From Spirochaetia bacterium (GTDB lineage Bacteria; Spirochaetota; Spirochaetia; SZUA-6; Bin103): DNA of 64,000 nucleotides. Positions 1 through 64,000 of this stretch are shown here, piece after piece. The stretch covers positions 1,184,001 through 1,248,000 of the forward strand of contig OZ241863.1 in the NCBI GenBank assembly GCA_965203055.1, read 5' to 3'. Numbering within the stretch: position 1 is the first letter of the stretch; every line of letters begins with the position of its first letter. The notes below the pieces were generated by a model. That model had not been told where the DNA came from. It searched no databases and saw nothing but the letters and a program-made list of their open reading frames with translations. The translations under genes were made by a program, and so were the position numbers.

Positions 1-381
1 GAGCGGGGCGCGCGCTGGCTCTCGGCGCCGCGCCGGGAGCAGTACCGGGCGCTCTACGCCCTGGTGGACGAGTTGCGGATCGGCCTCCCGGAGCTGGCGC
101 TGCGGTTCGTGCTCTCCAACCCGGACATCTCCTGCACCCTGACCGGCGCCCGGTCCGTAGCCGAAGTGGAGGCGAACGTCGCCGCCGCCGAGCGCGGGCC
201 GCTGTCCCCGGAGATCCTGGGCCGGATCGCGCAGATCGCCGCCCTGGTGCCGTTCCGGCCCTTCGAGGAGCCGTTCGTCATGCCGTTCGGCCGGCCCTAC
301 CGGGGGCCGGGAGCGGCGAACCGCCAGCGCCGCGCTGGCGGCGCCGCTCGCGCGGCGGCGCAACGCCGCGGCCAGGTATGA
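1..381 (+). CDS. Aldo/keto reductase, C-terminal part (5' end outside window)
   Basis: Frame 1 is open from base 1; 'LPELALRFVLSNPDISCTLTGARSVAEVEANVAA' matches the AKR C-terminal NADP-binding segment. Confidence 0.8.
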   Translation, partial: ERGARWLSAPRREQYRALYALVDELRIGLPELALRFVLSNPDISCTLTGARSVAEVEANVAAAERGPLSPEILGRIAQIAALVPFRPFEEPFVMPFGRPYRGPGAANRQRRAGGAARAAAQRRGQV

Positions 382-607
382 TACGCTGCCGGTGGCCGGA
401 CCGGGTTGGCCGGACCGGGCCGACCGGCGGGCTGCGCGGGCCGGCATCCGCCGCGCCGGCGGCGCGCGGCCCGACCACGTAGCAGAACCGTAGAAATGGT
501 GCTATCTTATCGGCGCATACCACCTTTGCAGGCAGGCCGCCGGGCGGGGCCTTGGTTCCGGGACCGGCGTCTGCGATATTTCGTCAGGTGGACAGGAGAC
601 AGTTGGA

Positions 608-946
608 GTGGAAATAAGCAACGAACGTGATGGCGGCGCCTTGATCGTGCAAGCGTCCGGGCGGGTGGATGGCAGCAACTCGCAGGAGTTTCAGGATGGT
701 CTCGAAGAGGTCATCAATGAAGGCGAGCGCGCCGTGGTCCTGGATCTGCAGGAGCTCTCGTACATCAGCAGCTCCGGTCTGCGGGTCATGCTGCTGATAG
801 CGCGCAAGCTGCAGCGACAGCAGGCCAAGTTTGCGCTGTGCTCGCTCTCGGAATCGATTCGCGAGGTATTCGAGATCAGCGGCTTCGACCGGATCATCCC
901 GGTACACGCCTCGCGGCCGGAAGCGGTCGCCGCGGTCGCCGGCTGA
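608..946 (+). CDS. STAS-domain anti-sigma factor antagonist (RsbV/SpoIIAA-like)
   Basis: 112 aa; 'GRVD', 'VVLDLQELSYISSSGLRVML' with phosphorylatable Ser, 'VFEISGFD'. Confidence 0.93.
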   Translation: MEISNERDGGALIVQASGRVDGSNSQEFQDGLEEVINEGERAVVLDLQELSYISSSGLRVMLLIARKLQRQQAKFALCSLSESIREVFEISGFDRIIPVHASRPEAVAAVAG

Positions 947-1077
947 CCTTGCGGGCTGCTCGCGCCGGGCGGAGTGCGTGGCATGAAGCGCCGGCGGCGA
1001 GTCAGGCTGGTTGTCTTGCGGAACGAGTTCGATCCGGCCGGCGCCGGTACGGCGCTCCGCCGCGGTGAGGTTGGGCC

Positions 1078-1497
1078 TTGAGCGCGAAGCTGCACCTGAA
1101 GCTCGAGGCCCGGCCCGAAGCGCTGGAGCGCATCACCTCCGCGATCGAGGAGCTGGGGGAGCGGGAAGAGTGGCCGCCCAAGCTGATGTTTCGCGTGAAT
1201 CTCGTACTGGAGGAGCTGGGCCTCAACGTCATGACGCACGGCCAGCGCGCCGGGGCGCGCGAGCTGGAAGTGATCCTGACCTCGGAGCCGGACACCGTGA
1301 CCATGGAGATCGTGGACGACGGCCCGCCGTTCGACCCGCTCCGGGACGCGCCGCCCCCCGACACGGAGGCGGAGCTGAATAAGCGCCCGGTGGGCGGGCT
1401 CGGCGTTCACTTGGTGCGCGAGATGATGGACGAGGTGCGCTACCGGTATGAGGATGGAAAGAACCGCCTGACCCTGGTCACCGCCACCTCCGCCTGA
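1078..1497 (+). CDS. Anti-sigma factor / Ser kinase (RsbW-like HATPase_c_2)
   Basis: 'LVLEELGLNVMTHG', 'IVDDGPPFDPL', 'RPVGGLGVHLVREMMDEVRY'; adjacent to STAS gene. Confidence 0.92.
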   Translation: MSAKLHLKLEARPEALERITSAIEELGEREEWPPKLMFRVNLVLEELGLNVMTHGQRAGARELEVILTSEPDTVTMEIVDDGPPFDPLRDAPPPDTEAELNKRPVGGLGVHLVREMMDEVRYRYEDGKNRLTLVTATSA

Positions 1498-1620
1498 TCC
1501 CTGCCGCGGGAAAGGAAGGTAAGTTGCCGCAAGCTCGGGAAACCACTACCGTATCAGTGGTCGCTCGTTCTCCCGAGGGAATCGCCCGGTCCGACTCCAT
1601 GAGCAGGAGGTAACTGAGCC

Positions 1621-1866
1621 ATGGCCACTTTGAGTAATGAAATCGCTGCCTACGAGCGCATGCGCAACGACCTGGAACTCGACCACCTCGGCCAGTGGGT
1701 CGTGGTGCACGACGAAAAGCTGATCGGCACGTACGAGTCATTCGAGAAGGCAGCCGAGGACGCGGTGCAGCGCTTCGGCAGGGGGCCGTATTTGATCAGA
1801 CAGATCGGTGCGCCGCCGCTGGTACTACCTGCTGTGGTGCAGTATCGGCCAGTCCATGCCGGTTGA
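1621..1866 (+). CDS. Small DUF5678-like protein
   Basis: 81 aa; AGGAGG RBS; 'HLGQWVVVHDEKLIGTYESFEKA...FG' pattern; overlaps downstream protease gene. Confidence 0.7.
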   Translation: MATLSNEIAAYERMRNDLELDHLGQWVVVHDEKLIGTYESFEKAAEDAVQRFGRGPYLIRQIGAPPLVLPAVVQYRPVHAG

Positions 1867-2299
1867 TTGCGGCTTCCCTGACCGTCCGGGGCTGCCAGGA
1901 CGGGATATGTTGGCCTTGTTCGGTCCGTCGCTGCCGGTGGAGATCGGTTTCGATCCGAACTTTCGGCCCGGTGTCCGGCCCAGTCTACCGGGACGACAGT
2001 TTCCCGCGCTGGTGGATACGGGTGCGGCCGCGTGTTGCATCGACTCGGCGCTCGCCGCTGCGTTGAAGTTGCCGCTCGTCGATCGGCAGCAGGTGGCTGG
2101 AGTCCATGGAAGCGGCGAGGTCGACATGCATCTTGCACAGATCTACGTCCCGGTCTTGGGTGTTACGGTGTATGGCCCATTCGCCGGCGTTCACCTGACT
2201 GCCGGAGGACAGCTTCATTTTGCGCTCATAGGCAGAACGTTCCTGCGGAACTTCACCTTGGTCTATGAGGGCAGGACTGGCGCGGTCACGCTTTCCTGA
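1856..2299 (+). CDS. Retropepsin-like (clan AA) aspartyl protease
   Basis: Start at ATG 1856 overlapping upstream gene; catalytic 'ALVDTGA' and C-terminal 'LIGRTFL'. Confidence 0.85.
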   Translation: MPVDCGFPDRPGLPGRDMLALFGPSLPVEIGFDPNFRPGVRPSLPGRQFPALVDTGAAACCIDSALAAALKLPLVDRQQVAGVHGSGEVDMHLAQIYVPVLGVTVYGPFAGVHLTAGGQLHFALIGRTFLRNFTLVYEGRTGAVTLS

Positions 2300-2396
2300 C
2301 ATCCGGTCGAGCCGGGGCAGTGCGGATGAGCGCCTCAATGAGCGTGCGCCCCGGTGCTTGGTCGAAGTGGGCGGCGCCCCGTTTCGGTGACCTCTA

Positions 2397-3653
2397 GTGT
2401 TCGTTCGTTCCCGGAATCGGGCGCGGAACGCATCTCCGCGCCGCCGCTGGCTGCGGTTGCCGCGCGCCTCCACCGTGCTCGCGGTGGTGGTGGGATGCTA
2501 CGGCCTCCTGCTCCTGTTCATGGGGTTCTTGCTGTTGGTGGTGCCGGGCATCGAACTTCGCACCGGCGGCGAAGCAGTTGCGTCCCGCCAGGATGCCGCG
2601 GCGGGAGACACGGCGGACAGCGGCGCCCAGGTAATCGGCATCCTGTTCAGCTTCTTCGGCGTCCTCCTGATGCTGCTCGGCCGGGGCCTGCTGCAGCGCC
2701 GGCGCCGAGCCTGGGGCGCCGCCCTGGCGCTGGCCGCGGCAACCCTGCCGTCCACGCTGTTTCGCGTAGTCCACGGAGAAAGCATCCTCACCAACGTGCC
2801 GACGTTGCTGGTGATCGTCGGGTTGCTGGCGTTCCACCGGCAGTTCTCGGTGCGCGCCGCGCGCCGTTTCAGCTACGGGCAGGTGGTGGCCGGGATCGCC
2901 ATCGCGCTGGCGCTGGTCTACGGCGTCGTCGGCACCTATCTGATGCGGGAGCAGTTCCACGGCGTCGACAACTGGGCCGATGCGGCGTACTTCGCGCTGG
3001 TAGCCTACGTTACCCTGGGCTACGACTTCGACGTCGCCGAAATCTATCCGAACACCACCAACACGCGGTGGTTCGCGGTCTCGATGTATCTGATCGGCAT
3101 GACGCTGTTCATCACCGCCCTGACGGTGGCGCTGGGCCCGATCGTCGAAGGCCGCGTCAAGGGGGTGATGTACTTGGTGAAGCGGTTCCAACAGTTGCGC
3201 AACCACGTCGTGGTGTGCGGTTACAGCGGCGTTGCCGCCAGCGTCATCGACGAGATGCGCGACCGCGGCGTGGTGGTGGTGATCGTCGACGACCGCGAAA
3301 AGGTGGTGCAGCAACTGCGCGACAAAGGGCACGAGGTTCTGGAGGGCGACCCGACGTTGCGCGAGACGCTGATCGACGCCAGCGCCGGCAACGCGCGCGC
3401 GCTGATCGCGACCTTCGACAGCGATTCCATGAACACGCTGGTGGCGGTAAATGCCAAGGATCTGCGCGACTCCCTGCCGCGCGCCCGGTTTGCGATTCTG
3501 GTGCGCATCGAGGATGAGGAGAACGTCGAAAAAGTGCACCGCCTGGGAGTGGATGAAGTGATCTCCCCGTCGACCCTCGGCGGCCGGCTGCTCGCCGAGC
3601 ACGCGGTGGCGCTGACCGAGTCTCGAAGAAGCCAGACGCCGGCGAACGCGTAA
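2397..3653 (+). CDS. Ion channel protein with pore domain and TrkA-N/RCK domain
   Basis: Several N-terminal TM helices, pore helix 'DAAYFALVAYVTLGY', RCK 'NHVVVCGYSGVA...GDPT...VISPSTLGG'; start uncertain. Confidence 0.85.
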   Translation: MFVRSRNRARNASPRRRWLRLPRASTVLAVVVGCYGLLLLFMGFLLLVVPGIELRTGGEAVASRQDAAAGDTADSGAQVIGILFSFFGVLLMLLGRGLLQRRRRAWGAALALAAATLPSTLFRVVHGESILTNVPTLLVIVGLLAFHRQFSVRAARRFSYGQVVAGIAIALALVYGVVGTYLMREQFHGVDNWADAAYFALVAYVTLGYDFDVAEIYPNTTNTRWFAVSMYLIGMTLFITALTVALGPIVEGRVKGVMYLVKRFQQLRNHVVVCGYSGVAASVIDEMRDRGVVVVIVDDREKVVQQLRDKGHEVLEGDPTLRETLIDASAGNARALIATFDSDSMNTLVAVNAKDLRDSLPRARFAILVRIEDEENVEKVHRLGVDEVISPSTLGGRLLAEHAVALTESRRSQTPANA

Positions 3654-3662
3654 ACCCGGAGT

Positions 3663-4193
3663 CTATCCCGGGCGCACCAGTCGCCAGAGGGCGCGGCGCG
3701 CGCTGTCGATGGCCAGGAACGGACCCGGCGGCAGCCGCCGGTCGCGCCAGCGCACCTCGAAGTGCAGATGCGGTCCGGTGGCGCGGCCGCTCTGGCCGGC
3801 GGCGCCGATGCGCGCCCACTTCACCACCGGCCGGCCGGCGCGCGTGTTCGCGGCGTCCAGATGGGCGTACAGGGTCGAAAATCCCAGCCAGTGGCGAATG
3901 ATGACGTAGGTGCCCAGGGTGGGGCTGTGCCCCACCGCATCGACGATGCCGCTCTTGGCCGCGCGCACAGGACTGCCGCGCGGCGCGCCGAAGTCGATGC
4001 CCTTGTGAACTTCCAGCGCCAGCGGATTCCCGCTCTCCGGCCGCGTGCGCAGGAAGTAGCGTGAGGTGACCGGTCCCGATACGGGCCGCACGTACGGCGG
4101 GATCACCAGATTGAACGCCAGTGCCAGCAGCGCGATGCGCAGCAGCCATCGCCGCCGTCGCGGCGCAGGCGGCGCGCGCGCAGCCCGCTTCAC
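3663..4193 (-). CDS. M23 family metallopeptidase
   Basis: 'HKGIDF', 'TLYAHL', 'ATGPHLHFEVR'; GTG start at 4193 overlaps the stop of the upstream HEPN gene (GTGA). Confidence 0.9.
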   Translation of the reverse strand: MKRAARAPPAPRRRRWLLRIALLALAFNLVIPPYVRPVSGPVTSRYFLRTRPESGNPLALEVHKGIDFGAPRGSPVRAAKSGIVDAVGHSPTLGTYVIIRHWLGFSTLYAHLDAANTRAGRPVVKWARIGAAGQSGRATGPHLHFEVRWRDRRLPPGPFLAIDSARRALWRLVRPG

Positions 4194-4666
4194 CCGAGGC
4201 TGAGCAGGAAGCGCTCGAATCGATCCAGACTCCGCCCAAGACCGGGATGGAGCTGGCGCACCTTCTTGACCAGGAAGTCGAGCCGGTCCCAGTCGTATGC
4301 AAGCTCGAAGTAGTTGCGCCTGAAGTGGCGGAACCTGAGCAACTCGTGCAACGCCGGGACATCCGGCGATGCCACGGCGCGGGGCCGCACCCCCTCGATC
4401 TCGAGCGTCATCTTTCGCAGCAGATCGGAATGCCAACGCTCCGGCGCCAGGCGGTTCTCGAAATACTGCGAGATGCGCAGGAAGATGGTCTCAGCGCAGG
4501 TGTAGTAGTTTTCCAGCAGCCCCGCAATGATGAGCGCCGACCGTTCGGTCTTGCCAAGCTGCGCGATTTCCTGGTCGAGAGCCTCGTCGATCGAGCTCCG
4601 AATCGTCTCCAATCGTTCCCGATTCTGTCGAATCAGCGCCGTCAGTTCACTCGTCGACGCGTTCAT
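4190..4666 (-). CDS. HepT-like HEPN ribonuclease toxin
   Basis: 'LENYYTCAETIFLRI', 'WHSDLLRKM', 'LLRFRHFRRNY'; paired with nucleotidyltransferase. Confidence 0.85.
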   Translation of the reverse strand: MNASTSELTALIRQNRERLETIRSSIDEALDQEIAQLGKTERSALIIAGLLENYYTCAETIFLRISQYFENRLAPERWHSDLLRKMTLEIEGVRPRAVASPDVPALHELLRFRHFRRNYFELAYDWDRLDFLVKKVRQLHPGLGRSLDRFERFLLSLG

Positions 4667-5048
4667 GGACTACCTTCCCGCGCCGTCTGACGTACTCCGC
4701 TACTTCGGCCGGCAACTTCTCCATCTCTACGACGTCGACGGGGGCAGTCGCGCCGTCGAGAGCGATACCGACCGTGCGGAAGTATTCTTCCGGGCCGCGC
4801 AATCCCTCAACGGCGATATCGATGTCGGAAATCTCGCTGAACCGACCGCGGTCGAGCAGCGAACCCCACTGGTAGATGCGGCGCGGGTTGACCTCACGCG
4901 CGATCCGCGCGATGACGGCGTCGGCCTCGCGGGTGGTCCGCTCGAACAACGCGTCGATCCGTGCGCGCCGCCGGTCGGCCTTGGCCTGCAGGAAGGCTCG
5001 TACCTTGTCCAGGTCGATGGGGTGGTCGGCATGCATGACAACGGCCAT
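4647..5048 (-). CDS. Minimal nucleotidyltransferase (MNT) antitoxin
   Basis: 'IYQWGSLL...SDIDIAVEG...VDVV' Pol-beta NTase motif; overlaps HEPN gene. Confidence 0.88.
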   Translation of the reverse strand: MAVVMHADHPIDLDKVRAFLQAKADRRRARIDALFERTTREADAVIARIAREVNPRRIYQWGSLLDRGRFSEISDIDIAVEGLRGPEEYFRTVGIALDGATAPVDVVEMEKLPAEVAEYVRRRGKVVHERVDE

Positions 5049-5076
5049 TGCAGTATAGCCGTAGCGCCGGCGGCGG

Positions 5077-7638
5077 TCAGCCGGCCAGCAGTTCGGTGAG
5101 GCGGCGCTGCCACTCGGCTTCGTCCACCACCTCGAAGCGCATGGTCTTGCCGCGCATCGCCGGCACGAATTCGGCCCAGTCGCGCCGGGTGGCGTGGCGC
5201 GAGCACAGGTCGAACACCGAGCGCTTGTATTCGGTGTCCGCCGCCTCCTGCAGATGGAGGCCCTTGGTCTCGATCACGAACACCTGATGAAATGCATCGG
5301 TCGCGTCCGCTTCGTCCGGCTTCAACGTGAAGATGAAGTCGGCGTAGATGCGGCCGCGCTTCCAGCCCTGCACGTAGTAGTCCTGGCGCGCCCGGTTGCG
5401 GTACCAGAAGAACAGGCGTTCCTGTCGATCCAGGAAGGTCGCCACGCGGTGCTCCAGCTCGTTCATGGGGTCGTCGCCGGCGCGGTCGAACAGATCGAGT
5501 TGGAACGGGCCGCCGTCCCGGCGGTTGGCCGGCGGCGCCGCGGCCCGGAGCTGCCGGGGCAGGCGGTTGAAGCCAAGGTCGTTGGCCGCCACGATGAAGC
5601 GCATCGCGCCGGACTCCAGCAGCCCGGTGAACACGCCGCGCGCCAGCCGGTCGCGTTCGGCCTCCAGGCGCTTGCGCAGCTCTTCCAGGATGAAGCCGTA
5701 GTTGCGCACCACCAGCGGGCGCGGATGGCGCTCCAGGAGGGCGCCGAAGACGCGCCGCGCCAGCGCGCTGCCGCGCCACGGATTGGGCATCACGTCCAGC
5801 AGGTGGCCGGCGGCGAACGCATGGTCCAGGCGGGCGTCGACCGCGGCGGCGGAGCCCGCGGCGGAGCCGGCGGAGGAGCGGGCGGCGGCTGCCGCGGCCG
5901 ACGACTCCACGCGGCCGTCCACGCCGATCCGCAGCTCGATGCCGCCTTCCGGGCGCTCGCCGAGCGGCAGGTCGAACAGCGGGCTCACGTCGACCTCATC
6001 CCACGCCGCCCGCGCCAGCAGGTCCGCCTCGTAGTGCGCGGGCCGCCACTCGCCCCGGTCGCGGATCATGAACGCCGGCAGCACCAGGTCGCGCGCGGCC
6101 CGCCGGAAGCGCGCGCGCTGGCGCCGCGCCGCGGGCCGGTCCGGCTGCACCGGGCCGTCTTCGACGGCGACCACGTTCGCTTGCAGGTCGCCCAGCCCCT
6201 CGCGCCCGAAGCCGCGGCGCACCTCCTGCAGCAGCTCGGCGCCGCGGCGCCGAAAGCAGAACACGTAGCTCTCGTCCAGCCAGCGGTCACCGGTCTTGCG
6301 CGCGTAGGGCTGGCGCAGGATGCGGCCGACGAGCTGCGTCAACGCGGTCTTCGAGCCGGGGCGGGTCAGGATCGCCAGCACGTAGGCGAACGCGCAGTCC
6401 CATCCCTCCTGCAGCGCCTGTTTGGTGATGATGAAGCGGATCGGGCAGTCGCGCGCCAGCAGACCGCCGGCGTCGTCCACCTCCTTCAGGTCGTCGCGGG
6501 CGCTGGTCTTGACGGCGACGTGCTCGGGGTTGACGGCGGGATGCTGCAGCAGGTACTCGCGGGCGTCCTCGGCGTGCACCACGCCGGGCTGCCGCTGGTC
6601 GCGGCCGGTGCGCTCCACCTGGATCAGGCAGATCGGGCGGATGCGCAGGCCGGTGGCCGCGGCGTGGCGCCGCGCGCGTTCCTCCAGCTTCGCGCGGTGC
6701 TCCACCGCGGCCAGCAGGGTGTCCTTCCAGCTCGCGCCGGAGCGGTTGCCGACGTGCAGGTCGAGCTTGATCATCTCCTCCGCGTGCAGGTCGCGGCCCA
6801 CGACCTCGATCAGCACGTTGGCCTGCGGCGCCGGGGTGGCGGACAGCTCCACGATCAGGCAGGGATTGAACCCCTCCAGCGTCGCCTTGGCGTTGCGGCT
6901 GTACGCCTTGTGCCCCTCGTCCAGCACGATCAGCGGGCGCAGCAGGCGCAGCGTGTTGCCCAGCGAGGTCTTGATCTGGCGGCCCCGGAAGCCGCCGGCG
7001 ACATCGTCGAAGGTGTCGAGGTTGGGGATGCGTTCCAGCAGCGCGCGGTGGCCGGCCGCGTCGTGGTCGGCGGGGAAGAAGCGGTCGAACCCGCCGCTGT
7101 CGCGGAACATCCGCAGTTGTTCCCTGGTCTCGCGGTTGGCCGAAGGCAGCATCAGCAGCAGGATGCAGAGGTTGTCGGCCACGTCGGCCGGGCTGAAGCC
7201 GTGGCGCTTCTCCAGCAGCAGGGTGCGGCCGGCGGAGGCCAGGTCGAGTTGGTGCCGGTAGGGGTGGCTGCGGTCCTTGAGCGCCGCCAGGGTCTGGCGG
7301 TAGATCTGGACGGTCGGGACCACCCACAGCACCAGACCGGTCGGCCGGAACAGGAACGAGCCGTTCACCAGACCGATCACGCGGGTGGCCAGCAGGGTCT
7401 TGCCGCCGCCGGTCGGGATCTTGAGGCAGAAGGCGGGCAACGGCTCGCCGCTGCCGGTGGTCCGCGCGGCGTAGGGCCGCGCCGGCCGGCTCCGCTCCCA
7501 CGCCCGGCGCGCCCAGTCGAAGCCGAATTCGGGATCGGCCGCGCGGGCGCGGGCGTCGGTCCGGCGCGCCTCGGCGAGCGCTTCGAGCAGGTTCCGCACC
7601 GCCGCCAGCACCCGCCGCTGGTACTCCTTGAGGATCAT
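5077..7638 (-). CDS. Type III-like restriction endonuclease subunit (SF2 helicase plus PD-(D/E)xK nuclease)
   Basis: 'IPTGGGKT', 'LDEGH', 'LSATP', 'QLVGRILRQP', C-terminal 'YADF...VIETKG'; ATGA-coupled to methylase. Confidence 0.88.
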   Translation of the reverse strand: MILKEYQRRVLAAVRNLLEALAEARRTDARARAADPEFGFDWARRAWERSRPARPYAARTTGSGEPLPAFCLKIPTGGGKTLLATRVIGLVNGSFLFRPTGLVLWVVPTVQIYRQTLAALKDRSHPYRHQLDLASAGRTLLLEKRHGFSPADVADNLCILLLMLPSANRETREQLRMFRDSGGFDRFFPADHDAAGHRALLERIPNLDTFDDVAGGFRGRQIKTSLGNTLRLLRPLIVLDEGHKAYSRNAKATLEGFNPCLIVELSATPAPQANVLIEVVGRDLHAEEMIKLDLHVGNRSGASWKDTLLAAVEHRAKLEERARRHAAATGLRIRPICLIQVERTGRDQRQPGVVHAEDAREYLLQHPAVNPEHVAVKTSARDDLKEVDDAGGLLARDCPIRFIITKQALQEGWDCAFAYVLAILTRPGSKTALTQLVGRILRQPYARKTGDRWLDESYVFCFRRRGAELLQEVRRGFGREGLGDLQANVVAVEDGPVQPDRPAARRQRARFRRAARDLVLPAFMIRDRGEWRPAHYEADLLARAAWDEVDVSPLFDLPLGERPEGGIELRIGVDGRVESSAAAAAARSSAGSAAGSAAAVDARLDHAFAAGHLLDVMPNPWRGSALARRVFGALLERHPRPLVVRNYGFILEELRKRLEAERDRLARGVFTGLLESGAMRFIVAANDLGFNRLPRQLRAAAPPANRRDGGPFQLDLFDRAGDDPMNELEHRVATFLDRQERLFFWYRNRARQDYYVQGWKRGRIYADFIFTLKPDEADATDAFHQVFVIETKGLHLQEAADTEYKRSVFDLCSRHATRRDWAEFVPAMRGKTMRFEVVDEAEWQRRLTELLAG

Positions 7639-9287
7639 CGCGCGGGGGGCGGGCCGTCGCGCTGCGCGCCGCGGGCGGCGGTCTGGTAGATCTGGAACGG
7701 CAACTGGCAGAAGGTGATGCGGTTTTCGTCCAGGAAGTCCTGGTCCAGGTAGCGGGCGGGCGCGAACACCAGCCGCCGCCGGTCACGGTGCGGAGGCAGC
7801 GAGCGGGCGAACTCCAGCGTCAGCGCCAACTCCTTGAGCCGCTCCGCGTCCGGTTCGTAGATCAGATACACGTCGCCGCGCGGGCTGCTGCCGATGAAGC
7901 CGGTGGCGCGGTCGACCGCGCCGGGATCGAACTGGTCGCCGGTGGCGGTGAAGAACACGTAGCCGGCCAGCGCCGCGTAGTCGGGCAGATTCGCCTCGTC
8001 CAGCAACGATTCCTGGCGCATCGGCCCGCCCAGCACGAAGTAGCTGAAGGTGCCGCCGAGCCCCTGCCGCAGCGCCGCGTCGCGGGCGGACGGCACGCCG
8101 GCGATGACGCGGCGCACGCGCTCGGCGGTGATGGAGTCGGCGTAGCCTTCGCATTCGATCAGCACGAAGCGCCGGTTGCCGCCGTCCTCCCGGTTCAGCG
8201 CCAGCACCGCGTGCGCCGTGGTCCCGGAACCGGCGAACGAATCGAGCACGATCGAATCCCGGTCCGTGGCGATGCGCAGGATGTGCTTGACGAGTGCGGT
8301 CGGCTTGACCGTGTTGAACACGTCTTCCGAGCGCTCGAAGTCCAGCACGCCGACCAGCTCCTTCTTGGCTTCCTGCGTATGGCCGACTTCGGCATGCGGC
8401 CATATCGTCTGCGGTATGACGCCCTGCCGTACTTCGGAAAGATACCGCTTCAACCGCGGCATGCCGGCGCCGTCCGGCCCCCACCAGATGCGGTTCTCCG
8501 CATTTAGCTCGGCGAACCGATCCGGCGAGACGCGAAAGTAATTGCCGACCGACGGCCGGAACGTCTTGCCGGAAGGACTGGTCACTTCATACGTGCCGAG
8601 GCGGTAGTAGTTCCGGGCGGTCAGATCGCTCGATGACCACGCGCCGCGCGGGTCGTCGTCCGGGTTCCGGTAGCGGCTCGCCGCCTGCGCGCTGCGCTGC
8701 AGCAGATGCGGCTTCCATTGGTCCGCGTCCTGCGCGTAGATGACGATGAAGTCGTGGTCTTCGGAGAAGTGTCTGGCCGTGTTCCGCGGCGAAAAGTTCT
8801 TCTGCCAGACGACGGTCGCCAGGAAGTTTTCGACGCCGAATACTTCGTCCATCAGGGCGCGCAGGTGATGGACCTCATGGTCGTCGATGGAGACGAAGAT
8901 GGCGCCGTCGGGACGGAGCAGCTCGCGCAGGAGCTTCAGCCGCGGCAGCATCATGCAGCACCACTTGTCGTGCCGGGTCAGGTCGTCGCGGTCGACCGTC
9001 TTGCCGAGCCAGGCGCGCATCATCGGCGAGTTGACGTTGTCGTTGTAGGCCCAACCCTCGTTGCCGGTGTTGTAGGGCGGATCGACGTAGATGCACTTGA
9101 CGCGGTTGTGATAGACCGGCAGCAGCGCCTTCAGCGCCGCCAGATTGTCGCCGTGCACGATCAGGTTGTCGTGCAGGCTCGCCGGCCTGCTCAGCCCCTT
9201 GTCCGCCGCCGGCCGCAGGTCATGGAACGGCACCGTCAGATGATGATTCTCGACGAACGTCCTACCCTTGAACTGCAACGACGGCAT
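7635..9287 (-). CDS. Type III-like Mod subunit, site-specific amino DNA methyltransferase
   Basis: Likely start 'MPSLQFKGRTFV' at 9287; 'HGDNL', 'YVDPPYNTG' precedes 'LDSFAGSGTT' (beta class). Confidence 0.92.
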   Translation of the reverse strand: MPSLQFKGRTFVENHHLTVPFHDLRPAADKGLSRPASLHDNLIVHGDNLAALKALLPVYHNRVKCIYVDPPYNTGNEGWAYNDNVNSPMMRAWLGKTVDRDDLTRHDKWCCMMLPRLKLLRELLRPDGAIFVSIDDHEVHHLRALMDEVFGVENFLATVVWQKNFSPRNTARHFSEDHDFIVIYAQDADQWKPHLLQRSAQAASRYRNPDDDPRGAWSSSDLTARNYYRLGTYEVTSPSGKTFRPSVGNYFRVSPDRFAELNAENRIWWGPDGAGMPRLKRYLSEVRQGVIPQTIWPHAEVGHTQEAKKELVGVLDFERSEDVFNTVKPTALVKHILRIATDRDSIVLDSFAGSGTTAHAVLALNREDGGNRRFVLIECEGYADSITAERVRRVIAGVPSARDAALRQGLGGTFSYFVLGGPMRQESLLDEANLPDYAALAGYVFFTATGDQFDPGAVDRATGFIGSSPRGDVYLIYEPDAERLKELALTLEFARSLPPHRDRRRLVFAPARYLDQDFLDENRITFCQLPFQIYQTAARGAQRDGPPPAR

Positions 9288-9403
9288 TGCTGGATCGGCC
9301 TGCGCAACGGCCACGCATCGGGTCCGAGGGTTCCTCGGGCGCGTCCGCTTCGGCCCGAAGTCTATTCCCAAACGAACCGACACGTCCAGGGGCCGCATTG
9401 CCT

Positions 9404-10897
9404 GGGCGCATTCCAAAATGTAGGTAAGCATCGGGCCGCTTGGCGGCCAAGCCCAAGTCCCAGTGATCACCGCAGCGGCGCCCGCTGGCGCGGTCCACGT
9501 AGCGGCAGCGGCCGCGGTCGCGCCGCCACACCTCGCGCTTGACCGCCGCCGGGATGGCGCGGCCGGTCACGCCCGTCTTCGCTGCCGAAGTCCGGGGCCG
9601 CGGCGCGGCAGCCGGCTGCGCGCACGCCGCAGCCGGCCGGTCGAGGCGCCGCGTCTTCGCCGCCGAAGTGGCGTCGGTCGCCGGCTTCGCTGCCGAAGTG
9701 TCCGGGCGGTCAGCGGCTTCGTCTCCCGGCTCCGCCGGCGCCTGAGCCTGAGCCGATACCTTCGCCGCCGAAGGAGCGGCGCTGTCCGCGCCGCGAGCCG
9801 AGGCCGCCTGCGTCTTCGGCGCCGAAGTTTGCTCGGCTCCTTTGGCCGGCGCGGCGCGCCGCCCGCGTGGCGGCCGGGCCGGGTCGTGGCGGTCGAGCCC
9901 TTCCCGCACCAGCCGCCCCATGAGCTGCCCCATCGTAATGTGCGGATCGACGTGGGACAGGAGGCCCTTGAGCCGCTCCAGGCCGCGCCGGCACTCATCG
10001 TCGATCACCGCCTTGAGTTCCCAGCGCCCGCCGCCCAGGGGCCGCACCCGATCCGCCGGCGCCGCCAGCTCCGGGTCCACCTCGGCCAGCAACTGCATCA
10101 CCTGCCGGCTGCTCTTGCCGGACGCCTGCTCCACCAGCTCCCGCCGCGCCTCCGCGTCCAGTACCGGCGCCGGCTCCGGCGCCGGCTTCCGCTCCGCCGG
10201 CCGCGGCGGCCGCGGCGGCGGCGGCGAGCCCTCCTGCGACTGAGCGGCTGCCCCGAACCCGGCCCCGCTCGGCGCGCTGCGCGCCGCGCGTTCCTTCTTG
10301 CGCTCCTGCCGGTCGAACGCATGCTGCAACTGCGCGGCCGCATTCAGCGTCATCGTGCCATTCCGCAGGCGCTCGCGCACGCCGTCGACGTCAGCGCAGA
10401 GGCGCATCGCCTTGATGCGCCGCCACGCTGCGGCGTCGCTGTAACCCAGTTCGCGCACCGCGTAATCGAACAGGCTCGAGAACCCGCGGCGCAGATACAG
10501 GCGGCGCTTCTGGATCTCGCGCAGGTGGTCGATGACGACCACTTCGAGATGGTGTTCGATGCGGGAAAGTTCCTTGGTCCGCTCCAGCAAGCGGTCGTCT
10601 GAGAGGGCGGATACGGTAGTGGTTACGGCCTCGTCTGAAGCATGATTGTTCATGACATAAGTATAATCATGGAAACTACTTGAGTCAAGTTATCCGGCCC
10701 GGAATATGCCACCTGCGGGCGTGACTCGGCGGCGCATTTCCAAGCGGATAAGTTCCGTCAGATGCTACCGCCGAGAATGTCGCCGGCGTCGGGCGGCAGG
10801 GTTTCTTCTTACGGCCCCAGGCGGCCTCGTCGATCTCCTTACGCCTTTCCGGCGGCTTCGAGGGCGGGACCGGTACCAACAAATTGGAAGTGCGCCC
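9404..10897. mobile_element. Putative non-autonomous element bounded by ISKra4-like ends, carrying a truncated HNH-family gene
   Basis: 9404-9426 GGGCGCA-TTCCAAAATGTAGGTA matches IS end 35950-35973 (1 gap, 1 mismatch); 10874-10897 TACCAACAAATTGGAAGTGCGCCC matches IS end 37449-37472 (1 mismatch); no target duplication seen. Confidence 0.65.
9466..10653 (-). pseudogene. HNH endonuclease-family (DUF222-like N-terminus) gene truncated before the HNH core
   Basis: N-terminal 'HLREIQKRRLYLRRGFSSLFDYAVRELGYS', pre-HNH 'AIPAAVKREVWRRDRGRCRYVD...RRCG', then the frame runs into an IS end and on to a stop at 9262 with no HNH core. Confidence 0.7.
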
Positions 10898-10967
10898 GGC
10901 CCTCCATCTCCGTTGGCGCGGATGACCAGCTCATGCTATCGTCTGCCTGTTTGGAGGGATTGGCGCC

Positions 10968-11774
10968 ATGACCAGCTCCACGCTCGCTCCCGCCGCTATC
11001 GAGTACCCCACCGAGGACGGTGTCCCTCTGGCCGAATCCGATTACCAAGCCATCCCCCTCATGTACGCGGTCACCGGACTGCGCGACTTCTTCCGCCGCC
11101 GCCCCGACGTCTACGTGTCGGGCAACCTGCTGGTCTACTACGAGGAGGGCAACGTCGATGCGTCGGTAGCACCCGACGTGTTCGTGGTGTTCGGGGTGCC
11201 GAGCCACCGCCGGCCGATCTACAAGGTGTGGGAGGAGGGCAAGAGCCCCGACTTCGTAATGGAGATCACCTCGAATCACACCCGGGATGAGGACGAGGGG
11301 CCGAAGCGGGAGTTGTATGAGTCGCTGGGGGTGCGGGAGTACTGGCAATACGATCCGACGGGAGACTACCTGGAGCCGCCGTTGCGCTGCTTGAGTCTGG
11401 TGCGCGGGGAGTACGAGGAGTTGACGGAGACGCGGCTGGGGGACGGGTCGCTGGTGATGTACAGCGCGGTGCTGGGGCTGGAAGTGCGGGTCGAGGAAGG
11501 GGGGCTGCGCTTTCGCGACCCTGAGACGGGAGAGAGCATATCGACGTTCACCGAGCTACGACAGGGGCGGCAGCAGGCGCGGCAGCAGGCGGAGCTGGCG
11601 CGGCAGCAGGCGGAACAGGCGCAGCGCCAGGCGGAAGACGCGCGCCGGGCCGCGGAAGCGCGCCTGGAACGGGAAGTGGCGGCCCGGCAGGCCGCGGCGG
11701 CGCAGGTGGCGGAGCTGCAGGCATTGCTGGCGCGGCGGCCCGAGCCGGGCGCCGACTCCGGTCCGGGAGGGTAG
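10968..11774 (+). CDS. Uma2 family endonuclease with C-terminal coiled coil
   Basis: 'VAPDVFVVFG', 'PDFVMEITS', 'GVREYWQYDP'; GGAGG RBS. Confidence 0.92.
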   Translation: MTSSTLAPAAIEYPTEDGVPLAESDYQAIPLMYAVTGLRDFFRRRPDVYVSGNLLVYYEEGNVDASVAPDVFVVFGVPSHRRPIYKVWEEGKSPDFVMEITSNHTRDEDEGPKRELYESLGVREYWQYDPTGDYLEPPLRCLSLVRGEYEELTETRLGDGSLVMYSAVLGLEVRVEEGGLRFRDPETGESISTFTELRQGRQQARQQAELARQQAEQAQRQAEDARRAAEARLEREVAARQAAAAQVAELQALLARRPEPGADSGPGG

Positions 11775-11891
11775 CGCCGCCTGCGGCCCACCCGGCGCCC
11801 GGCGGCTGCCCGGAGACGCGCCGCGCGGGTGGGAGGGGGTGGGAGGTCAGGAGAAGTGACGACGGCACGGGCCGCCCGGTACATTGGGGTT

Positions 11892-14846
11892 GTGTCAATA
11901 CGTCATTGCTTCGCTCGTCGTCGTCCGGTCGCCGCGCTGGCCGCCGCGGCGTTCTCGCTGCTCCTGGGGCTTGCCGCTGCCCCCGCCGCGCCGGCCCTGC
12001 CCGAGGACCTGGCCCCCGGCGCTCCGTTGCCGTTCGACCCGGCGGTGCGGCGGGGAACGCTGAGCAACGGGCTGGTCTACTACGTGCGGCGCAACGTCGA
12101 GCCGCGCAACCGCGCCGAGCTGCGGCTGGCGGTACGCGCCGGATCGGTCCTGGAGCAGGAGCGGCAGCGCGGGTTCGCGCACTTCGTGGAGCACATGGCG
12201 TTCAACGGCACCGAGCGCTTCGCCAAGCACGAAATCATCGAATACCTGGAATCGCTCGGCAGCGGGTTCGGGCCCGACCTCAATGCCTACACCAGCTTCG
12301 ACGAAACCGTGTACCAGCTCGAACTCCCCACCGCTGACCCGGAGGCGCTGGAGACCGGGTTCCGCATTCTCGCCGACTGGGCCTACGCCATCGCCTTCGA
12401 TCCCGACGAGGTGGTGCAGGAGCGGGACGTGATCATGGAGGAGTGGCGCTCCGACCGCGGCGCTTCCGCCCGCATCTGGGACCGCCAGCTTCCGGTGCTG
12501 CTCGGCGATTCCCGCTACGCGGTGCGGCGCCCGATCGGCGAGCCGGAGGTGTTCACCGGCGCCACCGCGGAACGCCTGCGCGAGTTCGCCGACGCCTGGT
12601 ACCGCCCGGAGTTGATGGCGGTGGCCGCGGTGGGGGACTTCGACGAGGAGCGGATCGAGGCCGCCATTCGTCGCCACTTCGCCCCGCCGCCGCAGGGCGA
12701 GGCGGAGTACGCGCGGGCGCGGCGCTCCGAGCCGCCCGTCGACCGCCCGCAATTCCCGATACCCGACCACCGTGAGGCGCGGGTAAGCGTGGTGACCGAC
12801 CCGGAAGCGAGCGCCGCCTCGTTCACCCTGTACCGCAAGCTGCCCGCGGAAGCCGGCCAGGACGTGGCGGCCTACCGGCGGCTGGTGGTTGACGGTCTGT
12901 ACGGCGAAATGATCAACCAGCGCCTGTTCGAGCGCCGCCAGGTGGCGGATCCTCCCTACCTCAGCGCCAGCTCCGGGCGCGGCAACCTGGTGGGGGCCAG
13001 CGCGGTGCTGGTCGCCCGGGCGCGGGTGGACGAGGCGGGCGTGGCGCGCGGGCTGGACGTGGTGTTGGAGGAGCTGCGGCGGGCGCAGGCGCACGGTTTC
13101 ACCTCCACCGAGCTGGCGCGGGCCAAGGCCAACCAGTTGCGCAACATCGAGAGCGCCTATCAGGAGCGCGACCAGCGCCCGTCGGCGCGGCTGGCGGCCG
13201 AGTACCTGCGTCACTTCCTGGAGCAGGAGCCGGTGCCCGGCCTGGAGGTCGAGTACGAGCTGTACCAGCGGTTGCTGCCGGAGATCGATACCGCGGCGGT
13301 GGACGCGGTGGCCGACCTGTGGGCGGAGCCGGGCAACGTCGTGCTGCTGGTATCGGGACCGGCGGGTATCAGCGCCGCGGCCGCCGAAGCCGCCGGCGTC
13401 GACCCGCAGGACACCGAGGCTGCCAATGCCGCGCTGGCGGCGGCGTTGCGCGCGCAACTGGCCGCCGCGGTCACCCGCGCGGTCGAACCCTACGAGGACC
13501 TGACCGGAGACGCGCCGCTGCTGGCGCGCGCGCCGCAGCCGGGCGCCATCGTCGGGGAGCGCCGGCTGGAGGAGATCGACGCGCTGGAGTGGACCCTGTC
13601 CAACGGCGTCACGGTGATCGCCAGGCAGACCGACTTCCGCAACGACGAGGTGCTGATGGCCGCCACCAGCCCGGGCGGCGACTCGCTGGCAGCCAATGAG
13701 GACTACCTCGCGGCGTTCACCGCGGCCATGATCGCCACCGGCAGCGGCGCCGGCGCGCACGACCAGGTCGCGCTGGACAAGCTGCTCACCGGCAAGAACG
13801 TGTCGTTGTCGCCCACCATCGGCGAACTGTTCGAGGGATTGAACGGCCAGGCCTCGCCGCGCGACCTGGAGACGCTGTTCCAGCTCGTCACGCTGTACGC
13901 CACCGCGCCGCGCTTCGATCCGACCTACTTCGCGTCATTCCGGTCGCGGCTGCAAAGCCAGGTCGAAAATCGCGACGCGGCGCCGCAGGCGGTGTTCCGG
14001 GACCGGCTGCGCAGCGTCCTGGCGCAGGATCACTTCCGCGCGCGGCCTCTGACCCTGGAGATGCTGGAGGAGTTGAGTCTGGAGCGCTCGCGCTCCTTCT
14101 ACGAGGACCGCTTCGCCGACTTCGGCGACTTCACCTTCATCTTCACCGGCGCCTTCGACTGGGAGGAACTGCGGGAGCTGAGCGCGGCCTATCTCGCCGC
14201 GCTGCCGGCCGCGGGCCGGCAGGAACAGTGGCGCGACGTCGGCATCGACCCGCCGCCGGGGGTGGTGGACGAGACCGTGCGCCGCGGCCTGGAGCCGCTC
14301 AGCACTACCTACCTGATATTTGCCGGCGACATGGAGTGGAGCCGTCGCGAAGCGCTTACCCTCGTGCTGCTGGGCGACATCCTGCAGATCCGCCTGCGCG
14401 AGTCGATCCGGGAGGAGCTCGGCGGCACCTACAGCTACGGCGCCGGCGGCAGCGGGCAGGCGCTGCCCGACCAGGAATACGAGGTGTGGGTCGCCTTCGA
14501 CAGCGACCCGGCGCGCGCCGACGAGCTGTTGGCCGCGGTGTTCGCCGAAGTGGAGTGGCTGCAGGCCGGCGCCGAGCAAAGCTACCTGGACAAGGCGAAG
14601 GAACTGCTGCGTTCCGGCCGGGAGGAGCGGCTGCGCACCAACCACTTCTGGCTCAACCAGATCCGCGCCGCGGTGGAAACCGGCGAGTCGTTCGCCGTGA
14701 TCGGCCGCTTCGAGCAGCGCCTGGACGCCGTGACGCTGGACGACATTGCCGCCGCGGCGCGCCGTTACCTCCGCTCCGACCGCTACGTCCGCGTCATCCT
14801 GCTGCCGGAAGAAGAACCGCCGGAGTCGGCAACGCCGGCGCCCTGA
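11892..14846 (+). CDS. M16 family zinc protease (PqqL-like), secreted
   Basis: Inverted zinc motif 'AHFVEHMAFNGT', 'NAYTSFDETVY', two-lobed insulinase architecture, signal peptide; GTG start chosen from -10 position. Confidence 0.92.
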   Translation: MSIRHCFARRRPVAALAAAAFSLLLGLAAAPAAPALPEDLAPGAPLPFDPAVRRGTLSNGLVYYVRRNVEPRNRAELRLAVRAGSVLEQERQRGFAHFVEHMAFNGTERFAKHEIIEYLESLGSGFGPDLNAYTSFDETVYQLELPTADPEALETGFRILADWAYAIAFDPDEVVQERDVIMEEWRSDRGASARIWDRQLPVLLGDSRYAVRRPIGEPEVFTGATAERLREFADAWYRPELMAVAAVGDFDEERIEAAIRRHFAPPPQGEAEYARARRSEPPVDRPQFPIPDHREARVSVVTDPEASAASFTLYRKLPAEAGQDVAAYRRLVVDGLYGEMINQRLFERRQVADPPYLSASSGRGNLVGASAVLVARARVDEAGVARGLDVVLEELRRAQAHGFTSTELARAKANQLRNIESAYQERDQRPSARLAAEYLRHFLEQEPVPGLEVEYELYQRLLPEIDTAAVDAVADLWAEPGNVVLLVSGPAGISAAAAEAAGVDPQDTEAANAALAAALRAQLAAAVTRAVEPYEDLTGDAPLLARAPQPGAIVGERRLEEIDALEWTLSNGVTVIARQTDFRNDEVLMAATSPGGDSLAANEDYLAAFTAAMIATGSGAGAHDQVALDKLLTGKNVSLSPTIGELFEGLNGQASPRDLETLFQLVTLYATAPRFDPTYFASFRSRLQSQVENRDAAPQAVFRDRLRSVLAQDHFRARPLTLEMLEELSLERSRSFYEDRFADFGDFTFIFTGAFDWEELRELSAAYLAALPAAGRQEQWRDVGIDPPPGVVDETVRRGLEPLSTTYLIFAGDMEWSRREALTLVLLGDILQIRLRESIREELGGTYSYGAGGSGQALPDQEYEVWVAFDSDPARADELLAAVFAEVEWLQAGAEQSYLDKAKELLRSGREERLRTNHFWLNQIRAAVETGESFAVIGRFEQRLDAVTLDDIAAAARRYLRSDRYVRVILLPEEEPPESATPAP

Positions 14847-14916
14847 ATGCCCTGATAGGGGCGCCGCGGGGCCGGCGGCCGGTTCCCGCGCCGGGCCCGC
14901 GGGCTGACTGACTAAC

Positions 14917-16029
14917 CTAAGCGCCGGCCGGCGCGGCCGGCAGGAAGGAGCGGAACCGCTCGAGGCGGTGGAAGGTGACGTAGTTGGCGTCGTGGGCGCG
15001 ATGGGCGCCGCCGAGGCCGTCGGCGTAGGCGGTGCGTGACAGGAACACGAGGTCGTCGCCGTCGATGATCCAGTCCACGTACTGAAACGCGTGCGCGATC
15101 GGATCCGGGTGGAACAGCACTTCGTGGACGACGGACCAGCGGCGCAGGTCGCGCGACGCCGACAGCGCGAGCCGATTGCGGTACCGGTCTGGCCGATCCT
15201 GCGGGTTGACCAGCGCCAGGTAGCAGCCGCTGACCGGGTCGCGGTTGATGGTGAACTTGGTGTTGGCGCCGGGGAACGTGATCCGGTCGGCGGCGGGAGA
15301 ATGGGTGAGCGCGGCGCCGTCCGCGGCAACGCGCGCCACCACCGCCTGCTCGGGGGCGCGGCGGGCGAAGCGGCCGGCGTCCTGATCCTGGCGCAGCACG
15401 TTCCACAGTTCGCCGTCCGGCGCCACCACCACGTTGCCCTCGATCCACTGGCAGCGCGACCAGCGGTGCGCGAGGCGTTCGCCGAAGGTCCAGTTGGCGC
15501 GCTGCAGCAGGTCGGCGTCCGCCGGCGCCGAGATCACGAACGCCTCCCAGGTCTTGCGGTCGGGAGACGGAGCGTATTCCATCGCCTTCCAGATCCGGCC
15601 GCGATGCTCCACGACCGCTACGGCCGCGGTGTGGTAGCCGTCTTCATCGCTGAGCAGGCCGCCGGCGGCGTCGCGCGCCTCGCTCCAGGTGGCGCCGCCG
15701 TCGGTCGAGCGCCGAATCACCATCCGTCCGTTGAGCCGGCCGCCGTAGCGGTCGCAGTGATCGGTGCCAATCAGGTAGAGCGCGCCGCGGTGGAGAAACA
15801 GCTTGGACCAGATCTGCCCGCGCACCACGGCGATGCGATGCCACGAGCGCCCCTGATCGGTCGAGCGGTAGAGGAAGCTGTCGGTGTTGGCGGCGGCCGG
15901 CCCGAACAACGAGTGGCTCGCCACGTAGTGGCCGTTTGGCAGGCGGGCCAGTGACGGGCAGCCATTGTACTGGCGGAGGGCGGCCGGAGTGTGGTTCACC
16001 ACCACGCCCGGCACGGTAAGCGGCATCAC
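14917..16029 (-). CDS. Sialidase/BNR-repeat glycoside hydrolase-like protein
   Basis: Asp-box repeats 'RSTDQGRSW', 'RSTDGGATW', 'ASRDLRRW'; 'FQYVDW'. Confidence 0.82.
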   Translation of the reverse strand: MMPLTVPGVVVNHTPAALRQYNGCPSLARLPNGHYVASHSLFGPAAANTDSFLYRSTDQGRSWHRIAVVRGQIWSKLFLHRGALYLIGTDHCDRYGGRLNGRMVIRRSTDGGATWSEARDAAGGLLSDEDGYHTAAVAVVEHRGRIWKAMEYAPSPDRKTWEAFVISAPADADLLQRANWTFGERLAHRWSRCQWIEGNVVVAPDGELWNVLRQDQDAGRFARRAPEQAVVARVAADGAALTHSPAADRITFPGANTKFTINRDPVSGCYLALVNPQDRPDRYRNRLALSASRDLRRWSVVHEVLFHPDPIAHAFQYVDWIIDGDDLVFLSRTAYADGLGGAHRAHDANYVTFHRLERFRSFLPAAPAGA

Positions 16030-16140
16030 GGCTCCCAGTGTAGCATCGCGCGGCGCGCCCGCGCCACGCCGTCGGCGCGCCATCGCCGGTCCCAACGGCG
16101 GGCGGTGGCGGCCGGCGCCGCGGCCGGTTACATTGGCGCC

Positions 16141-17499
16141 GTGAACGTTGACCTGCGACAACTGGCGCAACGGTGGGCGGCGCGCGACCTGGACAGTGTA
16201 CTGGCACGGCGGGTGCGGGCGCTGAACGCCGGGTCGGCCACCGACTGGGGCCTCTCCGCGCGCCAACCCGACCCCGCGCTGCCGCCAATCTCCCTGGCCG
16301 GCGGCATTCCCGACGACGCCACCCTGCCGCGCGCCGGGCTGCTGGCGGCAATGGCGCGCGCGCTGGGCCTGAGCCAAGCCTCCTGCTGCGGCCCCGAGAC
16401 CGCGCCCGGCGCGGCCGCGGCGGCCGACTGCTGCGCTCCGGGCGCGGCCCCCGGGCCGGACCGCGGTGCGCAGCAGGGAGCTGCCGCGCTCTCCTACGGC
16501 GGCGCGCAAGGCTATGAACCGCTCCGCGAACAGGCGGCGCGGTACTTCGCCCGCGACCAGAGCCCGGCGATCGACGCCGAGCACTTCGTGCTTACCAACG
16601 GCGCGGCCGGCGCGATCGACCTGGCCTGCTCGGCGCTGCTCGACCCGGGCGACGTGGTCGTCACCGAGGTGCCGGCCTTCTCCGGCTCGCTGCGGACCAT
16701 TCGCGGCCACGGCGCGCGGTTGGTCGGGGTGACCATGGACGCCGGCGGCATGCGCGTCGACCAGCTCGACGCCACCCTGCAGCGGCTTGCCGCCGCCGGC
16801 ACGCCGGCCAAGCTGATCTACGTATCGCCTACCTTCCACAACCCCACCGGGATCACCATGCCGCTCGCGCGCCGCCATGAGCTGCTGCAGGTGGCGGCGC
16901 GGCGCGGGGTCCTGATCCTGGAGGACACCGCCTACAACGAGCTCTACTTCGGCACCCAGTTGGTTCCCACCCTGGCGGCGCTGGCGCAGGGCCACTTCGT
17001 GTTGACTGCCGGCACTTTCTCCAAGGTGATCGCGCCCGGCCTGCGGGTCGGCTGGCTGCAGGCGCGGCCGGAATTGCTGCGCCGCTTGCTGCCGGCGCGC
17101 TTCGACATGGGCAACAGCCCGCTGCAGCACCGCATGCTGCACGAGTTCATGGTCTCCGGTGAGCTGGCCGGGCACCTGGCGGGCATGCGCGTGCTCTACC
17201 GGAGCAAGATGCAGGCGCTGGCCGGCGCGCTGCGCGACGCGTGCGGCGACGCGCTGCAGTTCACCGAACCGGAAGGCGGATTCTTTCTCTGGCTGCGGTT
17301 GGCGGCCCCGCTGCGGGCGCAGGAGGTGCAGGAACGGGCGCTGGCGCGCGGCGTGGTATTTCCCGTCGGGCGCGGATTCTTCCCCGCGGAGGGACCGCGC
17401 CCGCCCGGCGAGTACCTGCGGCTGGCGTACTCGCGGGCCGGGGCGGCCGACTTGCGCGCCGCCGCCGAACGGCTCGCGGACTGCTTGCAGGGCGGCTGA
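16141..17499 (+). CDS. PLP-dependent aminotransferase class I/II (LysN/MocR-like)
   Basis: 'PTFHNPTG', 'ILEDTAY', 'GTFSKVIAPGLRVGW', 'GGFFLW', 'LRLAYS'. Confidence 0.92.
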   Translation: MNVDLRQLAQRWAARDLDSVLARRVRALNAGSATDWGLSARQPDPALPPISLAGGIPDDATLPRAGLLAAMARALGLSQASCCGPETAPGAAAAADCCAPGAAPGPDRGAQQGAAALSYGGAQGYEPLREQAARYFARDQSPAIDAEHFVLTNGAAGAIDLACSALLDPGDVVVTEVPAFSGSLRTIRGHGARLVGVTMDAGGMRVDQLDATLQRLAAAGTPAKLIYVSPTFHNPTGITMPLARRHELLQVAARRGVLILEDTAYNELYFGTQLVPTLAALAQGHFVLTAGTFSKVIAPGLRVGWLQARPELLRRLLPARFDMGNSPLQHRMLHEFMVSGELAGHLAGMRVLYRSKMQALAGALRDACGDALQFTEPEGGFFLWLRLAAPLRAQEVQERALARGVVFPVGRGFFPAEGPRPPGEYLRLAYSRAGAADLRAAAERLADCLQGG

Positions 17500-17572
17500 A
17501 CTGCGGCGGGTTGCCGGCGCCTGCGGCTGGTGAGTCGCCTGCCGCGGCGCTCGCGCGCGGACTCCGGGCGCG

Positions 17573-18994
17573 TCAATCCAACGGCGGGCGGCGCTCGGCC
17601 CACGGACAGGCCGCCTCGAACGCCGCCGCGGCCGCCAGCACCGCGAGGTCAGCGCGGCGGCGGCCGACGATCTGCAGGCCCACCGGGAGGCCGGCGGCGG
17701 TGAACCCGCATGGCACGGTGGCCGCCGGCTGGCCGGTCACGTTGAACGGGTAGGTAAACGGCGTCCAACTGAGGCCGGCGTCCAACGGCGCGGCGCCGAT
17801 CCGCGGCGGGCGGTCGAGGCCGGCAGGGAACGCCGGCAGCGGCATGGCCGGCGTGAGCAGCAGCTCGTAGCGCTCCATGAAGACGCGCATGCGGTGGTAG
17901 TAGTCGAGGCGCGCGCGCACCGCCGCGGCAAGCTGCAGGCCGCTCACGGCGCGCGCGCGGTCGATCATCTGCGCCAGACCCGGATCAAGTTGTTCGCGCA
18001 CCGCGGAGAACCGGTCGCCGACCGCGGCGCCCATGCCGGCGCCCCAGATGACGTTGATCGACTCCCACGGGTCAGCGCCCGGCGGCGGCGCGGCTTCCTC
18101 CACCTCGTAGCCCAGCTCCGCGAAGCGCCGCGCCGCGGCGGCGGTCAGCTCCGCCACCTCCGGATCGACCACCGCGGATCCCAGGTCCGGCGACCACGCC
18201 ACCCGGGTCCCGGCGCCGCCGCCCTCCGGCAGCGTCCGCAGCTCGGCCAGATAGTCGCGCCGCGGCGACCAGGAGTGGGGGTCGCGCTCGTCGCGGCCGG
18301 CCATCACGCCGAGCATCAGCGCGGCGTCGCGCACGGTGCGGGTCATCGGCCCGGCGTGCGACAACAGCTCCACCCCGCTGGCCGGGTACTGCGGCACCAG
18401 CCCGAACGACGGCTTGAGTCCGAACACGCCGCAGAAGCAGCAGGGGATGCGGATCGAACCGGCGCCGTCGCTGCCCTGGGCCAGCGGGCCGAGGCCGGCC
18501 GCCACCGCGGCCGCGCCGCCGCCGGAGGAGCCGCCCGGGGTGAGGCCGCGGCGCCACGGGTTGTGGCTGGTCCCGGCCACGCGGTTGCTGGTTTCGCCCT
18601 TCCAGCCGAACTCCGGGGTGTTGCTCTTGCCGAGCAGTACCGCGCCCGCGGCCAGCAGCCGCTCCACCAGCGGGGCGTCGTAGTCGGGCACCCAGTCGCG
18701 CGTCAACAGCGACCCCATGGTGGTGCGGATCCCCTTGGTGGGCACCAGGTCCTTGATGGACAGCGGGATGCCGGCCAACGGCCCGGCACTGCCGTCGCGG
18801 TAGGCGGCCTCCGCGGCGCGCGCCTGCTCCTCGGCCTGCGCGCGGGTGACCGTGACGAATGCGTTCAGGCGCGGCTGCAGCCGCTCGGCGCGCTCCAGCG
18901 CCGCGGCCGTCACCTCGCGCGGCGACAGTTCGCGGCGCCGGTAGCGGGCGCGCAACTCCACCGCGGACAGGTAGCAGAGATCGGCGGCGCTCAC
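17573..18994 (-). CDS. Amidase signature family protein
   Basis: 'GIPLSIKDL', 'GGSSGG', 'GSDGAGSIRIP'; GTG start overlapping cupin stop. Confidence 0.93.
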   Translation of the reverse strand: MSAADLCYLSAVELRARYRRRELSPREVTAAALERAERLQPRLNAFVTVTRAQAEEQARAAEAAYRDGSAGPLAGIPLSIKDLVPTKGIRTTMGSLLTRDWVPDYDAPLVERLLAAGAVLLGKSNTPEFGWKGETSNRVAGTSHNPWRRGLTPGGSSGGGAAAVAAGLGPLAQGSDGAGSIRIPCCFCGVFGLKPSFGLVPQYPASGVELLSHAGPMTRTVRDAALMLGVMAGRDERDPHSWSPRRDYLAELRTLPEGGGAGTRVAWSPDLGSAVVDPEVAELTAAAARRFAELGYEVEEAAPPPGADPWESINVIWGAGMGAAVGDRFSAVREQLDPGLAQMIDRARAVSGLQLAAAVRARLDYYHRMRVFMERYELLLTPAMPLPAFPAGLDRPPRIGAAPLDAGLSWTPFTYPFNVTGQPAATVPCGFTAAGLPVGLQIVGRRRADLAVLAAAAAFEAACPWAERRPPLD

Positions 18995-19383
18995 GAGCCG
19001 TCGACCGAGTCGTCGACCAGGGTGATGCAGTCCTCGCGATTGGGGACGATGCACAGAAACTCGAACGGCGCCTCGGTCACCTCGTAGGAGTGCGGCGCCT
19101 CGGCGGGGATGTACAACGCGCTGCCGGCCTGCACTTCGTGCACGGTCGTCCCGATGGTGACGCGGGCCGCGCCGGCGAGCACGAACTGCTCGTGCTCCAC
19201 GGCGTTGGTGTGGCGCGGCATGCCGCCGCCCGCGCCCATCACGAAGCGGCGCAGCGCGAAGTTGGGCGCGCCGTCGCCGGGACCGATCAGGACCTGCGTC
19301 TCGGTGGCGGTGCCCGCGGCCACCGGCTGAAGGGGAACGGCGCCGGCGCGCTTGCTGACGCCGGCCTGCTCAGTGCTCTGCAT
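18991..19383 (-). CDS. Cupin domain protein
   Basis: 'PRHTNAVEHEQFVLAG', 'YIPAEAPHSY'. Confidence 0.9.
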   Translation of the reverse strand: MQSTEQAGVSKRAGAVPLQPVAAGTATETQVLIGPGDGAPNFALRRFVMGAGGGMPRHTNAVEHEQFVLAGAARVTIGTTVHEVQAGSALYIPAEAPHSYEVTEAPFEFLCIVPNREDCITLVDDSVDGS

Positions 19384-19428
19384 GATGCCCGCCAGAGTAG
19401 CACACGCCGCGCCGCCCGGGCCGGGCGG

Positions 19429-20424
19429 TCAGGGTGCGGGGCGGGGGACGGAGAGGGCCTGGGGATTGAGCAGGTTGGGAGGGCGTTCGCCGTCCAGGCA
19501 GGCGATGATGTTGGCCACGCACACCTCCACCGCGCGGCGCATCGCCACGGTGGTGCTGCTGCCGACGTGCGGCGCGAGGATGACGTTCTCCAGGGTCAGC
19601 AGCGGGCTGTCCGGCGCCAGCGGTTCTTCTTCGAACACGTCGAGGGCGGCGCCGGCCAGATGGCCGCGGCGCAGCGCTTCGATCAACGCGGCTTCATCCA
19701 CTACCGGTCCGCGGCTGGTATTGACCAGGTAGCTGCCGCGCCGCATGCGCGCCAGTTGCGGCGCGCCGATCAGACCGCGCGTCCGTTCCGTCAGGGGAAC
19801 GTGCAGGCTCACCACGTCGCCGGCGCCGAGAATCTGTTCGACCGGGGCCAGCGTGACGCCGTCGCGCCGCGCCTGGGCGGGGCTCAGCGAGCGGCTGAAG
19901 GCCAGCACCTTCATGCCGTGGGCCAGGGCGCGTTGCGCCACGCCGCGGCCGATGTTGCCGTAGCCGATGATGCCCAGCGTCATGGCGTCCAACCCCGGCG
20001 CCAGGAACAGCTCGCGGCGGGTCCAGTTGCCGGCGCGCACCGCGCGGTCGGCCACCACGATGCGGCGTACCAGCGCGGTGATCAGGCCCATGGCGAAGTT
20101 GGCGGTGGCGACGTGCATCACCGGCGCATTGGTCACCAGCACGCCGCGCGCGCTGGCCGCGGCCAGATCGACCGAGTTGTAGCCCATCCCGTCGCGCGTC
20201 ACCAGGCGCAGCTCCGGCAGAGCGGCGAACACCGCCGCGTCGTAGGTCTCGCTGCTGGCGATCACCGCGTTGGCGCCGGCGGCCGCGGCGAGCAATTCGG
20301 CGTCCGTCACGCAACGGCCCACGATTGGCCCGAACGTGACGCGGGCGCGCCCGCGCAGCGGCTCCAACGCCGGCGTGATCAGCTCACGGTCATATTCGGT
20401 GGTGACGCAAACGGTAAACGGCAC
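19429..20424 (-). CDS. D-2-hydroxyacid dehydrogenase (phosphoglycerate dehydrogenase-like)
   Basis: 'GIIGYGNIG', 'VNTSRGPVVDE', 'ALDVFEEEP', 'PHVGS'. Confidence 0.92.
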   Translation of the reverse strand: MPFTVCVTTEYDRELITPALEPLRGRARVTFGPIVGRCVTDAELLAAAAGANAVIASSETYDAAVFAALPELRLVTRDGMGYNSVDLAAASARGVLVTNAPVMHVATANFAMGLITALVRRIVVADRAVRAGNWTRRELFLAPGLDAMTLGIIGYGNIGRGVAQRALAHGMKVLAFSRSLSPAQARRDGVTLAPVEQILGAGDVVSLHVPLTERTRGLIGAPQLARMRRGSYLVNTSRGPVVDEAALIEALRRGHLAGAALDVFEEEPLAPDSPLLTLENVILAPHVGSSTTVAMRRAVEVCVANIIACLDGERPPNLLNPQALSVPRPAP

Positions 20425-20446
20425 GGGGCGCTTCTCGCCGGGTCTG

Positions 20447-20914
20447 CTACTGCGCGCTCGTTGGCACGACCCGAATGCGAATCTTGAAGCCGTTGAAGAC
20501 CCTGAGGGCGCCTGCCATTTCGGCGCCGGTCAGGTCGGCTGTTGCAATGAGCCTCACGTATCCCTCCCGTACCTCATAGGTCAACGTCAAGGAAGCGGAA
20601 CGTTTTGGCTCGCTGTCGGGAATAGAGCCGTGGCCCGTGTAAGGGAATGGTCCCCAGGTGTCTGATGTTCGGTCCTGCAGTTGGGCCGTTATCACGGCGT
20701 CCTTCACGTCGGCTGCCGTAATGGCGACCTTGTGGTCGGCAATTGCAAATGTCGTCTCTGGGCGTTCGAAGACGTCGAAGTCCTCGGCGTCCAGCGTAAT
20801 CAGGTAGGTCTTGCTCGCCGGCGCCCCCCCTCTCAGTTGGCAAGCGCCCAACAGGAGCATTGAAGCGACGAACAGGCCCACGATGGTGGTTCCAACTATG
20901 CGATGATGAATCAC
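20447..20914 (-). CDS. Hypothetical lipoprotein
   Basis: GGAGG RBS, GTG start, hydrophobic signal ending in lipobox 'LLGAC'; upstream TGcTACACT extended -10. Confidence 0.7.
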   Translation of the reverse strand: MIHHRIVGTTIVGLFVASMLLLGACQLRGGAPASKTYLITLDAEDFDVFERPETTFAIADHKVAITAADVKDAVITAQLQDRTSDTWGPFPYTGHGSIPDSEPKRSASLTLTYEVREGYVRLIATADLTGAEMAGALRVFNGFKIRIRVVPTSAQ

Positions 20915-21032
20915 GCAGTTCCTCCCGTGCCCGGTAGTGTAGCACCGTATCGGCCGTGCTACCATGGCCCGCACCGATGAACGGGTTCGACCAATGGCCG
21001 CGGCCGGCGCCGCGCCGGACGGGGAGCTGGCG

Positions 21033-22313
21033 ATGCCTCCCGTAGCCCGCGTCAAGGGGACGCAGGATTTCTATCCCGAGGCCTGGGCGCAGCAGGTGGC
21101 GTTGCGCGAGATCATGTTGGCCGCCGGGCGCGCCTACGGCTACCGGGAGTATGAAGGTCCGGTCCTCGAATACCTGGATCTCTACCTGGGCAAGAGCAGC
21201 GACGAGATCATCGCCCGCCAGACGTTCCGCATCCGGGACCGCGACGGCAAGGCGCTGTTGCTGCGGCCCGAGCTCACGCCCACCCTGGCGCGGATGATCG
21301 CCGCGCGCGAACGCGAGGTGACGCTGCCGGCGCGCTGGCAGTCGTTCGGCCAGTTCTTCCGCTACGAGCGCCCCCAGCGCGGGCGCGGGCGCTCCTTCTA
21401 CCAATGGAACGTCGATCTGCTCGGCAGCGAGAGTCCGGTGGCCGACGCCGAGGTGATTCTGGTGGCCTGCGAGCTGTTGCGCGCGCTCGGCCTGACACCC
21501 GCTGACGTGCGGGTCCGCGTCAACGACCGCGCCGACCTGGAGCAGGCCCTCACCGGGGCCCTGGGGGTTGCCGCGGAGCAGGTGCGCGGCGTGCTGCAGG
21601 TGATCGACCGGCTGGACAAGGTGGGCGCCGAGCGCGCCCGCGGCCAGCTTGCCGAGCTGGGGCTCGGGGCAGGGCAGGCGCAGGAGGTGGTGGCGTACGT
21701 CGGCGCGCCAAGCCAGGCGCCGCCGGCGCGCCTGGCGGCGGTAATGGAGCAGGTGGCAATTGCCGGCCAGGAGGCCTGGGTCGAGGTGGACCGCTCCATC
21801 GCGCGCGGCTTCGACTACTACACCGGCACCGTGTTCGAGGCGTGGGCGACCGGCGCGCTGCGGCGGGCGATCTTCGGCGGCGGGCGCTACGACGACCTTA
21901 CCCGTCAGGTGGGCGGCAAGCAGCGCGTTCCCGGGGTGGGCATGGCGGTGGGCGACCTGGCGCTGCTGGAGCTGCTGCGGGCGCTGGAGCGGCTGCCGGC
22001 GCCGGCGGGCGGCGGCCCGGCGGCGGTGGTGACGGTGTTCGGGCCGGAGCAGCAACCGGCCTCGGCGCGCTTGGCGGACGGCCTGCGCCGGCGCGGCGTG
22101 GCGGTGGAACTGTGGCTGGACGCCGGCCAGCGGCTGGAACGCCAGTTGAAGCATGCCGACCGCGTGGGCGCCCGCTTCGCATTGATCGTGGGGCCCGACG
22201 AGGCGGCCGCGGGGACGGTGGTAGTCAAGGATCTGCAGCAGCGCGCGCAGGAGCGCCGCCCGGCCGGCGACCTGGACGCGCTGGCGGCGCAGCTTCGCGC
22301 CGCGCCCGGCTGA
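21033..22313 (+). CDS. hisS: Histidine--tRNA ligase
   Basis: 'VKGTQDFYP', 'LRPELTP', 'FRYERPQRGR', 'RGFDYYTG', 'GGGRYDDL', anticodon-binding domain; start at RBS-preceded ATG 21033. Confidence 0.95.
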   Translation: MPPVARVKGTQDFYPEAWAQQVALREIMLAAGRAYGYREYEGPVLEYLDLYLGKSSDEIIARQTFRIRDRDGKALLLRPELTPTLARMIAAREREVTLPARWQSFGQFFRYERPQRGRGRSFYQWNVDLLGSESPVADAEVILVACELLRALGLTPADVRVRVNDRADLEQALTGALGVAAEQVRGVLQVIDRLDKVGAERARGQLAELGLGAGQAQEVVAYVGAPSQAPPARLAAVMEQVAIAGQEAWVEVDRSIARGFDYYTGTVFEAWATGALRRAIFGGGRYDDLTRQVGGKQRVPGVGMAVGDLALLELLRALERLPAPAGGGPAAVVTVFGPEQQPASARLADGLRRRGVAVELWLDAGQRLERQLKHADRVGARFALIVGPDEAAAGTVVVKDLQQRAQERRPAGDLDALAAQLRAAPG

Positions 22314-22325
22314 CCGCGGCAGCGC

Positions 22326-22970
22326 AGTGAGTGGCGGCCGGCCTTCAACACCGAGGCGGGGCTCGCCGCCATGCAGTTCTACGTCGACCTGCTCAATACC
22401 GACATGGTAGCCGATCCCGCCTCCACCACCTGGGACGTGGGCGACAAGCTCGGCCCGGTGCTGGAAGGCCGCACCGCGGTGGTGTGGGACTGGACCCACG
22501 TAGCCATGCTGTCGTTGCGCGAGGATCAGTCCAAGGTGGTCGGCAAGTTGGGCTGGACCACCATGCCGGTGGCGGAAGAGGGAATGACGCCCTACACCAT
22601 GGACGACTACTGGGTGTGGTCGATCGGTTCGGCGAGCCGCCACAAGCAGGCCGTGTACGACTTCATTCGCTGGCAGGTGAGCCGGGAGAATGACGCGCTG
22701 ACCTACACCAAGGGCAGCGGCGTCGGCGTGCGCTACGACAACTACCGCGATTCCGAGATGATCGAGCAGTTCCCGTTCGTGACCGGCATCGAAGAGGCGT
22801 TGTCGGTGAACTACTTCACCCCGCCGAAGATTCCGGAATATGCCCAGGTGAACGACGTGATCGGCTTGGCCATGTCGGAGGTGATCGCGGGTCGGAAGGA
22901 CGCGCGGACGGCGTTGAACGAAGCCGAGGAGAAGGTCGATCAGATCATGCGCAAGGCCGGCTACTATTAG
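22326..22970 (+). pseudogene. 5'-truncated carbohydrate ABC solute-binding protein
   Basis: Only the C-terminal ~200 aa of an SBP ('WRPAFNTEAGLAAMQFYVDL...ALNEAEEKVDQIMRKAGYY'); no signal peptide; begins right after the hisS stop. Confidence 0.7.
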
Positions 22971-23006
22971 ACTGAGGCGCCACGCGGCTTACGCGGCTGA
23001 CGCGAC

Positions 23007-23945
23007 GTGAACCGCAGCGCAGCGTCCCGTTCCCCGCCGGCCGCGCCGCCGGCGCCGGCCGCGCGCCGGCGGCCGCTGTTCTCCATCCATCCCGCGAAGC
23101 GCGTGCCGCTGCTGATGATGCTGCCGGCGTTGATCGTGCTGGTCGGGGTCGGCGTGTTCCCGCTCGGCAACTCGCTGCGGCTGGCGATGTCGCGCTGGAC
23201 GCTGACCAAGGATCCGGCGCCGGTGTTCGCCGGGGCCGAGAACATCCGCGAGATGCTCGCCGACCCCCGCTTCGGCCGCTCGCTGCAGGCGACCACCGTG
23301 TTCACGGTGGGGGCGGTGAGCAGCGAATTGGTGGTGGGGCTGGCGCTGGCGCTGCTGCTGGCGCCGCGGCGCCGCTTCACCGGGGTGGCCCGCACCATCC
23401 TGCTGATCCCGATGATGATGACGCCGGTAGTGGTGAGCATGTACTGGCGCTACATGCTGAACGGGGAGTTCGGCGTGGTGAAGTACCTGCTGTCCCTGGC
23501 CGGCATCGACGCGCCAATCTGGACCGGCAAAGTGGCGTGGGCGATGCCCACCATCATCGCCATCGACGCCTGGCAGTGGACCCCGTTCGTATACCTCATC
23601 CTGCTCGCCGGGCTGCAGAGTCTGCCGCTGGACGTGATGGAGGCGGCGCGGATCGACGGCGCCTCCAACTGGCAGCGGTTCTGGCGCATCACCCTGCCGT
23701 TGCTGACGCCGTTCATCTACATCGCCGCGCTGTTGCGCTTCATGGACGCGTTCCGCTCCTTCGACATCGTCTTCGTGCTGACCGGCGGCGGCCCGGCCGA
23801 CAGCACGCTGCTGGCGAGCATGTACGTCTACATGCAGGGGTTGCGCTTCTTCAACATGGGCTACGCCGCGGCGCTGTCGTACGTGATCGTGCTGATCGTG
23901 CTGGCCGCCGCGTACGTCTTCATCCGCCTGGAGCGGGAGCCCTAG
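23007..23945 (+). CDS. Carbohydrate ABC transporter permease
   Basis: EAA loop 'EAARIDGAS', 'WQWTPF', 'LTGGGP'. Confidence 0.93.
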   Translation: MNRSAASRSPPAAPPAPAARRRPLFSIHPAKRVPLLMMLPALIVLVGVGVFPLGNSLRLAMSRWTLTKDPAPVFAGAENIREMLADPRFGRSLQATTVFTVGAVSSELVVGLALALLLAPRRRFTGVARTILLIPMMMTPVVVSMYWRYMLNGEFGVVKYLLSLAGIDAPIWTGKVAWAMPTIIAIDAWQWTPFVYLILLAGLQSLPLDVMEAARIDGASNWQRFWRITLPLLTPFIYIAALLRFMDAFRSFDIVFVLTGGGPADSTLLASMYVYMQGLRFFNMGYAAALSYVIVLIVLAAAYVFIRLEREP

Positions 23946-23948
23946 ACG

Positions 23949-24764
23949 ATGCGCAAACGGCTCGCCGTCGGGCTGCAGAACGCGGCCATCTTCCTGGTGC
24001 TGATCGTGGTGACGTTTCCCTTCCTGTGGGTATTTCTCGCCTCCTTCAAGCCGAAGCAGGAGGTGTACGCCTATCCGCCGAAGTTCATCTTCCGGCCCAC
24101 CTTCGAGAACTACACCCAGGCGCTGATCAGGGAGCGGTTCTACACCCACTTCATCGACTCCGCGGTGGTCACGGTGGCGAGTACTTCGGTGGCGCTGGTG
24201 GCCGGCTCGCTGGTTGCCTACGGCATCGCCCGCCACCGCCTCGGCGGCACGCCGTTTCGCTTCTTCCTGCTCGCCATGCGCACCCTGCCGGCCATTGCGA
24301 TCGTGATTCCGATCTATACGATGTTTCGCGAGCTCCGGCTGCTCGACACCTACTGGGCGCTGATCCTGGTCTATCCGGTATACATGACGCCGCTGGTGGC
24401 GTGGATCATGGTCGGCTTCTTCCGCGAGATTCCGCGCGAGATGGAGGAAGCGGCGTTGATAGACGGCTGCTCGCAATGGGGATTGTTCTGGCGCGTGGTG
24501 GTGCCGGTTGCCGCCCCCGGTCTGGTGGCGGTGGCGATTCTCAACTTCATCGGCGGCTGGAACGAGTTCCTGTTCTCGCTGATCCTCACCAGCCGCAACA
24601 TCCAGACCACGCCGGTGGCGGCGGCCGGATTCTCCACCAACAAGGGCATTCTGTGGGGCGAAATGGCCGCCGTGGGCGTCACCGCTTCGATACCGGTAAT
24701 CGTCTTCGCCCTGATCGTGCAGAAGCGGCTGGTACGCGGGCTGACCCTCGGCGCCGTGCAGTAA
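23949..24764 (+). CDS. Carbohydrate ABC transporter permease
   Basis: 'EEAALIDGCS', 'WNEFLFSLIL', 'GLTLGAV'. Confidence 0.93.
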   Translation: MRKRLAVGLQNAAIFLVLIVVTFPFLWVFLASFKPKQEVYAYPPKFIFRPTFENYTQALIRERFYTHFIDSAVVTVASTSVALVAGSLVAYGIARHRLGGTPFRFFLLAMRTLPAIAIVIPIYTMFRELRLLDTYWALILVYPVYMTPLVAWIMVGFFREIPREMEEAALIDGCSQWGLFWRVVVPVAAPGLVAVAILNFIGGWNEFLFSLILTSRNIQTTPVAAAGFSTNKGILWGEMAAVGVTASIPVIVFALIVQKRLVRGLTLGAVQ

Positions 24765-24837
24765 CTCCGGCGCCATACGCGGCGGGCCGCGCGCCGGCCG
24801 CGCCTTCGCGCAGTTCGGCCGCGCCGTCCGAGTTGAT

Positions 24838-24866
24838 TTGACTCTGGCGGGCGCAAACGGTATATT
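24838..24866 (+). promoter_or_regulatory. Sigma70-type promoter for the second ABC operon
   Basis: TTGACT-N17-TATATT directly upstream of the SBP gene. Confidence 0.7.
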
Positions 24867-24876
24867 CGCCCGCGCT

Positions 24877-26151
24877 ATGCAATCATGTCATTACCGCAGG
24901 AAGCCCCTGCGGACCGTTCTGCAAGTGCTGCTGGTGTTCGCGGTGGCGCTGGGCGCCGGCGTGTCGCTCTACGCCAACGGAGAGGGAGAGGACTCGCGCC
25001 GGCTGGTCATCAATTCCAACCTGTCCGACCCGGCTCCCAAGGCCGACTTGGCGGAAGCGGTGGAGATGTTCCGGGCGGAGTACCCGGACATCGAGGTGGA
25101 GTTGAATACGTTCGATCACGAGGCGTACAAGACCGCCATTCGCAACTTCCTGGCTACCGAGCCGCCCGACGTGGCGCTCTGGTTTGCCGGCAACCGGATG
25201 AAGTTCTTCGTCGATCAAGGCATGTTCGAGGACGTGAGCGACGTGTGGGCGGACAACGGCCTGTACGATTCCATGGCCTCTTCGGTGGCCTCGATGACGG
25301 TGGACGGCAAGCAGTACGGCGTGCCCTATTCCTATTACCAGTGGGGCGTCTATTACCGTACCGACCTGTTCGAACAGGTCGGCGCCGAGGTGCCGGAAGA
25401 CTGGGACCAGTTCCTGGACGTGGCGGCGAAGCTGAAGGCGGCCGGGATCACCCCGGTTACCATCGGGACCAAGTTTCTGTGGACGGCGGCCGGCTGGTTC
25501 GATTACCTCAACCTGCGGATCAACGGCCTCGACTACCACATCTCGCTGACCGACGGTGAGGCTTCCTACCTCGACCCGGAGCTGGACGCAGTGTTCGCCG
25601 CGTGGCGCGAGCTGCTGGATCGGGGATACTTCCTGCAGAATCACGCGACCTATTCCTGGCAGGAGGCGCAGGCGCCGTTGATCAACGGCAGCGCCGCGAT
25701 GTACCTCATCGGCAACTTCATAGTCCCCGACCTGGAGAACGCGGGCGTGGTGGACAACGTCGGCTACTTCCAGTTCCCGATCATCAATCCTGACGCCGGC
25801 GTGTACGAAGACGCGCCCACCGACACGTTCCACATCCCGGCGGGCGCCGAAAACAAGGATACGGCGCGCCTGTTTCTGGCATTCATCGCCCGTCCCGACG
25901 TCCAGGTGGTGCTGACCTCCGGCTCGCTGCCGCCCAACAACCAGTCGCCGGCGCCCACCGACCGCTTCAAGCGCACCGGCTTCCAGGTGCTGAGCGACGC
26001 CGACGGTCTGGCGCAGTTCTACGACCGGGACACCCATCCCGAGATGGCCGCCACCGGCATGGAGGGGTTCCAGGAATTCATGGTGAACCCCGACCGCCTG
26101 CCGGAGATCCGCGCCCGGCTCGAAGAAAAGCGGCTGCAGGTGTTCGGCTGA
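24877..26151 (+). CDS. Carbohydrate ABC solute-binding protein
   Basis: Signal peptide; 'DGKQYGVPYSYYQWGVYYRTDLF'; followed by two permeases; start uncertain. Confidence 0.92.
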   Translation: MQSCHYRRKPLRTVLQVLLVFAVALGAGVSLYANGEGEDSRRLVINSNLSDPAPKADLAEAVEMFRAEYPDIEVELNTFDHEAYKTAIRNFLATEPPDVALWFAGNRMKFFVDQGMFEDVSDVWADNGLYDSMASSVASMTVDGKQYGVPYSYYQWGVYYRTDLFEQVGAEVPEDWDQFLDVAAKLKAAGITPVTIGTKFLWTAAGWFDYLNLRINGLDYHISLTDGEASYLDPELDAVFAAWRELLDRGYFLQNHATYSWQEAQAPLINGSAAMYLIGNFIVPDLENAGVVDNVGYFQFPIINPDAGVYEDAPTDTFHIPAGAENKDTARLFLAFIARPDVQVVLTSGSLPPNNQSPAPTDRFKRTGFQVLSDADGLAQFYDRDTHPEMAATGMEGFQEFMVNPDRLPEIRARLEEKRLQVFG

Positions 26152-26177
26152 GCCGACGCCGCCGCACCGGGACGGCT

Positions 26178-27083
26178 GTGGCACGGGAGACTGACACCGG
26201 AGCGTACCGCGCGTACCGCTGGCTGCGCTGGCAGTATCGGTACGCTCCGGTGTACTTTCTCGCCCCGGCCGTGATCCTGTTCTCCCTCTTCGTACTGTGG
26301 CCGATTGCCCAGAGCCTGTGGCTCAGCCTGTTCGAATGGGGCGGCTTCGGGCCCAGGCAGTGGGTGGGGTTCGACAACTACCGCAACCTGGTCGCTGATC
26401 CGCGCTTTGCGGTGTCGTTGCGCAACAACGTTACCTGGCTGGTGCTGATGCTGCTCGCCCCGCTCGGCGGGTTGGCGGTGGCGCTGTTTCTCAACCAGCA
26501 GATCCCCGGTATCCGAATCTACAAATCGTTGTTCTTCTTTCCCTTCGTCGTCAACCTGGTGGTCGTAGGTCTGATATTCTCCTGGTTCTACAATCCCGAT
26601 CTCGGGTTGCTGGCCGAGCTCTTCCAGGTATTGGGGTTGACTCCGATTCCGATTCTCGCGGACGAGCGCCTGGCTACCTTGGGAATCATCTTCGCCGCTC
26701 TCTGGCCGCAGACTTCCTACTGCATGATTCTCTACCTTACCGGTCTCACCAGCATGGGGCCGAGTATCGTCGAGGCGGCGCGCATCGATGGCGCCGCCGG
26801 ATTCTTCATGCTGCGCCGCGTCATCCTGCCGCAGTTGCGCCCGGCGACCTTCATCGCCGTAGTCGTCACCATCGTCGGCGCGCTGCGCAGCTTCGACCTG
26901 GTCGCGATCATGACCGACGGCGGACCGTGGGGCAGCTCCTACGTGCTCGCCTTCCACATGTACAAAGAGGCGCTGTTCAACTTCAAGGTAGGCTACGGCG
27001 CCTCCATCGCCGTGGTTCTGTTCCTGGTGATGGTGGGCTTCATCGCCTGGTTTCTCTACCGCGTCGTCAAGGCGGAGCGTTAG
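26178..27083 (+). CDS. Carbohydrate ABC transporter permease
   Basis: 'WVGFDNY', 'EAARIDGA', 'MTDGGP'. Confidence 0.93.
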   Translation: MARETDTGAYRAYRWLRWQYRYAPVYFLAPAVILFSLFVLWPIAQSLWLSLFEWGGFGPRQWVGFDNYRNLVADPRFAVSLRNNVTWLVLMLLAPLGGLAVALFLNQQIPGIRIYKSLFFFPFVVNLVVVGLIFSWFYNPDLGLLAELFQVLGLTPIPILADERLATLGIIFAALWPQTSYCMILYLTGLTSMGPSIVEAARIDGAAGFFMLRRVILPQLRPATFIAVVVTIVGALRSFDLVAIMTDGGPWGSSYVLAFHMYKEALFNFKVGYGASIAVVLFLVMVGFIAWFLYRVVKAER

Positions 27084-27085
27084 CG

Positions 27086-27943
27086 CTGTTCCCCACGCCA
27101 ATCATCGAAACCTCCCCGGCAACGCGCGTCATCTATCGCGTGGCGGTGCCGGTCGCGCTGCTGTTGTGGCTGCTGCCGATGTTGGCGGTGCTGCTCACTT
27201 CGATTCGCTCGGGGGCCGACATCACCTCGGGCAACTACTGGGGCTGGCCCCGCGAGGTGCGGCTGCTGGAAAACTACGGCGAGGTGTTCAATCCGGCGCG
27301 CAGCCCCATGCTCCGCTACTTCCTGAACAGCGTGGTGATCACCTTGCCATCGATCGCGCTGGCGATCTTCATCAGCGCGATGGCCGGCTACTCGCTGGCG
27401 ATTCATCGCTTCCGCGGCCGAATTGCGCTGTTCGCGATGTTCATCGCCGGCAACTTCGTGCCATTTCAGATCCTGATGATTCCGGTGCGCAGCCTGTTCG
27501 CACGCCTCGATCTGCTCGACACGGTGTGGGCGTTGATCATCTTTCACACCGCGTTCCAGACCGGATTCGCGACCTTCTTCCTGCGCAACTTCATTGCCGA
27601 GCTGCCGTTCTCACTGGTGGAGTCGGCGCGCATCGAGGGAGCCACCGAACTCGGCATCTTCATCCGCATCATCATGCCGCTGATCCGGCCCGCGCTCGCC
27701 TCGCTGTCAGTGCTGCTGTTCACCTTCATATGGAACGACTTCTTCTGGGCGCTGACGCTCGTACAGAGCGATCAGGCGCGCCCGATCACGTTCGGCCTGC
27801 AAGCGCTGCGCGGCCAGTGGTCGATCGCCTGGAATCTGATCGCCGCCGGTTCGGTGGTGGCGGCCCTGCCGTCGGTGCTGGTGTTCTTCCTCATGCAACG
27901 GCAGTTCGTCGCCGGCCTCACGTTCGGCGGCGTCAAGGAGTGA
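27086..27943 (+). CDS. Carbohydrate ABC transporter permease
   Basis: 'ESARIEGA', 'WNDFFW'; probable CTG start ('xFPTPII') 8 nt after GGAG. Confidence 0.9.
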   Translation: MFPTPIIETSPATRVIYRVAVPVALLLWLLPMLAVLLTSIRSGADITSGNYWGWPREVRLLENYGEVFNPARSPMLRYFLNSVVITLPSIALAIFISAMAGYSLAIHRFRGRIALFAMFIAGNFVPFQILMIPVRSLFARLDLLDTVWALIIFHTAFQTGFATFFLRNFIAELPFSLVESARIEGATELGIFIRIIMPLIRPALASLSVLLFTFIWNDFFWALTLVQSDQARPITFGLQALRGQWSIAWNLIAAGSVVAALPSVLVFFLMQRQFVAGLTFGGVKE

Positions 27944-29717
27944 CCTGGGCGGTCGGGACCTCGGCGCCGCGCACCTCTGCGCCGTGAACCAGTTCCCAGC
28001 CGCGGAACACCAGCGCCAGCCCCTTGAACACCGCCTCCGGGTGCCGGCGCGCCAGCCGGCGGTCCGTCAGGTAGCGGCGCGCCTGCGCCTCCGCGGCGGC
28101 GGCCTGCGCCGCTGCCTGCGCCTGCGTTGCGCTGCGGGGCAGGTACTTCAGCTCAACCACGTAGCCGTAGCGCATGCCCGGATAGCGCGCCGGGCGCGGT
28201 TCCAGCACGAGGTCGGCGTAGCCCTTGGCCAACTCCATCTCGGTATGCAAGACGAAGTAGGGGGAGATGCTCAGGTAGGCGGCCACGAAGCCCTGCAGCA
28301 TCTTCTCGCCCTGCAGGTAGTCGCGCACGCCGGTCTGCTCCGCGATCGCCGCGCTCAGCCGCTCCAGCGCCGGCCGCCACTCCCCCTGCAGCGCCATGCG
28401 CCGCGCCAGCCGGTCGAACGTCACCAGATCGAGCGAGAACACGCCCACGTCCCGGTAGGCGTCGCGCAGGTAGCCGTACATCAGCCGCCGCACCGTCTGG
28501 TTGGGGATGCCGAGCCGCGGCGTTTCGACCGTCGCGCCGCGGATGCTCAACAGGCCGAAGTAGTGCAGCAGCGACAGGAAGTTCTCCCGCTCGGCGAGGC
28601 GTTCCAGCGGGAAGCTGTCTACGATCTCGCAGTCGGCGCGCCCTTCGGAGATCACCTCGCGCAGCAGGTCGAAGTTGCCGTTCAACTGACGGCCGACGGT
28701 GAGCAGGTGGCGCAGCTTGCCGTAGTCGATGCGCACGTTGGCGTCGATCAGGTTGTCGGGACCCGGCTTGTTGGGCAGCGACCAGGAGAGGTAGTAGAGC
28801 ACCATGTCGGTGTTGTAGACGACGTTGGGGGCGGCGGGGGCGAAGCGGTAGCCGTCGTACCACTCGCGCATCGTGTCGAGGGCGGCGTCGGGGTCCTGGT
28901 CGAAGACTCCGAGGCCGCGGTAGGTATGCAGCATGTCCCGCACTTCGGGTTCGGTGAAGCCGAGCATCTCGTTGAATTCGGGACGCAGGCTGAGGTTGGC
29001 GCCGATGTTGAAGCCGCTGGTGACGTCGTCCATGGTGACCGGGGAGACGCCGGTGACGAACAGGCGTTCGATGCAGCCGGACTCGGCGGTGCCGGCCTTG
29101 AGCATGGCGAAGAAGTTGCGGTAGAAGCCGCCGCCGTGGGTGAAGGAGTGGTAGGCTTCGGCGCCCTGCTCGGCCAGGATGGTATTGGCGAAGTTGTCGT
29201 ACTCATCGATCAGCACGTAGAGCGGGATGCCGCGGGCGTCCGCATACAGGAACAACGCGTCGAGTTTGCCGTCGATCGACGGCGCGGCGAGGATTCGCTC
29301 CGCGCTCTTCTCGTCGAACAGATCGGGATTGCGCAGCAGCGCGTCCTCAACGTGGCGGGCGCAGTAACCCTCGAAGTGTTCCTCCAACGTGGGCAGTGCC
29401 TGCTTGAACGCCGAGAAGTCGAAGTAGATTACGACGTAGCGGCTCCGGTTGGCGGTCGGCTGGCGGCCGATGTCGGTGCCGGCGAAGACAGCTTCATAGT
29501 CCTTGGCCCGGGCGCGGTTGTAGTAGGCGTTCAGCATGGTCAGCCACAGCGTCTTGCCAAAGCGCCGCGGGCGGATGAAGAACGCATAGCGCTCCTGCTC
29601 CAGGGCGCGGATGAAGCGGGTCTTGTCCACGTAGAGGCAGCGGTCGAGGCGGATGCTGCGGAAGTTGCCGCGCCCGTAGGGGATCGCCGGGAACGGCGTG
29701 GGATCAGGAGCGGTCAT
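27933..29717 (-). CDS. AAA-ATPase-like plus PD-(D/E)xK nuclease protein, copy 1
   Basis: 'YVDKT', 'RPRRFGKT', 'LIDEYD', 'WYDGYRF', 'GYADL...VVELKY'. Confidence 0.9.
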   Translation of the reverse strand: MTAPDPTPFPAIPYGRGNFRSIRLDRCLYVDKTRFIRALEQERYAFFIRPRRFGKTLWLTMLNAYYNRARAKDYEAVFAGTDIGRQPTANRSRYVVIYFDFSAFKQALPTLEEHFEGYCARHVEDALLRNPDLFDEKSAERILAAPSIDGKLDALFLYADARGIPLYVLIDEYDNFANTILAEQGAEAYHSFTHGGGFYRNFFAMLKAGTAESGCIERLFVTGVSPVTMDDVTSGFNIGANLSLRPEFNEMLGFTEPEVRDMLHTYRGLGVFDQDPDAALDTMREWYDGYRFAPAAPNVVYNTDMVLYYLSWSLPNKPGPDNLIDANVRIDYGKLRHLLTVGRQLNGNFDLLREVISEGRADCEIVDSFPLERLAERENFLSLLHYFGLLSIRGATVETPRLGIPNQTVRRLMYGYLRDAYRDVGVFSLDLVTFDRLARRMALQGEWRPALERLSAAIAEQTGVRDYLQGEKMLQGFVAAYLSISPYFVLHTEMELAKGYADLVLEPRPARYPGMRYGYVVELKYLPRSATQAQAAAQAAAAEAQARRYLTDRRLARRHPEAVFKGLALVFRGWELVHGAEVRGAEVPTAQVTP

Positions 29718-29742
29718 CGATGCGGACGCACGAGCCATGCGG

Positions 29743-31554
29743 TCACCAGCGCCGCGCCGGACCGTCGTCGGCCGGGACCTCTGCGCCGGCCGGGACCTCT
29801 GCGCCACGCACCTCTGAGTCGTGCACCAGCTCCCAGCCGCGGAACACCAGCGCCAGCCCCTTGAACGCCGCCTCCGGGTGCCGGCGCGCCAGCCGGCGGT
29901 CCGTCAGGTAGCGGCGCGCCTGCGCCTCCGCCGCGGCGGCCTGCGCCGCTACCTGCGCCTGCGCCGCGCTGCGGGGCAGGTACTTCAGCTCGATCACGTA
30001 GCCGTAGCGCATGCCCGGATAGGGCAGCGCGCGCGGTTCCAGCACCAGGTCGGCGTAGCCCTTGGCCAACTCCAGCTCGGTGTGCAGCACGAAGTAGGGG
30101 GAGATGCTCAGGTAGGCGGCCACGAAGCCCTGCAGCATCTTCTCGCCCTGCAGGTAGTCGCGCACGCCGGTCTGCTCGGCTACCGCCGCGCTCAGCCGCT
30201 CCAGTGCCGGGCGCCACTCGCCCTGCAGCGCCATGCGCCGCGTCAGCCGGTCGAACGTCACCAGATCGAGCGAGAACACGCCCACGTCGCGGTAGGCGTC
30301 GCGCAGGTAGCCGTACAGCAGCCGCCGCACCGTCTGGTTGGGGATGCCGAGCCGCGGCGTTTCGACCGTCGCGCCGCGGATGCTCAGCAGGCCGAAGTAG
30401 TGGAGCAGCGACAGGAAGTTCTCCCGCTCGGCGAGGCGCTCCAGCGGGAAGCTGTCTACGATCTCGCAGTCGGCGCGCCCTTCGGCGATCACCTCGCGCA
30501 GCAGGTCGAAGTTGCCGTTGAGCCGGCGGCCGACGGTGAGCAGGTGGCGCAGCTTGCCGTAGTCGATGCGCACGTTGGCGTCGATCAGGTTGTCGGGACC
30601 GGGCTTGTTGGGAAGTGAGTACGACAGGTAGTAGAGCACCATGTCGGTGTTGTAGACGACGTTGGGTGCGGTCTTGGCGAAGCGGTAGCCGTCGTACCAC
30701 TCGCGCATCGTGTCGAGGGCGGCGTCGGGGTCCTGGTCGAAGACGCCGAGGTCGCGGTAGGTCGAGAGCATGTCCCGCACTTCCGCTTCGGTAAAGCCGA
30801 GCAGTTCGTTGAACTCGGGGCGGAGGCTGAGGTTGGCGCCGATGTTGAAGCCGCTGGTGACGTCGTCCATGACGATCGGGGAGACGCCGGTGACGAACAG
30901 CCGCGCAACGCTGCCGTTCTCGGTGCCGGCCTTGAGCGCGGCGAAGAAGTTGCGGTAGAAGCCGCCGCCGTGGGTGAGGGCGTGATAGGCGTCCGCCCCC
31001 TGATGCGCCAGGATGGTATTGGCGAAGTTGTCGTACTCGTCGATCAGCACGTAGAGCGGGATGCCGCGGTCGCTGGCGTACTGGAACAGCTCGTCCAACT
31101 GGCCGGTGATCGATCGCCGGCCGAGGATGACGCGGGCCGTCTCCTCGTCGATCAGATCGCAGTTGCGGCGCAGCGCGTGTCGCAGATGGCTGGTGCAGTA
31201 CTCCTCGAACTCGCGCTCCAGCGTCTCCGGGGCGTCGTTGAAGGCGGAGAAGTTGAACCGCAGCACGACGTAGCGGCTGCGGTTGGGAGTGGGATCGCGG
31301 CCGATGTCGGTGCCGGCGAACACCGCCGCGAAGTCGTCGGCCTCGGTGCGGGAATAGTAGCTTTCCAGCAGCGACAGCCAGCAGGTCTTGCCGAAGCGCC
31401 GCGGGCGGATGAAGAACATGAACCGCTCCTGTTCCAGGGCGTGCAGGAAGCGTGTCTTGTCGACATACAGGCAACCCTCCCGGCGGATACCCTTGAAGTA
31501 GGCCAGCCCGTAGGGGATCGCCGGGAACGGCGCGGGATCACGGGGAGTGGTCAT
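29743..31554 (-). CDS. AAA-ATPase-like plus PD-(D/E)xK nuclease protein, copy 2
   Basis: Same motifs; start 'MTTPRDPAPFPAIPYG' overlapping the stop of copy 3 (TGATG). Confidence 0.9.
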   Translation of the reverse strand: MTTPRDPAPFPAIPYGLAYFKGIRREGCLYVDKTRFLHALEQERFMFFIRPRRFGKTCWLSLLESYYSRTEADDFAAVFAGTDIGRDPTPNRSRYVVLRFNFSAFNDAPETLEREFEEYCTSHLRHALRRNCDLIDEETARVILGRRSITGQLDELFQYASDRGIPLYVLIDEYDNFANTILAHQGADAYHALTHGGGFYRNFFAALKAGTENGSVARLFVTGVSPIVMDDVTSGFNIGANLSLRPEFNELLGFTEAEVRDMLSTYRDLGVFDQDPDAALDTMREWYDGYRFAKTAPNVVYNTDMVLYYLSYSLPNKPGPDNLIDANVRIDYGKLRHLLTVGRRLNGNFDLLREVIAEGRADCEIVDSFPLERLAERENFLSLLHYFGLLSIRGATVETPRLGIPNQTVRRLLYGYLRDAYRDVGVFSLDLVTFDRLTRRMALQGEWRPALERLSAAVAEQTGVRDYLQGEKMLQGFVAAYLSISPYFVLHTELELAKGYADLVLEPRALPYPGMRYGYVIELKYLPRSAAQAQVAAQAAAAEAQARRYLTDRRLARRHPEAAFKGLALVFRGWELVHDSEVRGAEVPAGAEVPADDGPARRW

Positions 31555-32528
31555 CACACGCGCCGCGCCGGACCGTCGTCGGCCGGGACCTCTGCGCCGG
31601 CCGGGACCTCTGCGCCACGCACCTCTGAGTCGTGCACCAGCTCCCAGCCGCGGAACACCAGCGCCAGCCCCTTGAACGCCGCCTCCGGGTGCCGGCGCGC
31701 CAGCCGGCGGTCCGTCAGGTAGCGGCGCGCCTGCGCCTCCGCCGCGGCGGCCTGCGCCGCTACCTGCGCCTGCGCCGCGCTGCGGGGCAGGTACTTCAGC
31801 TCGATCACGTAGCCGTAGCGCATGCCCGGATAGGGCAGCGCGCGCGGTTCCAGCACCAGGTCGGCGTAGCCCTTGGCCAACTCCAGCTCGGTGTGCAGCA
31901 CGAAGTAGGGGGAGATGCTCAGGTAGGCGGCCACGAAGCCCTGCAGCATCTTCTCGCCCTGCAGGTAGTCGCGCACGCCGGTCTGCTCGGCTACCGCCGC
32001 GCTCAGCCGCTCCAGTGCCGGGCGCCACTCGCCCTGCAGCGCCATGCGCCGCGTCAGCCGGTCGAACGTCACCAGATCGAGCGAGAACACGCCCACGTCG
32101 CGGTAGGCGTCGCGCAGGTAGCCGTACAGCAGCCGCCGCACCGTCTGGTTGGGGATGCCGAGCCGCGGCGTTTCGACCGTCGCGCCGCGGATGCTCAGCA
32201 GGCCGAAGTAGTGGAGCAGCGACAGGAAGTTCTCCCGCTCGGCGAGGCGCTCCAGCGGGAAGCTGTCTACGATCTCGCAGTCGGCGCGCCCTTCGGCGAT
32301 CACCTCGCGCAGCAGGTCGAAGTTGCCGTTGAGCCGGCGGCCGACGGTGAGCAGGTGGCGCAGCTTGCCGTAGTCGATGCGCACGTTGGCGTCGATCAGG
32401 TTGTCGGGACCGGGCTTGTTGGGAAGTGAGTACGACAGGTAGTAGAGCACCATGTCGGTGTTGTAGACGACGTTGGGTGCGGTCTTGGCGAAGCGGTAGC
32501 CGTCGTACCACTCGCGCATCGTGTCGAG
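29749..32528. repeat. ~970-bp direct repeat (29749-30717 and 31560-32528)
   Basis: 3' halves of AAA copies 2 and 3 read identical at offset 1811; the ORF track shows duplicated identical shadow ORFs. Confidence 0.9.
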
Positions 32529-33383
32529 CGCGGTCTCCGGGTCCTGGTCGAAGACGCCGAGGCCGCGGTAGGTCGAAAGCATGTGCTTCACTTCGGTTTC
32601 GGTGAAGCCGAGCAGTTCGTTGAACTCGGGGCGCAGGCTGAGGTTGGCGCCGATGTTGAAGCCGCTGGTGACGTCGTCCATGGTGACCGGGGAGACGCCG
32701 GTGACGAACAGGCGCTCGATGCAGCCGGACTCGGCGGTGCCGGCCTTGAGCATGGCGAAGAAGTTGCGGTAGAAGCCGCCGCCGCGGGTGAAGGAGTGGT
32801 AGGCTTCGGCGCCCTGTTCGGCGAGGATGGTATTGGCGAAGTTGTCGTACTCGTCGATCAGCACGTAGAGCGGGATGCCGCGGTCGCTCGCATGCAGGAG
32901 CAGTTCGTCGAGTTGGCCGCTGAACGACCGCTGCCCGAGGATGACGCGCGCCGTCTCCTCGTCGATCAGGTCGCGGTTGCGGCGTAGCGCGTGCCGCAGA
33001 TGACGGCTGCAGTACTCGTCGAAGTACTCCTCCAACGTGGGCAGCGCCTGCTTGAAGGCCGAGAAGTCGAAGTAGAGCACCACGTAGCGGCTCCGGTTGG
33101 CGGTCGGCCGGCGGCCGATGTCGGTGCCGGCGAAGACGGCGTCATAGTCCTTGGCCTGGGAGCGGTTGTAGTAGGCGTTGAGCATGGTCAGCCACAGAGT
33201 CTTGCCGAAGCGCCGCGGGCGGATGAAGAACGCATAGCGCTCCTGCTCCAGGGCGCGGATGAAGCGGGTCTTGTCTACGTAGAGGCAGCGGTCGAGGCGG
33301 ATGCTGCGGAAGTTGCCGCGCCCGTAGGGGATCGCCGGGAACGGCGCGGGATCAGCAGGCAGAACGGGCGCGGACACGCGCAC
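31554..33383 (-). CDS. AAA-ATPase-like plus PD-(D/E)xK nuclease protein, copy 3
   Basis: Same motifs; alternative GTG start at 33377 fits a leaderless transcript. Confidence 0.9.
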   Translation of the reverse strand: MRVSAPVLPADPAPFPAIPYGRGNFRSIRLDRCLYVDKTRFIRALEQERYAFFIRPRRFGKTLWLTMLNAYYNRSQAKDYDAVFAGTDIGRRPTANRSRYVVLYFDFSAFKQALPTLEEYFDEYCSRHLRHALRRNRDLIDEETARVILGQRSFSGQLDELLLHASDRGIPLYVLIDEYDNFANTILAEQGAEAYHSFTRGGGFYRNFFAMLKAGTAESGCIERLFVTGVSPVTMDDVTSGFNIGANLSLRPEFNELLGFTETEVKHMLSTYRGLGVFDQDPETALDTMREWYDGYRFAKTAPNVVYNTDMVLYYLSYSLPNKPGPDNLIDANVRIDYGKLRHLLTVGRRLNGNFDLLREVIAEGRADCEIVDSFPLERLAERENFLSLLHYFGLLSIRGATVETPRLGIPNQTVRRLLYGYLRDAYRDVGVFSLDLVTFDRLTRRMALQGEWRPALERLSAAVAEQTGVRDYLQGEKMLQGFVAAYLSISPYFVLHTELELAKGYADLVLEPRALPYPGMRYGYVIELKYLPRSAAQAQVAAQAAAAEAQARRYLTDRRLARRHPEAAFKGLALVFRGWELVHDSEVRGAEVPAGAEVPADDGPARRV

Positions 33384-33463
33384 ACTCTATCACAGGCGCG
33401 CCTGTCCTCGGCCGGCAGCCCGGCGGCGCCGGCAATGTCAAAGGGGAGGGTGAGGGGCGATCG

Positions 33464-35677
33464 TCACTCTCCCGCTACCTGCACCCGAAGTCGCTTGCCG
33501 GACAGCGTCTGGCGCGCCCAAAACAGGTTTTGGCTCTGATCGTTGCCGCCGGTCGCCAGGGTTGCGGTGCCGGTCGCGGTGGTGCCGCCGGCCGGCGCCG
33601 CCGAAAAGGTCACGGTGGGCGCCGACGCGTAGCCGTCCCCCCGGTTCGTGACCCGCACCGACCGTACCCGGTAGTCCATGACCGCGCTGCCGGCGGCCGT
33701 GGTACCGCCGGACGGCGCGGCCGAAAAGGAGACGGTGGGCGCCGCCGTATAGCCGTCCCCGGCGCTCGTGACCGACGCCGATCCTACCGCGTAGCTCATG
33801 ACCGCGCTGCCGTCTGCCCCGGAGCCGCCGCCGCCCGAAAAGGTGACGGTGGGGGCGGAGGTATAGCCGCTCCCACCGTCCGTGATCGACACCTCTCCTA
33901 CCCCGTATGCCATGACCGCGGTGCCGGCGGCCGTGGTGCCGGACGCCGGCGCCGAAAAGGAGACGGTGGGGGCGGAGGTGTAGCCGCTCCCCGGGTTCGT
34001 GATCGTCACCAACGACCCTACCCCGTATGCCAACGCCGCGGTGCCGCCTGCCCCGGAGCCGCCGCCGCCGGAAAAGGCGACGGTAGGGGCCGACGTATAG
34101 CCGTTCCCTCCGTTCGTGACGTCGACTGTTTGAACTCTGGCTTCCAGCGATGCCGTGCCGGCTGCCCCGGAACCGCCGCCGCCGGAGAAGGAGACGGTGG
34201 GCGCCGACGTGTAGCCGCTCCCGCGGTTCGTGAAATCGACTCCTTGAATGTTGGTGTACAGCGTCGCAGTGACGGTTGCCCCGCTGCCGCCGCCGCCCGA
34301 AATGGTAACGCTGGGGGCCGACGTGTAGCCGCGTCCCCGGGTCCATATCAACACGCGGGAGAACGTGAGGTCGCCAAGCCTCTGACCCGCGCCGGTGGCC
34401 CTGGTGCCGCCGGACGGCGGCGCCGAAAACGTCACCGTCGGGGTCGACGTGTAGCCGCTCCCGGCGTTCGTGACCGTCGTCTCAGCGACGGCGTCGGGCC
34501 CCCACGCGGTGCCGGTGGCCGTGGTGCCGCCGGACGGCGCTGCCGAGAAGGTCACGCTGGGGACCGAGGTGTAGCTGCTGCCGTTGTTCGTCATCGACAC
34601 CGCAGCGACGCTCCCGGGGCCCTGCGCGGTGGCGGTTGCCCCGCTGCCGCCGCCGCCCGAAAAGGACACGGTGGGGGGAGACGAGTAGCCGCTGCCGAAG
34701 GTGTGGACCGACACCGAATCGACGCGCCCGTCTCTCGTCGCGGTGGCGGCAGCCGTGGTGCCGCCGGACGGCGCCGCCGAGAAGGTCACGGTGGGAGCCG
34801 AGGAGTAGCCGCTGCCGGGGGTGGTGACCGATACCGAAGCGACGCTCCCGCTGCGCACCGAGGTGGCGGTAGCCGTGGTGCCGCCGGCCGGAGCTGCCGA
34901 GAAGGCCACGCTGGGGGCCGAGGAGTAGCCGCTGCCGGGGGTGGTGACGTCCACCGAAGCGACGCTCCCGCTGGCGTCTGCGGTGGCGGCAGCCGTGGTG
35001 CCGCCGGCCGGCGCCGCCGAAAAGGTCACGGTCGGGATCGAGGAGTAGCCGCTGCCGGGGGTCGAAACCGACACGGAATCGACGCGCCCGCTTGCCACGG
35101 CGTCGCCGGTGGCCGTGGTACCGCCGGCCGGCGCTGCCGAGAATGAGATGGTAGGGGGCGAGGTGTAGCCGCTGCCCGGGTTCGTAATCCTGACCGACTC
35201 GACGAAGTCGGTGTCTCCCGACTGATCCGGGGCGGTGAGCACGAGCACGATCGAGCCCGCGCTCACTTCGGCGGCAACCGTCCATTCCGCGCCGCTGATG
35301 TCGTCCTCGAAGACCGGCGCGGTCGCCTTGCTCGTGAACGGCAGCCCGTGGCCGCCGATCGACACGGTCACCTTCTCGCCCTCGGCGCCGGTGATCCCGT
35401 CCCAGCCAAACGGCGCGGAGCGGATCGTCGTGGCGCCCAGGTTCGCCTCGTCATCGAAGGCATCCTCCCCGATGGACCAAGTCTGCTCGGCCTGCTGCGG
35501 CGCCGGCGCGGTCGGTGTCCCGTCGCCGCCGGTCCCTCCGTTCCCTGCGCCCGCACCGCCCGCGCCGGTCGTTGCCGCCGGCCGGGCCGCCTGCTCGCAC
35601 GCCAGCAGGACGATGCCGGCGGCCATCAACAGCGATAGCATGAATGCCGTGCTCGACTTACCCATCATGATCTTCAT
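33464..35677 (-). CDS. Surface lipoprotein with 14 tandem 'GSGYTSAPTVxFS' repeats
   Basis: Signal ending 'VLLAC', Gly/Thr tether, 14 repeats of about 37-40 aa. Confidence 0.8.
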   Translation of the reverse strand: MKIMMGKSSTAFMLSLLMAAGIVLLACEQAARPAATTGAGGAGAGNGGTGGDGTPTAPAPQQAEQTWSIGEDAFDDEANLGATTIRSAPFGWDGITGAEGEKVTVSIGGHGLPFTSKATAPVFEDDISGAEWTVAAEVSAGSIVLVLTAPDQSGDTDFVESVRITNPGSGYTSPPTISFSAAPAGGTTATGDAVASGRVDSVSVSTPGSGYSSIPTVTFSAAPAGGTTAAATADASGSVASVDVTTPGSGYSSAPSVAFSAAPAGGTTATATSVRSGSVASVSVTTPGSGYSSAPTVTFSAAPSGGTTAAATATRDGRVDSVSVHTFGSGYSSPPTVSFSGGGGSGATATAQGPGSVAAVSMTNNGSSYTSVPSVTFSAAPSGGTTATGTAWGPDAVAETTVTNAGSGYTSTPTVTFSAPPSGGTRATGAGQRLGDLTFSRVLIWTRGRGYTSAPSVTISGGGGSGATVTATLYTNIQGVDFTNRGSGYTSAPTVSFSGGGGSGAAGTASLEARVQTVDVTNGGNGYTSAPTVAFSGGGGSGAGGTAALAYGVGSLVTITNPGSGYTSAPTVSFSAPASGTTAAGTAVMAYGVGEVSITDGGSGYTSAPTVTFSGGGGSGADGSAVMSYAVGSASVTSAGDGYTAAPTVSFSAAPSGGTTAAGSAVMDYRVRSVRVTNRGDGYASAPTVTFSAAPAGGTTATGTATLATGGNDQSQNLFWARQTLSGKRLRVQVAGE

Positions 35678-35859
35678 CTTCCTCCGGTGGCCGTGTCCGT
35701 CCGCCATTACGCGCGTCGGCTGGGTCGGCTTGCCGCAGCGATTGTCCATGCGCCTATGGCGCGCGCTCCTCTTGCGGACCATTCGCCCAATCTCTGCCGG
35801 TCGGAGCTGGCCGGTCGCACTCGTCGCTCAGGACGTAGACTTGGATGCCGCCGTTTGCC

Positions 35860-35877
35860 GGGGGGGGGGGGGGGGGG
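35860..35877. repeat. Poly-G(18) homopolymer upstream of the repeat lipoprotein
   Basis: Run of 18 G counted directly. Confidence 0.9.
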
Positions 35878-35976
35878 ATCGTAGCGGCGCAGACACTCCA
35901 ACCACTCTATCACACGCGCCTGCGGAGCGTCCAACGCCCACCACTCCGGGGGCGCACTTCCAAAACGTAGGTAGCG

Positions 35977-37380
35977 TCAGGCGGCCTGTGGCTGGGCCTC
36001 CTGCGGCACCGAGGCGGACAGCAGGCTCGCGTAGTCCCTTTTGAACCGCCCGCTCTTCACCGAGGTGCAGAGCTGCAGCATCCCCTGCGCCCCTCCCAAC
36101 GACCAGATCATCCCGCTCCCCTTCAGCCGCGCCCCCACCATGTTCTTGCACGTACTCTCCACCGCCCCACTGCCGATCGGCAGCCCCTCCCGCCGGTACC
36201 GCCGGTAGTCCATCCGTCCCTGGTTGCTCTTCAAGTAGTTGATCTCCCCCTGCACCTCGTGCCGCTGCCGGGCACTCAACCCCCCGCCGTCGCGCAACTC
36301 CTCCAGCTCCTCTATCACTTCCCCCGCCCGACTGCCGCGCAGCATCGTCCGCCACCTCCGAAAGCATTCCTCTGCCTGCTTGCTCCTCTCCCCGTAGACG
36401 CTCCGACTCGCCTCCGCGAGATGCTCGCAGGCGTGCCAGAAATCCAGGATGTACCACACCCGCAGCCCCCCTGCCGCCCAGGTCTCCGCCCGATCCCAAA
36501 TCCATCCCGCCCCGTCGGCCAGCACTACCAGTTGCCGCGCCGCCCCCTCGCCGCAGCGCCGTTTCAGCTCCACTTCGATGCGCGGGAAGAACTGGTCGGC
36601 ATGCTCGCTCGCCGCCACGTAGCTCGGCTTGCTGCTGCACTGCGCCTCCTGCTCCTCAGCGTCCCACTCCACCGCCGCCACCACCGCCACCTTGGCGTCC
36701 CGGTACTCCCGCTCGTAGCGCTTCTTCCCGGCATCATCTACCCGCTCCTTGCCGCGCACCGGCACCTTCCCCGCGTCGATGCATACCGCCACCGTCCCGC
36801 CAATCGGCTCGTGCAGCTCCGGCCCCGCCGCAGTCTGCTGGTAGTTGTCCACCTCCTGCTGGCGCTGCCGTTCCAACCCCTCCGTTACCTCCTGCACCAT
36901 CGTGAACGCCTTCTTCTCCGACACCAGCTCCCCGCCGTCGGCGCGGAACACCTCGTGAAACTGCCGCAGACTCTCTGCGTGCGCCTGGCGCGCTACGAAC
37001 TGACTCAGAAAGTACTGGCAGCCCGGCGTATGGCCGCGCTTGATGCCGAGCCGCTCATCCAACGGCGCCCAGCCCTGGCCGCTACCGCTGGCGTAGTAGG
37101 CCCGTTCGTAGGGTACCGTCCCGAACAGTCCGTGCAGGGTCTTGGAGCGGTGGCCGACAAACCGATACGACACCCCGTTGCGCTGGACCGTGGCGCCGCG
37201 GTAATCGCGGCCCAGTTCCTTGAACCACTCCACCATGGCGGCGCGGCACAGGCGCACCAAGCACTTGAGGAGACTCAGTTCTGCCCGCAACAGGTCGTGG
37301 GGACCGCTAGCGCGGCCCAGTTCGAGACCACAGGTGGCCTTGCAGTAGTTGAGAATCTCGGTTACCAATGAATCACACAT
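35977..37380 (-). CDS. ISKra4/UPF0236-type DDE transposase
   Basis: 'IDAGKVP', 'LADGAGWIW', 'LDFWHACEHL', 'PIGSGAVES'. Confidence 0.9.
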   Translation of the reverse strand: MCDSLVTEILNYCKATCGLELGRASGPHDLLRAELSLLKCLVRLCRAAMVEWFKELGRDYRGATVQRNGVSYRFVGHRSKTLHGLFGTVPYERAYYASGSGQGWAPLDERLGIKRGHTPGCQYFLSQFVARQAHAESLRQFHEVFRADGGELVSEKKAFTMVQEVTEGLERQRQQEVDNYQQTAAGPELHEPIGGTVAVCIDAGKVPVRGKERVDDAGKKRYEREYRDAKVAVVAAVEWDAEEQEAQCSSKPSYVAASEHADQFFPRIEVELKRRCGEGAARQLVVLADGAGWIWDRAETWAAGGLRVWYILDFWHACEHLAEASRSVYGERSKQAEECFRRWRTMLRGSRAGEVIEELEELRDGGGLSARQRHEVQGEINYLKSNQGRMDYRRYRREGLPIGSGAVESTCKNMVGARLKGSGMIWSLGGAQGMLQLCTSVKSGRFKRDYASLLSASVPQEAQPQAA

Positions 37381-37385
37381 ATGTT

Positions 37386-37433
37386 GCCCTCCCAGTGACG
37401 GCCTGATGTTACATCACCTGTCGCTGGGAGGGC
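37386..37433 (-). promoter_or_regulatory. Stem-loop covering the transposase ribosome-binding site
   Basis: GCCCTCCCAGTGAC...GTCGCTGGGAGGGC inverted repeat; one arm is the GGGAGGG just before the ATG. Confidence 0.65.
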
Positions 37434-37480
37434 TTCTCTATTTGGGCCTACCTACAAATTGGAAGTGCGCCCCCACTCCG

Positions 37481-37616
37481 GGGCGCACTTCCGGCTGCGC
37501 CGGCGCCTGAGCCGATACCCTTCGCCGCGGAAGGAGCGGCGCTGTCCGCGCTCGCCGAGCCGGGCCGCCTGCGTCTTCGGCGCCGAAGTTTGCTCGGCGC
37601 CTTTGGCCGGCGCGGC
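37481..37616 (-). pseudogene. Partial IS end plus ~120-bp remnant of the HNH-family gene
   Basis: GGGCGCACTTCC followed by sequence closely matching about 9734-9855 ('PAKGAEQTSAPKTQAA'). Confidence 0.75.
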
Positions 37617-37758
37617 TGCGGAACCGGATGCAGCGGGGCATCGAGCGGCGGGCAGCGGCGGGCAGCGGCGGGCAGCGGGCAGCCGCTCCCGGTGGCGCCG
37701 GGCGCGCACCGTGGGGTAGGGTAGCGGCGGGGAGGATGCGATGCGCGGACGGAATGAG

Positions 37759-38721
37759 ATGCGGATCGGGCTCGGCCAGTTCAGCGAGCTCACCGATGAG
37801 AAGCTGGCCTTCATCAAGCAGCTTGGCGCCGATGACTTTCTGATGAACACGCCCAGGCTGCCGGGTGAGCGGCGCTGGGAGTATGAGGACCTGCTGGCGC
37901 TCCGGCAGCGCGCCGATGCCGCGGAACTGCGCCTGATGTGTCTGGAAAACGTGCCGGTGAGCTTCTACGACAAGGCGATGCTCGGCCTGCCCGGGCGCGA
38001 TGAACAGATCGAACACATGCAGGCCACCATCCGCAACATGGGCCGGGCCGGCATCCCCATCCTCGGCTATCACTGGATGCCGAACCAGGTGTGGCGCTCA
38101 GCGGACTTGGCGCCGTTGCGCGGCGGCGCTCAGGCCACCCGTTTCGACCTGGCCGAGCATGCCGGCGCCCCGCTGACGCATGGCCGCGTGTTCGGCGAAG
38201 CGGAGATGTGGGACAACTACGAGTACTATCTGAGCCGCATCCTGCCGGTGGCGGAGGAGGCCGGCGTTACGCTGGCGCTTCATCCCGATGACCCGCCGGT
38301 AGCGTCGCTCGGCGGCGTGGCGCGCATCTTCCGCAACTTCGCCGGCTTCAAGCGCGCCATCGACACCTTCGACAGCCCCTGCCACGGCCTCGACTTCTGC
38401 ATGGGCTGCTGGTCGGAGATGGGACCGGCCGGGGTGCTCGACGCGGTGCGTCACTTCGGCGGCCGCGGGCGCATCGTGTACGTCCACTTCCGCGACGTGC
38501 AGGGCGCGGTGCCGCGCTTCAATGAGTGCTTCATCGATCAGGGCAACGTCGACACCTTCGCCGTGGTGCGGGCGCTGCGCGAGGTCGGCTTCGGCGGCTT
38601 CCTGATCACCGATCACGTGCCGCGCATGGTCGACGACACCGACTGGGGACACCGCGGGCGCGCCTACGCCATCGGCTACATCCGCGCGCTGATCGACGTC
38701 GCCCGCCGCGCCGCCGCGTAA
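37759..38721 (+). CDS. uxuA: Mannonate dehydratase family protein
   Basis: 'GIPILGYHWMP', 'LALHPDDPP', 'FCMGCW', 'VHFRDV', 'DHVP'. Confidence 0.85.
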   Translation: MRIGLGQFSELTDEKLAFIKQLGADDFLMNTPRLPGERRWEYEDLLALRQRADAAELRLMCLENVPVSFYDKAMLGLPGRDEQIEHMQATIRNMGRAGIPILGYHWMPNQVWRSADLAPLRGGAQATRFDLAEHAGAPLTHGRVFGEAEMWDNYEYYLSRILPVAEEAGVTLALHPDDPPVASLGGVARIFRNFAGFKRAIDTFDSPCHGLDFCMGCWSEMGPAGVLDAVRHFGGRGRIVYVHFRDVQGAVPRFNECFIDQGNVDTFAVVRALREVGFGGFLITDHVPRMVDDTDWGHRGRAYAIGYIRALIDVARRAAA

Positions 38722-38741
38722 GGGCAGGGCTGCCGGCGCGG

Positions 38742-39818
38742 CTACTCCATGATGAGGACGCTGCGCGCCACCTCGCCCCGGGCGATTGCCTCGAACGAGT
38801 CGTTGACCTGGTCGAGCGGCAGCCGCCGGCTGACCAGTTCGTCGAGCATCAGCTTGCCGGCGCGGTAGAGCGACAGGATGCGCAGAAAGTCGACATGCGC
38901 CCGGGCGCTGCCGTAGAAGGAGCCGATTACCGTGCGCTCGAAGAACAGATCGCGCGCGTCGAGCTGCACCGGCGTGTTCAACGGGGCATGGCCCACCCAT
39001 ACGGTCATCCCGCGCCGCCGGGTGCAGCGCACGCTCTGCAGGAACGGGTCGGAGGCGACGCCGATCGCTTCGAAGGCGTAGTGCACGCCGGCGCCGCCGG
39101 TCAGCTTGAGAATCGCCTCCACCGGGTCGTCGCACGACGCGTTGACGGTGTGGGTAGCGCCGAAGCGGCGGCCCAATTCCAGCTTGTTGTCCCGCAGGTC
39201 GACGGCGATGATCGCGGCGGCGCCGGCCACGCGGGCGCCCTGGATGCAGTTCAGCCCCACGCCGCCGCAGCCGAACACGGCGACCGTGCTGCCGGCGCGC
39301 ACGCGCGCCGTATTGACCGCGGCGCCAAAGCCGGTCATCACGCCGCAGCCGATCAGCGCCGCCTGGGCGAACGGAATCTCCTTGGGCATCACCACCGCGG
39401 CCACTTCCGGCACGATGGTGTGGGTGGCAAAGGTGCCGGTGTCGGTGAAGCGGTGCAGCGGCTGGCCGCCAACGCTGCCGCGCTGGCCGGTCGACGGCGG
39501 CGCGGCGCACAGGTTGGGGTGGCCGTACTGGCACATCTCGCAGACGCCGCAATTGGCGCGCCACGCCAGGATGACGTGGTCGCCGGGCTTGACCGAGGTG
39601 ACGTTGGCGCCGACCTCCTCCACCACGCCGGCGCCTTCGTGGCCGAGCACCAGGGGCAGCGGATAGTCGCCCCAGTCGCCCTTGAGCGCGTGCCAGTCGG
39701 AATGACACACGCCGCTCGCCTTGATGCCGACCAGCACCTCGCCGGCGCGCGGCGCGCCAAGATCGATCTCTTCGATGGTCAGGTCACGGTTGAACCCGTG
39801 CATGATGGCTGCTTTCAT
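38742..39818 (-). CDS. Zn-dependent alcohol dehydrogenase (class III-like MDR)
   Basis: 'GVCHSD', 'GHEGAG', 'CGVCEMC...C', 'GCGVMTG', 'GCGGVG'. Confidence 0.92.
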   Translation of the reverse strand: MKAAIMHGFNRDLTIEEIDLGAPRAGEVLVGIKASGVCHSDWHALKGDWGDYPLPLVLGHEGAGVVEEVGANVTSVKPGDHVILAWRANCGVCEMCQYGHPNLCAAPPSTGQRGSVGGQPLHRFTDTGTFATHTIVPEVAAVVMPKEIPFAQAALIGCGVMTGFGAAVNTARVRAGSTVAVFGCGGVGLNCIQGARVAGAAAIIAVDLRDNKLELGRRFGATHTVNASCDDPVEAILKLTGGAGVHYAFEAIGVASDPFLQSVRCTRRRGMTVWVGHAPLNTPVQLDARDLFFERTVIGSFYGSARAHVDFLRILSLYRAGKLMLDELVSRRLPLDQVNDSFEAIARGEVARSVLIME

Positions 39819-39856
39819 CGCTCCTCCCGCGCCGCAGCATGGCACATATGGGCGAT

Positions 39857-41533
39857 CTACGCGCGGAGCGCGGGGGCGGCCGCTGGGGCAGGCGCGGGCG
39901 CGGTCATTGGCTCCAGCCGGCAGCCGTCGACGAATACCTCGAAGAAGTCGGGCGCGGTCTCCAGTTCGACGTGCTCGATTTCGGCGGCCAGCCGCTCCAG
40001 GGCGCGCCGCTTGCGCTGCGACAGCAGCACCTCCCGGCAGCCGCGCAGCGCCGCATTGCCCAGCTTGACGATGCGGCGCTCGTCCACCGGCGGCAGGAAG
40101 CCAATGGCGATGGCGCTGTTCACGTCGACGTAGTTGGCGAAGCCGCCCGCCAGGTAGAGGCGGTCCACCTCCTGCGGCGCCACGCCCAGCTCGCGGGTGA
40201 CGATGAGCTGGCCGCAGTAGTTGGCGGCCTTGGCCTGCGCCAGGTTGCTGCCGTCCCGGCGCGAAAAGGTGATGCCGTACTCCGGCACCACGGCGATCTC
40301 CCGGGCGCGGCGGTCGTGGGTAAAGACGCCCTTGGCGGTCATCTTGCCGTGCCGGCGCAGCTCGGCGAGCAGGTCGATCAACCCCGATCCGCAGATGCCG
40401 GCCGGCGCGGCGCCGCCGATCGTGCGGTAGCAAAAGCCGTCGTCACGCCAGCGCAGCCGCTCGATGGCGCCCTCGTAGGCGGGCATGCCGTAGCCGACCA
40501 GGCCGCCCTCGAACGCCGGTCCGGCGGGGCAAGAGGCGGCGATCATGCGCCCGCCGCGGCGCGCCACCACCTCGGTGTTGGTGCCCACGTCCACCAGCAT
40601 CACCAGCCCGCTCTGGCCGGCCATGTCCATCGCCACCAGGTCGGCCGCGGTGTCCCCGCCGACGTGACTGGCAATCAGCGGCAGGCCGTAGACGCGCGCC
40701 TGCGGATGGATGAGCAGGCCCAGCGGCCGCGGCCGGCTGCTGAGCGCCGTAGTATCCCGTTCACCGGCGCGGAACTGGTTCTCGATCCGAGACTTGTAGG
40801 GTTTCTGGCCAAGCCCCTGCACGTCCACCCCGAACAGCAGGTCGCGCATCGTGGAATTGCCGGCGATGGCGACCTCGTAGATCTGGCGCCGCCTGGTGCC
40901 CAGCTCGCGCCCCAGGTCGAGAATCGCGCTGTTGAGCGCGCTGACGATCGCCGCCTGCAGCTCGCCGCGGAACTCACCGCCGTCGTAGGAGACCCGGTTC
41001 ATGACGTCGCTGCCGGCGAACGACTGCGGGTTGCCGAACGAGCTGACCTGCAGCGCCGCGCCGGTCTCCAGGTCGATCAGCTCCATGGCCACGGTGGTGG
41101 TGCCCACGTCGACGGCCAGACCCAGCAGGCGCCCGTGGTAGCGGTCGATGGGTTCGCCGTCCAGGTAGACGCCGTCGCCGCGGCGCGTCACCGCGGGGTC
41201 GAGCTGCGCCGCGCCCTCCCCATCGGGGGCCGCGGATACCCCGGCGACCAGCACCCGCGGCTGGCGCCGCAGCGGCGCGAAGCGCACCTCGGCGGCCGGG
41301 TCCTCCACCACCGCCTGACAGGCCAGACGGTACGGGTCGTTCAGAAACCGCTCGGCCTCGGTGCGCGCGCTCAGCGCCGCCCCGCCGGCGTCGATCCGCA
41401 CCACGCACTCGTGACAGGTGCCGGCGCGGCCGCAGGAAGTCGCCACCCGCACCGCCAGCTCGTCGGCATAGTCGAACACGGTCTTGCCGCGCTGCAACTC
41501 GCGCACCTCGCCGTCATGGGAAATGGTGCCCAT
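39857..41533 (-). CDS. ASKHA-domain reductive activator of corrinoid protein (RACo/RamA-like) with N-terminal 2Fe-2S domain
   Basis: 'SCGRAGTCHEC...RLACQ', 'AVDVGTTT', 'DVGTNTEV', 'PAGPAFEG', 'GICGSG', 'LAGGFAN'. Confidence 0.9.
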   Translation of the reverse strand: MGTISHDGEVRELQRGKTVFDYADELAVRVATSCGRAGTCHECVVRIDAGGAALSARTEAERFLNDPYRLACQAVVEDPAAEVRFAPLRRQPRVLVAGVSAAPDGEGAAQLDPAVTRRGDGVYLDGEPIDRYHGRLLGLAVDVGTTTVAMELIDLETGAALQVSSFGNPQSFAGSDVMNRVSYDGGEFRGELQAAIVSALNSAILDLGRELGTRRRQIYEVAIAGNSTMRDLLFGVDVQGLGQKPYKSRIENQFRAGERDTTALSSRPRPLGLLIHPQARVYGLPLIASHVGGDTAADLVAMDMAGQSGLVMLVDVGTNTEVVARRGGRMIAASCPAGPAFEGGLVGYGMPAYEGAIERLRWRDDGFCYRTIGGAAPAGICGSGLIDLLAELRRHGKMTAKGVFTHDRRAREIAVVPEYGITFSRRDGSNLAQAKAANYCGQLIVTRELGVAPQEVDRLYLAGGFANYVDVNSAIAIGFLPPVDERRIVKLGNAALRGCREVLLSQRKRRALERLAAEIEHVELETAPDFFEVFVDGCRLEPMTAPAPAPAAAPALRA

Positions 41534-41548
41534 TCGCGCGGGTGAGGG

Positions 41549-41845
41549 TTACGATTGCGCGTTGCCGGAAGCCGCGGCGGCGCTCTCCCACGCGCTGCGG
41601 TAGTCCAGCTTGTCGTCGCCGCCGCAGGTCTGCAGGCTGCCGCCGCGCCGCGCCGGGCGCTGGTTGCGGCAGCCGAACTTGGCGGTGCACTCGTCGTGGC
41701 GATTCTTGTAGGGACAGCGGAAGGTGGCCTGGACCATGGCGTGATCGGCCATGGCGGACAGGATGGCGCTCAGCCGCTCGCGCCGCCGTTCCCAGGCCGC
41801 GGCGTCCACCTGCCCCGCGCGCCGCCGCGCCTCGGGATCAGTCAT
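41549..41845 (-). CDS. Small four-cysteine hypothetical protein
   Basis: 'RCPYKNRHDECTAKFGCRNQ...TCGGDDKLDY'; overlaps the corrinoid gene stop. Confidence 0.7.
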   Translation of the reverse strand: MTDPEARRRAGQVDAAAWERRRERLSAILSAMADHAMVQATFRCPYKNRHDECTAKFGCRNQRPARRGGSLQTCGGDDKLDYRSAWESAAAASGNAQS

Positions 41846-42593
41846 CCCGGTTCTCGGTCAACAGCCGCTTGGCCAGTTCCACGCACGCCACCGCGTCCTT
41901 GCCGTAGCCGTCGGCTCCCATGTCGTCCGCGAACTCCTGGGTCACCGGCGCGCCGCCCACCATGATCTGCACGTCGTCGCGCAGGTCGGCGTCGATGAAC
42001 GCTTCGATGGTGCGCCCCATGTTGGGCATGGTGGTGGTGAGCAGCGCGGACATGCCCATCAACTCCGCCTCGTGCTCCTCGACCGCGTCGAGAAACTCCT
42101 CCGGCGCCGTATCCACCCCCAGGTCGATCACCTCGAAGCCGGCGCCGCGCAGCATCATGATGCACAGGTTCTTGCCTATGTCGTGCAGGTCGCCCTTCAC
42201 CGTGCCCATGATCACCTTGGCGATCGACTCGATGCCGGACGCCGACAGGATCGGTTCGATATGCGCCATTCCCGCCTTCATCGCCCGCGCGCAGGACAGC
42301 ACCTCGGGCACGAAGATGATGTTCTCCCGGAACTTGATGCCGACGATGCCCATGGCGGAGATCAGGCCGTCATCCATTATCTCGGTGGCTTCGACGCCGC
42401 GCTCCAGTTGCGCGCGCGTCATCTCGTCCACCAGGCCGTCCTCGCCTTCGATCAGGCCGGCCGCGATTTCCTGCAGCTCGGGGCGCACCGGCGCGAAGAT
42501 GTCGATCATCCGCTGGCGCTCGTCCGGGCGCTCCACGAATTGTTCGATCTCTTCGCGGATGAAGTCGTTGCTTACGTCGCTCAACTCTGCCAT
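41838..42593 (-). CDS. Corrinoid (cobalamin-binding) methyl-carrier protein
   Basis: Cap domain 'FVPEV', B12 motif 'GDLHDIGKN', 'MSALLTTT', 'MVGGAPV'. Confidence 0.93.
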   Translation of the reverse strand: MAELSDVSNDFIREEIEQFVERPDERQRMIDIFAPVRPELQEIAAGLIEGEDGLVDEMTRAQLERGVEATEIMDDGLISAMGIVGIKFRENIIFVPEVLSCARAMKAGMAHIEPILSASGIESIAKVIMGTVKGDLHDIGKNLCIMMLRGAGFEVIDLGVDTAPEEFLDAVEEHEAELMGMSALLTTTMPNMGRTIEAFIDADLRDDVQIMVGGAPVTQEFADDMGADGYGKDAVACVELAKRLLTENRDD

Positions 42594-42601
42594 TTCGGGG
42601 T

Positions 42602-43651
42602 CTATCCGTCCTGATTGCCGTCGCCGGCGGGGTGGTCGCGGTGCCAGGCGCGCACCGCGCCCGGAATCTCGCGCAGGTTGTCCAGCGGCGTCTGCAGCGG
42701 GATGGCGCATTCCGGTCCGATCAGCGGCACGCCCGAATCCAGGTTGGCGAATACTTCGGCGCGCACCTCCTCGGGGCCGCGGGCGAACAGGGTCTCGGGG
42801 TTGTTGAGGTTGCCGATCAGCGCGATCCGGTCGCCCGCCAGTTCCATTGCGGCGCGCGGATCATTCTTGGAGTCGTAGTGAAAGGCGGCGAACCCGGTCT
42901 CCGCAATCGCCGGCAGCCGGTCCAGGGTCTTGCCGCAGATGTGCAGGATCAGCGGCGCCGGCAGCCGCTCGGCGAACTCCTGATGCAGATCGCGCAGGAA
43001 GCGGCGGTACCACTCGCCGCTCACCAGGTCGCCGGTGGCGTGGTCGGGAAGGGTCAGGATGTCGGCGCCCGCTTCGATCTGCGCCAGACCGAAGTCGATG
43101 GTGGCCTGCTTGAGGCGGTCGAGGATCAGCTTGGTCTTGCCGGGATCGTCGAGCGACAGCAGCAGGAACATCTCCACGCCGAAGCAGTGGTAGGCGAGCG
43201 ACCACGGCCCCATGGTCTTGCCGATGACCGCCACTTCGTCGCCGTACTCGCGCTTGAGGCGACTGATCGCGTCCAGCACGCAGGCGGTGTCGGGGTGGGT
43301 GAGGAAGTCGCGGGGAATGAGGATGTCGTCGGCGTCCTGCCAGATCGGTTCGCGCATCTTCACGGTCGGCCAGTTGTCCTTCTGCTCCCACTGGATCTTG
43401 CAGCCCAGGGCGGCGGATTCCTGGATGATGGTGAACACCGGCATGATGGAATCGAACCCCAGCTCGGTATAGCCGGTGGCCGCCAGGCGCGCCATCAGTT
43501 CGCCGTTGCGATTGGCGGTGGGGAACGTGGCGTCCACCATGTCCATCAGTTCCACGGTAGCCACCGAGGTGGGATTGCAGACCGGGGTGCGGTCCACCGG
43601 CTCCCCGGCAAGGGCGGCCAGCACGCGCTGGCGGCCGGTCATCTGCTTCAT
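42602..43651 (-). CDS. MtaA/CmuA-family methyltransferase (URO-D fold)
   Basis: 'RQRVLAAL...DRTPV', Zn ligands 'LHICG' and 'GPECAIP', 'IGNLN'. Confidence 0.88.
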   Translation of the reverse strand: MKQMTGRQRVLAALAGEPVDRTPVCNPTSVATVELMDMVDATFPTANRNGELMARLAATGYTELGFDSIMPVFTIIQESAALGCKIQWEQKDNWPTVKMREPIWQDADDILIPRDFLTHPDTACVLDAISRLKREYGDEVAVIGKTMGPWSLAYHCFGVEMFLLLSLDDPGKTKLILDRLKQATIDFGLAQIEAGADILTLPDHATGDLVSGEWYRRFLRDLHQEFAERLPAPLILHICGKTLDRLPAIAETGFAAFHYDSKNDPRAAMELAGDRIALIGNLNNPETLFARGPEEVRAEVFANLDSGVPLIGPECAIPLQTPLDNLREIPGAVRAWHRDHPAGDGNQDG

Positions 43652-43672
43652 GCGAACTCTCCTCGTTCTGAG

Positions 43673-44320
43673 TCAGCGCTGCTGGCTGGGCGCGGCCAGC
43701 ACGCCGCGCGCCGCCGCCATTTCCTGCGCGCGCAACACGCCGCGCGCGTTCAACGCCAGTTTCAGCAGCATCGCCACCAGCCGGTCGTGACCGATGCCGC
43801 AGGCGAAGCGCACCGTATCGCCGGCGCGGGGTACCTGCTCCATGCCCGCCAGCTTCGCCAGACCGGCGGCCAACGTGGCGACCCGGCGCGCCACCTTGGG
43901 GCCGCCGTCGCCGCCGACGGCCACCGCCCGGTAGTACCCGCCGGCCTCGGCGAGGACCCGGATGGTGGCGGCGGTCTTCTTGTCATGGATCTCCATCGGG
44001 CGCGGCGCCGGCGGCTGCTCCGGATCCAGCTTGCAGGCCTCGACGAAGGCGCGCCGGGCGGCCAGCTCGTGCGCCGCGCCGCAGGCGAAGCGCACCCGCA
44101 ACGGCGACTCCGGGGCCGCCTCCATGCCGGCCACCTCCTGCATTGCCGCGACTATGCCCGCCAGCCGGTCGCGGGCGCCGTGCCGCGTGCTGTAGCTGTG
44201 GACGTCGTAGGCCGGGCGCCCGTCCGCGCCCGCGGCGCGGTGCAGCGCTACGGTGATGTCGTGAAAGTGAGGATCCATCGCCACCAGCTCGATGCGGCGG
44301 CCCAGATCGGTCCGTATCAC
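43673..44320 (-). CDS. Hypothetical protein heading the corrinoid operon
   Basis: GGAGAG RBS, host-like codon usage, two 'RFACG..H' motifs. Confidence 0.7.
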   Translation of the reverse strand: MIRTDLGRRIELVAMDPHFHDITVALHRAAGADGRPAYDVHSYSTRHGARDRLAGIVAAMQEVAGMEAAPESPLRVRFACGAAHELAARRAFVEACKLDPEQPPAPRPMEIHDKKTAATIRVLAEAGGYYRAVAVGGDGGPKVARRVATLAAGLAKLAGMEQVPRAGDTVRFACGIGHDRLVAMLLKLALNARGVLRAQEMAAARGVLAAPSQQR

Positions 44321-44445
44321 GGTGTCGCTCTCCTTGCGCCGCCGGTGCCCGGATGGGGCGGATTGGTTCGCTCTCAGGGTAGCCGGCAGCGTTGTTTCAC
44401 AGCTTACGTGATCGGCCCCCGTTTGCCTATCGGGATTGTCGCCGA

Positions 44446-45204
44446 CTAATCGGAGTCGCTGCCGCGCTCCCGGCGCAACAAGGCTTCCAGTTCGGCCACC
44501 CGTGCTTCCGCGGCTGCGCGGGCTGCCGCTTCCTGCCGGCGGGCTGCCGCCTCCTGCGCGAGGCGCAGCTCCGCGGCTTGCCGCCCCTGCCGTTCGCGCT
44601 CCCGCGCGGCGTCGGTTTCGTCGAGGTCCGGCAGCTCCTGCCCGCTCTGCGGATCGTAGAAGCGCAGCCCGCGATCCGTCAGCCGCAACTCCAGCCCCAG
44701 CGCCGCGCTCGCCAGCGCCAGCGTGCCGTCCGCCAACTCCCTGCCCGGCAGCCGCCGATACTCCCCCGCAACCAACTCCAGGCCCTGCAGCGGCGGCTCC
44801 AGATAGTCGCCCGTCGGGTCGTATTGCCAGTACTCCGGCACGCCCAGCGTCTGGTACACCGCGCGCTTCTTCCCCTGGTCCTCGCGGTACGTGGTCCGCG
44901 AGGTTATCTCCAGCACGAAGTCAGGGCACTTGGGCTCCATCCACAGCCGGTAGCTCGAACGATCCTCGTTGGCCGCGCCGAACACCACGAACACGTCCGG
45001 CGCCACCACCGCGCCCGGAACTCCCTCCTCGTAGTAGATCAGCAGGTTGCCGGAAACGTACACGTCGCGGCGGCGGCGAAAGTGGCGCCGCAGCCGTCCG
45101 ACGGCGTACATCAGCGGGGTGCGTTGAAAATCGCTTTCCGCCATCGGCTTGCCGTCGGACGAGGGGTAGCGCACCTTGGCGGGCGCGAGCAGCGGACTGG
45201 CCAT
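44446..45204 (-). CDS. Uma2 family endonuclease, second paralogue
   Basis: 'VAPDVFVVFG', 'PDFVLEITS', 'EYWQYDPTGDYLEPPL' shared with 10968-11774. Confidence 0.92.
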   Translation of the reverse strand: MASPLLAPAKVRYPSSDGKPMAESDFQRTPLMYAVGRLRRHFRRRRDVYVSGNLLIYYEEGVPGAVVAPDVFVVFGAANEDRSSYRLWMEPKCPDFVLEITSRTTYREDQGKKRAVYQTLGVPEYWQYDPTGDYLEPPLQGLELVAGEYRRLPGRELADGTLALASAALGLELRLTDRGLRFYDPQSGQELPDLDETDAARERERQGRQAAELRLAQEAAARRQEAAARAAAEARVAELEALLRRERGSDSD

Positions 45205-45343
45205 AGGCTATCCTCCATTCCACCGCAGCATACCACGCTTACCGGCCCGGCGGTTGCAAGCCTACCCGGAACTCGCTACACACACGTCATCAGCCGCACG
45301 AAATAATGAACATGCCTGACTTGACGCGAAACGGAACGCCACC

Positions 45344-48019
45344 ATGCTGCAACTGACGCTGCGCGACGAGTTTCGAGGCCGCCGCCTCAAGGGCACCGCC
45401 ATCGAGCTGGCGAACGCCAACCGCACGGGCGCCACGCAGATGGCGGCGGCCGACTTCCTGGAGATCACTTATCCGTCGGCGGATGCCCTGAAGGCGCTCG
45501 AAGCCACCGGCTCCGGGCAGGGCCGGCCCCTGGTGCTGATCGGCGAGCGCGGCCAGGGCAAGTCGCACCTGCTGGGGCTGCTGTTCCACGGCTTTCGCGC
45601 TCCGGACGCGACCCGCCGCTGGCTGGCGGCCTGGGCCGATCGTCTCGGCGCCCCCGAGCTGGCCGCGATGCCGTTGCGGGACGGGATGTACGTCATCAGC
45701 GAGAGCCTCCACCGCCAGCACTACAAGTTCCTCTGGGATCTGCTGTTCGACCGTCACCCGCACGGGGCGGAGGTGCGCGGCATGTGGAGGGGCCGCGGCG
45801 AACGGCAGACCGACGTGCCAAGCTACGACCTCCTGCTCGAACTGGTGACCCACACGCCCACGGCGCTGGTCCTCGACGAGTTTCAGACCTGGTACGACGG
45901 CCTGACCAACACCAGGCAGTACCCGTGGCGCAACTGGGCGTTCAACTTCGTGCAGCTCCTCTCCGAGATCGCCGCAGCGCATCCGGACCGGCTCGTACTG
46001 GTCGTGTCGGTGCGCGACGGCGGCACCGACGCCTATCAGCAAATCCAGCGGGTGGGGCCGGCCCTGGTCGACTTCAAGGGTCCGACCGCGCGGCAGGACC
46101 GGCAGAAGCTGCTCCTGCATCGCCTGTTCGGCAACCGCCTGCAGGTCGCCGAGGCGCAGATCGAGGAGCTGATCGCAGTCCACGCCGCCGAGTACCTGCG
46201 CCTGCGGCAGGCTCCGCCGGCGGAGCACGACCGGCTTCGGCGCGAGTTCGTCCGCTGCTGGCCGTTCGCCCCCCATCTCATGCAGCTCCTGGAGGATCAG
46301 GTGCTGATCGCCACCCAGGCCCAGGAGACCCGCGACCTGATCCGCATCCTCGCCGATCTGTTCAAGCGCCATGCGGACCGCCCGATCATCACTGCGGCCG
46401 ACTTCCGCCTCGACGACGAGCGGAGCGGCATCGCCGCGCTGCTCGATTCGGTGTCGAACCGGCACCACGCCGCCCTGCGCGAGAAGGCGCAGCGCAACCT
46501 GTCCGCGGTGCGCGACGCGGTCCGCAACGCGGACGCGGTGGTGCCGCACCTGGCGGAGATCGTGGGCGCGCTCTGGCTGCGGTCGCTGGCGGTCGGCAAC
46601 CTGGCCGGCGCGGAGCCGGCGACGCTGCAGATCGACGTCACCCGCGGCGAGGCGATCGATGACAACGCCTTCCAGGTCGAACTGGCCACGCTCGAGAACA
46701 ACAGCTTCAACATTCACCGCGCCGGGCCGCGGCTGGTCTTCCGCGAGGAGGAAAACCCGCAGGCGAAGCTGATCGCCAGCGCCCGCAACGACCGACTGTT
46801 CGGCGACGGAGCCGACCACGACCGCCTGGCGCGGGAGGCGCGCTACGTGATCGGCGGCCAGGAAGGGGTTGCCAAGACGTTTCGGGTCGTGGTGCTGCCG
46901 GAGCGCTGGCAGACCGCGCCGTGGGATGCGTTCGACGAACGCGAGCGCTCGCCGGCATGGGATGAGCGGCTGCCGCTGCTGGTGCTCCCGGACAGCCCCG
47001 ACGAGGCCGGCGCGGCCCTGGGACCGTGGCTCCGCGACCACCTGCAGGCGCGCCGCAACGCGGTGCGGTTCCTGCTGCCGCGCGCCGGCAGCGCCAACCT
47101 CTATCACGACCCCGACCTGCTGGTGCCGGCGCGCGCCGTGGTGCTGGCGGACCGGTGGCGGACGCAGGAGCCGGAGTATCGCGCGCTGCTCGGCCGCTAC
47201 CAGCGCGAGCTGCGGGAGGCCCTCGGCAAGCGCTTCGACCGCTTCGCCATAATCGACACCTGGAACTACCGGGAGCCGGCCTCGTGCACGTTCCACGTCG
47301 AAGCCCTCCGGGGGAAGGGCGCGATACCGGACGCAATCGACGAACAGGTGCGCGACGATCTCTTCATTCCCGAGGAGTTCGAGGCGCTGGTGCGGGCCGC
47401 GGCGAACCGCAGCGAGGCGGTGGGCAAGCTGCTGCGCGAGCTGCAGGAACCCCGCCCGGCGGGCGCGCCGTGCATTCCCTGGCTGGGCGAGACGGAGCTG
47501 AAGGAGCGGCTCATCCGCCTCTGCGCGCGGGGCGAGATCGCGCTCAACCTGCGCGGCATGGAGCACCTGCAGGCGCGCGCCGACGAGCATGAGGAAAGCG
47601 CCTGGATGCGGATGCGCGGCAAGCTCGGCACCGGGAAGCACCTCGACGAGACCTACCTGCTGCGCCCGCAGGCCGCGCCGCACGCCGGCGGCGTGTCGAA
47701 GGACGACTCCCTCAAGGAGGGAGACGAGCCGGGCTGCGACCCGCGGCCGCGCGGGACCGAAGGCGGCGGCACGACCCCGCCGGACCGGCCGGGCGCCATC
47801 TTCGGCGGCGGCGCCGAGCTGGTGGAGCACGCCGCCGATGCCACGTCCGCGCTGAACCTGCTGGGAAAGATCGAGTCGTGGGGCATCGGCGCCGGAACGC
47901 AGGTGCAGGACGTGGCGCTGAAGGTCGGCTCGTTGACCGGCGCGCAACTCGCCGCGCTGCTGCGCACCCTGCCCGACGGGATCACCTACGAGCTCCGCCT
48001 CAACCGGGAGAAGCAGTAA
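45344..48019 (+). CDS. DUF499-like / BrxC-related P-loop ATPase
   Basis: Walker A 'GERGQGKSH', Walker B 'LVLDEFQ', 'WPFAP' (YPFHP-like), 'QETRDLIRILA'; 891 aa. Confidence 0.8.
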   Translation: MLQLTLRDEFRGRRLKGTAIELANANRTGATQMAAADFLEITYPSADALKALEATGSGQGRPLVLIGERGQGKSHLLGLLFHGFRAPDATRRWLAAWADRLGAPELAAMPLRDGMYVISESLHRQHYKFLWDLLFDRHPHGAEVRGMWRGRGERQTDVPSYDLLLELVTHTPTALVLDEFQTWYDGLTNTRQYPWRNWAFNFVQLLSEIAAAHPDRLVLVVSVRDGGTDAYQQIQRVGPALVDFKGPTARQDRQKLLLHRLFGNRLQVAEAQIEELIAVHAAEYLRLRQAPPAEHDRLRREFVRCWPFAPHLMQLLEDQVLIATQAQETRDLIRILADLFKRHADRPIITAADFRLDDERSGIAALLDSVSNRHHAALREKAQRNLSAVRDAVRNADAVVPHLAEIVGALWLRSLAVGNLAGAEPATLQIDVTRGEAIDDNAFQVELATLENNSFNIHRAGPRLVFREEENPQAKLIASARNDRLFGDGADHDRLAREARYVIGGQEGVAKTFRVVVLPERWQTAPWDAFDERERSPAWDERLPLLVLPDSPDEAGAALGPWLRDHLQARRNAVRFLLPRAGSANLYHDPDLLVPARAVVLADRWRTQEPEYRALLGRYQRELREALGKRFDRFAIIDTWNYREPASCTFHVEALRGKGAIPDAIDEQVRDDLFIPEEFEALVRAAANRSEAVGKLLRELQEPRPAGAPCIPWLGETELKERLIRLCARGEIALNLRGMEHLQARADEHEESAWMRMRGKLGTGKHLDETYLLRPQAAPHAGGVSKDDSLKEGDEPGCDPRPRGTEGGGTTPPDRPGAIFGGGAELVEHAADATSALNLLGKIESWGIGAGTQVQDVALKVGSLTGAQLAALLRTLPDGITYELRLNREKQ

Positions 48020-48044
48020 GGTGCTCTGTCGTGGAGGATGACCG

Positions 48045-48476
48045 GTGAGTGACATCTACAGCGCTGCGAAACGAAGCGAGATCATGAGCCGGGTGCGCTC
48101 GACCGGAACCAAGCCGGAGATGCTCGTTCGCCGACTCGCCCATAGCCTGGGGTACCGCTTTCGCCTGCATCATGACGGCCTTCCCGGCAAGCCTGACCTC
48201 GCATTTCCCCGTCACCGCAAGGTAATCTTCGTCCATGGCTGCTTCTGGCATCAGCACGAACGATGCGCCAAGGCAACAATCCCGGCTTCCAACCACGCCT
48301 TCTGGGAGCGGAAACTGTCCGGAAACGTAGAACGGGACCGGCAAAACGTGGCGTCATTGTGTCGGAGCGGCTGGCAGACCTTGGTAATATGGGAGTGTGA
48401 GACGAGAGACCGCGACGCGCTCGCCACCCGCGTCCGTGCCTTCCTCGAATTCCCGGCATTGAGATGCGAGACGTGA
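48045..48476 (+). CDS. vsr: Very short patch repair endonuclease
   Basis: 'RSEIMSRVRSTGTKPE', 'LPGKPD', 'FVHGCFWH', 'VIWECE'. Confidence 0.95.
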   Translation: MSDIYSAAKRSEIMSRVRSTGTKPEMLVRRLAHSLGYRFRLHHDGLPGKPDLAFPRHRKVIFVHGCFWHQHERCAKATIPASNHAFWERKLSGNVERDRQNVASLCRSGWQTLVIWECETRDRDALATRVRAFLEFPALRCET

Positions 48477-49537
48477 ATCCCGGCGTCAAGGTATTCGATT
48501 TCTTCTCCGGCTGCGGAGGAGCAAGCTGCGGGTTTCGTGCCGCCGGCATGGAAATCGTGTACGCGCTTGACCGCGACTCCGACTCCGCACGCACGTTCCA
48601 GATAAACTTCCCGTCATCATATTTCGAGCGTAAGGATATTCAGGAGGCGTCCGTCGATACGGTGCGCCGCTTGATCGATGACCTAAGACCGGCCCCGATC
48701 CTGTTCTGCGGTTGCGCGCCATGTCAGCCGTTCACCAAACAGAACACCACGCGACCGGAACCGGATAAAGACGATCGAATTACATTGCTTTCTCACTTCG
48801 CCCGCTTCATCGAAGAATGCAATCCTGACATCGTATTCGTCGAGAACGTGCCTGGTCTACAACGCCCGAACGGCTCACAGCCCTTTGCCAGTTTCCTGGA
48901 TACCCTCGAAGCCTCCGGCTATCAGTCTAAGTATGACGTGGTACCGCTCATGCGGTACGGTGTGCCGCAGAGCCGGCGCAGGCTCATGATGCTGGCGAGT
49001 CGTCACGGACCGATCGAACTGCCTCCGGAGACGCACGGACCGGGGACCGATAATCCGCGGTACGAGACGGTGAAGGACTGGATCGGAGAACTTCCCCCGA
49101 TCGCTGCCGGGGAAAGCCATCCGCAAGTCTCTGATCATCGAGCGGCGAGCCTGTCGCAGCGCAATCTGGAACGGATACGCGCGACACCGGAGGGTGGCGG
49201 ACACCGCGGTTGGCCAAGACACCTGAAACTTCCGTGTCACGAAAAGAGCGGGGGATACAGCGACGTCTACGGCCGGATGTCATGGGATCGTCCGGCCGCC
49301 GGGTTGACGACACGCTGCATCAGTTACTCCAATGGACGCTTCGGACACCCGGAACAGGATCGCGCGATTAGCTTGCGTGAAGCCGCGTCATTGCAGACGT
49401 TTCCGCTTGATTTCGTGTTCACGGGAGGTTTCGGATCGATGGCGCGGCAGATCGGCAACGCGGTGCCGGTGCGGGTGACACAAGTGATCGGAAACCATGT
49501 CAACGGACACCTGAGAGATGTGAAGGTGCCGGCGTAG
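48464..49537 (+). CDS. DNA (cytosine-5) methyltransferase
   Basis: 'DFFSGCGG', 'APCQPF', 'ENVPG', 'PQSRRR', 'REAASLQTFP', 'QIGNAVP'. Confidence 0.95.
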   Translation: MRDVNPGVKVFDFFSGCGGASCGFRAAGMEIVYALDRDSDSARTFQINFPSSYFERKDIQEASVDTVRRLIDDLRPAPILFCGCAPCQPFTKQNTTRPEPDKDDRITLLSHFARFIEECNPDIVFVENVPGLQRPNGSQPFASFLDTLEASGYQSKYDVVPLMRYGVPQSRRRLMMLASRHGPIELPPETHGPGTDNPRYETVKDWIGELPPIAAGESHPQVSDHRAASLSQRNLERIRATPEGGGHRGWPRHLKLPCHEKSGGYSDVYGRMSWDRPAAGLTTRCISYSNGRFGHPEQDRAISLREAASLQTFPLDFVFTGGFGSMARQIGNAVPVRVTQVIGNHVNGHLRDVKVPA

Positions 49538-49538
49538 A

Positions 49539-52517
49539 ATGGCGACCTTCAAGACCAGCGCCAGAACGCTCGACATGCTCGGTCGCCAACAGATAGCGGG
49601 GATTCCAACGGCGATCAGCGAGCTATTCAAGAACGCGCACGACGCGTACGCCGACCGGGTAGAGATCGACTACTACCGGAGCGACGGGCTGTTCGTGCTG
49701 CGCGACGACGGCATCGGCATGACCAAGGCCGAGTTTACTGAGCGATGGCTTACCATCGGTACCGACAGCAAGGTCGACCCTCAGAAACGGAGCGGTCTTC
49801 ATCATTCCTCCGGCAGGCCACGACGGCCGATATTGGGAGAAAAAGGTATCGGTCGCCTGGCGATCGCCACGATCGGCCACCAGGTGCTGGTACTGACGCG
49901 CGCCAAACGCAACGGTACGTTGTCGGACCTGACGGCGGCGTTCATTAACTGGAGTATCTTCGCGTGCCCGGGAATAGACCTCGACGACATTCGTATTCCG
50001 ATTCGCAGTTTTCGCGGCGGAGAGTTGCCGAACGCCGAGGAGGTGGCCGAGATGGTTGCCGACTTCCGGCACGGTATTGGGCGACTGAAAGCAAGGATCG
50101 ACCGTGATCACTACGAGCGCATCGAGCGTGAATTGGATCGATTCAAGGTCGATCCTCAGGACATCGATGGCTACCGTCGCGCTCCGACGCTCCGCGCATC
50201 AGGGGCCGGCACGCACTTCATTCTGCTTCCGGCTTCCGATCTGCTCGCTGAAGACATTGACGTTGATCCTAGTGTCGATAAAGAGCCTCGACTGACGAAA
50301 GCGCTGCTGGGCTTCGCGAATACCATGTCGATCGACAAGCGGGAACCGGTCATCCGTACCGCCTTCAGAGACCATAGATCGAATGTGCTCTGCAATGACC
50401 TGATCACTGAGCGTAAGTTTTTCACTCGGGAAGATTTTCGCAACGCGGATCATCAGGTAACCGGAAAGTTCGACGAGTATGGTCAGTTTACCGGTCGCGT
50501 AGCGATATACGGAGATACGATCGAGGACCACGTCATACCCTGGCGCAATCCGGACGGACGGCCTACGGCGTGCGGTCCGTTCGACATCAGTTTCGCCGCG
50601 GTCGAAGGAGAGGCCAGACATTCCACGCTTCCGCCGGAGGAACACGCGTCGATCGTGGACAAGACCAATCGGTTGGGCGGTCTGTACATATTTCGTGATG
50701 GCATCCGTATTCTGCCGTACGGGGATACCGACTACGACTGGCTCGACATCGAGTTTCGACGGACGAAGAGCGCCTATTACTACTATTTCTCTCACCGCAA
50801 GATGTTCGGGGTCGTGGAAATCGATTCCGAGCGCAACGGCGGTCTTCACGAGAAGGCCGGCAGGGAAGGCTTTCGAGAAAACAAGGCATATCGTCAGCTC
50901 CGTAGTATCTTGCGCAACTTCTTCGTGCAGATGGCAGCCGACTTCTTTCGCAAGGAAGGCGCGCACAGCGATCGTTTCGAGACGCGGAAGGCGGATCTGG
51001 AGAAGACGGAGATGGACCGGCGGCGGCGGGAAAGACTCGTTTCCGTGAAGCGCCGCCGCATGATGGATGACCTCGGCACGTTTTTCGCGCGGGTGGAGCG
51101 AGGTGAGCCGGAGGACCGGGCACTGCGGCTGAGCCAGAACGTCGAGGACCAACTACGGAACGCGCTTCGCATGGAAGATCCACAACAGGCGGCGCAGGAG
51201 ATCATACGCATCGAACGGAGCGCTGCGGCTGACCTGCGTGACCTGGAGGCGCGCTATCGCGTAGCGCGGCCGAAGGTCGCTTTGACCAAGGCACTGCAGC
51301 GGGAGTGGCGCGCGTACACTGCCGCGTCCGCCGAGCTCGAGACCAATGTATTTCGGGAAACACGGGAATCGATCGAGGATCTCATCAGCGACGAGGCGGA
51401 GAAGGCCCGCCTGGAACTCGATCATCGGCTGCGGATGGAGACGACCCTCAACGAACTTGCGGAACACGCCAGGAAGGAGACGCGCCACCGCGGAGCCGAG
51501 GCGCGACGCAAAGCCGACTCGATGGCGCATGAGGTGCGCACAGCGGCGACGGCGTGCATCAGGGAGGTCGAGTCGGCATTGCGGTCCGTAGTCGTCGACT
51601 TCCAACGCACGGAGTTGTCATCGTTCGAAAACGATGAGTTCCGGCGTATACGCGAGCGGTGGGAATCGAATATACGCGAGGTGTGGGAGAAACGGTCGAC
51701 GCGCCTCGAATCGATTCGGTCGCAGCTCGAGGCAATAGATCTGAGCGGTGCGGCGTCGACGCTGGAGGACCAGCTCGTTGCCGTCGAACAACGAAACGTG
51801 CTGCTGGAGGAGGAAGCGGCCGTCGATCTCCAGCTAGCTCAGCTTGGCATGGCGGTCGAGATCATAAACCACGAATTCCGGGCTACGGTCGGTTCGCTGC
51901 GCAACAATCTGCGGGGACTCAAGGCGTGGGCGGACGTGAACCCGGGACTCAAAGGGCTCTATCGGAACATACGGGCCAGCTTCGATCATCTTGACGGGTA
52001 CCTTACGCTGTTCACGCCGCTGCATCGACGGCTCTACCGCAAGGAGGTCGAGATCCTCGGTTCGGAGATATACACCTTCCTGAAGGATCTGTTCAACGAA
52101 CGGCTTGCGCGCCATGACGTGAGGATGTCACGGACCGACGCCTTTTCCGAATCCGTGACGATAGGCTACCCGTCATCCTTCTACCCGGTGTTCGTCAATC
52201 TGGTCGATAACGCGATCTTCTGGCTGTCGCAACGGAACCCTACCGAGGAGCGGACCATCGAACTCGATGCCGCGCAAGGAGCGTTTATGATAAATGACTC
52301 AGGTCCCGGCATACCTCGACGAGACCGGGAGGCGATCTTCGAATACGGTTTCACCAGGAAGCCCGGCGGACGAGGGATGGGCCTAGCCATATCCCGCGAG
52401 ACGCTACACAGGGTAGGCTATGATCTCACGCTGGCAGAACCCGCGGCGAACGGCGGAGCGACGTTCCTGATTAGTCCACACAATACGCACAAGGAGCGAA
52501 CCAACGGTGCCAAATAA
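49539..52517 (+). CDS. MORC-like GHKL ATPase fused to a C-terminal histidine kinase
   Basis: N-terminal 'ELFKNAHDA', 'DDGIGM', 'GEKGIGRLA'; coiled coil; C-terminal H-box 'INHEF', 'NLVDNA', 'DSGPGI', 'GRGMGL'. Confidence 0.85.
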   Translation: MATFKTSARTLDMLGRQQIAGIPTAISELFKNAHDAYADRVEIDYYRSDGLFVLRDDGIGMTKAEFTERWLTIGTDSKVDPQKRSGLHHSSGRPRRPILGEKGIGRLAIATIGHQVLVLTRAKRNGTLSDLTAAFINWSIFACPGIDLDDIRIPIRSFRGGELPNAEEVAEMVADFRHGIGRLKARIDRDHYERIERELDRFKVDPQDIDGYRRAPTLRASGAGTHFILLPASDLLAEDIDVDPSVDKEPRLTKALLGFANTMSIDKREPVIRTAFRDHRSNVLCNDLITERKFFTREDFRNADHQVTGKFDEYGQFTGRVAIYGDTIEDHVIPWRNPDGRPTACGPFDISFAAVEGEARHSTLPPEEHASIVDKTNRLGGLYIFRDGIRILPYGDTDYDWLDIEFRRTKSAYYYYFSHRKMFGVVEIDSERNGGLHEKAGREGFRENKAYRQLRSILRNFFVQMAADFFRKEGAHSDRFETRKADLEKTEMDRRRRERLVSVKRRRMMDDLGTFFARVERGEPEDRALRLSQNVEDQLRNALRMEDPQQAAQEIIRIERSAAADLRDLEARYRVARPKVALTKALQREWRAYTAASAELETNVFRETRESIEDLISDEAEKARLELDHRLRMETTLNELAEHARKETRHRGAEARRKADSMAHEVRTAATACIREVESALRSVVVDFQRTELSSFENDEFRRIRERWESNIREVWEKRSTRLESIRSQLEAIDLSGAASTLEDQLVAVEQRNVLLEEEAAVDLQLAQLGMAVEIINHEFRATVGSLRNNLRGLKAWADVNPGLKGLYRNIRASFDHLDGYLTLFTPLHRRLYRKEVEILGSEIYTFLKDLFNERLARHDVRMSRTDAFSESVTIGYPSSFYPVFVNLVDNAIFWLSQRNPTEERTIELDAAQGAFMINDSGPGIPRRDREAIFEYGFTRKPGGRGMGLAISRETLHRVGYDLTLAEPAANGGATFLISPHNTHKERTNGAK

Positions 52518-54081
52518 CTTCGATGAACGATGCCGGGAGATCGCAAGACGGTTTCTCGTCAGCGCGGTGGTCGTGGATGACCAGCCGTATTACGGCGGAA
52601 CGGAGCCGGTCGGACCTCTGCGAACGCCAAGCCGCACCGATCGGACGGTTGGCGACGAGAAACCGCCGGGACGCGGCGGCGGTCAGAGCCTGGACGCGGG
52701 CGCGATTACGGATTCGTTCTCCAAGGTCGGTCTCATTTGCGGAGTCGTCAAGCCCGCAGATGACGGGGACGTCGACGCGGCGGCGGTCAGGCGTGCGGAT
52801 CTGCTCGTGATCGACTGGCAATTGCAAGATGACAGTGGCACGCGAGCTCTGAAACTGATCAATTCGATCTTGGAAGGCGATCAAGGCCAACGGCTCCGCT
52901 TGATAGCCGTGTATACCGGAGAGCCGGATATCGCCGGGATCGGAGAGCAGATAAATAAGAAGTTGTGTAATCGATACGATCTTAAGAGTGGAACGAGGGA
53001 CCATCCCGTTACGCTATCTTGCGGACATTGCCGCATCGTAATCTATGCGAAGCTGGGTACGCAGTTGAATCAGGAACTTATGAATTGGGCGGTAAGCGAA
53101 GCAAACCTTCCGGATCTGCTGATCGATGACTTTGTGCGGATGACGACGGGACTCGTGCCGAGTATTGCGCTCGTCGCGCTGACCGCGGTCCGCGAAAACC
53201 CACATCAAGTACTGGACAAGTTCGACAGCAGACTCGATGCGGCGTTCCTCGCGCATCGAGCGTGCCTTCCCATCCCGGATGATTCAGGGCAGCACATGGT
53301 GGCTCAGATCGCGAGTGAATTACGCGCTATTATGGAGGAGGAGGTCGGCCGGGATCCGCCGAAGTGGATGGAAGCGATAAAATTGTGGATCGAGAAATTC
53401 AAGGGTAGCGGGGATATTGTGTTCGAGGACGAACGGGTTCCTCAGAAAGGCGTGCTCGATATGCTTGAGAGGGGAGTAGACGCTACGAAGGTGCGCAGTA
53501 ACAGGAAACGTGAGCGTCCGCACCTTTGGCTGACAGACGGCTTTGTCCGCTCCGACGATCCGAAAGATATCGATCGCCGACTTGCGTGGCTAATGTGCTT
53601 TCGGGCCATTGATCCGCCGGACAAGAGGCTCTGGCTGGGTACCGCCGTGCGGAGATGCGGATACTCCGATTGCGAGGAGCTTCTGCTATGCATGAGGCCG
53701 AGATGCGACAGCGTGCGGATGAAGGGAGCGGAATCGTTCCTCTTTCTGCCGCTGCTGATCGATCCTAAGCCGGGTAAGTTTCAGCTTGTGGTGCGATCGA
53801 GTGCGAAGGGTCCAAAGTACTGCCCGGTCAGTGTAGACACGGACATGTCGCGGTGGAAAATGATCGAGTTCGAGCCCGATCCGACCGCCAAGGCGGTCGT
53901 CGCGCAGAAGGAGGAGAACGGGTCGGCCGGGTACGTCTTCACGGACGTATGTGGCAAGCGATACGAGTGGATCGGGGAATTGAAGACGGAGGTCGCGCAC
54001 AGCGTGGGGCAGACCCTCGGGTCCACGCTGTCGCGCATCGCTTTGGACAGATCCGAGTGGCTCAGGAGATCGGAGCGTTGA
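52507..54081 (+). CDS. Receiver-domain protein with long uncharacterised C-terminus
   Basis: 'AVVVDD', phospho-acceptor 'LLVIDWQL', 'AVYTG'; C-terminal 'PRCDSVR'; overlaps kinase stop. Confidence 0.8.
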   Translation: MPNNFDERCREIARRFLVSAVVVDDQPYYGGTEPVGPLRTPSRTDRTVGDEKPPGRGGGQSLDAGAITDSFSKVGLICGVVKPADDGDVDAAAVRRADLLVIDWQLQDDSGTRALKLINSILEGDQGQRLRLIAVYTGEPDIAGIGEQINKKLCNRYDLKSGTRDHPVTLSCGHCRIVIYAKLGTQLNQELMNWAVSEANLPDLLIDDFVRMTTGLVPSIALVALTAVRENPHQVLDKFDSRLDAAFLAHRACLPIPDDSGQHMVAQIASELRAIMEEEVGRDPPKWMEAIKLWIEKFKGSGDIVFEDERVPQKGVLDMLERGVDATKVRSNRKRERPHLWLTDGFVRSDDPKDIDRRLAWLMCFRAIDPPDKRLWLGTAVRRCGYSDCEELLLCMRPRCDSVRMKGAESFLFLPLLIDPKPGKFQLVVRSSAKGPKYCPVSVDTDMSRWKMIEFEPDPTAKAVVAQKEENGSAGYVFTDVCGKRYEWIGELKTEVAHSVGQTLGSTLSRIALDRSEWLRRSER

Positions 54082-54100
54082 GGCGCAACCGGGAGACGCA

Positions 54101-55141
54101 GTGACCGCCCTGCCGCTTGGCCTGTTGCGGACGCTGCAGGCCGCCGCGCCGGCGGAGGCGTGGCGGGCGCTGTTGGGGTTCGTGTGGGAACTCTGCTCGC
54201 CGGCGCTGTCCGGGGACGCCGCCGAAGTGACGCGGCGCGACCGCGCCGCGGCGCCGGCGGACCTGTTTCTGGCGACCGCCGGCTGGGACCTCTGGACCGA
54301 GTACTACGCCAGCGTGCCGCGTACCGCCGAGCGGCTGGCCGCGTGGTGGGCGGCGACCGCGCCGGGCCGCGCGGTGCTGATCCTCGACGCGCTGTCGCTG
54401 CGGGAAGCGCCCTGGTTGCTGCACGGCGCCGCGCAGCGCGGCTACGCCGTGCACGCCGCGGCGGCGACCGGGGCCGAGCTGCCGGCCGACACCGGCCCGT
54501 TTGCCCGCGCCCTGGGGTTCGGGCAGCGCTCGGCGCTCGAAAACGACGGCGCCGGCGGCGCGCACCGGCTGCCGGGCGCCCGCACCGACAGCGTCGATCT
54601 GCCGTGGCGCGACTGCGTTGAACTGATCGACGCGGCGCCGGACTGGGTGCTGTGGCACCACTGGCCGGATGACCGCATCCACGGCCTGAGCGTGCCGGGG
54701 CGGGGGCTGGAGGCGCTCGCCGCGGATACCGCTGCGCAGCTTGCCGGCGACGACTTCTGGGCGCTGGTCGAGCGCTTGACCACCGGCCGGCGGCTGGTGG
54801 TGACCGGCGATCACGGCTACGCCGCCACCGGCTTGTTCCCCGACGCCGCCGACCGGGAACAGACCCGCTATCTGCGAGCGCGCTTCAAGAGCGGGCGGTC
54901 CGCGCCCTCCACGCCTGAAGGGGCCACGCCGGACGGCGCCGCGGCGGACGGCGCCGCGCCGGGCGGCTGGGCGCCGCCGCTGGATGCCGTGGTGGAGACG
55001 CCGCACGGCCGGCACGCGTTCGTGCTCGGCCGGCGCAAGTGGCGGAGCCGGGGCGGCTACCCGACGCTCGCTCACGGCGGCCTGTCGCTGCTGGAGGTCG
55101 CGGTGCCCTTCATCGAGCTGTCGCGGCCCGGCGGGACCTGA
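54101..55141 (+). CDS. Short PglZ-like alkaline-phosphatase-superfamily protein
   Basis: 'VLILDALSLRE', 'VVTGDHGY', 'HGGLSLLEVAVP'. Confidence 0.78.
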   Translation: MTALPLGLLRTLQAAAPAEAWRALLGFVWELCSPALSGDAAEVTRRDRAAAPADLFLATAGWDLWTEYYASVPRTAERLAAWWAATAPGRAVLILDALSLREAPWLLHGAAQRGYAVHAAAATGAELPADTGPFARALGFGQRSALENDGAGGAHRLPGARTDSVDLPWRDCVELIDAAPDWVLWHHWPDDRIHGLSVPGRGLEALAADTAAQLAGDDFWALVERLTTGRRLVVTGDHGYAATGLFPDAADREQTRYLRARFKSGRSAPSTPEGATPDGAAADGAAPGGWAPPLDAVVETPHGRHAFVLGRRKWRSRGGYPTLAHGGLSLLEVAVPFIELSRPGGT

Positions 55142-58100
55142 AGATCGACCTGCGGATGCCGGCACGCAACGGAACCACGAAAGCGGCGCGGCTGGCCGCG
55201 GAGATCGCCCGGGCGGTGGACGCCGGCCGGCCGCGGGCGCTTCCCACCGTGGACTTCGCCGATCCCGATCGCCCGCGGACCTGCCTGGAGGTCGACTTTC
55301 CGATCCTGCCGGTGAATCAGGTGGCGGCCATCGAGGGCAACGCCGGCAAGCCGATCTACCAGATGTCGAAGTGGTGGGCGCGGCGGCGGTCGAGCGTGTT
55401 CCGGGCGCTGCTGATCGCCGCCGCGGCCAAGGCGCCGGACGATCCGGCCGCCGCGGCAAAGCAGGTCTGGGACGCCTACTACGGCAATCACTCCGAGGGC
55501 GGCGCGTTCGCCGGTCTCAAGGTCGCCGACCTGTTCATGGGCGGCGGCACCACCATCGTCGAGGGCGCCCGCCTCGGCATGGAGATGTACGGCACCGATC
55601 TCAACCCGGTCGCCTGGTTCGTGGTCCGCAACGAGCTGGCCGAGGTCGAGCGGTCCGAGGTGGAGGCGCTGCTCGCCGCGGTCGAAGCCGAGGTGCGCCC
55701 GGCGATCATGCCGTTCTACGCCTGCGACTGTCCGCGCGGCCACTCTGGAACCTGGACCCGGCGCGCGACCGGCGAGGCGATGGGACCGGAGTTCGATCCG
55801 CTGGCGCTGCGCCCGGAGCAGCGGGCCGAGTACGACTACGCCGGCCCCGAGGCGATCTACGTGTTCTGGGCCAAGCACGGCCCCTGTCAGGTGACCGGCT
55901 GCGGCCACCGCACGCCGATCATCACCGCCCCGGTCATGGCCGTGAAGACGCTCACCGTGAACGCCTGGGCGCACCGCTGCCGCGCTTGCGGGCGCCCGTT
56001 CGAGGTGGAGGAGCAGGACGCGCGCATGGCGCCCGGGGCGCCGCTGGTCGCCGCCGCGTCGGAGGCCGCCTACGCGGTGCGGCAGGCCGACTTCTCGGTG
56101 CGCTGCCCGCACTGCGCGGCCTGCGAGCCCGTGGTCTCCCCCGACCGCACGCCGCGGCGCAAGAAAGTCGAGCTGGCGCTGTTGATTCATCCGCAATGGC
56201 TGGCCGGGGAGGCCGGGCGGGCGGCGGACGGCGCGCGCTACGGCGGCTCGGTAGCCGACGACGCCGCGTCCACGGTCCGGTGGAACGGCGCCCGCGCCGC
56301 CCGCCTGCGGCTGCTCGAAGTGCGCGGCCCGCTGCCGGAGGAGGTGACCTGCCCGGAGACCGGCCAACGCTTCAAGACCGGCAAGGCGGGCGGCACGGTC
56401 CCGGCGAAGTCGCGCTTCGCGTGCGGCGCCTGCGGCACGGTGCAGGACGTGTTGACCGCGATCAAGGCGTCCGGCGCCACCGGCCCGGTCGCCGCCTACG
56501 CGCTGCAGGGGTATTGCCCGACGTGCGCCGAGGAGCGGCGCCCCTACCGCGGGCGGTTCTTCGCCGCGGTCGACGACCCGCGCCGCTTCGACGCCGCGGC
56601 GCGCGAGTGGGAACGGCGCAAGGAGCAGGACCTTGCGGCCTGGTGGCCGCGTCAGGAGGTCCCGTACGGCTACATGACCGGGATGGCCAACGGCGACATT
56701 CGCCAAGGCCATGGTTTCACTCACTGGTGGACGATGTTCAACCCGCGCCAGCTCCTGGTCCACACCCAGTTGCTGCGCGCCATCGTCGCCGCGGAACCGG
56801 AGCGCCATCGGTGGCCGGCGCGCGAATACGTGCTCGGCGCGTTCCAACAGTACCTGCGCAACCAGAGCATGTTTTCGTTCTGGCATCGTGCGCGCGATCA
56901 CTTCGCTCCCGCCCTTTCCAACAGCAACTATCATCCAAAGGACATATCCGTCGAGGTGGGGGTTTACACGGGCGTGGGCTACGGTACTTGGCCGTCTACC
57001 TACTCACGCCTTATCGATGCGTCTGAGTGGGCCGGGGCGCCGTGGGAGGTCGTGGCCAATGCGCGCCTGCGCCAGCAGGCGCCGGCGCTGCGGGACCGGC
57101 TCGCCGGCAAGAGCGAGAAGGTGTTTCCCGCGGATCCGGTACGCGGGCGGCGGGCAACGCTCGAGTGCCGGTCGGCGACCGACTTGGCCGGCATCCCGGA
57201 CGAGGCCTACGACTTGGTGGTCACCGATCCGCCGTTCGGCGGTCTGCTGCACTATAGCGAGCTGGCCGACTTCTTCTACGTCTGGCTGCGGCTGGCGCTG
57301 CGCGACCGCTATCCCGATCGGTTCACGGCCGAACACACCCCCAAGAGCCTGGAGGCGGTGGCCAACCGGGCGCGCCACCCGGATGCTCCCGACGCCTTCT
57401 ATCGGCGCCTGCTGACCGCCTGCTGGCGGGAGGCGGCGCGCATCCTCAAGCCGGGCGGGCTGCTCACGTTCACCTTCCATCACAGCGAGGACGCGCCGTG
57501 GGTGGCGGTGCTGGAGAGCCTGTTCGACGCCGGCTTCTACCTGCAGGCGACCTATCCGATTCGCAGCGACGAGACCAAGGGGAGGGGCGAGTTTGGCTCC
57601 AAGAAGATCGAGTACGACATCATCCACGTATGCCGCAAGCGCCGGGAGGAACCGCCGCGGGTGAGCTGGGCCCGGATGCGCCGCCAGGTGCTGGCCGACG
57701 TGCGCCACCTGCAGGCCCTGCTGGAGCTGCACCGGCGGAACGGGCTGCCGGAGGCCGACCTGCAGGTGATCCGGCGCGGCAAGGCGCTGGAGTACTTCAG
57801 CCGCCACTACGGCCACGTGTACGTCAACGTGGGCGAGCCGATGTCGGTGCAGGAAGCACTGCGGGGAATCAACCAGCTCCTCGACGAGGAACTGGGCGGC
57901 GCCGGCGATCCGCCGCCGCCCGCCGCCGAGCCGTTCACGCGCCAGTTCCTGCGCCTGTTCGACGGCCGCACCGAGGTGCCGCGCGACCAGCTCCAGAAGT
58001 TGCTGCGCGGCACCGGCAGCGCGCCGGGAGACTTCGCGGAGCGCGGCTGGTGCCGGCAGGAGACCCGGGTCTACCACCTCGTGCCGCCGCGGGAACTGGC

Positions 58101-58404
58101 GCAGGCCCGGATCGACAACCCCGCCGGCATGGTGAGCGACTACGACCAGGCGGCGTTCCTGATCGGCGCCTGCTGCGACGACAGCGGCATCAACGTCACC
58201 GCTACGCTCGACAACGGCAACTTCGCCCAGCATCCCGCCCTGGGCGCGCTGCTCGACTGGTTCGCGCGCCGCGGCGCGACTGACGAGACCCGCACCGCGG
58301 CGGACCGGGCGCGCCGCCTCCTGCGCGACTGGAACGCCCGCAACCGCGACCGGCGCCGCGACCCGCAGCGCGAACTGTTCGTCGACCAGGAAGCGGCGTC
58401 GTGA
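55138..58404 (+). CDS. DUF1156-type adenine DNA methyltransferase with zinc ribbons
   Basis: 'SKWWARR', motif I 'DLFMGGGT', motif IV 'TDPPFG', 'YSELADFFYVW', several CxxC pairs; start CTG 55138 or ATG 55156. Confidence 0.85.
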   Translation: MKIDLRMPARNGTTKAARLAAEIARAVDAGRPRALPTVDFADPDRPRTCLEVDFPILPVNQVAAIEGNAGKPIYQMSKWWARRRSSVFRALLIAAAAKAPDDPAAAAKQVWDAYYGNHSEGGAFAGLKVADLFMGGGTTIVEGARLGMEMYGTDLNPVAWFVVRNELAEVERSEVEALLAAVEAEVRPAIMPFYACDCPRGHSGTWTRRATGEAMGPEFDPLALRPEQRAEYDYAGPEAIYVFWAKHGPCQVTGCGHRTPIITAPVMAVKTLTVNAWAHRCRACGRPFEVEEQDARMAPGAPLVAAASEAAYAVRQADFSVRCPHCAACEPVVSPDRTPRRKKVELALLIHPQWLAGEAGRAADGARYGGSVADDAASTVRWNGARAARLRLLEVRGPLPEEVTCPETGQRFKTGKAGGTVPAKSRFACGACGTVQDVLTAIKASGATGPVAAYALQGYCPTCAEERRPYRGRFFAAVDDPRRFDAAAREWERRKEQDLAAWWPRQEVPYGYMTGMANGDIRQGHGFTHWWTMFNPRQLLVHTQLLRAIVAAEPERHRWPAREYVLGAFQQYLRNQSMFSFWHRARDHFAPALSNSNYHPKDISVEVGVYTGVGYGTWPSTYSRLIDASEWAGAPWEVVANARLRQQAPALRDRLAGKSEKVFPADPVRGRRATLECRSATDLAGIPDEAYDLVVTDPPFGGLLHYSELADFFYVWLRLALRDRYPDRFTAEHTPKSLEAVANRARHPDAPDAFYRRLLTACWREAARILKPGGLLTFTFHHSEDAPWVAVLESLFDAGFYLQATYPIRSDETKGRGEFGSKKIEYDIIHVCRKRREEPPRVSWARMRRQVLADVRHLQALLELHRRNGLPEADLQVIRRGKALEYFSRHYGHVYVNVGEPMSVQEALRGINQLLDEELGGAGDPPPPAAEPFTRQFLRLFDGRTEVPRDQLQKLLRGTGSAPGDFAERGWCRQETRVYHLVPPRELAQARIDNPAGMVSDYDQAAFLIGACCDDSGINVTATLDNGNFAQHPALGALLDWFARRGATDETRTAADRARRLLRDWNARNRDRRRDPQRELFVDQEAAS

Positions 58405-58922
58405 ACCTGCAGCAGGGCGACGTCTGGAAGCGGCGCGGCTGCTCCCTGCTGTGGGACGCCGCCGCCCTGGCGGCGGTGACCGCGCCGGCCGCGGTCGCCT
58501 CGCTGCGGCAATTCTTCGCCATGACCCGCGCCTGGCCGAGGGAGCTGCCGGGCGCCGGCGGCGACGCGCTGGTGGTGGCCGGCGTGGAGGGGTGTCTGGA
58601 CGCCCTGAGCGGCGCCGACGGCCGGACCTGGCTGGAGACCGACCTCAAGCCGGCCCTGCTGAGCTTCCAGGATGAGTATGAGGGGCAGGCGGCGCTGATC
58701 CTGTGGCTGCCGTCGGGCCGCAGCCGCATCCGCATGGTCACCGCCACCGAGGAGTACTTCTGGCACGACGACCGCGCCGCGGCCTCCGGCGGGCTGCCGC
58801 TCGGCCGCTGCCTGTGGGCCGGCGCCGAGTCGGACGCGGCGCGCATCATCGTCTCCGCCGCGCCGCAGCCCGATGTCGACGGTCCCGCCTGGGCCGGCCT
58901 CTACCACCCGCGCCTCTCATGA
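58401..58922 (+). CDS. Hypothetical protein of the DUF499/DUF1156 operon
   Basis: GTGA-coupled to the methylase; 173 aa alpha/beta pattern. Confidence 0.75.
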   Translation: MNLQQGDVWKRRGCSLLWDAAALAAVTAPAAVASLRQFFAMTRAWPRELPGAGGDALVVAGVEGCLDALSGADGRTWLETDLKPALLSFQDEYEGQAALILWLPSGRSRIRMVTATEEYFWHDDRAAASGGLPLGRCLWAGAESDAARIIVSAAPQPDVDGPAWAGLYHPRLS

Positions 58923-58968
58923 CGGGCTATATTGAGTGACACGTGCAGGTAAGATAGAGGAGATACAA

Positions 58969-59895
58969 GTGTCGAAACTGTTTGACAATGCCGTCCAGTC
59001 GATCAAACTTGGGCTTGAGGACTATGAAGCGAACGACCCGACGCGGACGCTGTCTGCAATTCGCAACTTCTATGCAGGCCTGCTGCTACTCTCAAAGGAA
59101 GTCCTTGTACGGGCCGTACCCGGTGCCGATGAATGGGATGTTATAGCTGCCAATTATAAGCCCAAGCGCAACAGAGCAGGCGTCATAAAATATGTCCCAC
59201 GAGGCAAGGTCAGTATCGACCTGAATGGTATCGGGGAACGCTTTAACGACTTTGGATTGAATATTGACAAAGAGGCGCTGAAAAAGATCGGTAATATTCG
59301 CAATAATGTCGAGCACTACTTCTCGACGGAGAAGAACGATTCCATGCGATTGTTGATCGCCGCAGCGTTCCCCGTTGCCTACGAGTTGTTTCTTCAGGCT
59401 GGTGAAGAACCCCATCAAGTCCTAGGAGACGCGTGGGAGACGATGTTGGAAGAACGTACGATCTACGATAAGGAACAGAACGAGTGTTCTAAGACATTCT
59501 ACAAGATCGACTGGGTATCCGATATCTTGTCCACCGTACACTTGGTTTGCCCGGAGTGCCAGTCCGATTTGGTGGCACAAAAAGACAGCGGAAACACGAA
59601 TAAACAAGAGATTGATGCTGAATGTCGCTCGTGTGAAGTGACGATCAGCGCCGAAAGGTTGATCCAAAATATGGCTATTCATCTGGATAGTGGCGATGGA
59701 ACTTTGCGGACGTGTCCAGAATGTAGCTTAGCTACCTACATCATGAATGACGATGGCAAAGACGAAATCGGATGTGTTTGGTGCGAATGTAAGCTGGGTA
59801 ATTGCAAATCCTGCGACAGTAAACTAACGCCGGATTACGTTGGTGAACGTAACGACCTGTGTTTTTACTGCGAATATAATCTGGAAGGGGACTAA
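58969..59895 (+). CDS. Putative HEPN-like nuclease with C-terminal zinc ribbons
   Basis: GAGGAG RBS; helical N-domain with RxxxxH 'RNNVEH'; six CxxC pairs; markedly AT-richer than flanks. Confidence 0.7.
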   Translation: MSKLFDNAVQSIKLGLEDYEANDPTRTLSAIRNFYAGLLLLSKEVLVRAVPGADEWDVIAANYKPKRNRAGVIKYVPRGKVSIDLNGIGERFNDFGLNIDKEALKKIGNIRNNVEHYFSTEKNDSMRLLIAAAFPVAYELFLQAGEEPHQVLGDAWETMLEERTIYDKEQNECSKTFYKIDWVSDILSTVHLVCPECQSDLVAQKDSGNTNKQEIDAECRSCEVTISAERLIQNMAIHLDSGDGTLRTCPECSLATYIMNDDGKDEIGCVWCECKLGNCKSCDSKLTPDYVGERNDLCFYCEYNLEGD

Positions 59896-59969
59896 TTCTG
59901 ACCTCGTCAAGGAATGAACGGATTCCTGCGGTAAAGGCTAACGTCCTGCGGTTCGCGCCCGGCGCACGG

Positions 59970-62756
59970 GTGCGCCACGCCGAGTTCGGCGACGGAGTGG
60001 TGATCGGCGCGGTGCGCGGCGGGTACCTGCGGGTATTCTTCGGCGACGGCGAACGGGAGATCCCGGTCGCGGCCGCCCTGCCATCCGTGCCGCGGGCCGA
60101 GCGCGTGCTGGCGGGAGTGGAGGGGAGCGCGGAGCGCCTGCGGCAGGCGTGGCTGGCGTGCGAGGCGCATGCGCTGCCGCTGGCGGAGAACGCCGCGGCG
60201 TTGACCGCGGCGCCGATCGACCTGCTCCCGCACCAGATCGTCCTGACCCACCGGATCGCGACCGCCTCGCCGCGGCGTTACCTGATCGCCGACGAAGTGG
60301 GGCTGGGCAAGACCATCGAGGTGGCGCTGCTGCTGCGCGAGCTGGCCAGCCGCGGCGAGCTGCGCCGCGCCTTGATGGTGGTGCCGGCCGGACTGGTCAA
60401 TAACTGGCACCGGGAACTCAACGAGGTCTTCAACCTGCAGTTCGAGGTGTTCGGCAGCGAGGGCGACGTCACCGACCGCAAGTCGAACGCGTTCGCCAGG
60501 CACGACCGGCTCATCGCCAGCATCGATACCCTGAAGCGGCGCGCCCGGGTGCGGCGCCTGCTCGCTGCGCCGCGCTGGGACCTAGTGGTGTTCGACGAAG
60601 CGCACCACCTGACGGCGCAGCGCTCCGGCCGCACGGTGCGCAAGACCGCGAACTACAAGCTGGCCGAGGCGTTGAAGAACCACGCCCGCGATCTGATCCT
60701 GCTGTCCGCCACGCCGCATCAGGGCGACCACTTCCGCTTCTGGATGCTGGTGCAGCTCCTCAACCCGACGTTGTTCGCCGGCCCCGGCGAGATGGTGGCG
60801 CAGCGCCATCGCCTCAATACGGTCGTGCTGCGCCGCACCAAGGCCGACGCCTGCCGCCCGGACGGCTCGCCGCTGTTCGCGCGCCGCGGGGTGCACACCG
60901 AATCGTTCACCATGACCGGCGCCGAGCGCTCCTTCTACGGCGCGTTGCGGGAATACCTGGAAGAGGGGTTCGCGCTGGCGCAGCGGCAGGGCAATCAGGG
61001 GCGCGCCCTCGGCTTCGTCATGACCATCTTCCAGAAGATCGCCGCCTCCAGCTTCGCGGCCGTGCGCCGCACGCTGCGCCGCCGCTTGCTGATGCTCACC
61101 CTGCACGAGGCGATCCTCAAGGACCGGGAGCTCGACCTCGACGCCCGCACCGCGCTGCACGACGAAGCGCGCGACCTGATCCATGAGGATCAGCGCATCC
61201 CGCGCGGCGATCCGGTGTCCCGCGGCCGCGCGGACGCCGTGCTGGCCGACCTCAAGGTGCGCCTGCTCAAGCGCCTGGACGAGGAGGAGCTGGCCCGCGC
61301 GTCCGACGCCGGCGCGGGCGAGGAGAGCGCCGCGGCCGGCGAGGACGCCGCCGCCATGGCGGTCAACCTGGCGCTGCCGGAGGAACGCCTGCGCATCCGC
61401 GACCTGCTGGCGCGCTTTCCGGAGACGCGCGAAACCAAGGTCGCCAAGCTGTTGCGCGGCCTGGGCGCGCTGTGGGAGCAGAATCCGCGCGAGAAGGTGG
61501 TGATCTTCGCCACCTATCTCGGCACGGTCGAGCTGCTCGGCGCCGAGATCGAGCGCGCCTGTCCCGGCCAGGGCGTGGTGGTGCTGCGGGGCGGGGACCA
61601 CGGCGCCAAGCTGGCCGCCGAACGCCGCTTCCGCCGCGCCGACGGGCCGCGCGCGCTGGTCTGCACCGCCGCCGGGCGCGAAGGCATCAACCTGCAGGTG
61701 GCGCGCGTGCTGTTCAACTTCGATCTGCCGTGGAATCCGATGGACGTCGAGCAGCGCATCGGGCGCATCCATCGCTATGGCCAGCAGCACACGGCGCAGG
61801 TCTACAACCTGGTGCTGTCGGACACCATCGAGGGCCGCATCTTCCTGCTGCTCAAGGACAAGTTGGAGGAGATCGCGCGCACGCTTGGCAAGCTCGACGA
61901 GCAGGGCAACGTCGCCGAGGACCTGCGCACGCAGATTCTGGGGCAGCTCGCCGAGCGGCTCACCTACGACGCCCTCTACCGGGAGGCGCTCTCCGACCCG
62001 GAGCTGCGGCGCACCCGGCAGGAACTGGACGCCGCCATGGCCAACGCCAGCGAAGCGCGCAAGGTGGTGTTCGAGCTGTTCCAGGACCTGGACCGGTTCT
62101 CCCTCGACGACTACCGCCCGTTCGCCAACGTGGACGCCGGGTTCGACCGCATCGTTCGCTTCCTCGGCGCCGCGCTGGCGGAACAGGGCCAGTCGCTGCG
62201 GCGGCTCGACGGAACCACGTTCGCACTCGTCTCGGGGGAGGTCACCGAGGAGGCGCGGTTCACGACCGATCGGGAGCAGGCCCGCGCGCAGGAAGATCTG
62301 GAACTGATCGGCCTCGACCATCCGCTGCTGGTGGCCGCGCTGCGCCGCTGGCAGCGCCTGGAGCCGGAGCAACTCGGCGCCGCGGTGGCCGGCGGCGTGG
62401 AAGCCGGCGGCGCGGCGGGCGGGAACGGCGCGGCGGTCGTCTCGTGGTGGTCGATCCGCATCGACGGCGGGGACGGCGAGCGCCGCTCGCTGGTGCAGCC
62501 GCTGGCCGTCGCCGCCGACGGCCGGCGCCTCCCGCAGTTGGAACGCGAAGGCGCCGGCCTGTTCCGGCGCGCCCCCGGCCCGCCGGCCTTGGCGCCGGCG
62601 CAGCGGCGCGCGCTGTTGCGCGACGCCCTGGAGCCGATGATCCGGCGCGAGCTGGACCAGCGCGGCCTGGTCACCGCCGCCGGCGGCTACACCGCCAAGC
62701 TGGTCGGCTGGATCGAACTTGCCGGCAACGGCGCGGCGGGACAGGGGCCAGGTTAA
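59970..62756 (+). CDS. SNF2/RapA-like helicase
   Basis: 'IADEVGLGKT', 'FDEAHH', 'LSATP', 'EGINLQ', 'EQRIGRIHRYGQ'; true start may lie slightly upstream. Confidence 0.92.
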   Translation: MRHAEFGDGVVIGAVRGGYLRVFFGDGEREIPVAAALPSVPRAERVLAGVEGSAERLRQAWLACEAHALPLAENAAALTAAPIDLLPHQIVLTHRIATASPRRYLIADEVGLGKTIEVALLLRELASRGELRRALMVVPAGLVNNWHRELNEVFNLQFEVFGSEGDVTDRKSNAFARHDRLIASIDTLKRRARVRRLLAAPRWDLVVFDEAHHLTAQRSGRTVRKTANYKLAEALKNHARDLILLSATPHQGDHFRFWMLVQLLNPTLFAGPGEMVAQRHRLNTVVLRRTKADACRPDGSPLFARRGVHTESFTMTGAERSFYGALREYLEEGFALAQRQGNQGRALGFVMTIFQKIAASSFAAVRRTLRRRLLMLTLHEAILKDRELDLDARTALHDEARDLIHEDQRIPRGDPVSRGRADAVLADLKVRLLKRLDEEELARASDAGAGEESAAAGEDAAAMAVNLALPEERLRIRDLLARFPETRETKVAKLLRGLGALWEQNPREKVVIFATYLGTVELLGAEIERACPGQGVVVLRGGDHGAKLAAERRFRRADGPRALVCTAAGREGINLQVARVLFNFDLPWNPMDVEQRIGRIHRYGQQHTAQVYNLVLSDTIEGRIFLLLKDKLEEIARTLGKLDEQGNVAEDLRTQILGQLAERLTYDALYREALSDPELRRTRQELDAAMANASEARKVVFELFQDLDRFSLDDYRPFANVDAGFDRIVRFLGAALAEQGQSLRRLDGTTFALVSGEVTEEARFTTDREQARAQEDLELIGLDHPLLVAALRRWQRLEPEQLGAAVAGGVEAGGAAGGNGAAVVSWWSIRIDGGDGERRSLVQPLAVAADGRRLPQLEREGAGLFRRAPGPPALAPAQRRALLRDALEPMIRRELDQRGLVTAAGGYTAKLVGWIELAGNGAAGQGPG

Positions 62757-62785
62757 GGTATGCTGCCGTCCATGCGGGAGGCTCC

Positions 62786-64000
62786 ATGAGCACGCCGCGC
62801 ATACGGTTTTCCGCCGACATCCTGCGCCGACTGGGCGAGGAGCTGAATCCCCACTTGGACAAGGGGATCGTGGAGCTGGTCAAGAACTCCTACGACGCGG
62901 ACGCGACCTGGTGCCGCATCGAGATGCGCGGAACCGACCGCGCCGGCGGCACCATCATCGTTACCGATAACGGCGACGGCATGACGCCGTTCGAGATCGA
63001 ACAGGGGTGGCTGGTGCTGGGAAGTTCCACCAAGAACGCAGCGCGACGTACGCGGTTGGGGCGCATTCCGGCCGGCAGCAAGGGGTTGGGGCGGCTGGCG
63101 GCCCTGCGCATGGGAACGCGCGCGCTGCTGACCGCCAGACCGCGGACCCATCCTGCGGACGAGTACCGGCTACCGATCGACTGGCGCGCGTTCGAGGCCA
63201 CGGAGCTGGTCGATGACGTAGCGCTGAATATCGACCATGCCGTGAGGTCACCGGACGCCGGCCCCGGCACCGAGATCAGGATCCAGGGATTGCGCAAGCG
63301 GATACAGCGCATGGAGGTCAAGCGTCTGGCGCGCGAACTGATCCTGCTTGCCGATCCGTTCGGCGGCGATCCCGCCGGGTTCGCGCCCACGCTGATCGCG
63401 CCCGACTTCGAAGACTTGGCCCGGCTGGTGCGGAATCGATACTTCGACGATGCCGAGTACCATCTGGCCGCCGGCGTCGACGCGAGCGGCCGCGCGACCG
63501 CGGCGGTGGTCGACTGGAGGGGCCGGCGCCTGTTCAGCGCGGGCCATGACGAGATCGCCGCGGCCGGCGCAGGCCGGCCCTACCACTGTCCCGCGGTCCG
63601 CTTCGACCTTTGGGTCTTCATTCTGAATCGCGCCACCTTCTCCACGAGAACCAGCACCCTGCAGGAAGTACGTCACTGGTTGGGTGAGTTCGGCGGCGTG
63701 CACGTCTATCACAATGGGCTGCGGGTGATGCCGTACGGCAACCCCGGCAACGACTGGTTGGAGATGAACCTGCGGCGCGTGCGCAGTCCGGAGGAACGGC
63801 CGGGAACGAATACCTCCATCGGCCGCGTCGTGGTGACCGATACCGATGCCCGGCTCGTCCAGAAGACCGACCGTTCCGGGTACGTCGAGGAGGAAGCGTT
63901 TACCGATCTGGTGCGATTCGCCCAGGACGCCCTGGATTGGATGGCCAACCGGCGGATGGAGGCAGCGGAGCGGCGCCGCGCCAAGGTGCGTGGCTTCGTC
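62786..64000 (+). CDS. Second MORC-like GHKL ATPase (3' end outside window)
   Basis: Not in ORF track; GGGAGG RBS, 'MSTPRIRFSADILRRLGEEL...VELVKNSYDADA...DNGDGM...GSKGLGRLA'. Confidence 0.85.
   Translation, partial: MSTPRIRFSADILRRLGEELNPHLDKGIVELVKNSYDADATWCRIEMRGTDRAGGTIIVTDNGDGMTPFEIEQGWLVLGSSTKNAARRTRLGRIPAGSKGLGRLAALRMGTRALLTARPRTHPADEYRLPIDWRAFEATELVDDVALNIDHAVRSPDAGPGTEIRIQGLRKRIQRMEVKRLARELILLADPFGGDPAGFAPTLIAPDFEDLARLVRNRYFDDAEYHLAAGVDASGRATAAVVDWRGRRLFSAGHDEIAAAGAGRPYHCPAVRFDLWVFILNRATFSTRTSTLQEVRHWLGEFGGVHVYHNGLRVMPYGNPGNDWLEMNLRRVRSPEERPGTNTSIGRVVVTDTDARLVQKTDRSGYVEEEAFTDLVRFAQDALDWMANRRMEAAERRRAKVRGFV

Follow-up and report, generated by a model that had tools for sequence, protein, structure and literature searches.

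A probable Type-3 BREX-Related operon with two lodged foreign cassettes in the genome of a Spirochaetia bacterium

In a stretch of 64,000 bp from a Spirochaetia bacterium (GenBank assembly GCA_965203055.1, contig OZ241863.1, positions 1,184,001 to 1,248,000; hereafter the window), five co-oriented genes with likeness to BREX are interrupted by two cassettes of different base composition, which raises the question of whether the locus represents a system of its own or a known one that has taken up additional genes. The explanation favoured here, which we hold as a whole to be very probable, is an intact member of the DUF499-centred Type-3 BREX-Related (BR) systems, working by a mechanism borrowed from its relatives and carrying two lodged foreign cassettes. 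The backbone genes (A to E) and the genes at the two edges of the island are as follows:

44446..45204, - strand: Uma2-family putative endonuclease, left edge of the island (Pfam Uma2, E 2.5e-19; PADLOC PDC-S03, E 1.3e-9)
45344..48019, + strand: A, DUF499-type AAA+ ATPase, 891 aa (Pfam DUF499, E 3.1e-6; AAA_16)
54101..55141, + strand: B, predicted stand-alone PglZ (alkaline-phosphatase superfamily), 346 aa, GTG start
55156..58404, + strand (probable start): C, DUF1156-type N6-adenine DNA methyltransferase, ~1082 aa (Pfam N6_N4_Mtase, DUF1156)
58401..58922, + strand: D, 173 aa, predicted alpha/beta, P-loop-NTPase-like fold
59970..62756, + strand: E, Swi2/Snf2 helicase-like ATPase, 928 aa (Pfam SNF2-rel_dom, Helicase_C)
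62786..64000, + strand, continuing for 861 bp beyond the window: second gene for a paraMORC-GHKL plus histidine-kinase protein, 691 aa (HATPase_c_3, MORC-like GHKL)

All five backbone reading frames of the original prediction (45344-48019, 54101-55141, 55138-58404, 58401-58922 and 59970-62756) are present on the + strand, in the order ATPase, PglZ, adenine methylase, 173-aa protein and SNF2 helicase. Their GC content is 0.71-0.77 versus 0.684 for the whole window, and coordinates and GC content together bear out the predicted pattern of five high-GC genes, two lower-GC interruptions and a following MORC-like gene. Concerning the overlaps reported among the middle genes, that of C and D is genuine (GTGA, 58401-58404), whereas that of B and C probably does not hold: position 55138 is a CTG codon, and C probably starts at 55156; B and C likely do not overlap, because the start of the relatives aligns to the ATG at this position, 14 bp past the TGA of B (55139-55141). 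None of the five genes is truncated, the copies in the window being full length compared with their homologues.

A survey of the neighbourhoods of PglZ-like homologues, as had been suggested at the outset, revealed that the backbone genes do co-occur: A is found in 71 of 72 related loci, C in 66 of 67, D in 62 of 65 and E in 59 of 61. This is far more than chance would give, since all five genes keep the order of the window in 55 of the 59 loci with enough flank, which were found through relatives of protein B and belong to many phyla. An operon that is 90-96% identical (locus L010) comes from an Acidobacteriota MAG.

The single proteins agree with this picture. DUF499 had been proposed for A, and the match in the window is accompanied by DUF499 matches in 24 of 26 homologues; A possesses a Walker A (GERGQGKS) and a Walker B motif (LDEF), with G67, G70, G72, K73, S74, D178 and E179 invariant in 26 sequences, and was matched neither by the HmaC and BrxC models of PADLOC nor by solved structures. 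The methylase identity of C was likewise recognised correctly, DUF1156 and DPPF both being found: PADLOC gives HmaB (E 1.5e-38) and PglXI (1.7e-22), NCBIfam gives DUF1156_antiphage at E 1e-26, far under the cut-off of that model, and FxGGGT (133-139), DPPF (697-700) and Zn-finger-like Cys pairs show no variation across 24 sequences. Protein D contains no Walker A and is not recognised by PADLOC-DB 2.0.0, Pfam or NCBIfam. In E, the best PADLOC match is HmaA (7e-94, limited to model positions 79-690 of 1176), followed by BrxHI/HII (2e-93) and also DrmD, and RapA is the closest solved structure (E 6e-39); the family scans assigned no significant family to its C-terminal 318 aa and found no nuclease domain, just as the prediction of a helicase without an obvious nuclease had it. 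The BrxA, BrxB, BrxL and PglX profiles of PADLOC matched no open reading frame.

The BREX-related hybrid reading proved correct in that composition and order match the definition of "Type-3 BREX-Related (BR)" systems by Rakesh & Krishnan (Nucleic Acids Res 2026, PMC12839542; bioRxiv Oct 2025), and for this reason the locus is assigned to them. In the available text of that paper, the five-part composition is reported from 569 taxa with a wide, patchy distribution and comprises, as in the window, a DUF499 AAA+ ATPase, a stand-alone, active-looking PglZ, a DUF1156 N6-methylase bearing a Zn-finger TRD insert, an NTPase-like protein that is small and Walker-less, and a Swi2/Snf2 helicase to which no nuclease is fused. 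The small partner is named iSTAND there, and D is probably the corresponding putative partner. The description is in silico only, and a literature search found no experiment on any such system. The copy in the window differs by its two embedded cassettes, one of them a module of Vsr, 5mC methylase, paraMORC kinase and receiver; the main text of PMC12839542 contains no occurrence of MORC, GHKL or 5mC.

Among other systems, Hma (BR type 1; Payne et al. 2021) shares the helicase-methylase-ATPase core, HmaA and HmaB being the top PADLOC matches of E and C, whereas the window has no HmaC match, shows in the family scans no C-terminal PD-(D/E)XK nuclease such as that of the Hma helicase, and possesses PglZ and the small protein in addition. 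Type-3 BREX consists of BrxF, BrxA, BrxB, BrxC, PglXI, BrxHII and PglZ. It follows the same logic, with a PglXI-like methylase, a BrxHII-like SNF2 helicase, PglZ and an AAA+ ATPase, but BrxA, BrxB and BrxF found no match in the window, and the ATPase is of the DUF499 type instead of BrxC. In two solved chains, the PglZ of BREX measures 879-887 aa, whereas B would represent the catalytic domain only.

MANTIS (Gao_RL, BR type 2) likewise combines a DUF499 ATPase with a small partner, a methylase of the DUF1156 type and an SF2 ATPase, and is, in the literature available, the one close relative whose mechanism has been worked out: MtsA loads MtsC, MtsB stimulates methylation, and 6-bp sites become hemimethylated (Shaw et al., 10.64898/2026.09.23.753747). 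As described there, it carries a PLD nuclease on the helicase and no PglZ, whereas the window has a separate PglZ and no nuclease was found on its helicase; the small protein belongs to a different family (DUF3870 in the preprint, DUF3780 in PMC12839542). From MANTIS and BREX we infer that A would load C onto short asymmetric sites and, with D, would license N6-adenine methylation marking the host DNA. If incoming DNA is unmethylated, the A-C(-D) complex would engage the translocase E and B, and these two, B as a putative metal-dependent PglZ phosphodiesterase or nuclease, would halt the replication of phages or plasmids.

Within this mechanism, the role of B allows another reading. The short stand-alone PglZ of the original prediction is well supported: B has no direct match in Pfam, NCBIfam or PADLOC (for Pfam PglZ none even up to E 10), yet PF08665 occurs in 33 of 120 homologues among the matches listed, a profile of B finds the PglZ 9nv3_C in the PDB (E 2.5e-4) with DHG and HGG motifs aligned, and an AF2 model (pLDDT 90.8) recovers PglZ domains with Foldseek. 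Judged by this model and by the alignment of 36 sequences, in which D96, S99, T131, D237, H238, G239, H325, G326 and G327 are invariant, B is predicted to be a PglZ fold with invariant metal-site motifs; residues ~271-300 form a low-complexity insert missing from relatives. The best Foldseek match is, however, the PglZ domain of the response regulator PorX (E 1.3e-9), ahead of the BREX PglZ 9zn5_B (7.3e-7) and nucleotide pyrophosphatases, and one of the PorX entries matched, 7pvk, names a complex with pGpG in its title. B might thus be a PorX-like regulatory or signalling phosphodiesterase or phosphatase that blocks phage replication without cleavage. Classical BREX was itself first described as blocking phage replication without cleavage. 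We regard this reading as possible, if rather unlikely: the survey of related loci found no other conserved nuclease in the operon, PMC12839542 argues that PglZ replaces the PD-(D/E)XK or HKD nucleases of BR types 1 and 2, and reports cited by it describe nuclease activity of type-1 BREX PglZ. It touches the mechanism only and fits the Type-3 BR identity.

The second question concerns the cassettes, whose components are:

48001..48019, + strand: 19-bp direct repeat, left copy, formed by the 3' end of gene A with its stop codon (repeat search)
48045..48476, + strand: cassette 1 gene 1, Vsr very-short-patch repair endonuclease, 143 aa (Pfam Vsr, E 3.9e-29)
48464..49537, + strand: cassette 1 gene 2, C5-cytosine DNA methyltransferase, 357 aa (Pfam DNA_methylase, E 8e-53)
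49539..52517, + strand: cassette 1 gene 3, paraMORC-type GHKL ATPase plus HEF_HK histidine-kinase module, 992 aa
52507..54081, + strand: cassette 1 gene 4, atypical Response_reg_2 receiver protein, 524 aa (Pfam, E 7e-36, residues 16-185)
54086..54104, + strand: 19-bp direct repeat, right copy (17/19 identical), overlapping the GTG start of B
58925..59948, + strand: cassette 2, 1,024-bp insert between D and E, GC 0.481
58936..59895, + strand: sole gene of cassette 2, 319 aa, candidate defence family PDC-S64 (PADLOC, E 2.1e-45)

Both cassettes are foreign, because their GC content (0.593 in cassette 1, 48020-54085, between A and B, and 0.481 in cassette 2) departs from that of the backbone; both are lodged at gene junctions, and no backbone gene is broken. 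Cassette 1 is bounded by 19 bp of the gene junction that are duplicated, which is a small new point; with up to three mismatches allowed, the repeat occurs only twice in the window, and none of 100 shuffles gave two. The vsr gene at its head had been overlooked earlier. The C5 methylase also matches DruM/MTase_II of PADLOC (E 6e-86), the kinase contains HATPase_c_3 (24-132), HEF_HK (768-834, E 7e-29) and HATPase_c (880-980) and matches the N-terminus of BbrUII/HgiDII restriction enzymes in NCBIfam (E 1.2e-19), and residues 186-524 of the receiver protein (339 aa) have no family match, an Atlas search leading to unnamed clusters only. Methylase, HATPase_c_3/HEF_HK/HATPase_c protein and Response_reg_2 protein are exactly the trio of the HEF_HK/Response_reg_2 modules of Bellieny-Rabelo et al. 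(Genome Biol Evol 2021, PMC8011034), for which a function is putative; unlike these modules as described in the available text, cassette 1 contains vsr and nests in another defence operon.

Cassette 1 occurs in 3 of 77 related loci, which together with the window form one clade of the helicase tree (SH-aLRT 100), and would have been acquired once, in the ancestor of these four loci. Cassette 2 was found in none of 80 related loci, and L010 has 21 bp at its place; its insertion would be more recent. Other cargo, i.e., defence or toxin-antitoxin genes, sits at the same inter-gene junctions in 14 of 60 related loci (HepT/MNT, PDC-S13, PDC-M03, a Type IIG enzyme, DUF1828/PDC-M24B, PDC-M48B, bSEFIR, PIN, TumE, TIR/PDC-S35 and MTaX1-HNH), which upholds the proposed platform with cargo slots. 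Such nesting is already known from Hma/BREX-type operons as "guilt-by-embedding", 62.7% of Hma systems hosting embedded defence genes (Payne et al. 2024, 10.1101/2024.01.29.577857). Most likely, the cassettes act as independent or back-up defences, transcribed and transferred with the operon.

They might instead be wired into the backbone, the paraMORC-kinase/receiver pair sensing that the BR system fails or is inhibited, for instance, or 5mC and 6mA marks being read jointly. The cassette genes all run in the direction of the backbone and are closely packed with it, cassette 1 has been retained with the operon in at least four lineages across two phyla, a second paraMORC-kinase module is found past the helicase here and is shared with a related locus (L011), and PrrC in EcoprrI and BrxU in BREX (cited in Payne 2024) are precedents. 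We nevertheless consider such wiring improbable, as cassette 1 is missing from 52 of the 55 related loci having all five genes, cassette 2 from all loci surveyed, the GC content marks both as foreign, and the 644 regions in which HEF_HK/Response_reg_2 pairs accompany C5 methylases are reported without mention of BR systems in the available text of PMC8011034.

A truly undescribed BREX/Hma hybrid is a very improbable reading of the locus. PADLOC-DB 2.0.0, Pfam and NCBIfam miss A (beyond the weak DUF499 match), B and D, and therefore an annotation made with PADLOC in 2023 would identify no more than the methylase and the helicase; the same five parts, however, are defined and named in PMC12839542, so that the novelty of such a hybrid is refuted and the label of a poorly described system has to be dropped. 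A non-defence system for epigenetic or chromatin-remodelling control of host genes or for repair, to which the similarity of E to RapA and a literature search without any phage assay might point, is hardly credible given near-identical operon copies in different phyla, a helicase tree strongly incongruent with taxonomy, toxin-antitoxin and defence genes nested in the relatives' operons, and the experimentally shown defence activity of BR types 1 and 2 (PMC12839542; 10.64898/2026.09.23.753747).

Concerning the right edge, the MORC-like gene after the helicase is present as predicted, whereas the frame listed there (61472-64000) was not upheld, the start being at 62786. The encoded kinase is 24% identical to that of cassette 1 (E 6e-18) and is followed in the genome by genes for a 220-aa REC-like protein and for a protein of the metallo-beta-lactamase fold; an HNH gene lies ~3 kb further along. 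At the opposite edge, corrinoid and URO-D metabolic genes lie to the left of the Uma2 gene.

Every long ORF with family support between 45344 and the end of the window is situated on the forward strand. The original reading of the locus was correct, and the system is both real and intact: as predicted, five co-oriented genes of high GC content (A to E) are split by two stretches of lower GC content (cassettes 1 and 2). The GC content of the five backbone genes ranges from 0.71 to 0.77, that of the whole window being 0.684.

44446-45204, reverse strand: Uma2-family putative endonuclease, PDC-S03-like, left border of the island
45344-48019, forward strand: gene A, DUF499-type ATPase
48001-48019 and 54086-54104: direct repeat of the junction of A stop and B start, 17/19 identical, bounding cassette 1
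48020-54085: stretch of cassette 1, 6.07 kb, GC 0.593, between A and B
48045-48476, forward strand: vsr, very-short-patch repair endonuclease (Pfam Vsr, E 3.9e-29), heading cassette 1
54101-55141, forward strand: gene B, PglZ
about 55156-58404, forward strand: gene C, DUF1156 methylase
58401-58922, forward strand: gene D, 173-aa protein
58925-59948: stretch of cassette 2, 1.02 kb, GC 0.481, between D and E
59970-62756, forward strand: gene E, SNF2 helicase

To the left of the Uma2 gene lie corrinoid and URO-D metabolic genes. Continued into the surrounding genome, the sequence to the right of E carries, in this order, a 691-aa GHKL and histidine-kinase gene (start 62786), a gene for a 220-aa receiver-like protein and a metallo-beta-lactamase-fold gene; beyond these lie ORFs without annotation, then an HNH gene and finally metabolic genes of the xanthine-dehydrogenase type. 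From these metabolic neighbours, the island is taken to extend from about 44.4 kb to 69.8 kb in window coordinates. No tRNA genes were found near it, nor near the related loci L010, L011 and L021. The overlap of stop and start codons predicted for the middle three genes is present between C and D (GTGA), but not between B and C: the stop codon TGA of B occupies 55139-55141, a CTG codon stands at 55138, and relatives of C open with M-A/P at the position matching the ATG at 55156, such that C most likely starts 14 bp past B.

Concerning its composition, the backbone is a Type-3 BREX-Related (BR) system, with D as the candidate "iSTAND" protein. According to the available part of the publication by Rakesh & Krishnan (NAR 2026, PMC12839542), which is exclusively computational, this type was found in 569 taxa, and its defining parts are a stand-alone active PglZ, a DUF499 ATPase, a Swi2/Snf2 helicase that no longer carries a nuclease and an N6-methylase of the DUF1156 kind, the small "iSTAND" protein being present in 82% of the set; a literature search on the system names yielded no experimental paper on Type-3 BR. 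Since the same composition is defined there, the original prediction of a poorly described system has to be given up: the locus is one more member of a kind catalogued in 2025-26, the habit of embedding is likewise already described, and overall the window copy adds little to the published catalogue.

The likeness to Type-3 BR begins with A (891 aa), a DUF499-type AAA+ ATPase with intact Walker motifs. It matches Pfam DUF499 (E 3.1e-6, over the gathering score of 23 bits) as well as AAA_16, the DUF499 match recurs in 24 of 26 homologues, and both the Walker A residues G67, G70, G72, K73 and S74 and the Walker B residues D178 and E179 are invariant among 26 sequences. A profile of A returned nothing from PDB sequences at E <= 0.01. 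C corresponds to the DUF1156-type N6-methylase: Pfam reports N6_N4_Mtase and a weak DUF1156 match (E 9e-4), PADLOC reports HmaB (1.5e-38) and PglXI (1.7e-22), and NCBIfam DUF1156_antiphage matches with E 1e-26, far under its cut-off. An FxGGGT motif at residues 133-139 and a DPPF motif at 697-700 enclose several invariant Cys pairs, a layout that fits a methylase with a long zinc-finger insert, i.e., a predicted Zn-finger TRD insert between motifs I and IV. The match of the C profile to the PDB was limited to a 30-residue SAM-motif stretch of small methyltransferases.

Within C, conservation is lowest at residues 301-390 and 601-690 (about 56056-56325 and 56956-57225). Among relatives of the ATPase, residues 781-810 of A form the least conserved stretch, and DNA alignments to close loci are interrupted at 56834-57039. 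To judge from the sequence comparison, the variable stretches of C and A are likely target-recognition or sensor segments.

E (928 aa) is a SNF2-family ATPase (Pfam SNF2-rel_dom and Helicase_C), the nearest solved relative of which is RapA (E 6e-39). Its top PADLOC matches are HmaA (model positions 79-690 of 1176, i.e., the helicase part only), BrxHI/HII and DrmD. The Type-3 BR helicase is free of a nuclease fusion, and the prediction that the same holds for E agrees with family scans of the whole protein and of its last 318 aa, which found no nuclease family; NCBIfam phospholipD_antiphage aligns to residues 464-644 of the helicase core only, with a score far below the cut-off.

The small protein D has no family match in Pfam, NCBIfam or PADLOC and lacks a Walker A motif. 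Foldseek with its model found nothing in the PDB at E <= 1e-3, and its profile nothing below E 0.98 among PDB sequences. Compared with 1.84 billion representatives, this profile matched 361 clusters, and the best 150 of the 361 belong to D's own family only. A Pfam scan of 26 members of the D family detected no BrxB; BrxB (PF08747) was found in 0/151 genomes of the phylum and is equally absent from the window's own genome. D is the fastest-evolving backbone protein, with 24-28% identity in the most distant clade, where A reaches 38-41%, B 39-40%, C 43-52% and E 55-59%.

Direct searches with B (346 aa) found nothing in NCBIfam, in PADLOC or, up to E 10, in Pfam, and the assignment of B to PglZ comes from its relatives and its fold. 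Its family comprises 2,084 clusters at E <= 1e-3 among 8,000 candidates scored, and a precomputed match to PglZ (PF08665) exists for 33 of the 120 members listed. A 36-member profile reaches the solved BREX PglZ 9nv3_C (E 2.5e-4) with the DHG and HGG motifs aligned, and more weakly also PorX. The best structural matches of the AlphaFold model (pLDDT 90.8) are the PglZ domains of PorX (E 1.3e-9, prob 1.00), followed by the BREX PglZ 9zn5_B (7.3e-7) and nucleotide pyrophosphatases. D96, S99, T131, D237-H238-G239 and H325-G326-G327 are invariant among 36 sequences; the putative metal-site residues are conserved and no domains are fused, so B is, as predicted, a short stand-alone PglZ and in this respect again like its Type-3 BR counterpart. 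It exceeds its relatives of about 335 aa through a low-complexity insert at about 271-300, modelled with low confidence.

The other known systems differ from this backbone in parts of their own. In Hma (BR type 1), the helicase carries a C-terminal PD-(D/E)XK nuclease; this was not found in E, the HmaA match of which lacks the C-terminal 486 model positions, and A has no HmaC match. In MANTIS (BR type 2), the helicase bears a PLD/HKD nuclease and the small protein is of the DUF3780 type, two features that were not seen here. Canonical BREX (types 1-6) has its BrxA, BrxB, BrxL/BrxH sets, its PglX and its large multidomain PglZ: of 19 island ORFs scanned, none matches the PADLOC models of BrxA, BrxB, BrxC, BrxL or PglZ, and the sole BREX-model matches are PglXI on C and BrxHI/HII on E, in line with the predicted lack of a recognisable PglX, BrxL and BrxA.

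A scan for relatives of B, with one genome per species, yielded 80 loci from Acidobacteriota, Spirochaetota, Planctomycetota, Myxococcota, Pseudomonadota, Verrucomicrobiota, Actinomycetota, Nitrospirota, Synergistota and others. Considering only loci with enough flank, A is present beside B in 71/72, C in 66/67, D in 62/65 and E in 59/61. All five genes occur together in 55/59 loci, always in the order A-B-C-D-E and on a single strand; the backbone thus behaves as the unit that had been proposed, and its conservation in a single locus is a further likeness to Type-3 BR. As exceptions, A is absent in L041, D in L019, L054 and L083, and E in L026 and L054, and C is cut to a fragment (7% coverage) in the Desulfobacteraceae locus L043. 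No additional gene is conserved on either flank of the operon in the related loci.

In L043, a 1,049-aa Type IIG restriction-methylase is situated between PglZ and the small gene (L043:11841-14990, forward strand), and possibly this enzyme takes over specificity and modification. In at least 12 of 58 related loci, the ATPase gene is immediately preceded by a small excisionase/MerR-like HTH gene (e.g., L018:7045-7293, L035:2853-3095, L040:6975-7244, L064:7059-7313), and some loci have an XRE or ribbon-helix-helix type instead. This gene, probably a regulator of the operon, is absent from the window and its three closest relatives.

The role of PglZ is a long-standing question in BREX biology. 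Type-3 BR is the simplest known setting for it, in which a translocase, a methylase and an AAA+ loader accompany a bare PglZ domain, and the compact, widely transferred five-gene version makes the question directly testable. Its value for experiment lies mainly in being a family known from computation and the barest of the known PglZ systems, and cultivable homologues exist in Acinetobacter (L064), Vitreoscilla (L063), Fodinicurvata (L030) and Alcanivorax (L079). B may either cut DNA or be a phosphodiesterase of another kind; its closest folds are PorX-type domains. The parts observed here are intact ATPase, methylase and PglZ motifs, a SNF2 motor and a conserved small partner in a tight operon. 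For MANTIS, the available part of a preprint (10.64898/2026.09.23.753747) describes that the DUF499 ATPase brings the methylase onto DNA as its loader, that the small partner stimulates methylation, that the mark is set on a single strand of a 6-bp site, and that restriction requires all parts and both ATPases. By analogy, A would load C, D would license C, and unmarked foreign DNA would be handled by E together with B.

A highly similar copy of the operon, including cassette 1, is found in a Vicinamibacterales MAG of the Acidobacteriota (L010:1187-17607, corresponding to 45343-62740 in the window). DNA identity amounts to 90.5% over 45343-58924 and 95.6% over 59949-62740, with the similarity beginning at the start codon of A and stopping 16 bp short of the stop codon of E. 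This confinement to the operon ends, together with a helicase tree that disagrees with taxonomy, suggests that the whole operon was recently transferred in one piece. Where the window has the 1,024-bp cassette 2, this locus has 21 bp.

Cassette 2 consists of one PDC-S64 gene (PADLOC, E 2.1e-45, residues 13-306 versus model positions 8-304 of 305), for which a Protein Atlas search returned unnamed clusters only. In cassette 1, the vsr gene, missing from the original prediction, overlaps the start of a C5-methylase gene (E 8e-53), which is accompanied by genes for a HATPase_c_3, HEF_HK and HATPase_c protein (HEF_HK, E 7e-29) and for a Response_reg_2 protein (7e-36; all Pfam). The C-terminal part of the latter likewise found only unnamed clusters in the Protein Atlas. 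With its adjacent kinase and receiver genes beside a C5 methylase, cassette 1 is the two-component-like module for which Bellieny-Rabelo et al. (2021, PMC8011034) describe links to C5 methylases and paraMORC ATPases, and the window copy documents such a paraMORC-kinase restriction module travelling inside the operon across phyla. Cassette 1 occurs in only 3/77 related loci (L010, L011 and L021), which fall into a single clade together with the window (SH-aLRT 100, helicase tree with 57 rows), such that it was gained once.

The proposal that the backbone is a platform hosting defence modules proved correct, as inserts are found at every junction and their cargo differs from clade to clade in the helicase tree. 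Relatives have inserts longer than 300 bp at A/B in 3/77, at B/C in 13/77, at C/D in 5/64 and at D/E in 5/60 loci, and 14 of the 60 loci reaching the helicase have at least one. Among 33 gap ORFs scanned, 32 are co-oriented with the operon. The cargo comprises HepT, MNT, PDC-S13 (Bro-N), PDC-M03A/B, a Type IIG restriction-methylase, DUF1828/PDC-M24B pairs, PDC-M48B metallo-beta-lactamase proteins, bSEFIR, PIN, TumE with an HVO_A0114 partner, a TIR protein (PDC-S35), MTaX1-HNH and several proteins without match. In the available part of Payne et al. (2024), embedded genes are reported for 62.7% of Hma systems and also for BREX, DISARM and Type I R-M, and the PDC families are derived from such genes; nested back-up nucleases are listed in PMC12839542.

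The window copy documents which junctions accept cargo and that, in at least one insertion, the junction was left in duplicate. The repeat test covered 26 insertions of the window and the loci, compared against shuffles. For the repeat bounding cassette 1 in the window, no shuffle gave two matches; in L021 it is a perfect 18 bp (L021:3877-3894 and 9991-10008), and in L010 and L011 it is decayed. A probable imperfect repeat of 26 bp (about 20/26) surrounds an unrelated PIN cassette at the D/E junction of L038 (L038:14793-14818 and 15496-15520), and those at C/D of L070 and L039 are weaker still. Junction duplication was rejected as a general rule: it is clear only for cassette 1 (window and L021), and generality is not claimed since most inserts are at shuffle level.

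It seems rather unlikely that the inter-gene junctions are genuine slots for insertion, operated by a mechanism that copies the junction. In such slots, both flanking genes would keep their ends and ribosome-binding context through the duplicated junction, and such a mechanism, were it general, would account for the embedding of defence genes in host operons that stay unbroken, a question left open by Payne et al. (2024). Still less probable is that the Vsr, 5mC, paraMORC-kinase and receiver module constitutes a phospho-relay-controlled restriction system co-evolved with the BR backbone.

Should the junctions be true insertion slots, the unannotated ORFs embedded in relatives would be good new defence candidates. 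Co-oriented embedded ORFs without significant Pfam or PADLOC match are L061:16063-17019, L061:10882-11445, L055:14666-15625, L059:14808-15137, L070:13875-14297, L047:2241-2729, L054:8832-9326 and L056:1335-1823, which the guilt-by-embedding argument marks as candidates for new defence genes.

Behind the helicase, a second two-component-like module is situated at 62786-64000 (forward strand), continuing in L009:1786-8829. Its 691-aa paraMORC GHKL and kinase protein is 24% identical to the kinase of cassette 1, its 220-aa protein opens with a receiver-like ILVVDDD strand, the metallo-beta-lactamase-fold gene belongs to it as well, and its first gene is also found in L011.

Follow-up and report, generated by a model that had tools for sequence, protein, structure and literature searches.

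The pairing of a histidine kinase with a receiver protein close to DNA methylation genes has already been described by Bellieny-Rabelo et al. 2021 (PMC8011034); the available part of that paper reports the pair of HEF_HK with Response_reg_2, its linkage to C5 methylase and Vsr genes, the lack of membrane segments and a derivation from paraMORC proteins, and is computational only, with no experiments. Two other systems are relevant, each as presented in the accessible portion of its report: Detocs (10.1101/2023.01.24.525353) demonstrates that genes arranged as kinase, receiver and effector can genuinely protect against phages, and its defence requires the conserved His and Asp, while VcSduA (PMC12137116) shows a defence effector to be controllable by a GHKL ATPase, the ATPase glutamate being needed for defence.

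The cassette considered here, found in a window (the whole stretch of DNA analysed) of 64,000 nucleotides, is a member of the HEF_HK/Response_reg_2 (PF19191, PF19192) system and displays no structural difference from it. Indeed, it has exactly the architecture of “group 1” as given in the available text of PMC8011034, with a HATPase_c_3, HEF_HK and HATPase_c protein adjoining a Response_reg_2 protein; in both cases the two proteins are soluble, a C5 methylase lies upstream and Vsr is nearby. The original prediction, made from the DNA letters, had implied that the module was novel, but the pair and its links with methylases, Vsr and paraMORCs were already present in the 2021 paper. What is new here is the Hma-like host operon with its empty sites, the evidence that no further gene is required, the predicted folds of the receiver tail and of the N-terminal half of the kinase, and the way in which methylase loss is distributed.

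Layout of the cassette and of its host operon

Between positions 48045 and 54081, four coupled plus-strand ORFs code for Vsr, the C5 methylase, a 992-aa kinase and a 524-aa receiver protein (Table 1). Vsr and methylase genes overlap by 13 nt, methylase and kinase genes are separated by 1 nt, and kinase and receiver genes overlap by 11 nt. The whole window has about 70% GC and the cassette genes 57-63%; in 1-kb windows (48000-53999) the values are 0.567-0.628, compared to 0.67-0.76 on either side, and the cassette genes have a GC3 of 0.68-0.72, versus 0.91-0.95 for those of the backbone. The tight coupling and the low GC that had been noticed at first sight were thus confirmed.

Table 1. Positions, in the window, of the features of the cassette and of the operon around it
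Feature	Position	Strand	Basis
Backbone gene 1, DUF499-like/AAA_16 ATPase, 891 aa	45344..48019	+	Pfam; GC3 0.92
Vsr very-short-patch T:G mismatch endonuclease, 143 aa	48045..48476	+	PF03852 100.8 bits; TIGR00632 137 bits
C5 cytosine DNA methyltransferase, 357 aa	48464..49537	+	PF00145 180.4 bits; TIGR00675 138 bits
992-aa kinase gene	49539-52517	+	Pfam HATPase_c_3 + HEF_HK + HATPase_c
GHKL + S5-type ATPase module (aa 1-~475 of 992-aa protein)	49539..50963	+	PF13589; fold matches
Helical, probably coiled-coil, linker (aa ~477-745 of 992-aa protein)	50967..51773	+	Model and composition
Histidine-kinase core of 992-aa protein	51840..52478	+	PF19191 100.6 bits; PF02518 67.5 bits
Putative phospho-His H778	51870-51872		
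524-aa receiver protein gene	52507-54081	+	Response_reg_2
Receiver domain (Response_reg_2) of 524-aa protein	52507..53061	+	PF19192 124.4 bits
Predicted phospho-acceptor D103	52813-52815		
C-terminal ~335 aa of receiver protein, candidate effector	53074..54081	+	No family match
Backbone gene 2, 346 aa	54101..55141	+	No family match (Pfam, PADLOC, NCBIfam); GC3 0.93
Backbone gene 3, DUF1156 N6-adenine methylase, HmaB-like	55039..58404	+	PF01555; HmaB 130 bits; NF042963
Backbone gene 4, 173 aa	58401..58922	+	No family match (Pfam, PADLOC, NCBIfam)
PDC-S64 single-gene defence candidate, 319 aa	58936..59895	+	PADLOC PDLC05058 153.7 bits
Backbone gene 5, SNF2 helicase, HmaA/DrmD/BrxH-like	59970..62756	+	HmaA 313 bits

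Judged from the sequence, the cassette occupies the gap between the first two genes of a five-gene, Hma-like defence operon to which it is unrelated. It represents a true insertion, since the same operon is uninterrupted on two plasmids (L081 and L082), where the 346-aa gene directly follows the DUF499 gene; the first gene of these operons is 57-59% identical to backbone gene 1. The nesting within another defence operon, which had been proposed earlier, is therefore borne out, and backbone loci lacking the cassette do exist; the flanking genes were only partly anticipated. The upstream neighbour is indeed DUF499-like, although the match is weak (25.7 bits, the cut-off being 23, with AAA_16 under its own cut-off). 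Downstream lies the 346-aa ORF, followed by the DUF1156/N6_N4_Mtase gene with its HmaB match, which is the gene that had been labelled PglZ-like; no ORF scanned between 54101 and 64000 matches PglZ, the alkaline-phosphatase-like protein of BREX.

The backbone shares with Hma, a candidate defence system of helicase, methylase and ATPase, the SNF2 helicase (HmaA), the DUF1156 methylase (HmaB) and a large ATPase in one operon; however, its DUF499-like ATPase has no PADLOC match to HmaC, and two small genes (346 and 173 aa) are added. In the methylase gene PF06634 stays below its cut-off, while NF042963 is the NCBIfam DUF1156_antiphage model; the true start is probably downstream of 55039, as homology to the plasmid genes begins only at aa 29-63. 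The PDC-S64 gene, with about 50% GC and GC3 of 0.55, is missing from the two plasmids and from three further loci (L001-L003), and is a second, independent insertion into the backbone. A second paraMORC-like gene is located downstream of the backbone operon.

Domains and predicted folds of the kinase and receiver proteins

In the 992-aa protein, Pfam identifies HATPase_c_3 (PF13589) at aa 24-132, HEF_HK at 768-834 and HATPase_c at 880-980. Among 42 homologues, the N-terminal Bergerat motifs (E28, N32, D56/G58/G60, G100-G105), the H-box (H778-E779-F780) and the kinase N/G1/G2 boxes (N887/D890/N891, D920/G922/G924, G943-G948) are invariant, in agreement with the two GHKL-type domains and the intact H-box that had been recognised before. 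A profile search of the PDB matched the kinase core (aa 755-978) with the solved HisKA kinase 3a0r (E 4.8e-10). The kinase contains no membrane segment, also as foreseen: the top 19-residue Kyte-Doolittle mean is 1.18 and no window reaches 1.6. The phosphatase motif, a T or N at His+4, is not present (H778-E-F-R-A782); PF19191 without this residue is also reported in the available part of a 2026 preprint.

The AlphaFold2 model of aa 1-520 (pLDDT 79.3, pTM 0.78) gave its best Foldseek match in the PDB with DNA-bound MORC2 (9cdh, E 1.3e-10), followed by Hsp90/TRAP1, GyrB 43 kDa, SMCHD1 and MORC3/4; these matches have E values from 1e-10 to 1e-8 and are nearly full length (440-530 aligned columns). 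According to the model, the N-terminal half folds as a GHKL-S5 ATPase of the MORC2/Hsp90/GyrB type and, as the matches span nearly all of aa 1-520, it leaves no space for a nuclease domain. By sequence it is a generic GHKL, with Hsp90-family matches at E ~3e-3 and no MORC match in the PDB profile search; the “MORC-like” label given to this region holds for the predicted fold, and the specific analogy with MORC is not established, since Hsp90, GyrB and SMCHD1 score nearly as well as MORC2. The NCBIfam model of the BbrUII/HgiDII restriction enzymes (NF050001) covers only aa 7-124, scoring 70 bits (E 1.2e-19) where the cut-off is 550. The module is followed by a helix (477-519 in the model) and by a linker in which E, R, K, D, Q, A and L account for 65% of residues 500-745, with 3 Pro and 4 Gly; this linker finds only weak matches to helical proteins in the PDB. 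Conservation is the highest of the whole system in the GHKL-S5 half and in the DHp domain, and within the kinase it is lowest in the linker.

The 524-aa protein carries Response_reg_2 at aa 16-185. D24, D98, D103, W104 and K182 are invariant in 129 diverse homologues, so that the receiver Asp is intact as originally described, and D25 and T137 are at least 90% conserved; Foldseek matches of the domain with the NtrC1, HupR and DgcR receivers are all weak (E 0.048-0.088). After residue ~190 there is no Pfam, PADLOC or NCBIfam match, which corresponds to the C-terminus of about 350 aa, here ~335 aa, already indicated as having no known family, and a profile of this tail had 0 matches in the PDB at E<=10. 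The tail comprises a helical region, in which R229/D244/H250/R251/E271 are conserved, an α/β part that varies (aa 301-370), and a predicted β-barrel (aa ~375-510) bearing the loop C395-P398-C400-D401-R404; it ends in a conserved SEWLRR.

Structure prediction of this region, which had been suggested as a check, thus yielded a β-barrel, while the most conserved stretch (aa 221-286) was modelled at pLDDT <50. For the barrel together with the C-terminal helix, MazF/PemK was the best Foldseek match class in both PDB and BFVD, with probabilities of 0.90-1.00, TM-scores per target of 0.54-0.66 and weak E values (0.027-0.14 in PDB, 0.019-0.065 in BFVD); nothing in either database reached E<=1e-3. The barrel may therefore weakly resemble MazF/PemK, as a predicted fold only; should this hold, it would hint at nucleic-acid cleavage or growth arrest as the action of the tail. 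Membership of the MazF/PemK sequence family, by profile and by the context of its catalytic Arg/Thr, was rejected: hhalign gave a probability of 0.1% against 25 MazF sequences, and none of 75 tails matched PemK (PF02452) or CcdB in Pfam at E<=10. Pfam, PADLOC and NCBIfam, a profile search of the PDB and Foldseek detected no nuclease domain in either large protein, nor any known effector domain of another kind, consistent with the first impression that no obvious restriction enzyme was present.

Recurrence, gene loss and selection in related loci

Of 80 related loci, which come from many phyla, 79 have the kinase gene immediately before the receiver gene, and 76 carry a C5 methylase gene upstream of the kinase. 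Bit scores far over the cut-offs (97.85 bits for TIGR00632, 24.1 bits for PF19191) and a gene order that recurs in 76-79 of the 80 loci, in unrelated phyla, exclude chance as the source of domain assignments and order. Clustering of 1775 neighbouring ORFs revealed no further gene common to these loci; as far as gene content tells, the methylase-kinase-receiver trio is autonomous and needs no extra gene, which argues against the earlier concern that the module might be a remnant missing a separate nuclease. GC of the cassette is below that of its flanks in 68/75 loci.

Vsr enzymes repair the T:G mismatches that arise from deamination of 5-methylcytosine. The gene is present in 43/80 loci, of which 32 have it upstream in the same orientation and 11 downstream in the opposite one, and is absent from the other 37; it is thus an optional accessory of the cassette. 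The methylase alignment (70 sequences) contains the standard C5-methyltransferase motifs FxGxG, PCQ, ENV, QxRxR and GNAVP, and aa 181-290, between QxRxR and the C-terminal motifs, are conserved; this enzyme is presumed to be the self-marking component.

Three methylase-less loci with full upstream sequence (L013, L025 and L042) were available, and all three also lack an intact kinase N-terminus: this is absent in one, replaced to aa 432 beside an ISL3 transposase in another, and in the remaining one a stop immediately precedes the first 14 residues, which are replaced; each of the three retains an intact receiver ORF. The kinase or receiver gene is split in 9/80 loci, which could reflect decay or assembly errors. 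Compared with three related islands, dN/dS ranges from 0.13 to 0.41, the receiver protein being the fastest (0.35-0.41) and the kinase the slowest (0.13-0.22); these ratios show purifying selection on all four genes, which are thus functional. The receiver family counts 2095 cluster representatives, 1197 of them at E<=1e-30; among the 150 matches listed, all have E <=6e-104 and most are full length. The receiver protein gave one match, a weak one, in 72,556 plasmid records and none in 50,697 phage records.

Proposed mechanism, alternatives and relation to known systems

The reading that we tentatively prefer, giving it somewhat less than an even chance, is that the cassette works by itself as a methylation-marked defence, an ATPase-kinase that clamps DNA being the enzyme that phosphorylates the effector; it would be a self-contained and horizontally mobile immunity unit, similar to restriction-modification. 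The C5 methylase, with its intact motifs and conserved target-recognition region, would mark host DNA at one conserved target, and Vsr, where present, would repair the mismatches left behind. The 992-aa protein would dimerise through its module of predicted GHKL-S5 fold, clamp DNA and read its unmethylated state; the signal would then travel along the ~250-aa helical linker to the soluble HisKA-type core, with autophosphorylation at H778 and phosphoryl transfer to D103 of the receiver protein, whose translation is coupled to that of the kinase. The phosphorylated receiver would switch on its 335-aa C-terminal module, the most likely effector, and no classical nuclease would be required from outside the cassette. 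The autonomous trio, the joint loss of methylase and kinase N-terminus in 3/3 loci and the purifying selection all fit such a methylation-sensing phosphorelay. The narrower proposal, in which C5-methylation is read by a MORC-type clamp that a coiled coil joins to a histidine kinase with kinase activity only, and in which the phosphorelay runs one way, to an effector of an undescribed family fused to the receiver, is possible but doubtful. If true, self/non-self discrimination of the restriction-modification type would be wired to two-component signalling without a classical restriction nuclease, in a distinct class of epigenetic immunity.

The frequent location of the cassette beside complete restriction-modification systems also fits a regulatory role, which we regard as unlikely and which is mentioned as speculation in the Discussion of PMC8011034, as available. 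An intracellular cue (nucleotide pool, DNA damage or methylation state) would be sensed by the pair and act through the receiver tail, as a novel module that binds DNA or protein, to control, like a controller protein, the expression or activity of the methylase and of the host restriction-modification or defence operon. Indeed, the cassette repeatedly lies in or next to such systems, i.e., the Hma-like operon in the window and in L001-L003, type I HsdM (22 loci) and HsdR (13 loci), which are the largest neighbour families, and MmeI/Eco57I-type enzymes elsewhere, and its proteins contain no recognisable effector enzyme; however, no neighbour is common to the 80 loci, whereas the methylase nearly always is, the tail has no helix-turn-helix or other DNA-binding family detectable by Pfam or Foldseek, and the loss of the kinase N-terminus in methylase-less loci would be left unexplained. 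Eukaryotic MORCs compact, entrap or silence DNA, and the MORC-like ATPase could itself be the effector, acting in this way on unmethylated incoming DNA with no cutting, while the kinase-receiver arm tunes or resets it. The DNA-bound MORC2 structure as best match, the highest conservation in the GHKL-S5 half and DHp domain, the loss of the kinase N-terminus along with the methylase and the optional Vsr as the only nuclease would agree with this distinctly unlikely option; the receiver protein is nevertheless conserved, mostly at full length, in the 2095 cluster representatives, and its tail has many near-invariant polar residues, beyond the needs of a simple reset switch.

It is improbable that the cassette is a selfish addiction module, in which the methylase neutralises a toxic kinase/receiver pair and post-segregational killing maintains the cassette together with the island carrying it. 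The tight linkage, the foreign GC signature, the nesting inside other mobile defence operons and the joint disappearance of methylase and kinase N-terminus are in line with it, but the cassette is located in defence islands rather than on plasmids or phages, and addiction and defence are in any case compatible in restriction-modification systems. A decayed restriction-modification remnant deprived of its nuclease seems very improbable: Pfam, PADLOC and NCBIfam recognise no restriction nuclease, yet the four genes are intact and constrained, the same nuclease-less trio recurs across phyla, and the receiver family is large and mostly full length.

The preferred methylation-marked defence differs from the classical type II restriction-modification systems, an assignment that was rejected on the basis of no recognisable nuclease fold in either large protein and no conserved extra gene in 80 loci. 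The paraMORC GHKL-S5 ATPases (Iyer, Abhiman, Aravind 2008, PMC2292703) share with the kinase the order of a GHKL domain, its ATP motifs intact, at the N-terminus and an S5-type domain after it, and also linkage to cytosine methylases and Vsr; in the available text, however, they pair with helicases or bear nuclease or TIR tails, in place of the coiled coil, histidine-kinase core and receiver partner found here. BbrUII/HgiDII (NF050001) and VcSduA/paraMORC3 (PMC12137116) likewise are restriction or defence proteins that begin with a GHKL ATPase, but the likeness to the former is confined to the first ~120 residues of the kinase, and VcSduA, as described in the part available, is fused to a PD-(D/E)xK nuclease (DUF4263), which the cassette kinase lacks. 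Of classical two-component systems, the cassette has the N/G1/G2 catalytic boxes of the kinase and, in the receiver, the acidic pocket with the Thr and Lys (D24, D25, D103, T137 and K182). Neither the 992-aa nor the 524-aa protein matches Detocs in PADLOC; as in Detocs (10.1101/2023.01.24.525353, from the accessible text), a soluble kinase is coupled to a receiver protein in which another part takes the place of the customary DNA-binding output. That text gives Detocs a TPR sensor, a third protein with a buffer receiver, a PNP ATP-nucleosidase effector and no methylase, whereas the cassette has a putative GHKL ATPase sensor, no buffer protein and an obligatory methylase.

The cassette and its host operon

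The cassette consists of four coupled ORFs, with junctions that are, in order, a 13-nt overlap, a 1-nt gap and an 11-nt overlap (Table). The original prediction described the four genes correctly: Pfam recovers their domains, the ORFs are coupled and the catalytic residues are in place. Indeed, the C5 methylase motifs are all intact in the alignment; the Bergerat motifs of the N-terminal ATPase of the 992-aa protein, and the H778-E779-F780 motif (H778 being the phospho-His) and N, G1 and G2 boxes of its kinase part, are invariant among homologues, while D24/D25, the phospho-acceptor D103, T137 and K182 of the receiver are conserved. No membrane segment was found in the kinase, as expected for the soluble protein with intact H-box that had been proposed, and the last ~335 residues of the receiver protein contain no family recognisable by Pfam, NCBIfam or PADLOC; the intact receiver Asp and the C-terminus devoid of a known family had likewise been foreseen. 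NCBIfam and PADLOC were consistent with Pfam on the four genes, the sole addition being a resemblance of the first ~120 aa of the 992-aa protein to the N-terminus of BbrUII/HgiDII-type restriction enzymes; membership in that family was rejected, the score of 70 bits being far under the cut-off of 550. The lower GC content noticed earlier was borne out by sliding-window analysis, the 1-kb windows of the cassette having values of 0.567-0.628 versus 0.67-0.76 on either side, in a window of about 70% GC; GC3 is 0.68-0.72 in the cassette genes, whereas it is 0.91-0.95 in the flanking operon genes.

The gene downstream of the cassette had been considered PglZ-like, which proved incorrect: a 346-aa ORF is found there, followed by a DUF1156 N6-adenine methylase. 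Since the downstream genes include an HmaB-type methylase and an HmaA-type helicase, and no PglZ, the backbone that hosts the cassette is an Hma-like helicase-methylase-ATPase operon and not BREX; PADLOC recognises only the helicase and the methylase of its five genes, and the two small ones are without any family. A tblastn search of plasmids with the 346-aa protein identified the five backbone genes contiguous in Aminobacter sp. SR38 pSR6 and in a Candidatus Tenderia electrophaga plasmid, in the order DUF499 ATPase, ~330 aa, ~1070-1084 aa methylase, ~170 aa and SNF2 helicase, with 44-67% identity to the window's proteins for all five genes. In both plasmids the 330-aa gene comes immediately after DUF499, thus providing the empty site that had been suggested as a check, though with this gene and not PglZ as neighbour; the four-gene cassette and PDC-S64 are both missing from the two records. 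The cassette is a true insertion into the backbone operon, which in the window took up two separate inserts at intergenic junctions: the cassette and the PDC-S64-like gene, a single-gene defence candidate placed between the 173-aa gene and the helicase. Three loci from MAGs (L001-L003) carry the cassette in the backbone as in the window, but without PDC-S64. With its empty-site controls, the window represents a clean case in which the intergenic junctions of one defence operon have received other defence cassettes. Among plasmids, 39 records contain a homologue of the 330-aa gene, most of them conjugative plasmids of Klebsiella.

Features of the island and comparable plasmid loci
Feature	Position	Strand	Basis
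AAA-ATPase_like + PDDEXK_9 protein, 922 aa	29743-32511	-	
UPF0236-family (transposase-like) gene	35977-37380	-	
Corrinoid-methyltransferase set	39857-43651	-	
Uma2-family putative restriction endonuclease	44446-45204	-	PF05685 69.8 bits; PADLOC PDC-S03 ~36 bits
Conserved five-gene backbone operon	window 45344-62756; plasmid loci L081 6260-16496, L082 6272-16576		plasmid comparison
Four-gene cassette	48045-54081	+	
Vsr	gene 1 of cassette	+	Pfam 100.8 bits
C5 DNA methylase	gene 2 of cassette	+	Pfam 180.4 bits
992-aa protein	gene 3 of cassette	+	Pfam HATPase_c_3 aa 24-132, HEF_HK 768-834, HATPase_c 880-980
524-aa protein	gene 4 of cassette	+	Pfam Response_reg_2 aa 16-185
Hydrophobic stretch of 524-aa protein, aa 210-228	53134-53190		
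346-aa ORF	first gene after cassette	+	no family match (Pfam, PADLOC, NCBIfam)
DUF1156 N6-adenine methylase	after 346-aa ORF	+	PADLOC HmaB 130 bits; NCBIfam DUF1156_antiphage
173-aa ORF	after DUF1156 methylase	+	no family match
PDC-S64 match, 319 aa, ~50% GC, GC3 0.55	58936-59895	+	PADLOC 153.7 bits
SNF2 helicase	after PDC-S64-like gene	+	HmaA 313 bits
Second HATPase_c_3 gene	62753-64000, continues past window end	+	directly after SNF2 helicase

The second HATPase_c_3 protein aligns to kinase residues 7-466 (24% identity, E 8e-19), sharing with the N-terminal half of the kinase the motif G-G-x-x-x-x-x-x-G-x-R-x-x-P-Y-G...D-W-L; from this alignment, the island has two paralogous paraMORC-like ATPases. 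This gene also follows the helicase of L002. The Uma2-family gene lies just upstream of the backbone operon, on the opposite strand; further upstream, the PDDEXK_9 and UPF0236 genes suggest that the defence/mobile island reaches further left. The corrinoid-methyltransferase set that separates the mobile genes from the defence operon, composed of a RACo-type reductive activator (Fer2 + Raco_middle + RACo_C_ter), a B12-binding protein and a URO-D/MtaA-like methyltransferase, is ordinary host metabolism.

Distribution, autonomy and selection

In a 90%-clustered set, 490 relatives of the receiver protein were found at E<=1e-3; its family comprises 2095 cluster representatives at 50% identity (1197 at E<=1e-30); most of the best 150 of these 2095 are 500-600 aa long and match the whole profile, a minority being shorter fragments. 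The family is missing from PADLOC v2; no match was found among 50,697 phage records, and a single weak one among 72,556 plasmid records (a Phocaeicola plasmid, 27.7% identity).

A scan of species-representative genomes, with gene neighbours placed by tblastn, yielded 80 loci from Acidobacteriota, Spirochaetia, Nitrospirota, Gammaproteobacteria, Alphaproteobacteria, Gemmatimonadota, Rhodothermales, Latescibacterota and others. The kinase gene is directly 5′ of the receiver gene in 79 of them (exception L013) and is itself preceded by a closely related C5 methylase in 76 (exceptions L013, L025, L042 and L060, where a contig ends). Vsr is encoded upstream, on the same strand, in 32 loci and downstream, on the opposite one, in 11; the other 37 lack it, 30 of them with sufficient flanking sequence to be sure. 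The kinase or receiver gene is split in nine loci. Clustering of 1775 neighbouring ORFs (100 aa or longer, located up to 4 kb from the module) revealed no further gene, nuclease included, common to the 80 loci. As the methylase-kinase-receiver trio is near-universal and has no other common neighbour, it constitutes an autonomous unit; the constant nuclease partner that the original prediction had considered was not found around these modules. The trio is mobile and tends to settle within or next to other operons for R-M or defence: among the neighbour clusters, type I HsdM (22 loci) and HsdR (13 loci) are the largest, smaller ones including MmeI/Eco57I-type enzymes, an integrase and transposases, and cassette GC is below that of the flanks in 68 of 75 loci. 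Several loci have type I genes on both sides of the cassette, HsdM upstream and, in L006, L009, L012 and L015, an HsdR-like gene downstream; this flanking, e.g. in L012, parallels the nesting in the window.

Comparison with three related islands gave dN/dS values indicating purifying selection on Vsr (0.16-0.21), methylase (0.15-0.26), kinase (0.13-0.22) and receiver protein (0.35-0.41), the last being the fastest-evolving of the four; components facing an adversary often evolve fast. Differences in dS between cassette and backbone were not taken to indicate a separate history, since synonymous sites of the backbone are constrained by its very high GC3. Three loci with full upstream sequence lack the methylase, and all retain an intact receiver ORF. 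L025 has an ISL3 transposase gene in place of the methylase and kinase residues 1-432, in L042 other residues stand in place of the first 14 of the kinase and what remains of it is preceded by a stop codon, and in L013 the kinase gene is missing altogether. This co-loss in three of three loci, a small sample, is what one expects if the ATPase half of the kinase is harmful without the methylase.

Predicted structures of the kinase and of the receiver tail

The AlphaFold2 model of kinase residues 1-520, built from a 71-sequence alignment (pLDDT 79.3, pTM 0.78), has as top Foldseek PDB match human MORC2 bound to DNA (9cdh, E 1.3e-10), followed by Hsp90/TRAP1, the GyrB 43-kDa fragment, SMCHD1 and MORC3/4, over 440-530 aligned columns. 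Since the match runs along the whole segment, the modelled N-terminal half is a GHKL + S5/transducer ATPase module throughout, and no nuclease domain was found in it; together with the lack of a common nuclease gene around the trio, this agrees with the proposed absence of an obvious restriction enzyme. In a sequence-profile PDB search this half retrieved Hsp90-family chains only (E ~3e-3); the label “MORC-like” holds at the fold level, where Hsp90 and GyrB are nearly as close. Residues ~477-745 are helical, charged and the least conserved of the protein, while the C-terminal core matches solved HisKA kinases across DHp + CA (E 4.8e-10). According to a 2026 preprint on HisKA profiles, PF19191 is without T/N at His+4, the residue associated with phosphatase activity; the sequence here, H-E-F-R-A, is in agreement.

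In the full-length receiver protein model (pLDDT 72, pTM 0.45), confidence is good in the receiver domain and at residues ~290-510 but poor at 33-58, 221-286 and 510-524. Foldseek gave no match at E<=1e-3 either in PDB or in the independent BFVD library; the best PDB matches were MazF toxins of several species (5cqx_B, E 0.027, prob 0.99; TM-score per target up to 0.66), with receiver domains also present, and PemK/MazF was found again in BFVD (A0A3G6JHC3, prob 1.00, TM-score per target 0.64, E 0.037). The family profile had no match among PDB sequences at E<=10; Pfam at E<=10 detected PemK or CcdB in none of 75 tails, with only scattered chance matches (e.g. Flu_M1 in 11, DUF6593 in 7); hhalign of the tail alignment against 25 MazF sequences gave a probability of 0.1%, and the ESM Atlas look-up returned unnamed clusters only (0.89-0.90). 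As sequence methods give no backing, the MazF/PemK-like barrel is retained as a fold-level hint, with no assignment. A PD-(D/E)xK reading of P257-D259...E271 was set aside, the stretch being predicted helical with low confidence and having H or R, not K, at the third motif position.

Two tail residues, D244 and G378, are invariant across 129 diverse homologues, and R229, H250, R251, E271, C395, P398, C400, D401 and R404, as well as R510, E517, W518 and R520 at the C-terminus, are conserved in at least 90%; the short stretch with the highest conservation is SEWLRR, and variability peaks at residues 301-370. So many conserved polar residues suggest, from the alignment, catalysis or a specific interaction. 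Just past the receiver domain, beside the low-confidence and most conserved part of the tail, lies a conserved run of hydrophobic residues, VRMTTGLVPSIALVALTAV (19-residue Kyte-Doolittle mean 1.61). Its short length and borderline score do not suit a membrane helix, and it could be a buried or partner-binding helix instead.

Published family and proposed mechanism

The cassette belongs to the HEF_HK / Response_reg_2 family (PF19191, PF19192), already described in computational work of 2021 (PMC8011034). There, the two genes are linked in 91.6% of 644 regions, the predominant architecture is HATPase_c_3 + HEF_HK + HATPase_c, the pair is without membrane segments, C5 methylases and Vsr are enriched nearby, an origin from paraMORC ATPases is proposed, no further known domain is noted in the Response_reg_2 proteins, and an R-M-linked signalling role is offered as speculation (PMC8011034). 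A literature search found no experimental description of the pair, only the 2021 paper and incidental mentions. The interpretation in the original prediction, reasonable as a hypothesis, in essence extends this published bioinformatic proposal. The locus adds a clean nested context and a pointer to a large family that may join R-M logic to phosphorelay signalling; such a family, with 2095 representatives, no PADLOC v2 entry and known from computation, is a tractable target.

The preferred reading, held tentatively and at somewhat less than even chances, is a methylation-marked immunity cassette in which the ATPase-kinase signals to an effector in the receiver tail. The C5 methylase would mark self DNA, with Vsr limiting the mutational cost of methylation; the GHKL-S5 module would clamp DNA and respond to the unmarked state, a coiled coil would couple this response to autophosphorylation of H778, and the phosphate would move to D103, after which the tail may serve as effector. 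It is unlikely that the cassette is instead a two-component system regulating its host operon. Somewhat less probable is that the MORC-like ATPase is itself the effector, a non-nucleolytic one. An addiction module is improbable; the co-loss of methylase and ATPase half bears on it as well. The idea of a decayed R-M remnant, for which the missing restriction enzyme might speak, has very little chance, since dN/dS of 0.13-0.41 across the four genes indicates that none is a remnant.

If the proposed mechanism is true, restriction-modification and two-component signalling, two pillars of bacterial biology, would be joined, and a prokaryotic MORC-like ATPase would gain its first biochemical role, as a DNA-methylation reader, which bears on the origin of eukaryotic MORCs. 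The scheme is plausible because of two precedents. Detocs, a validated defence system (10.1101/2023.01.24.525353), has the kinase-receiver-effector logic that may, by analogy, also operate in the cassette. In VcSduA (PMC12137116) a GHKL ATPase gates a nuclease, whereas the N-terminal half of the cassette kinase has no nuclease domain.
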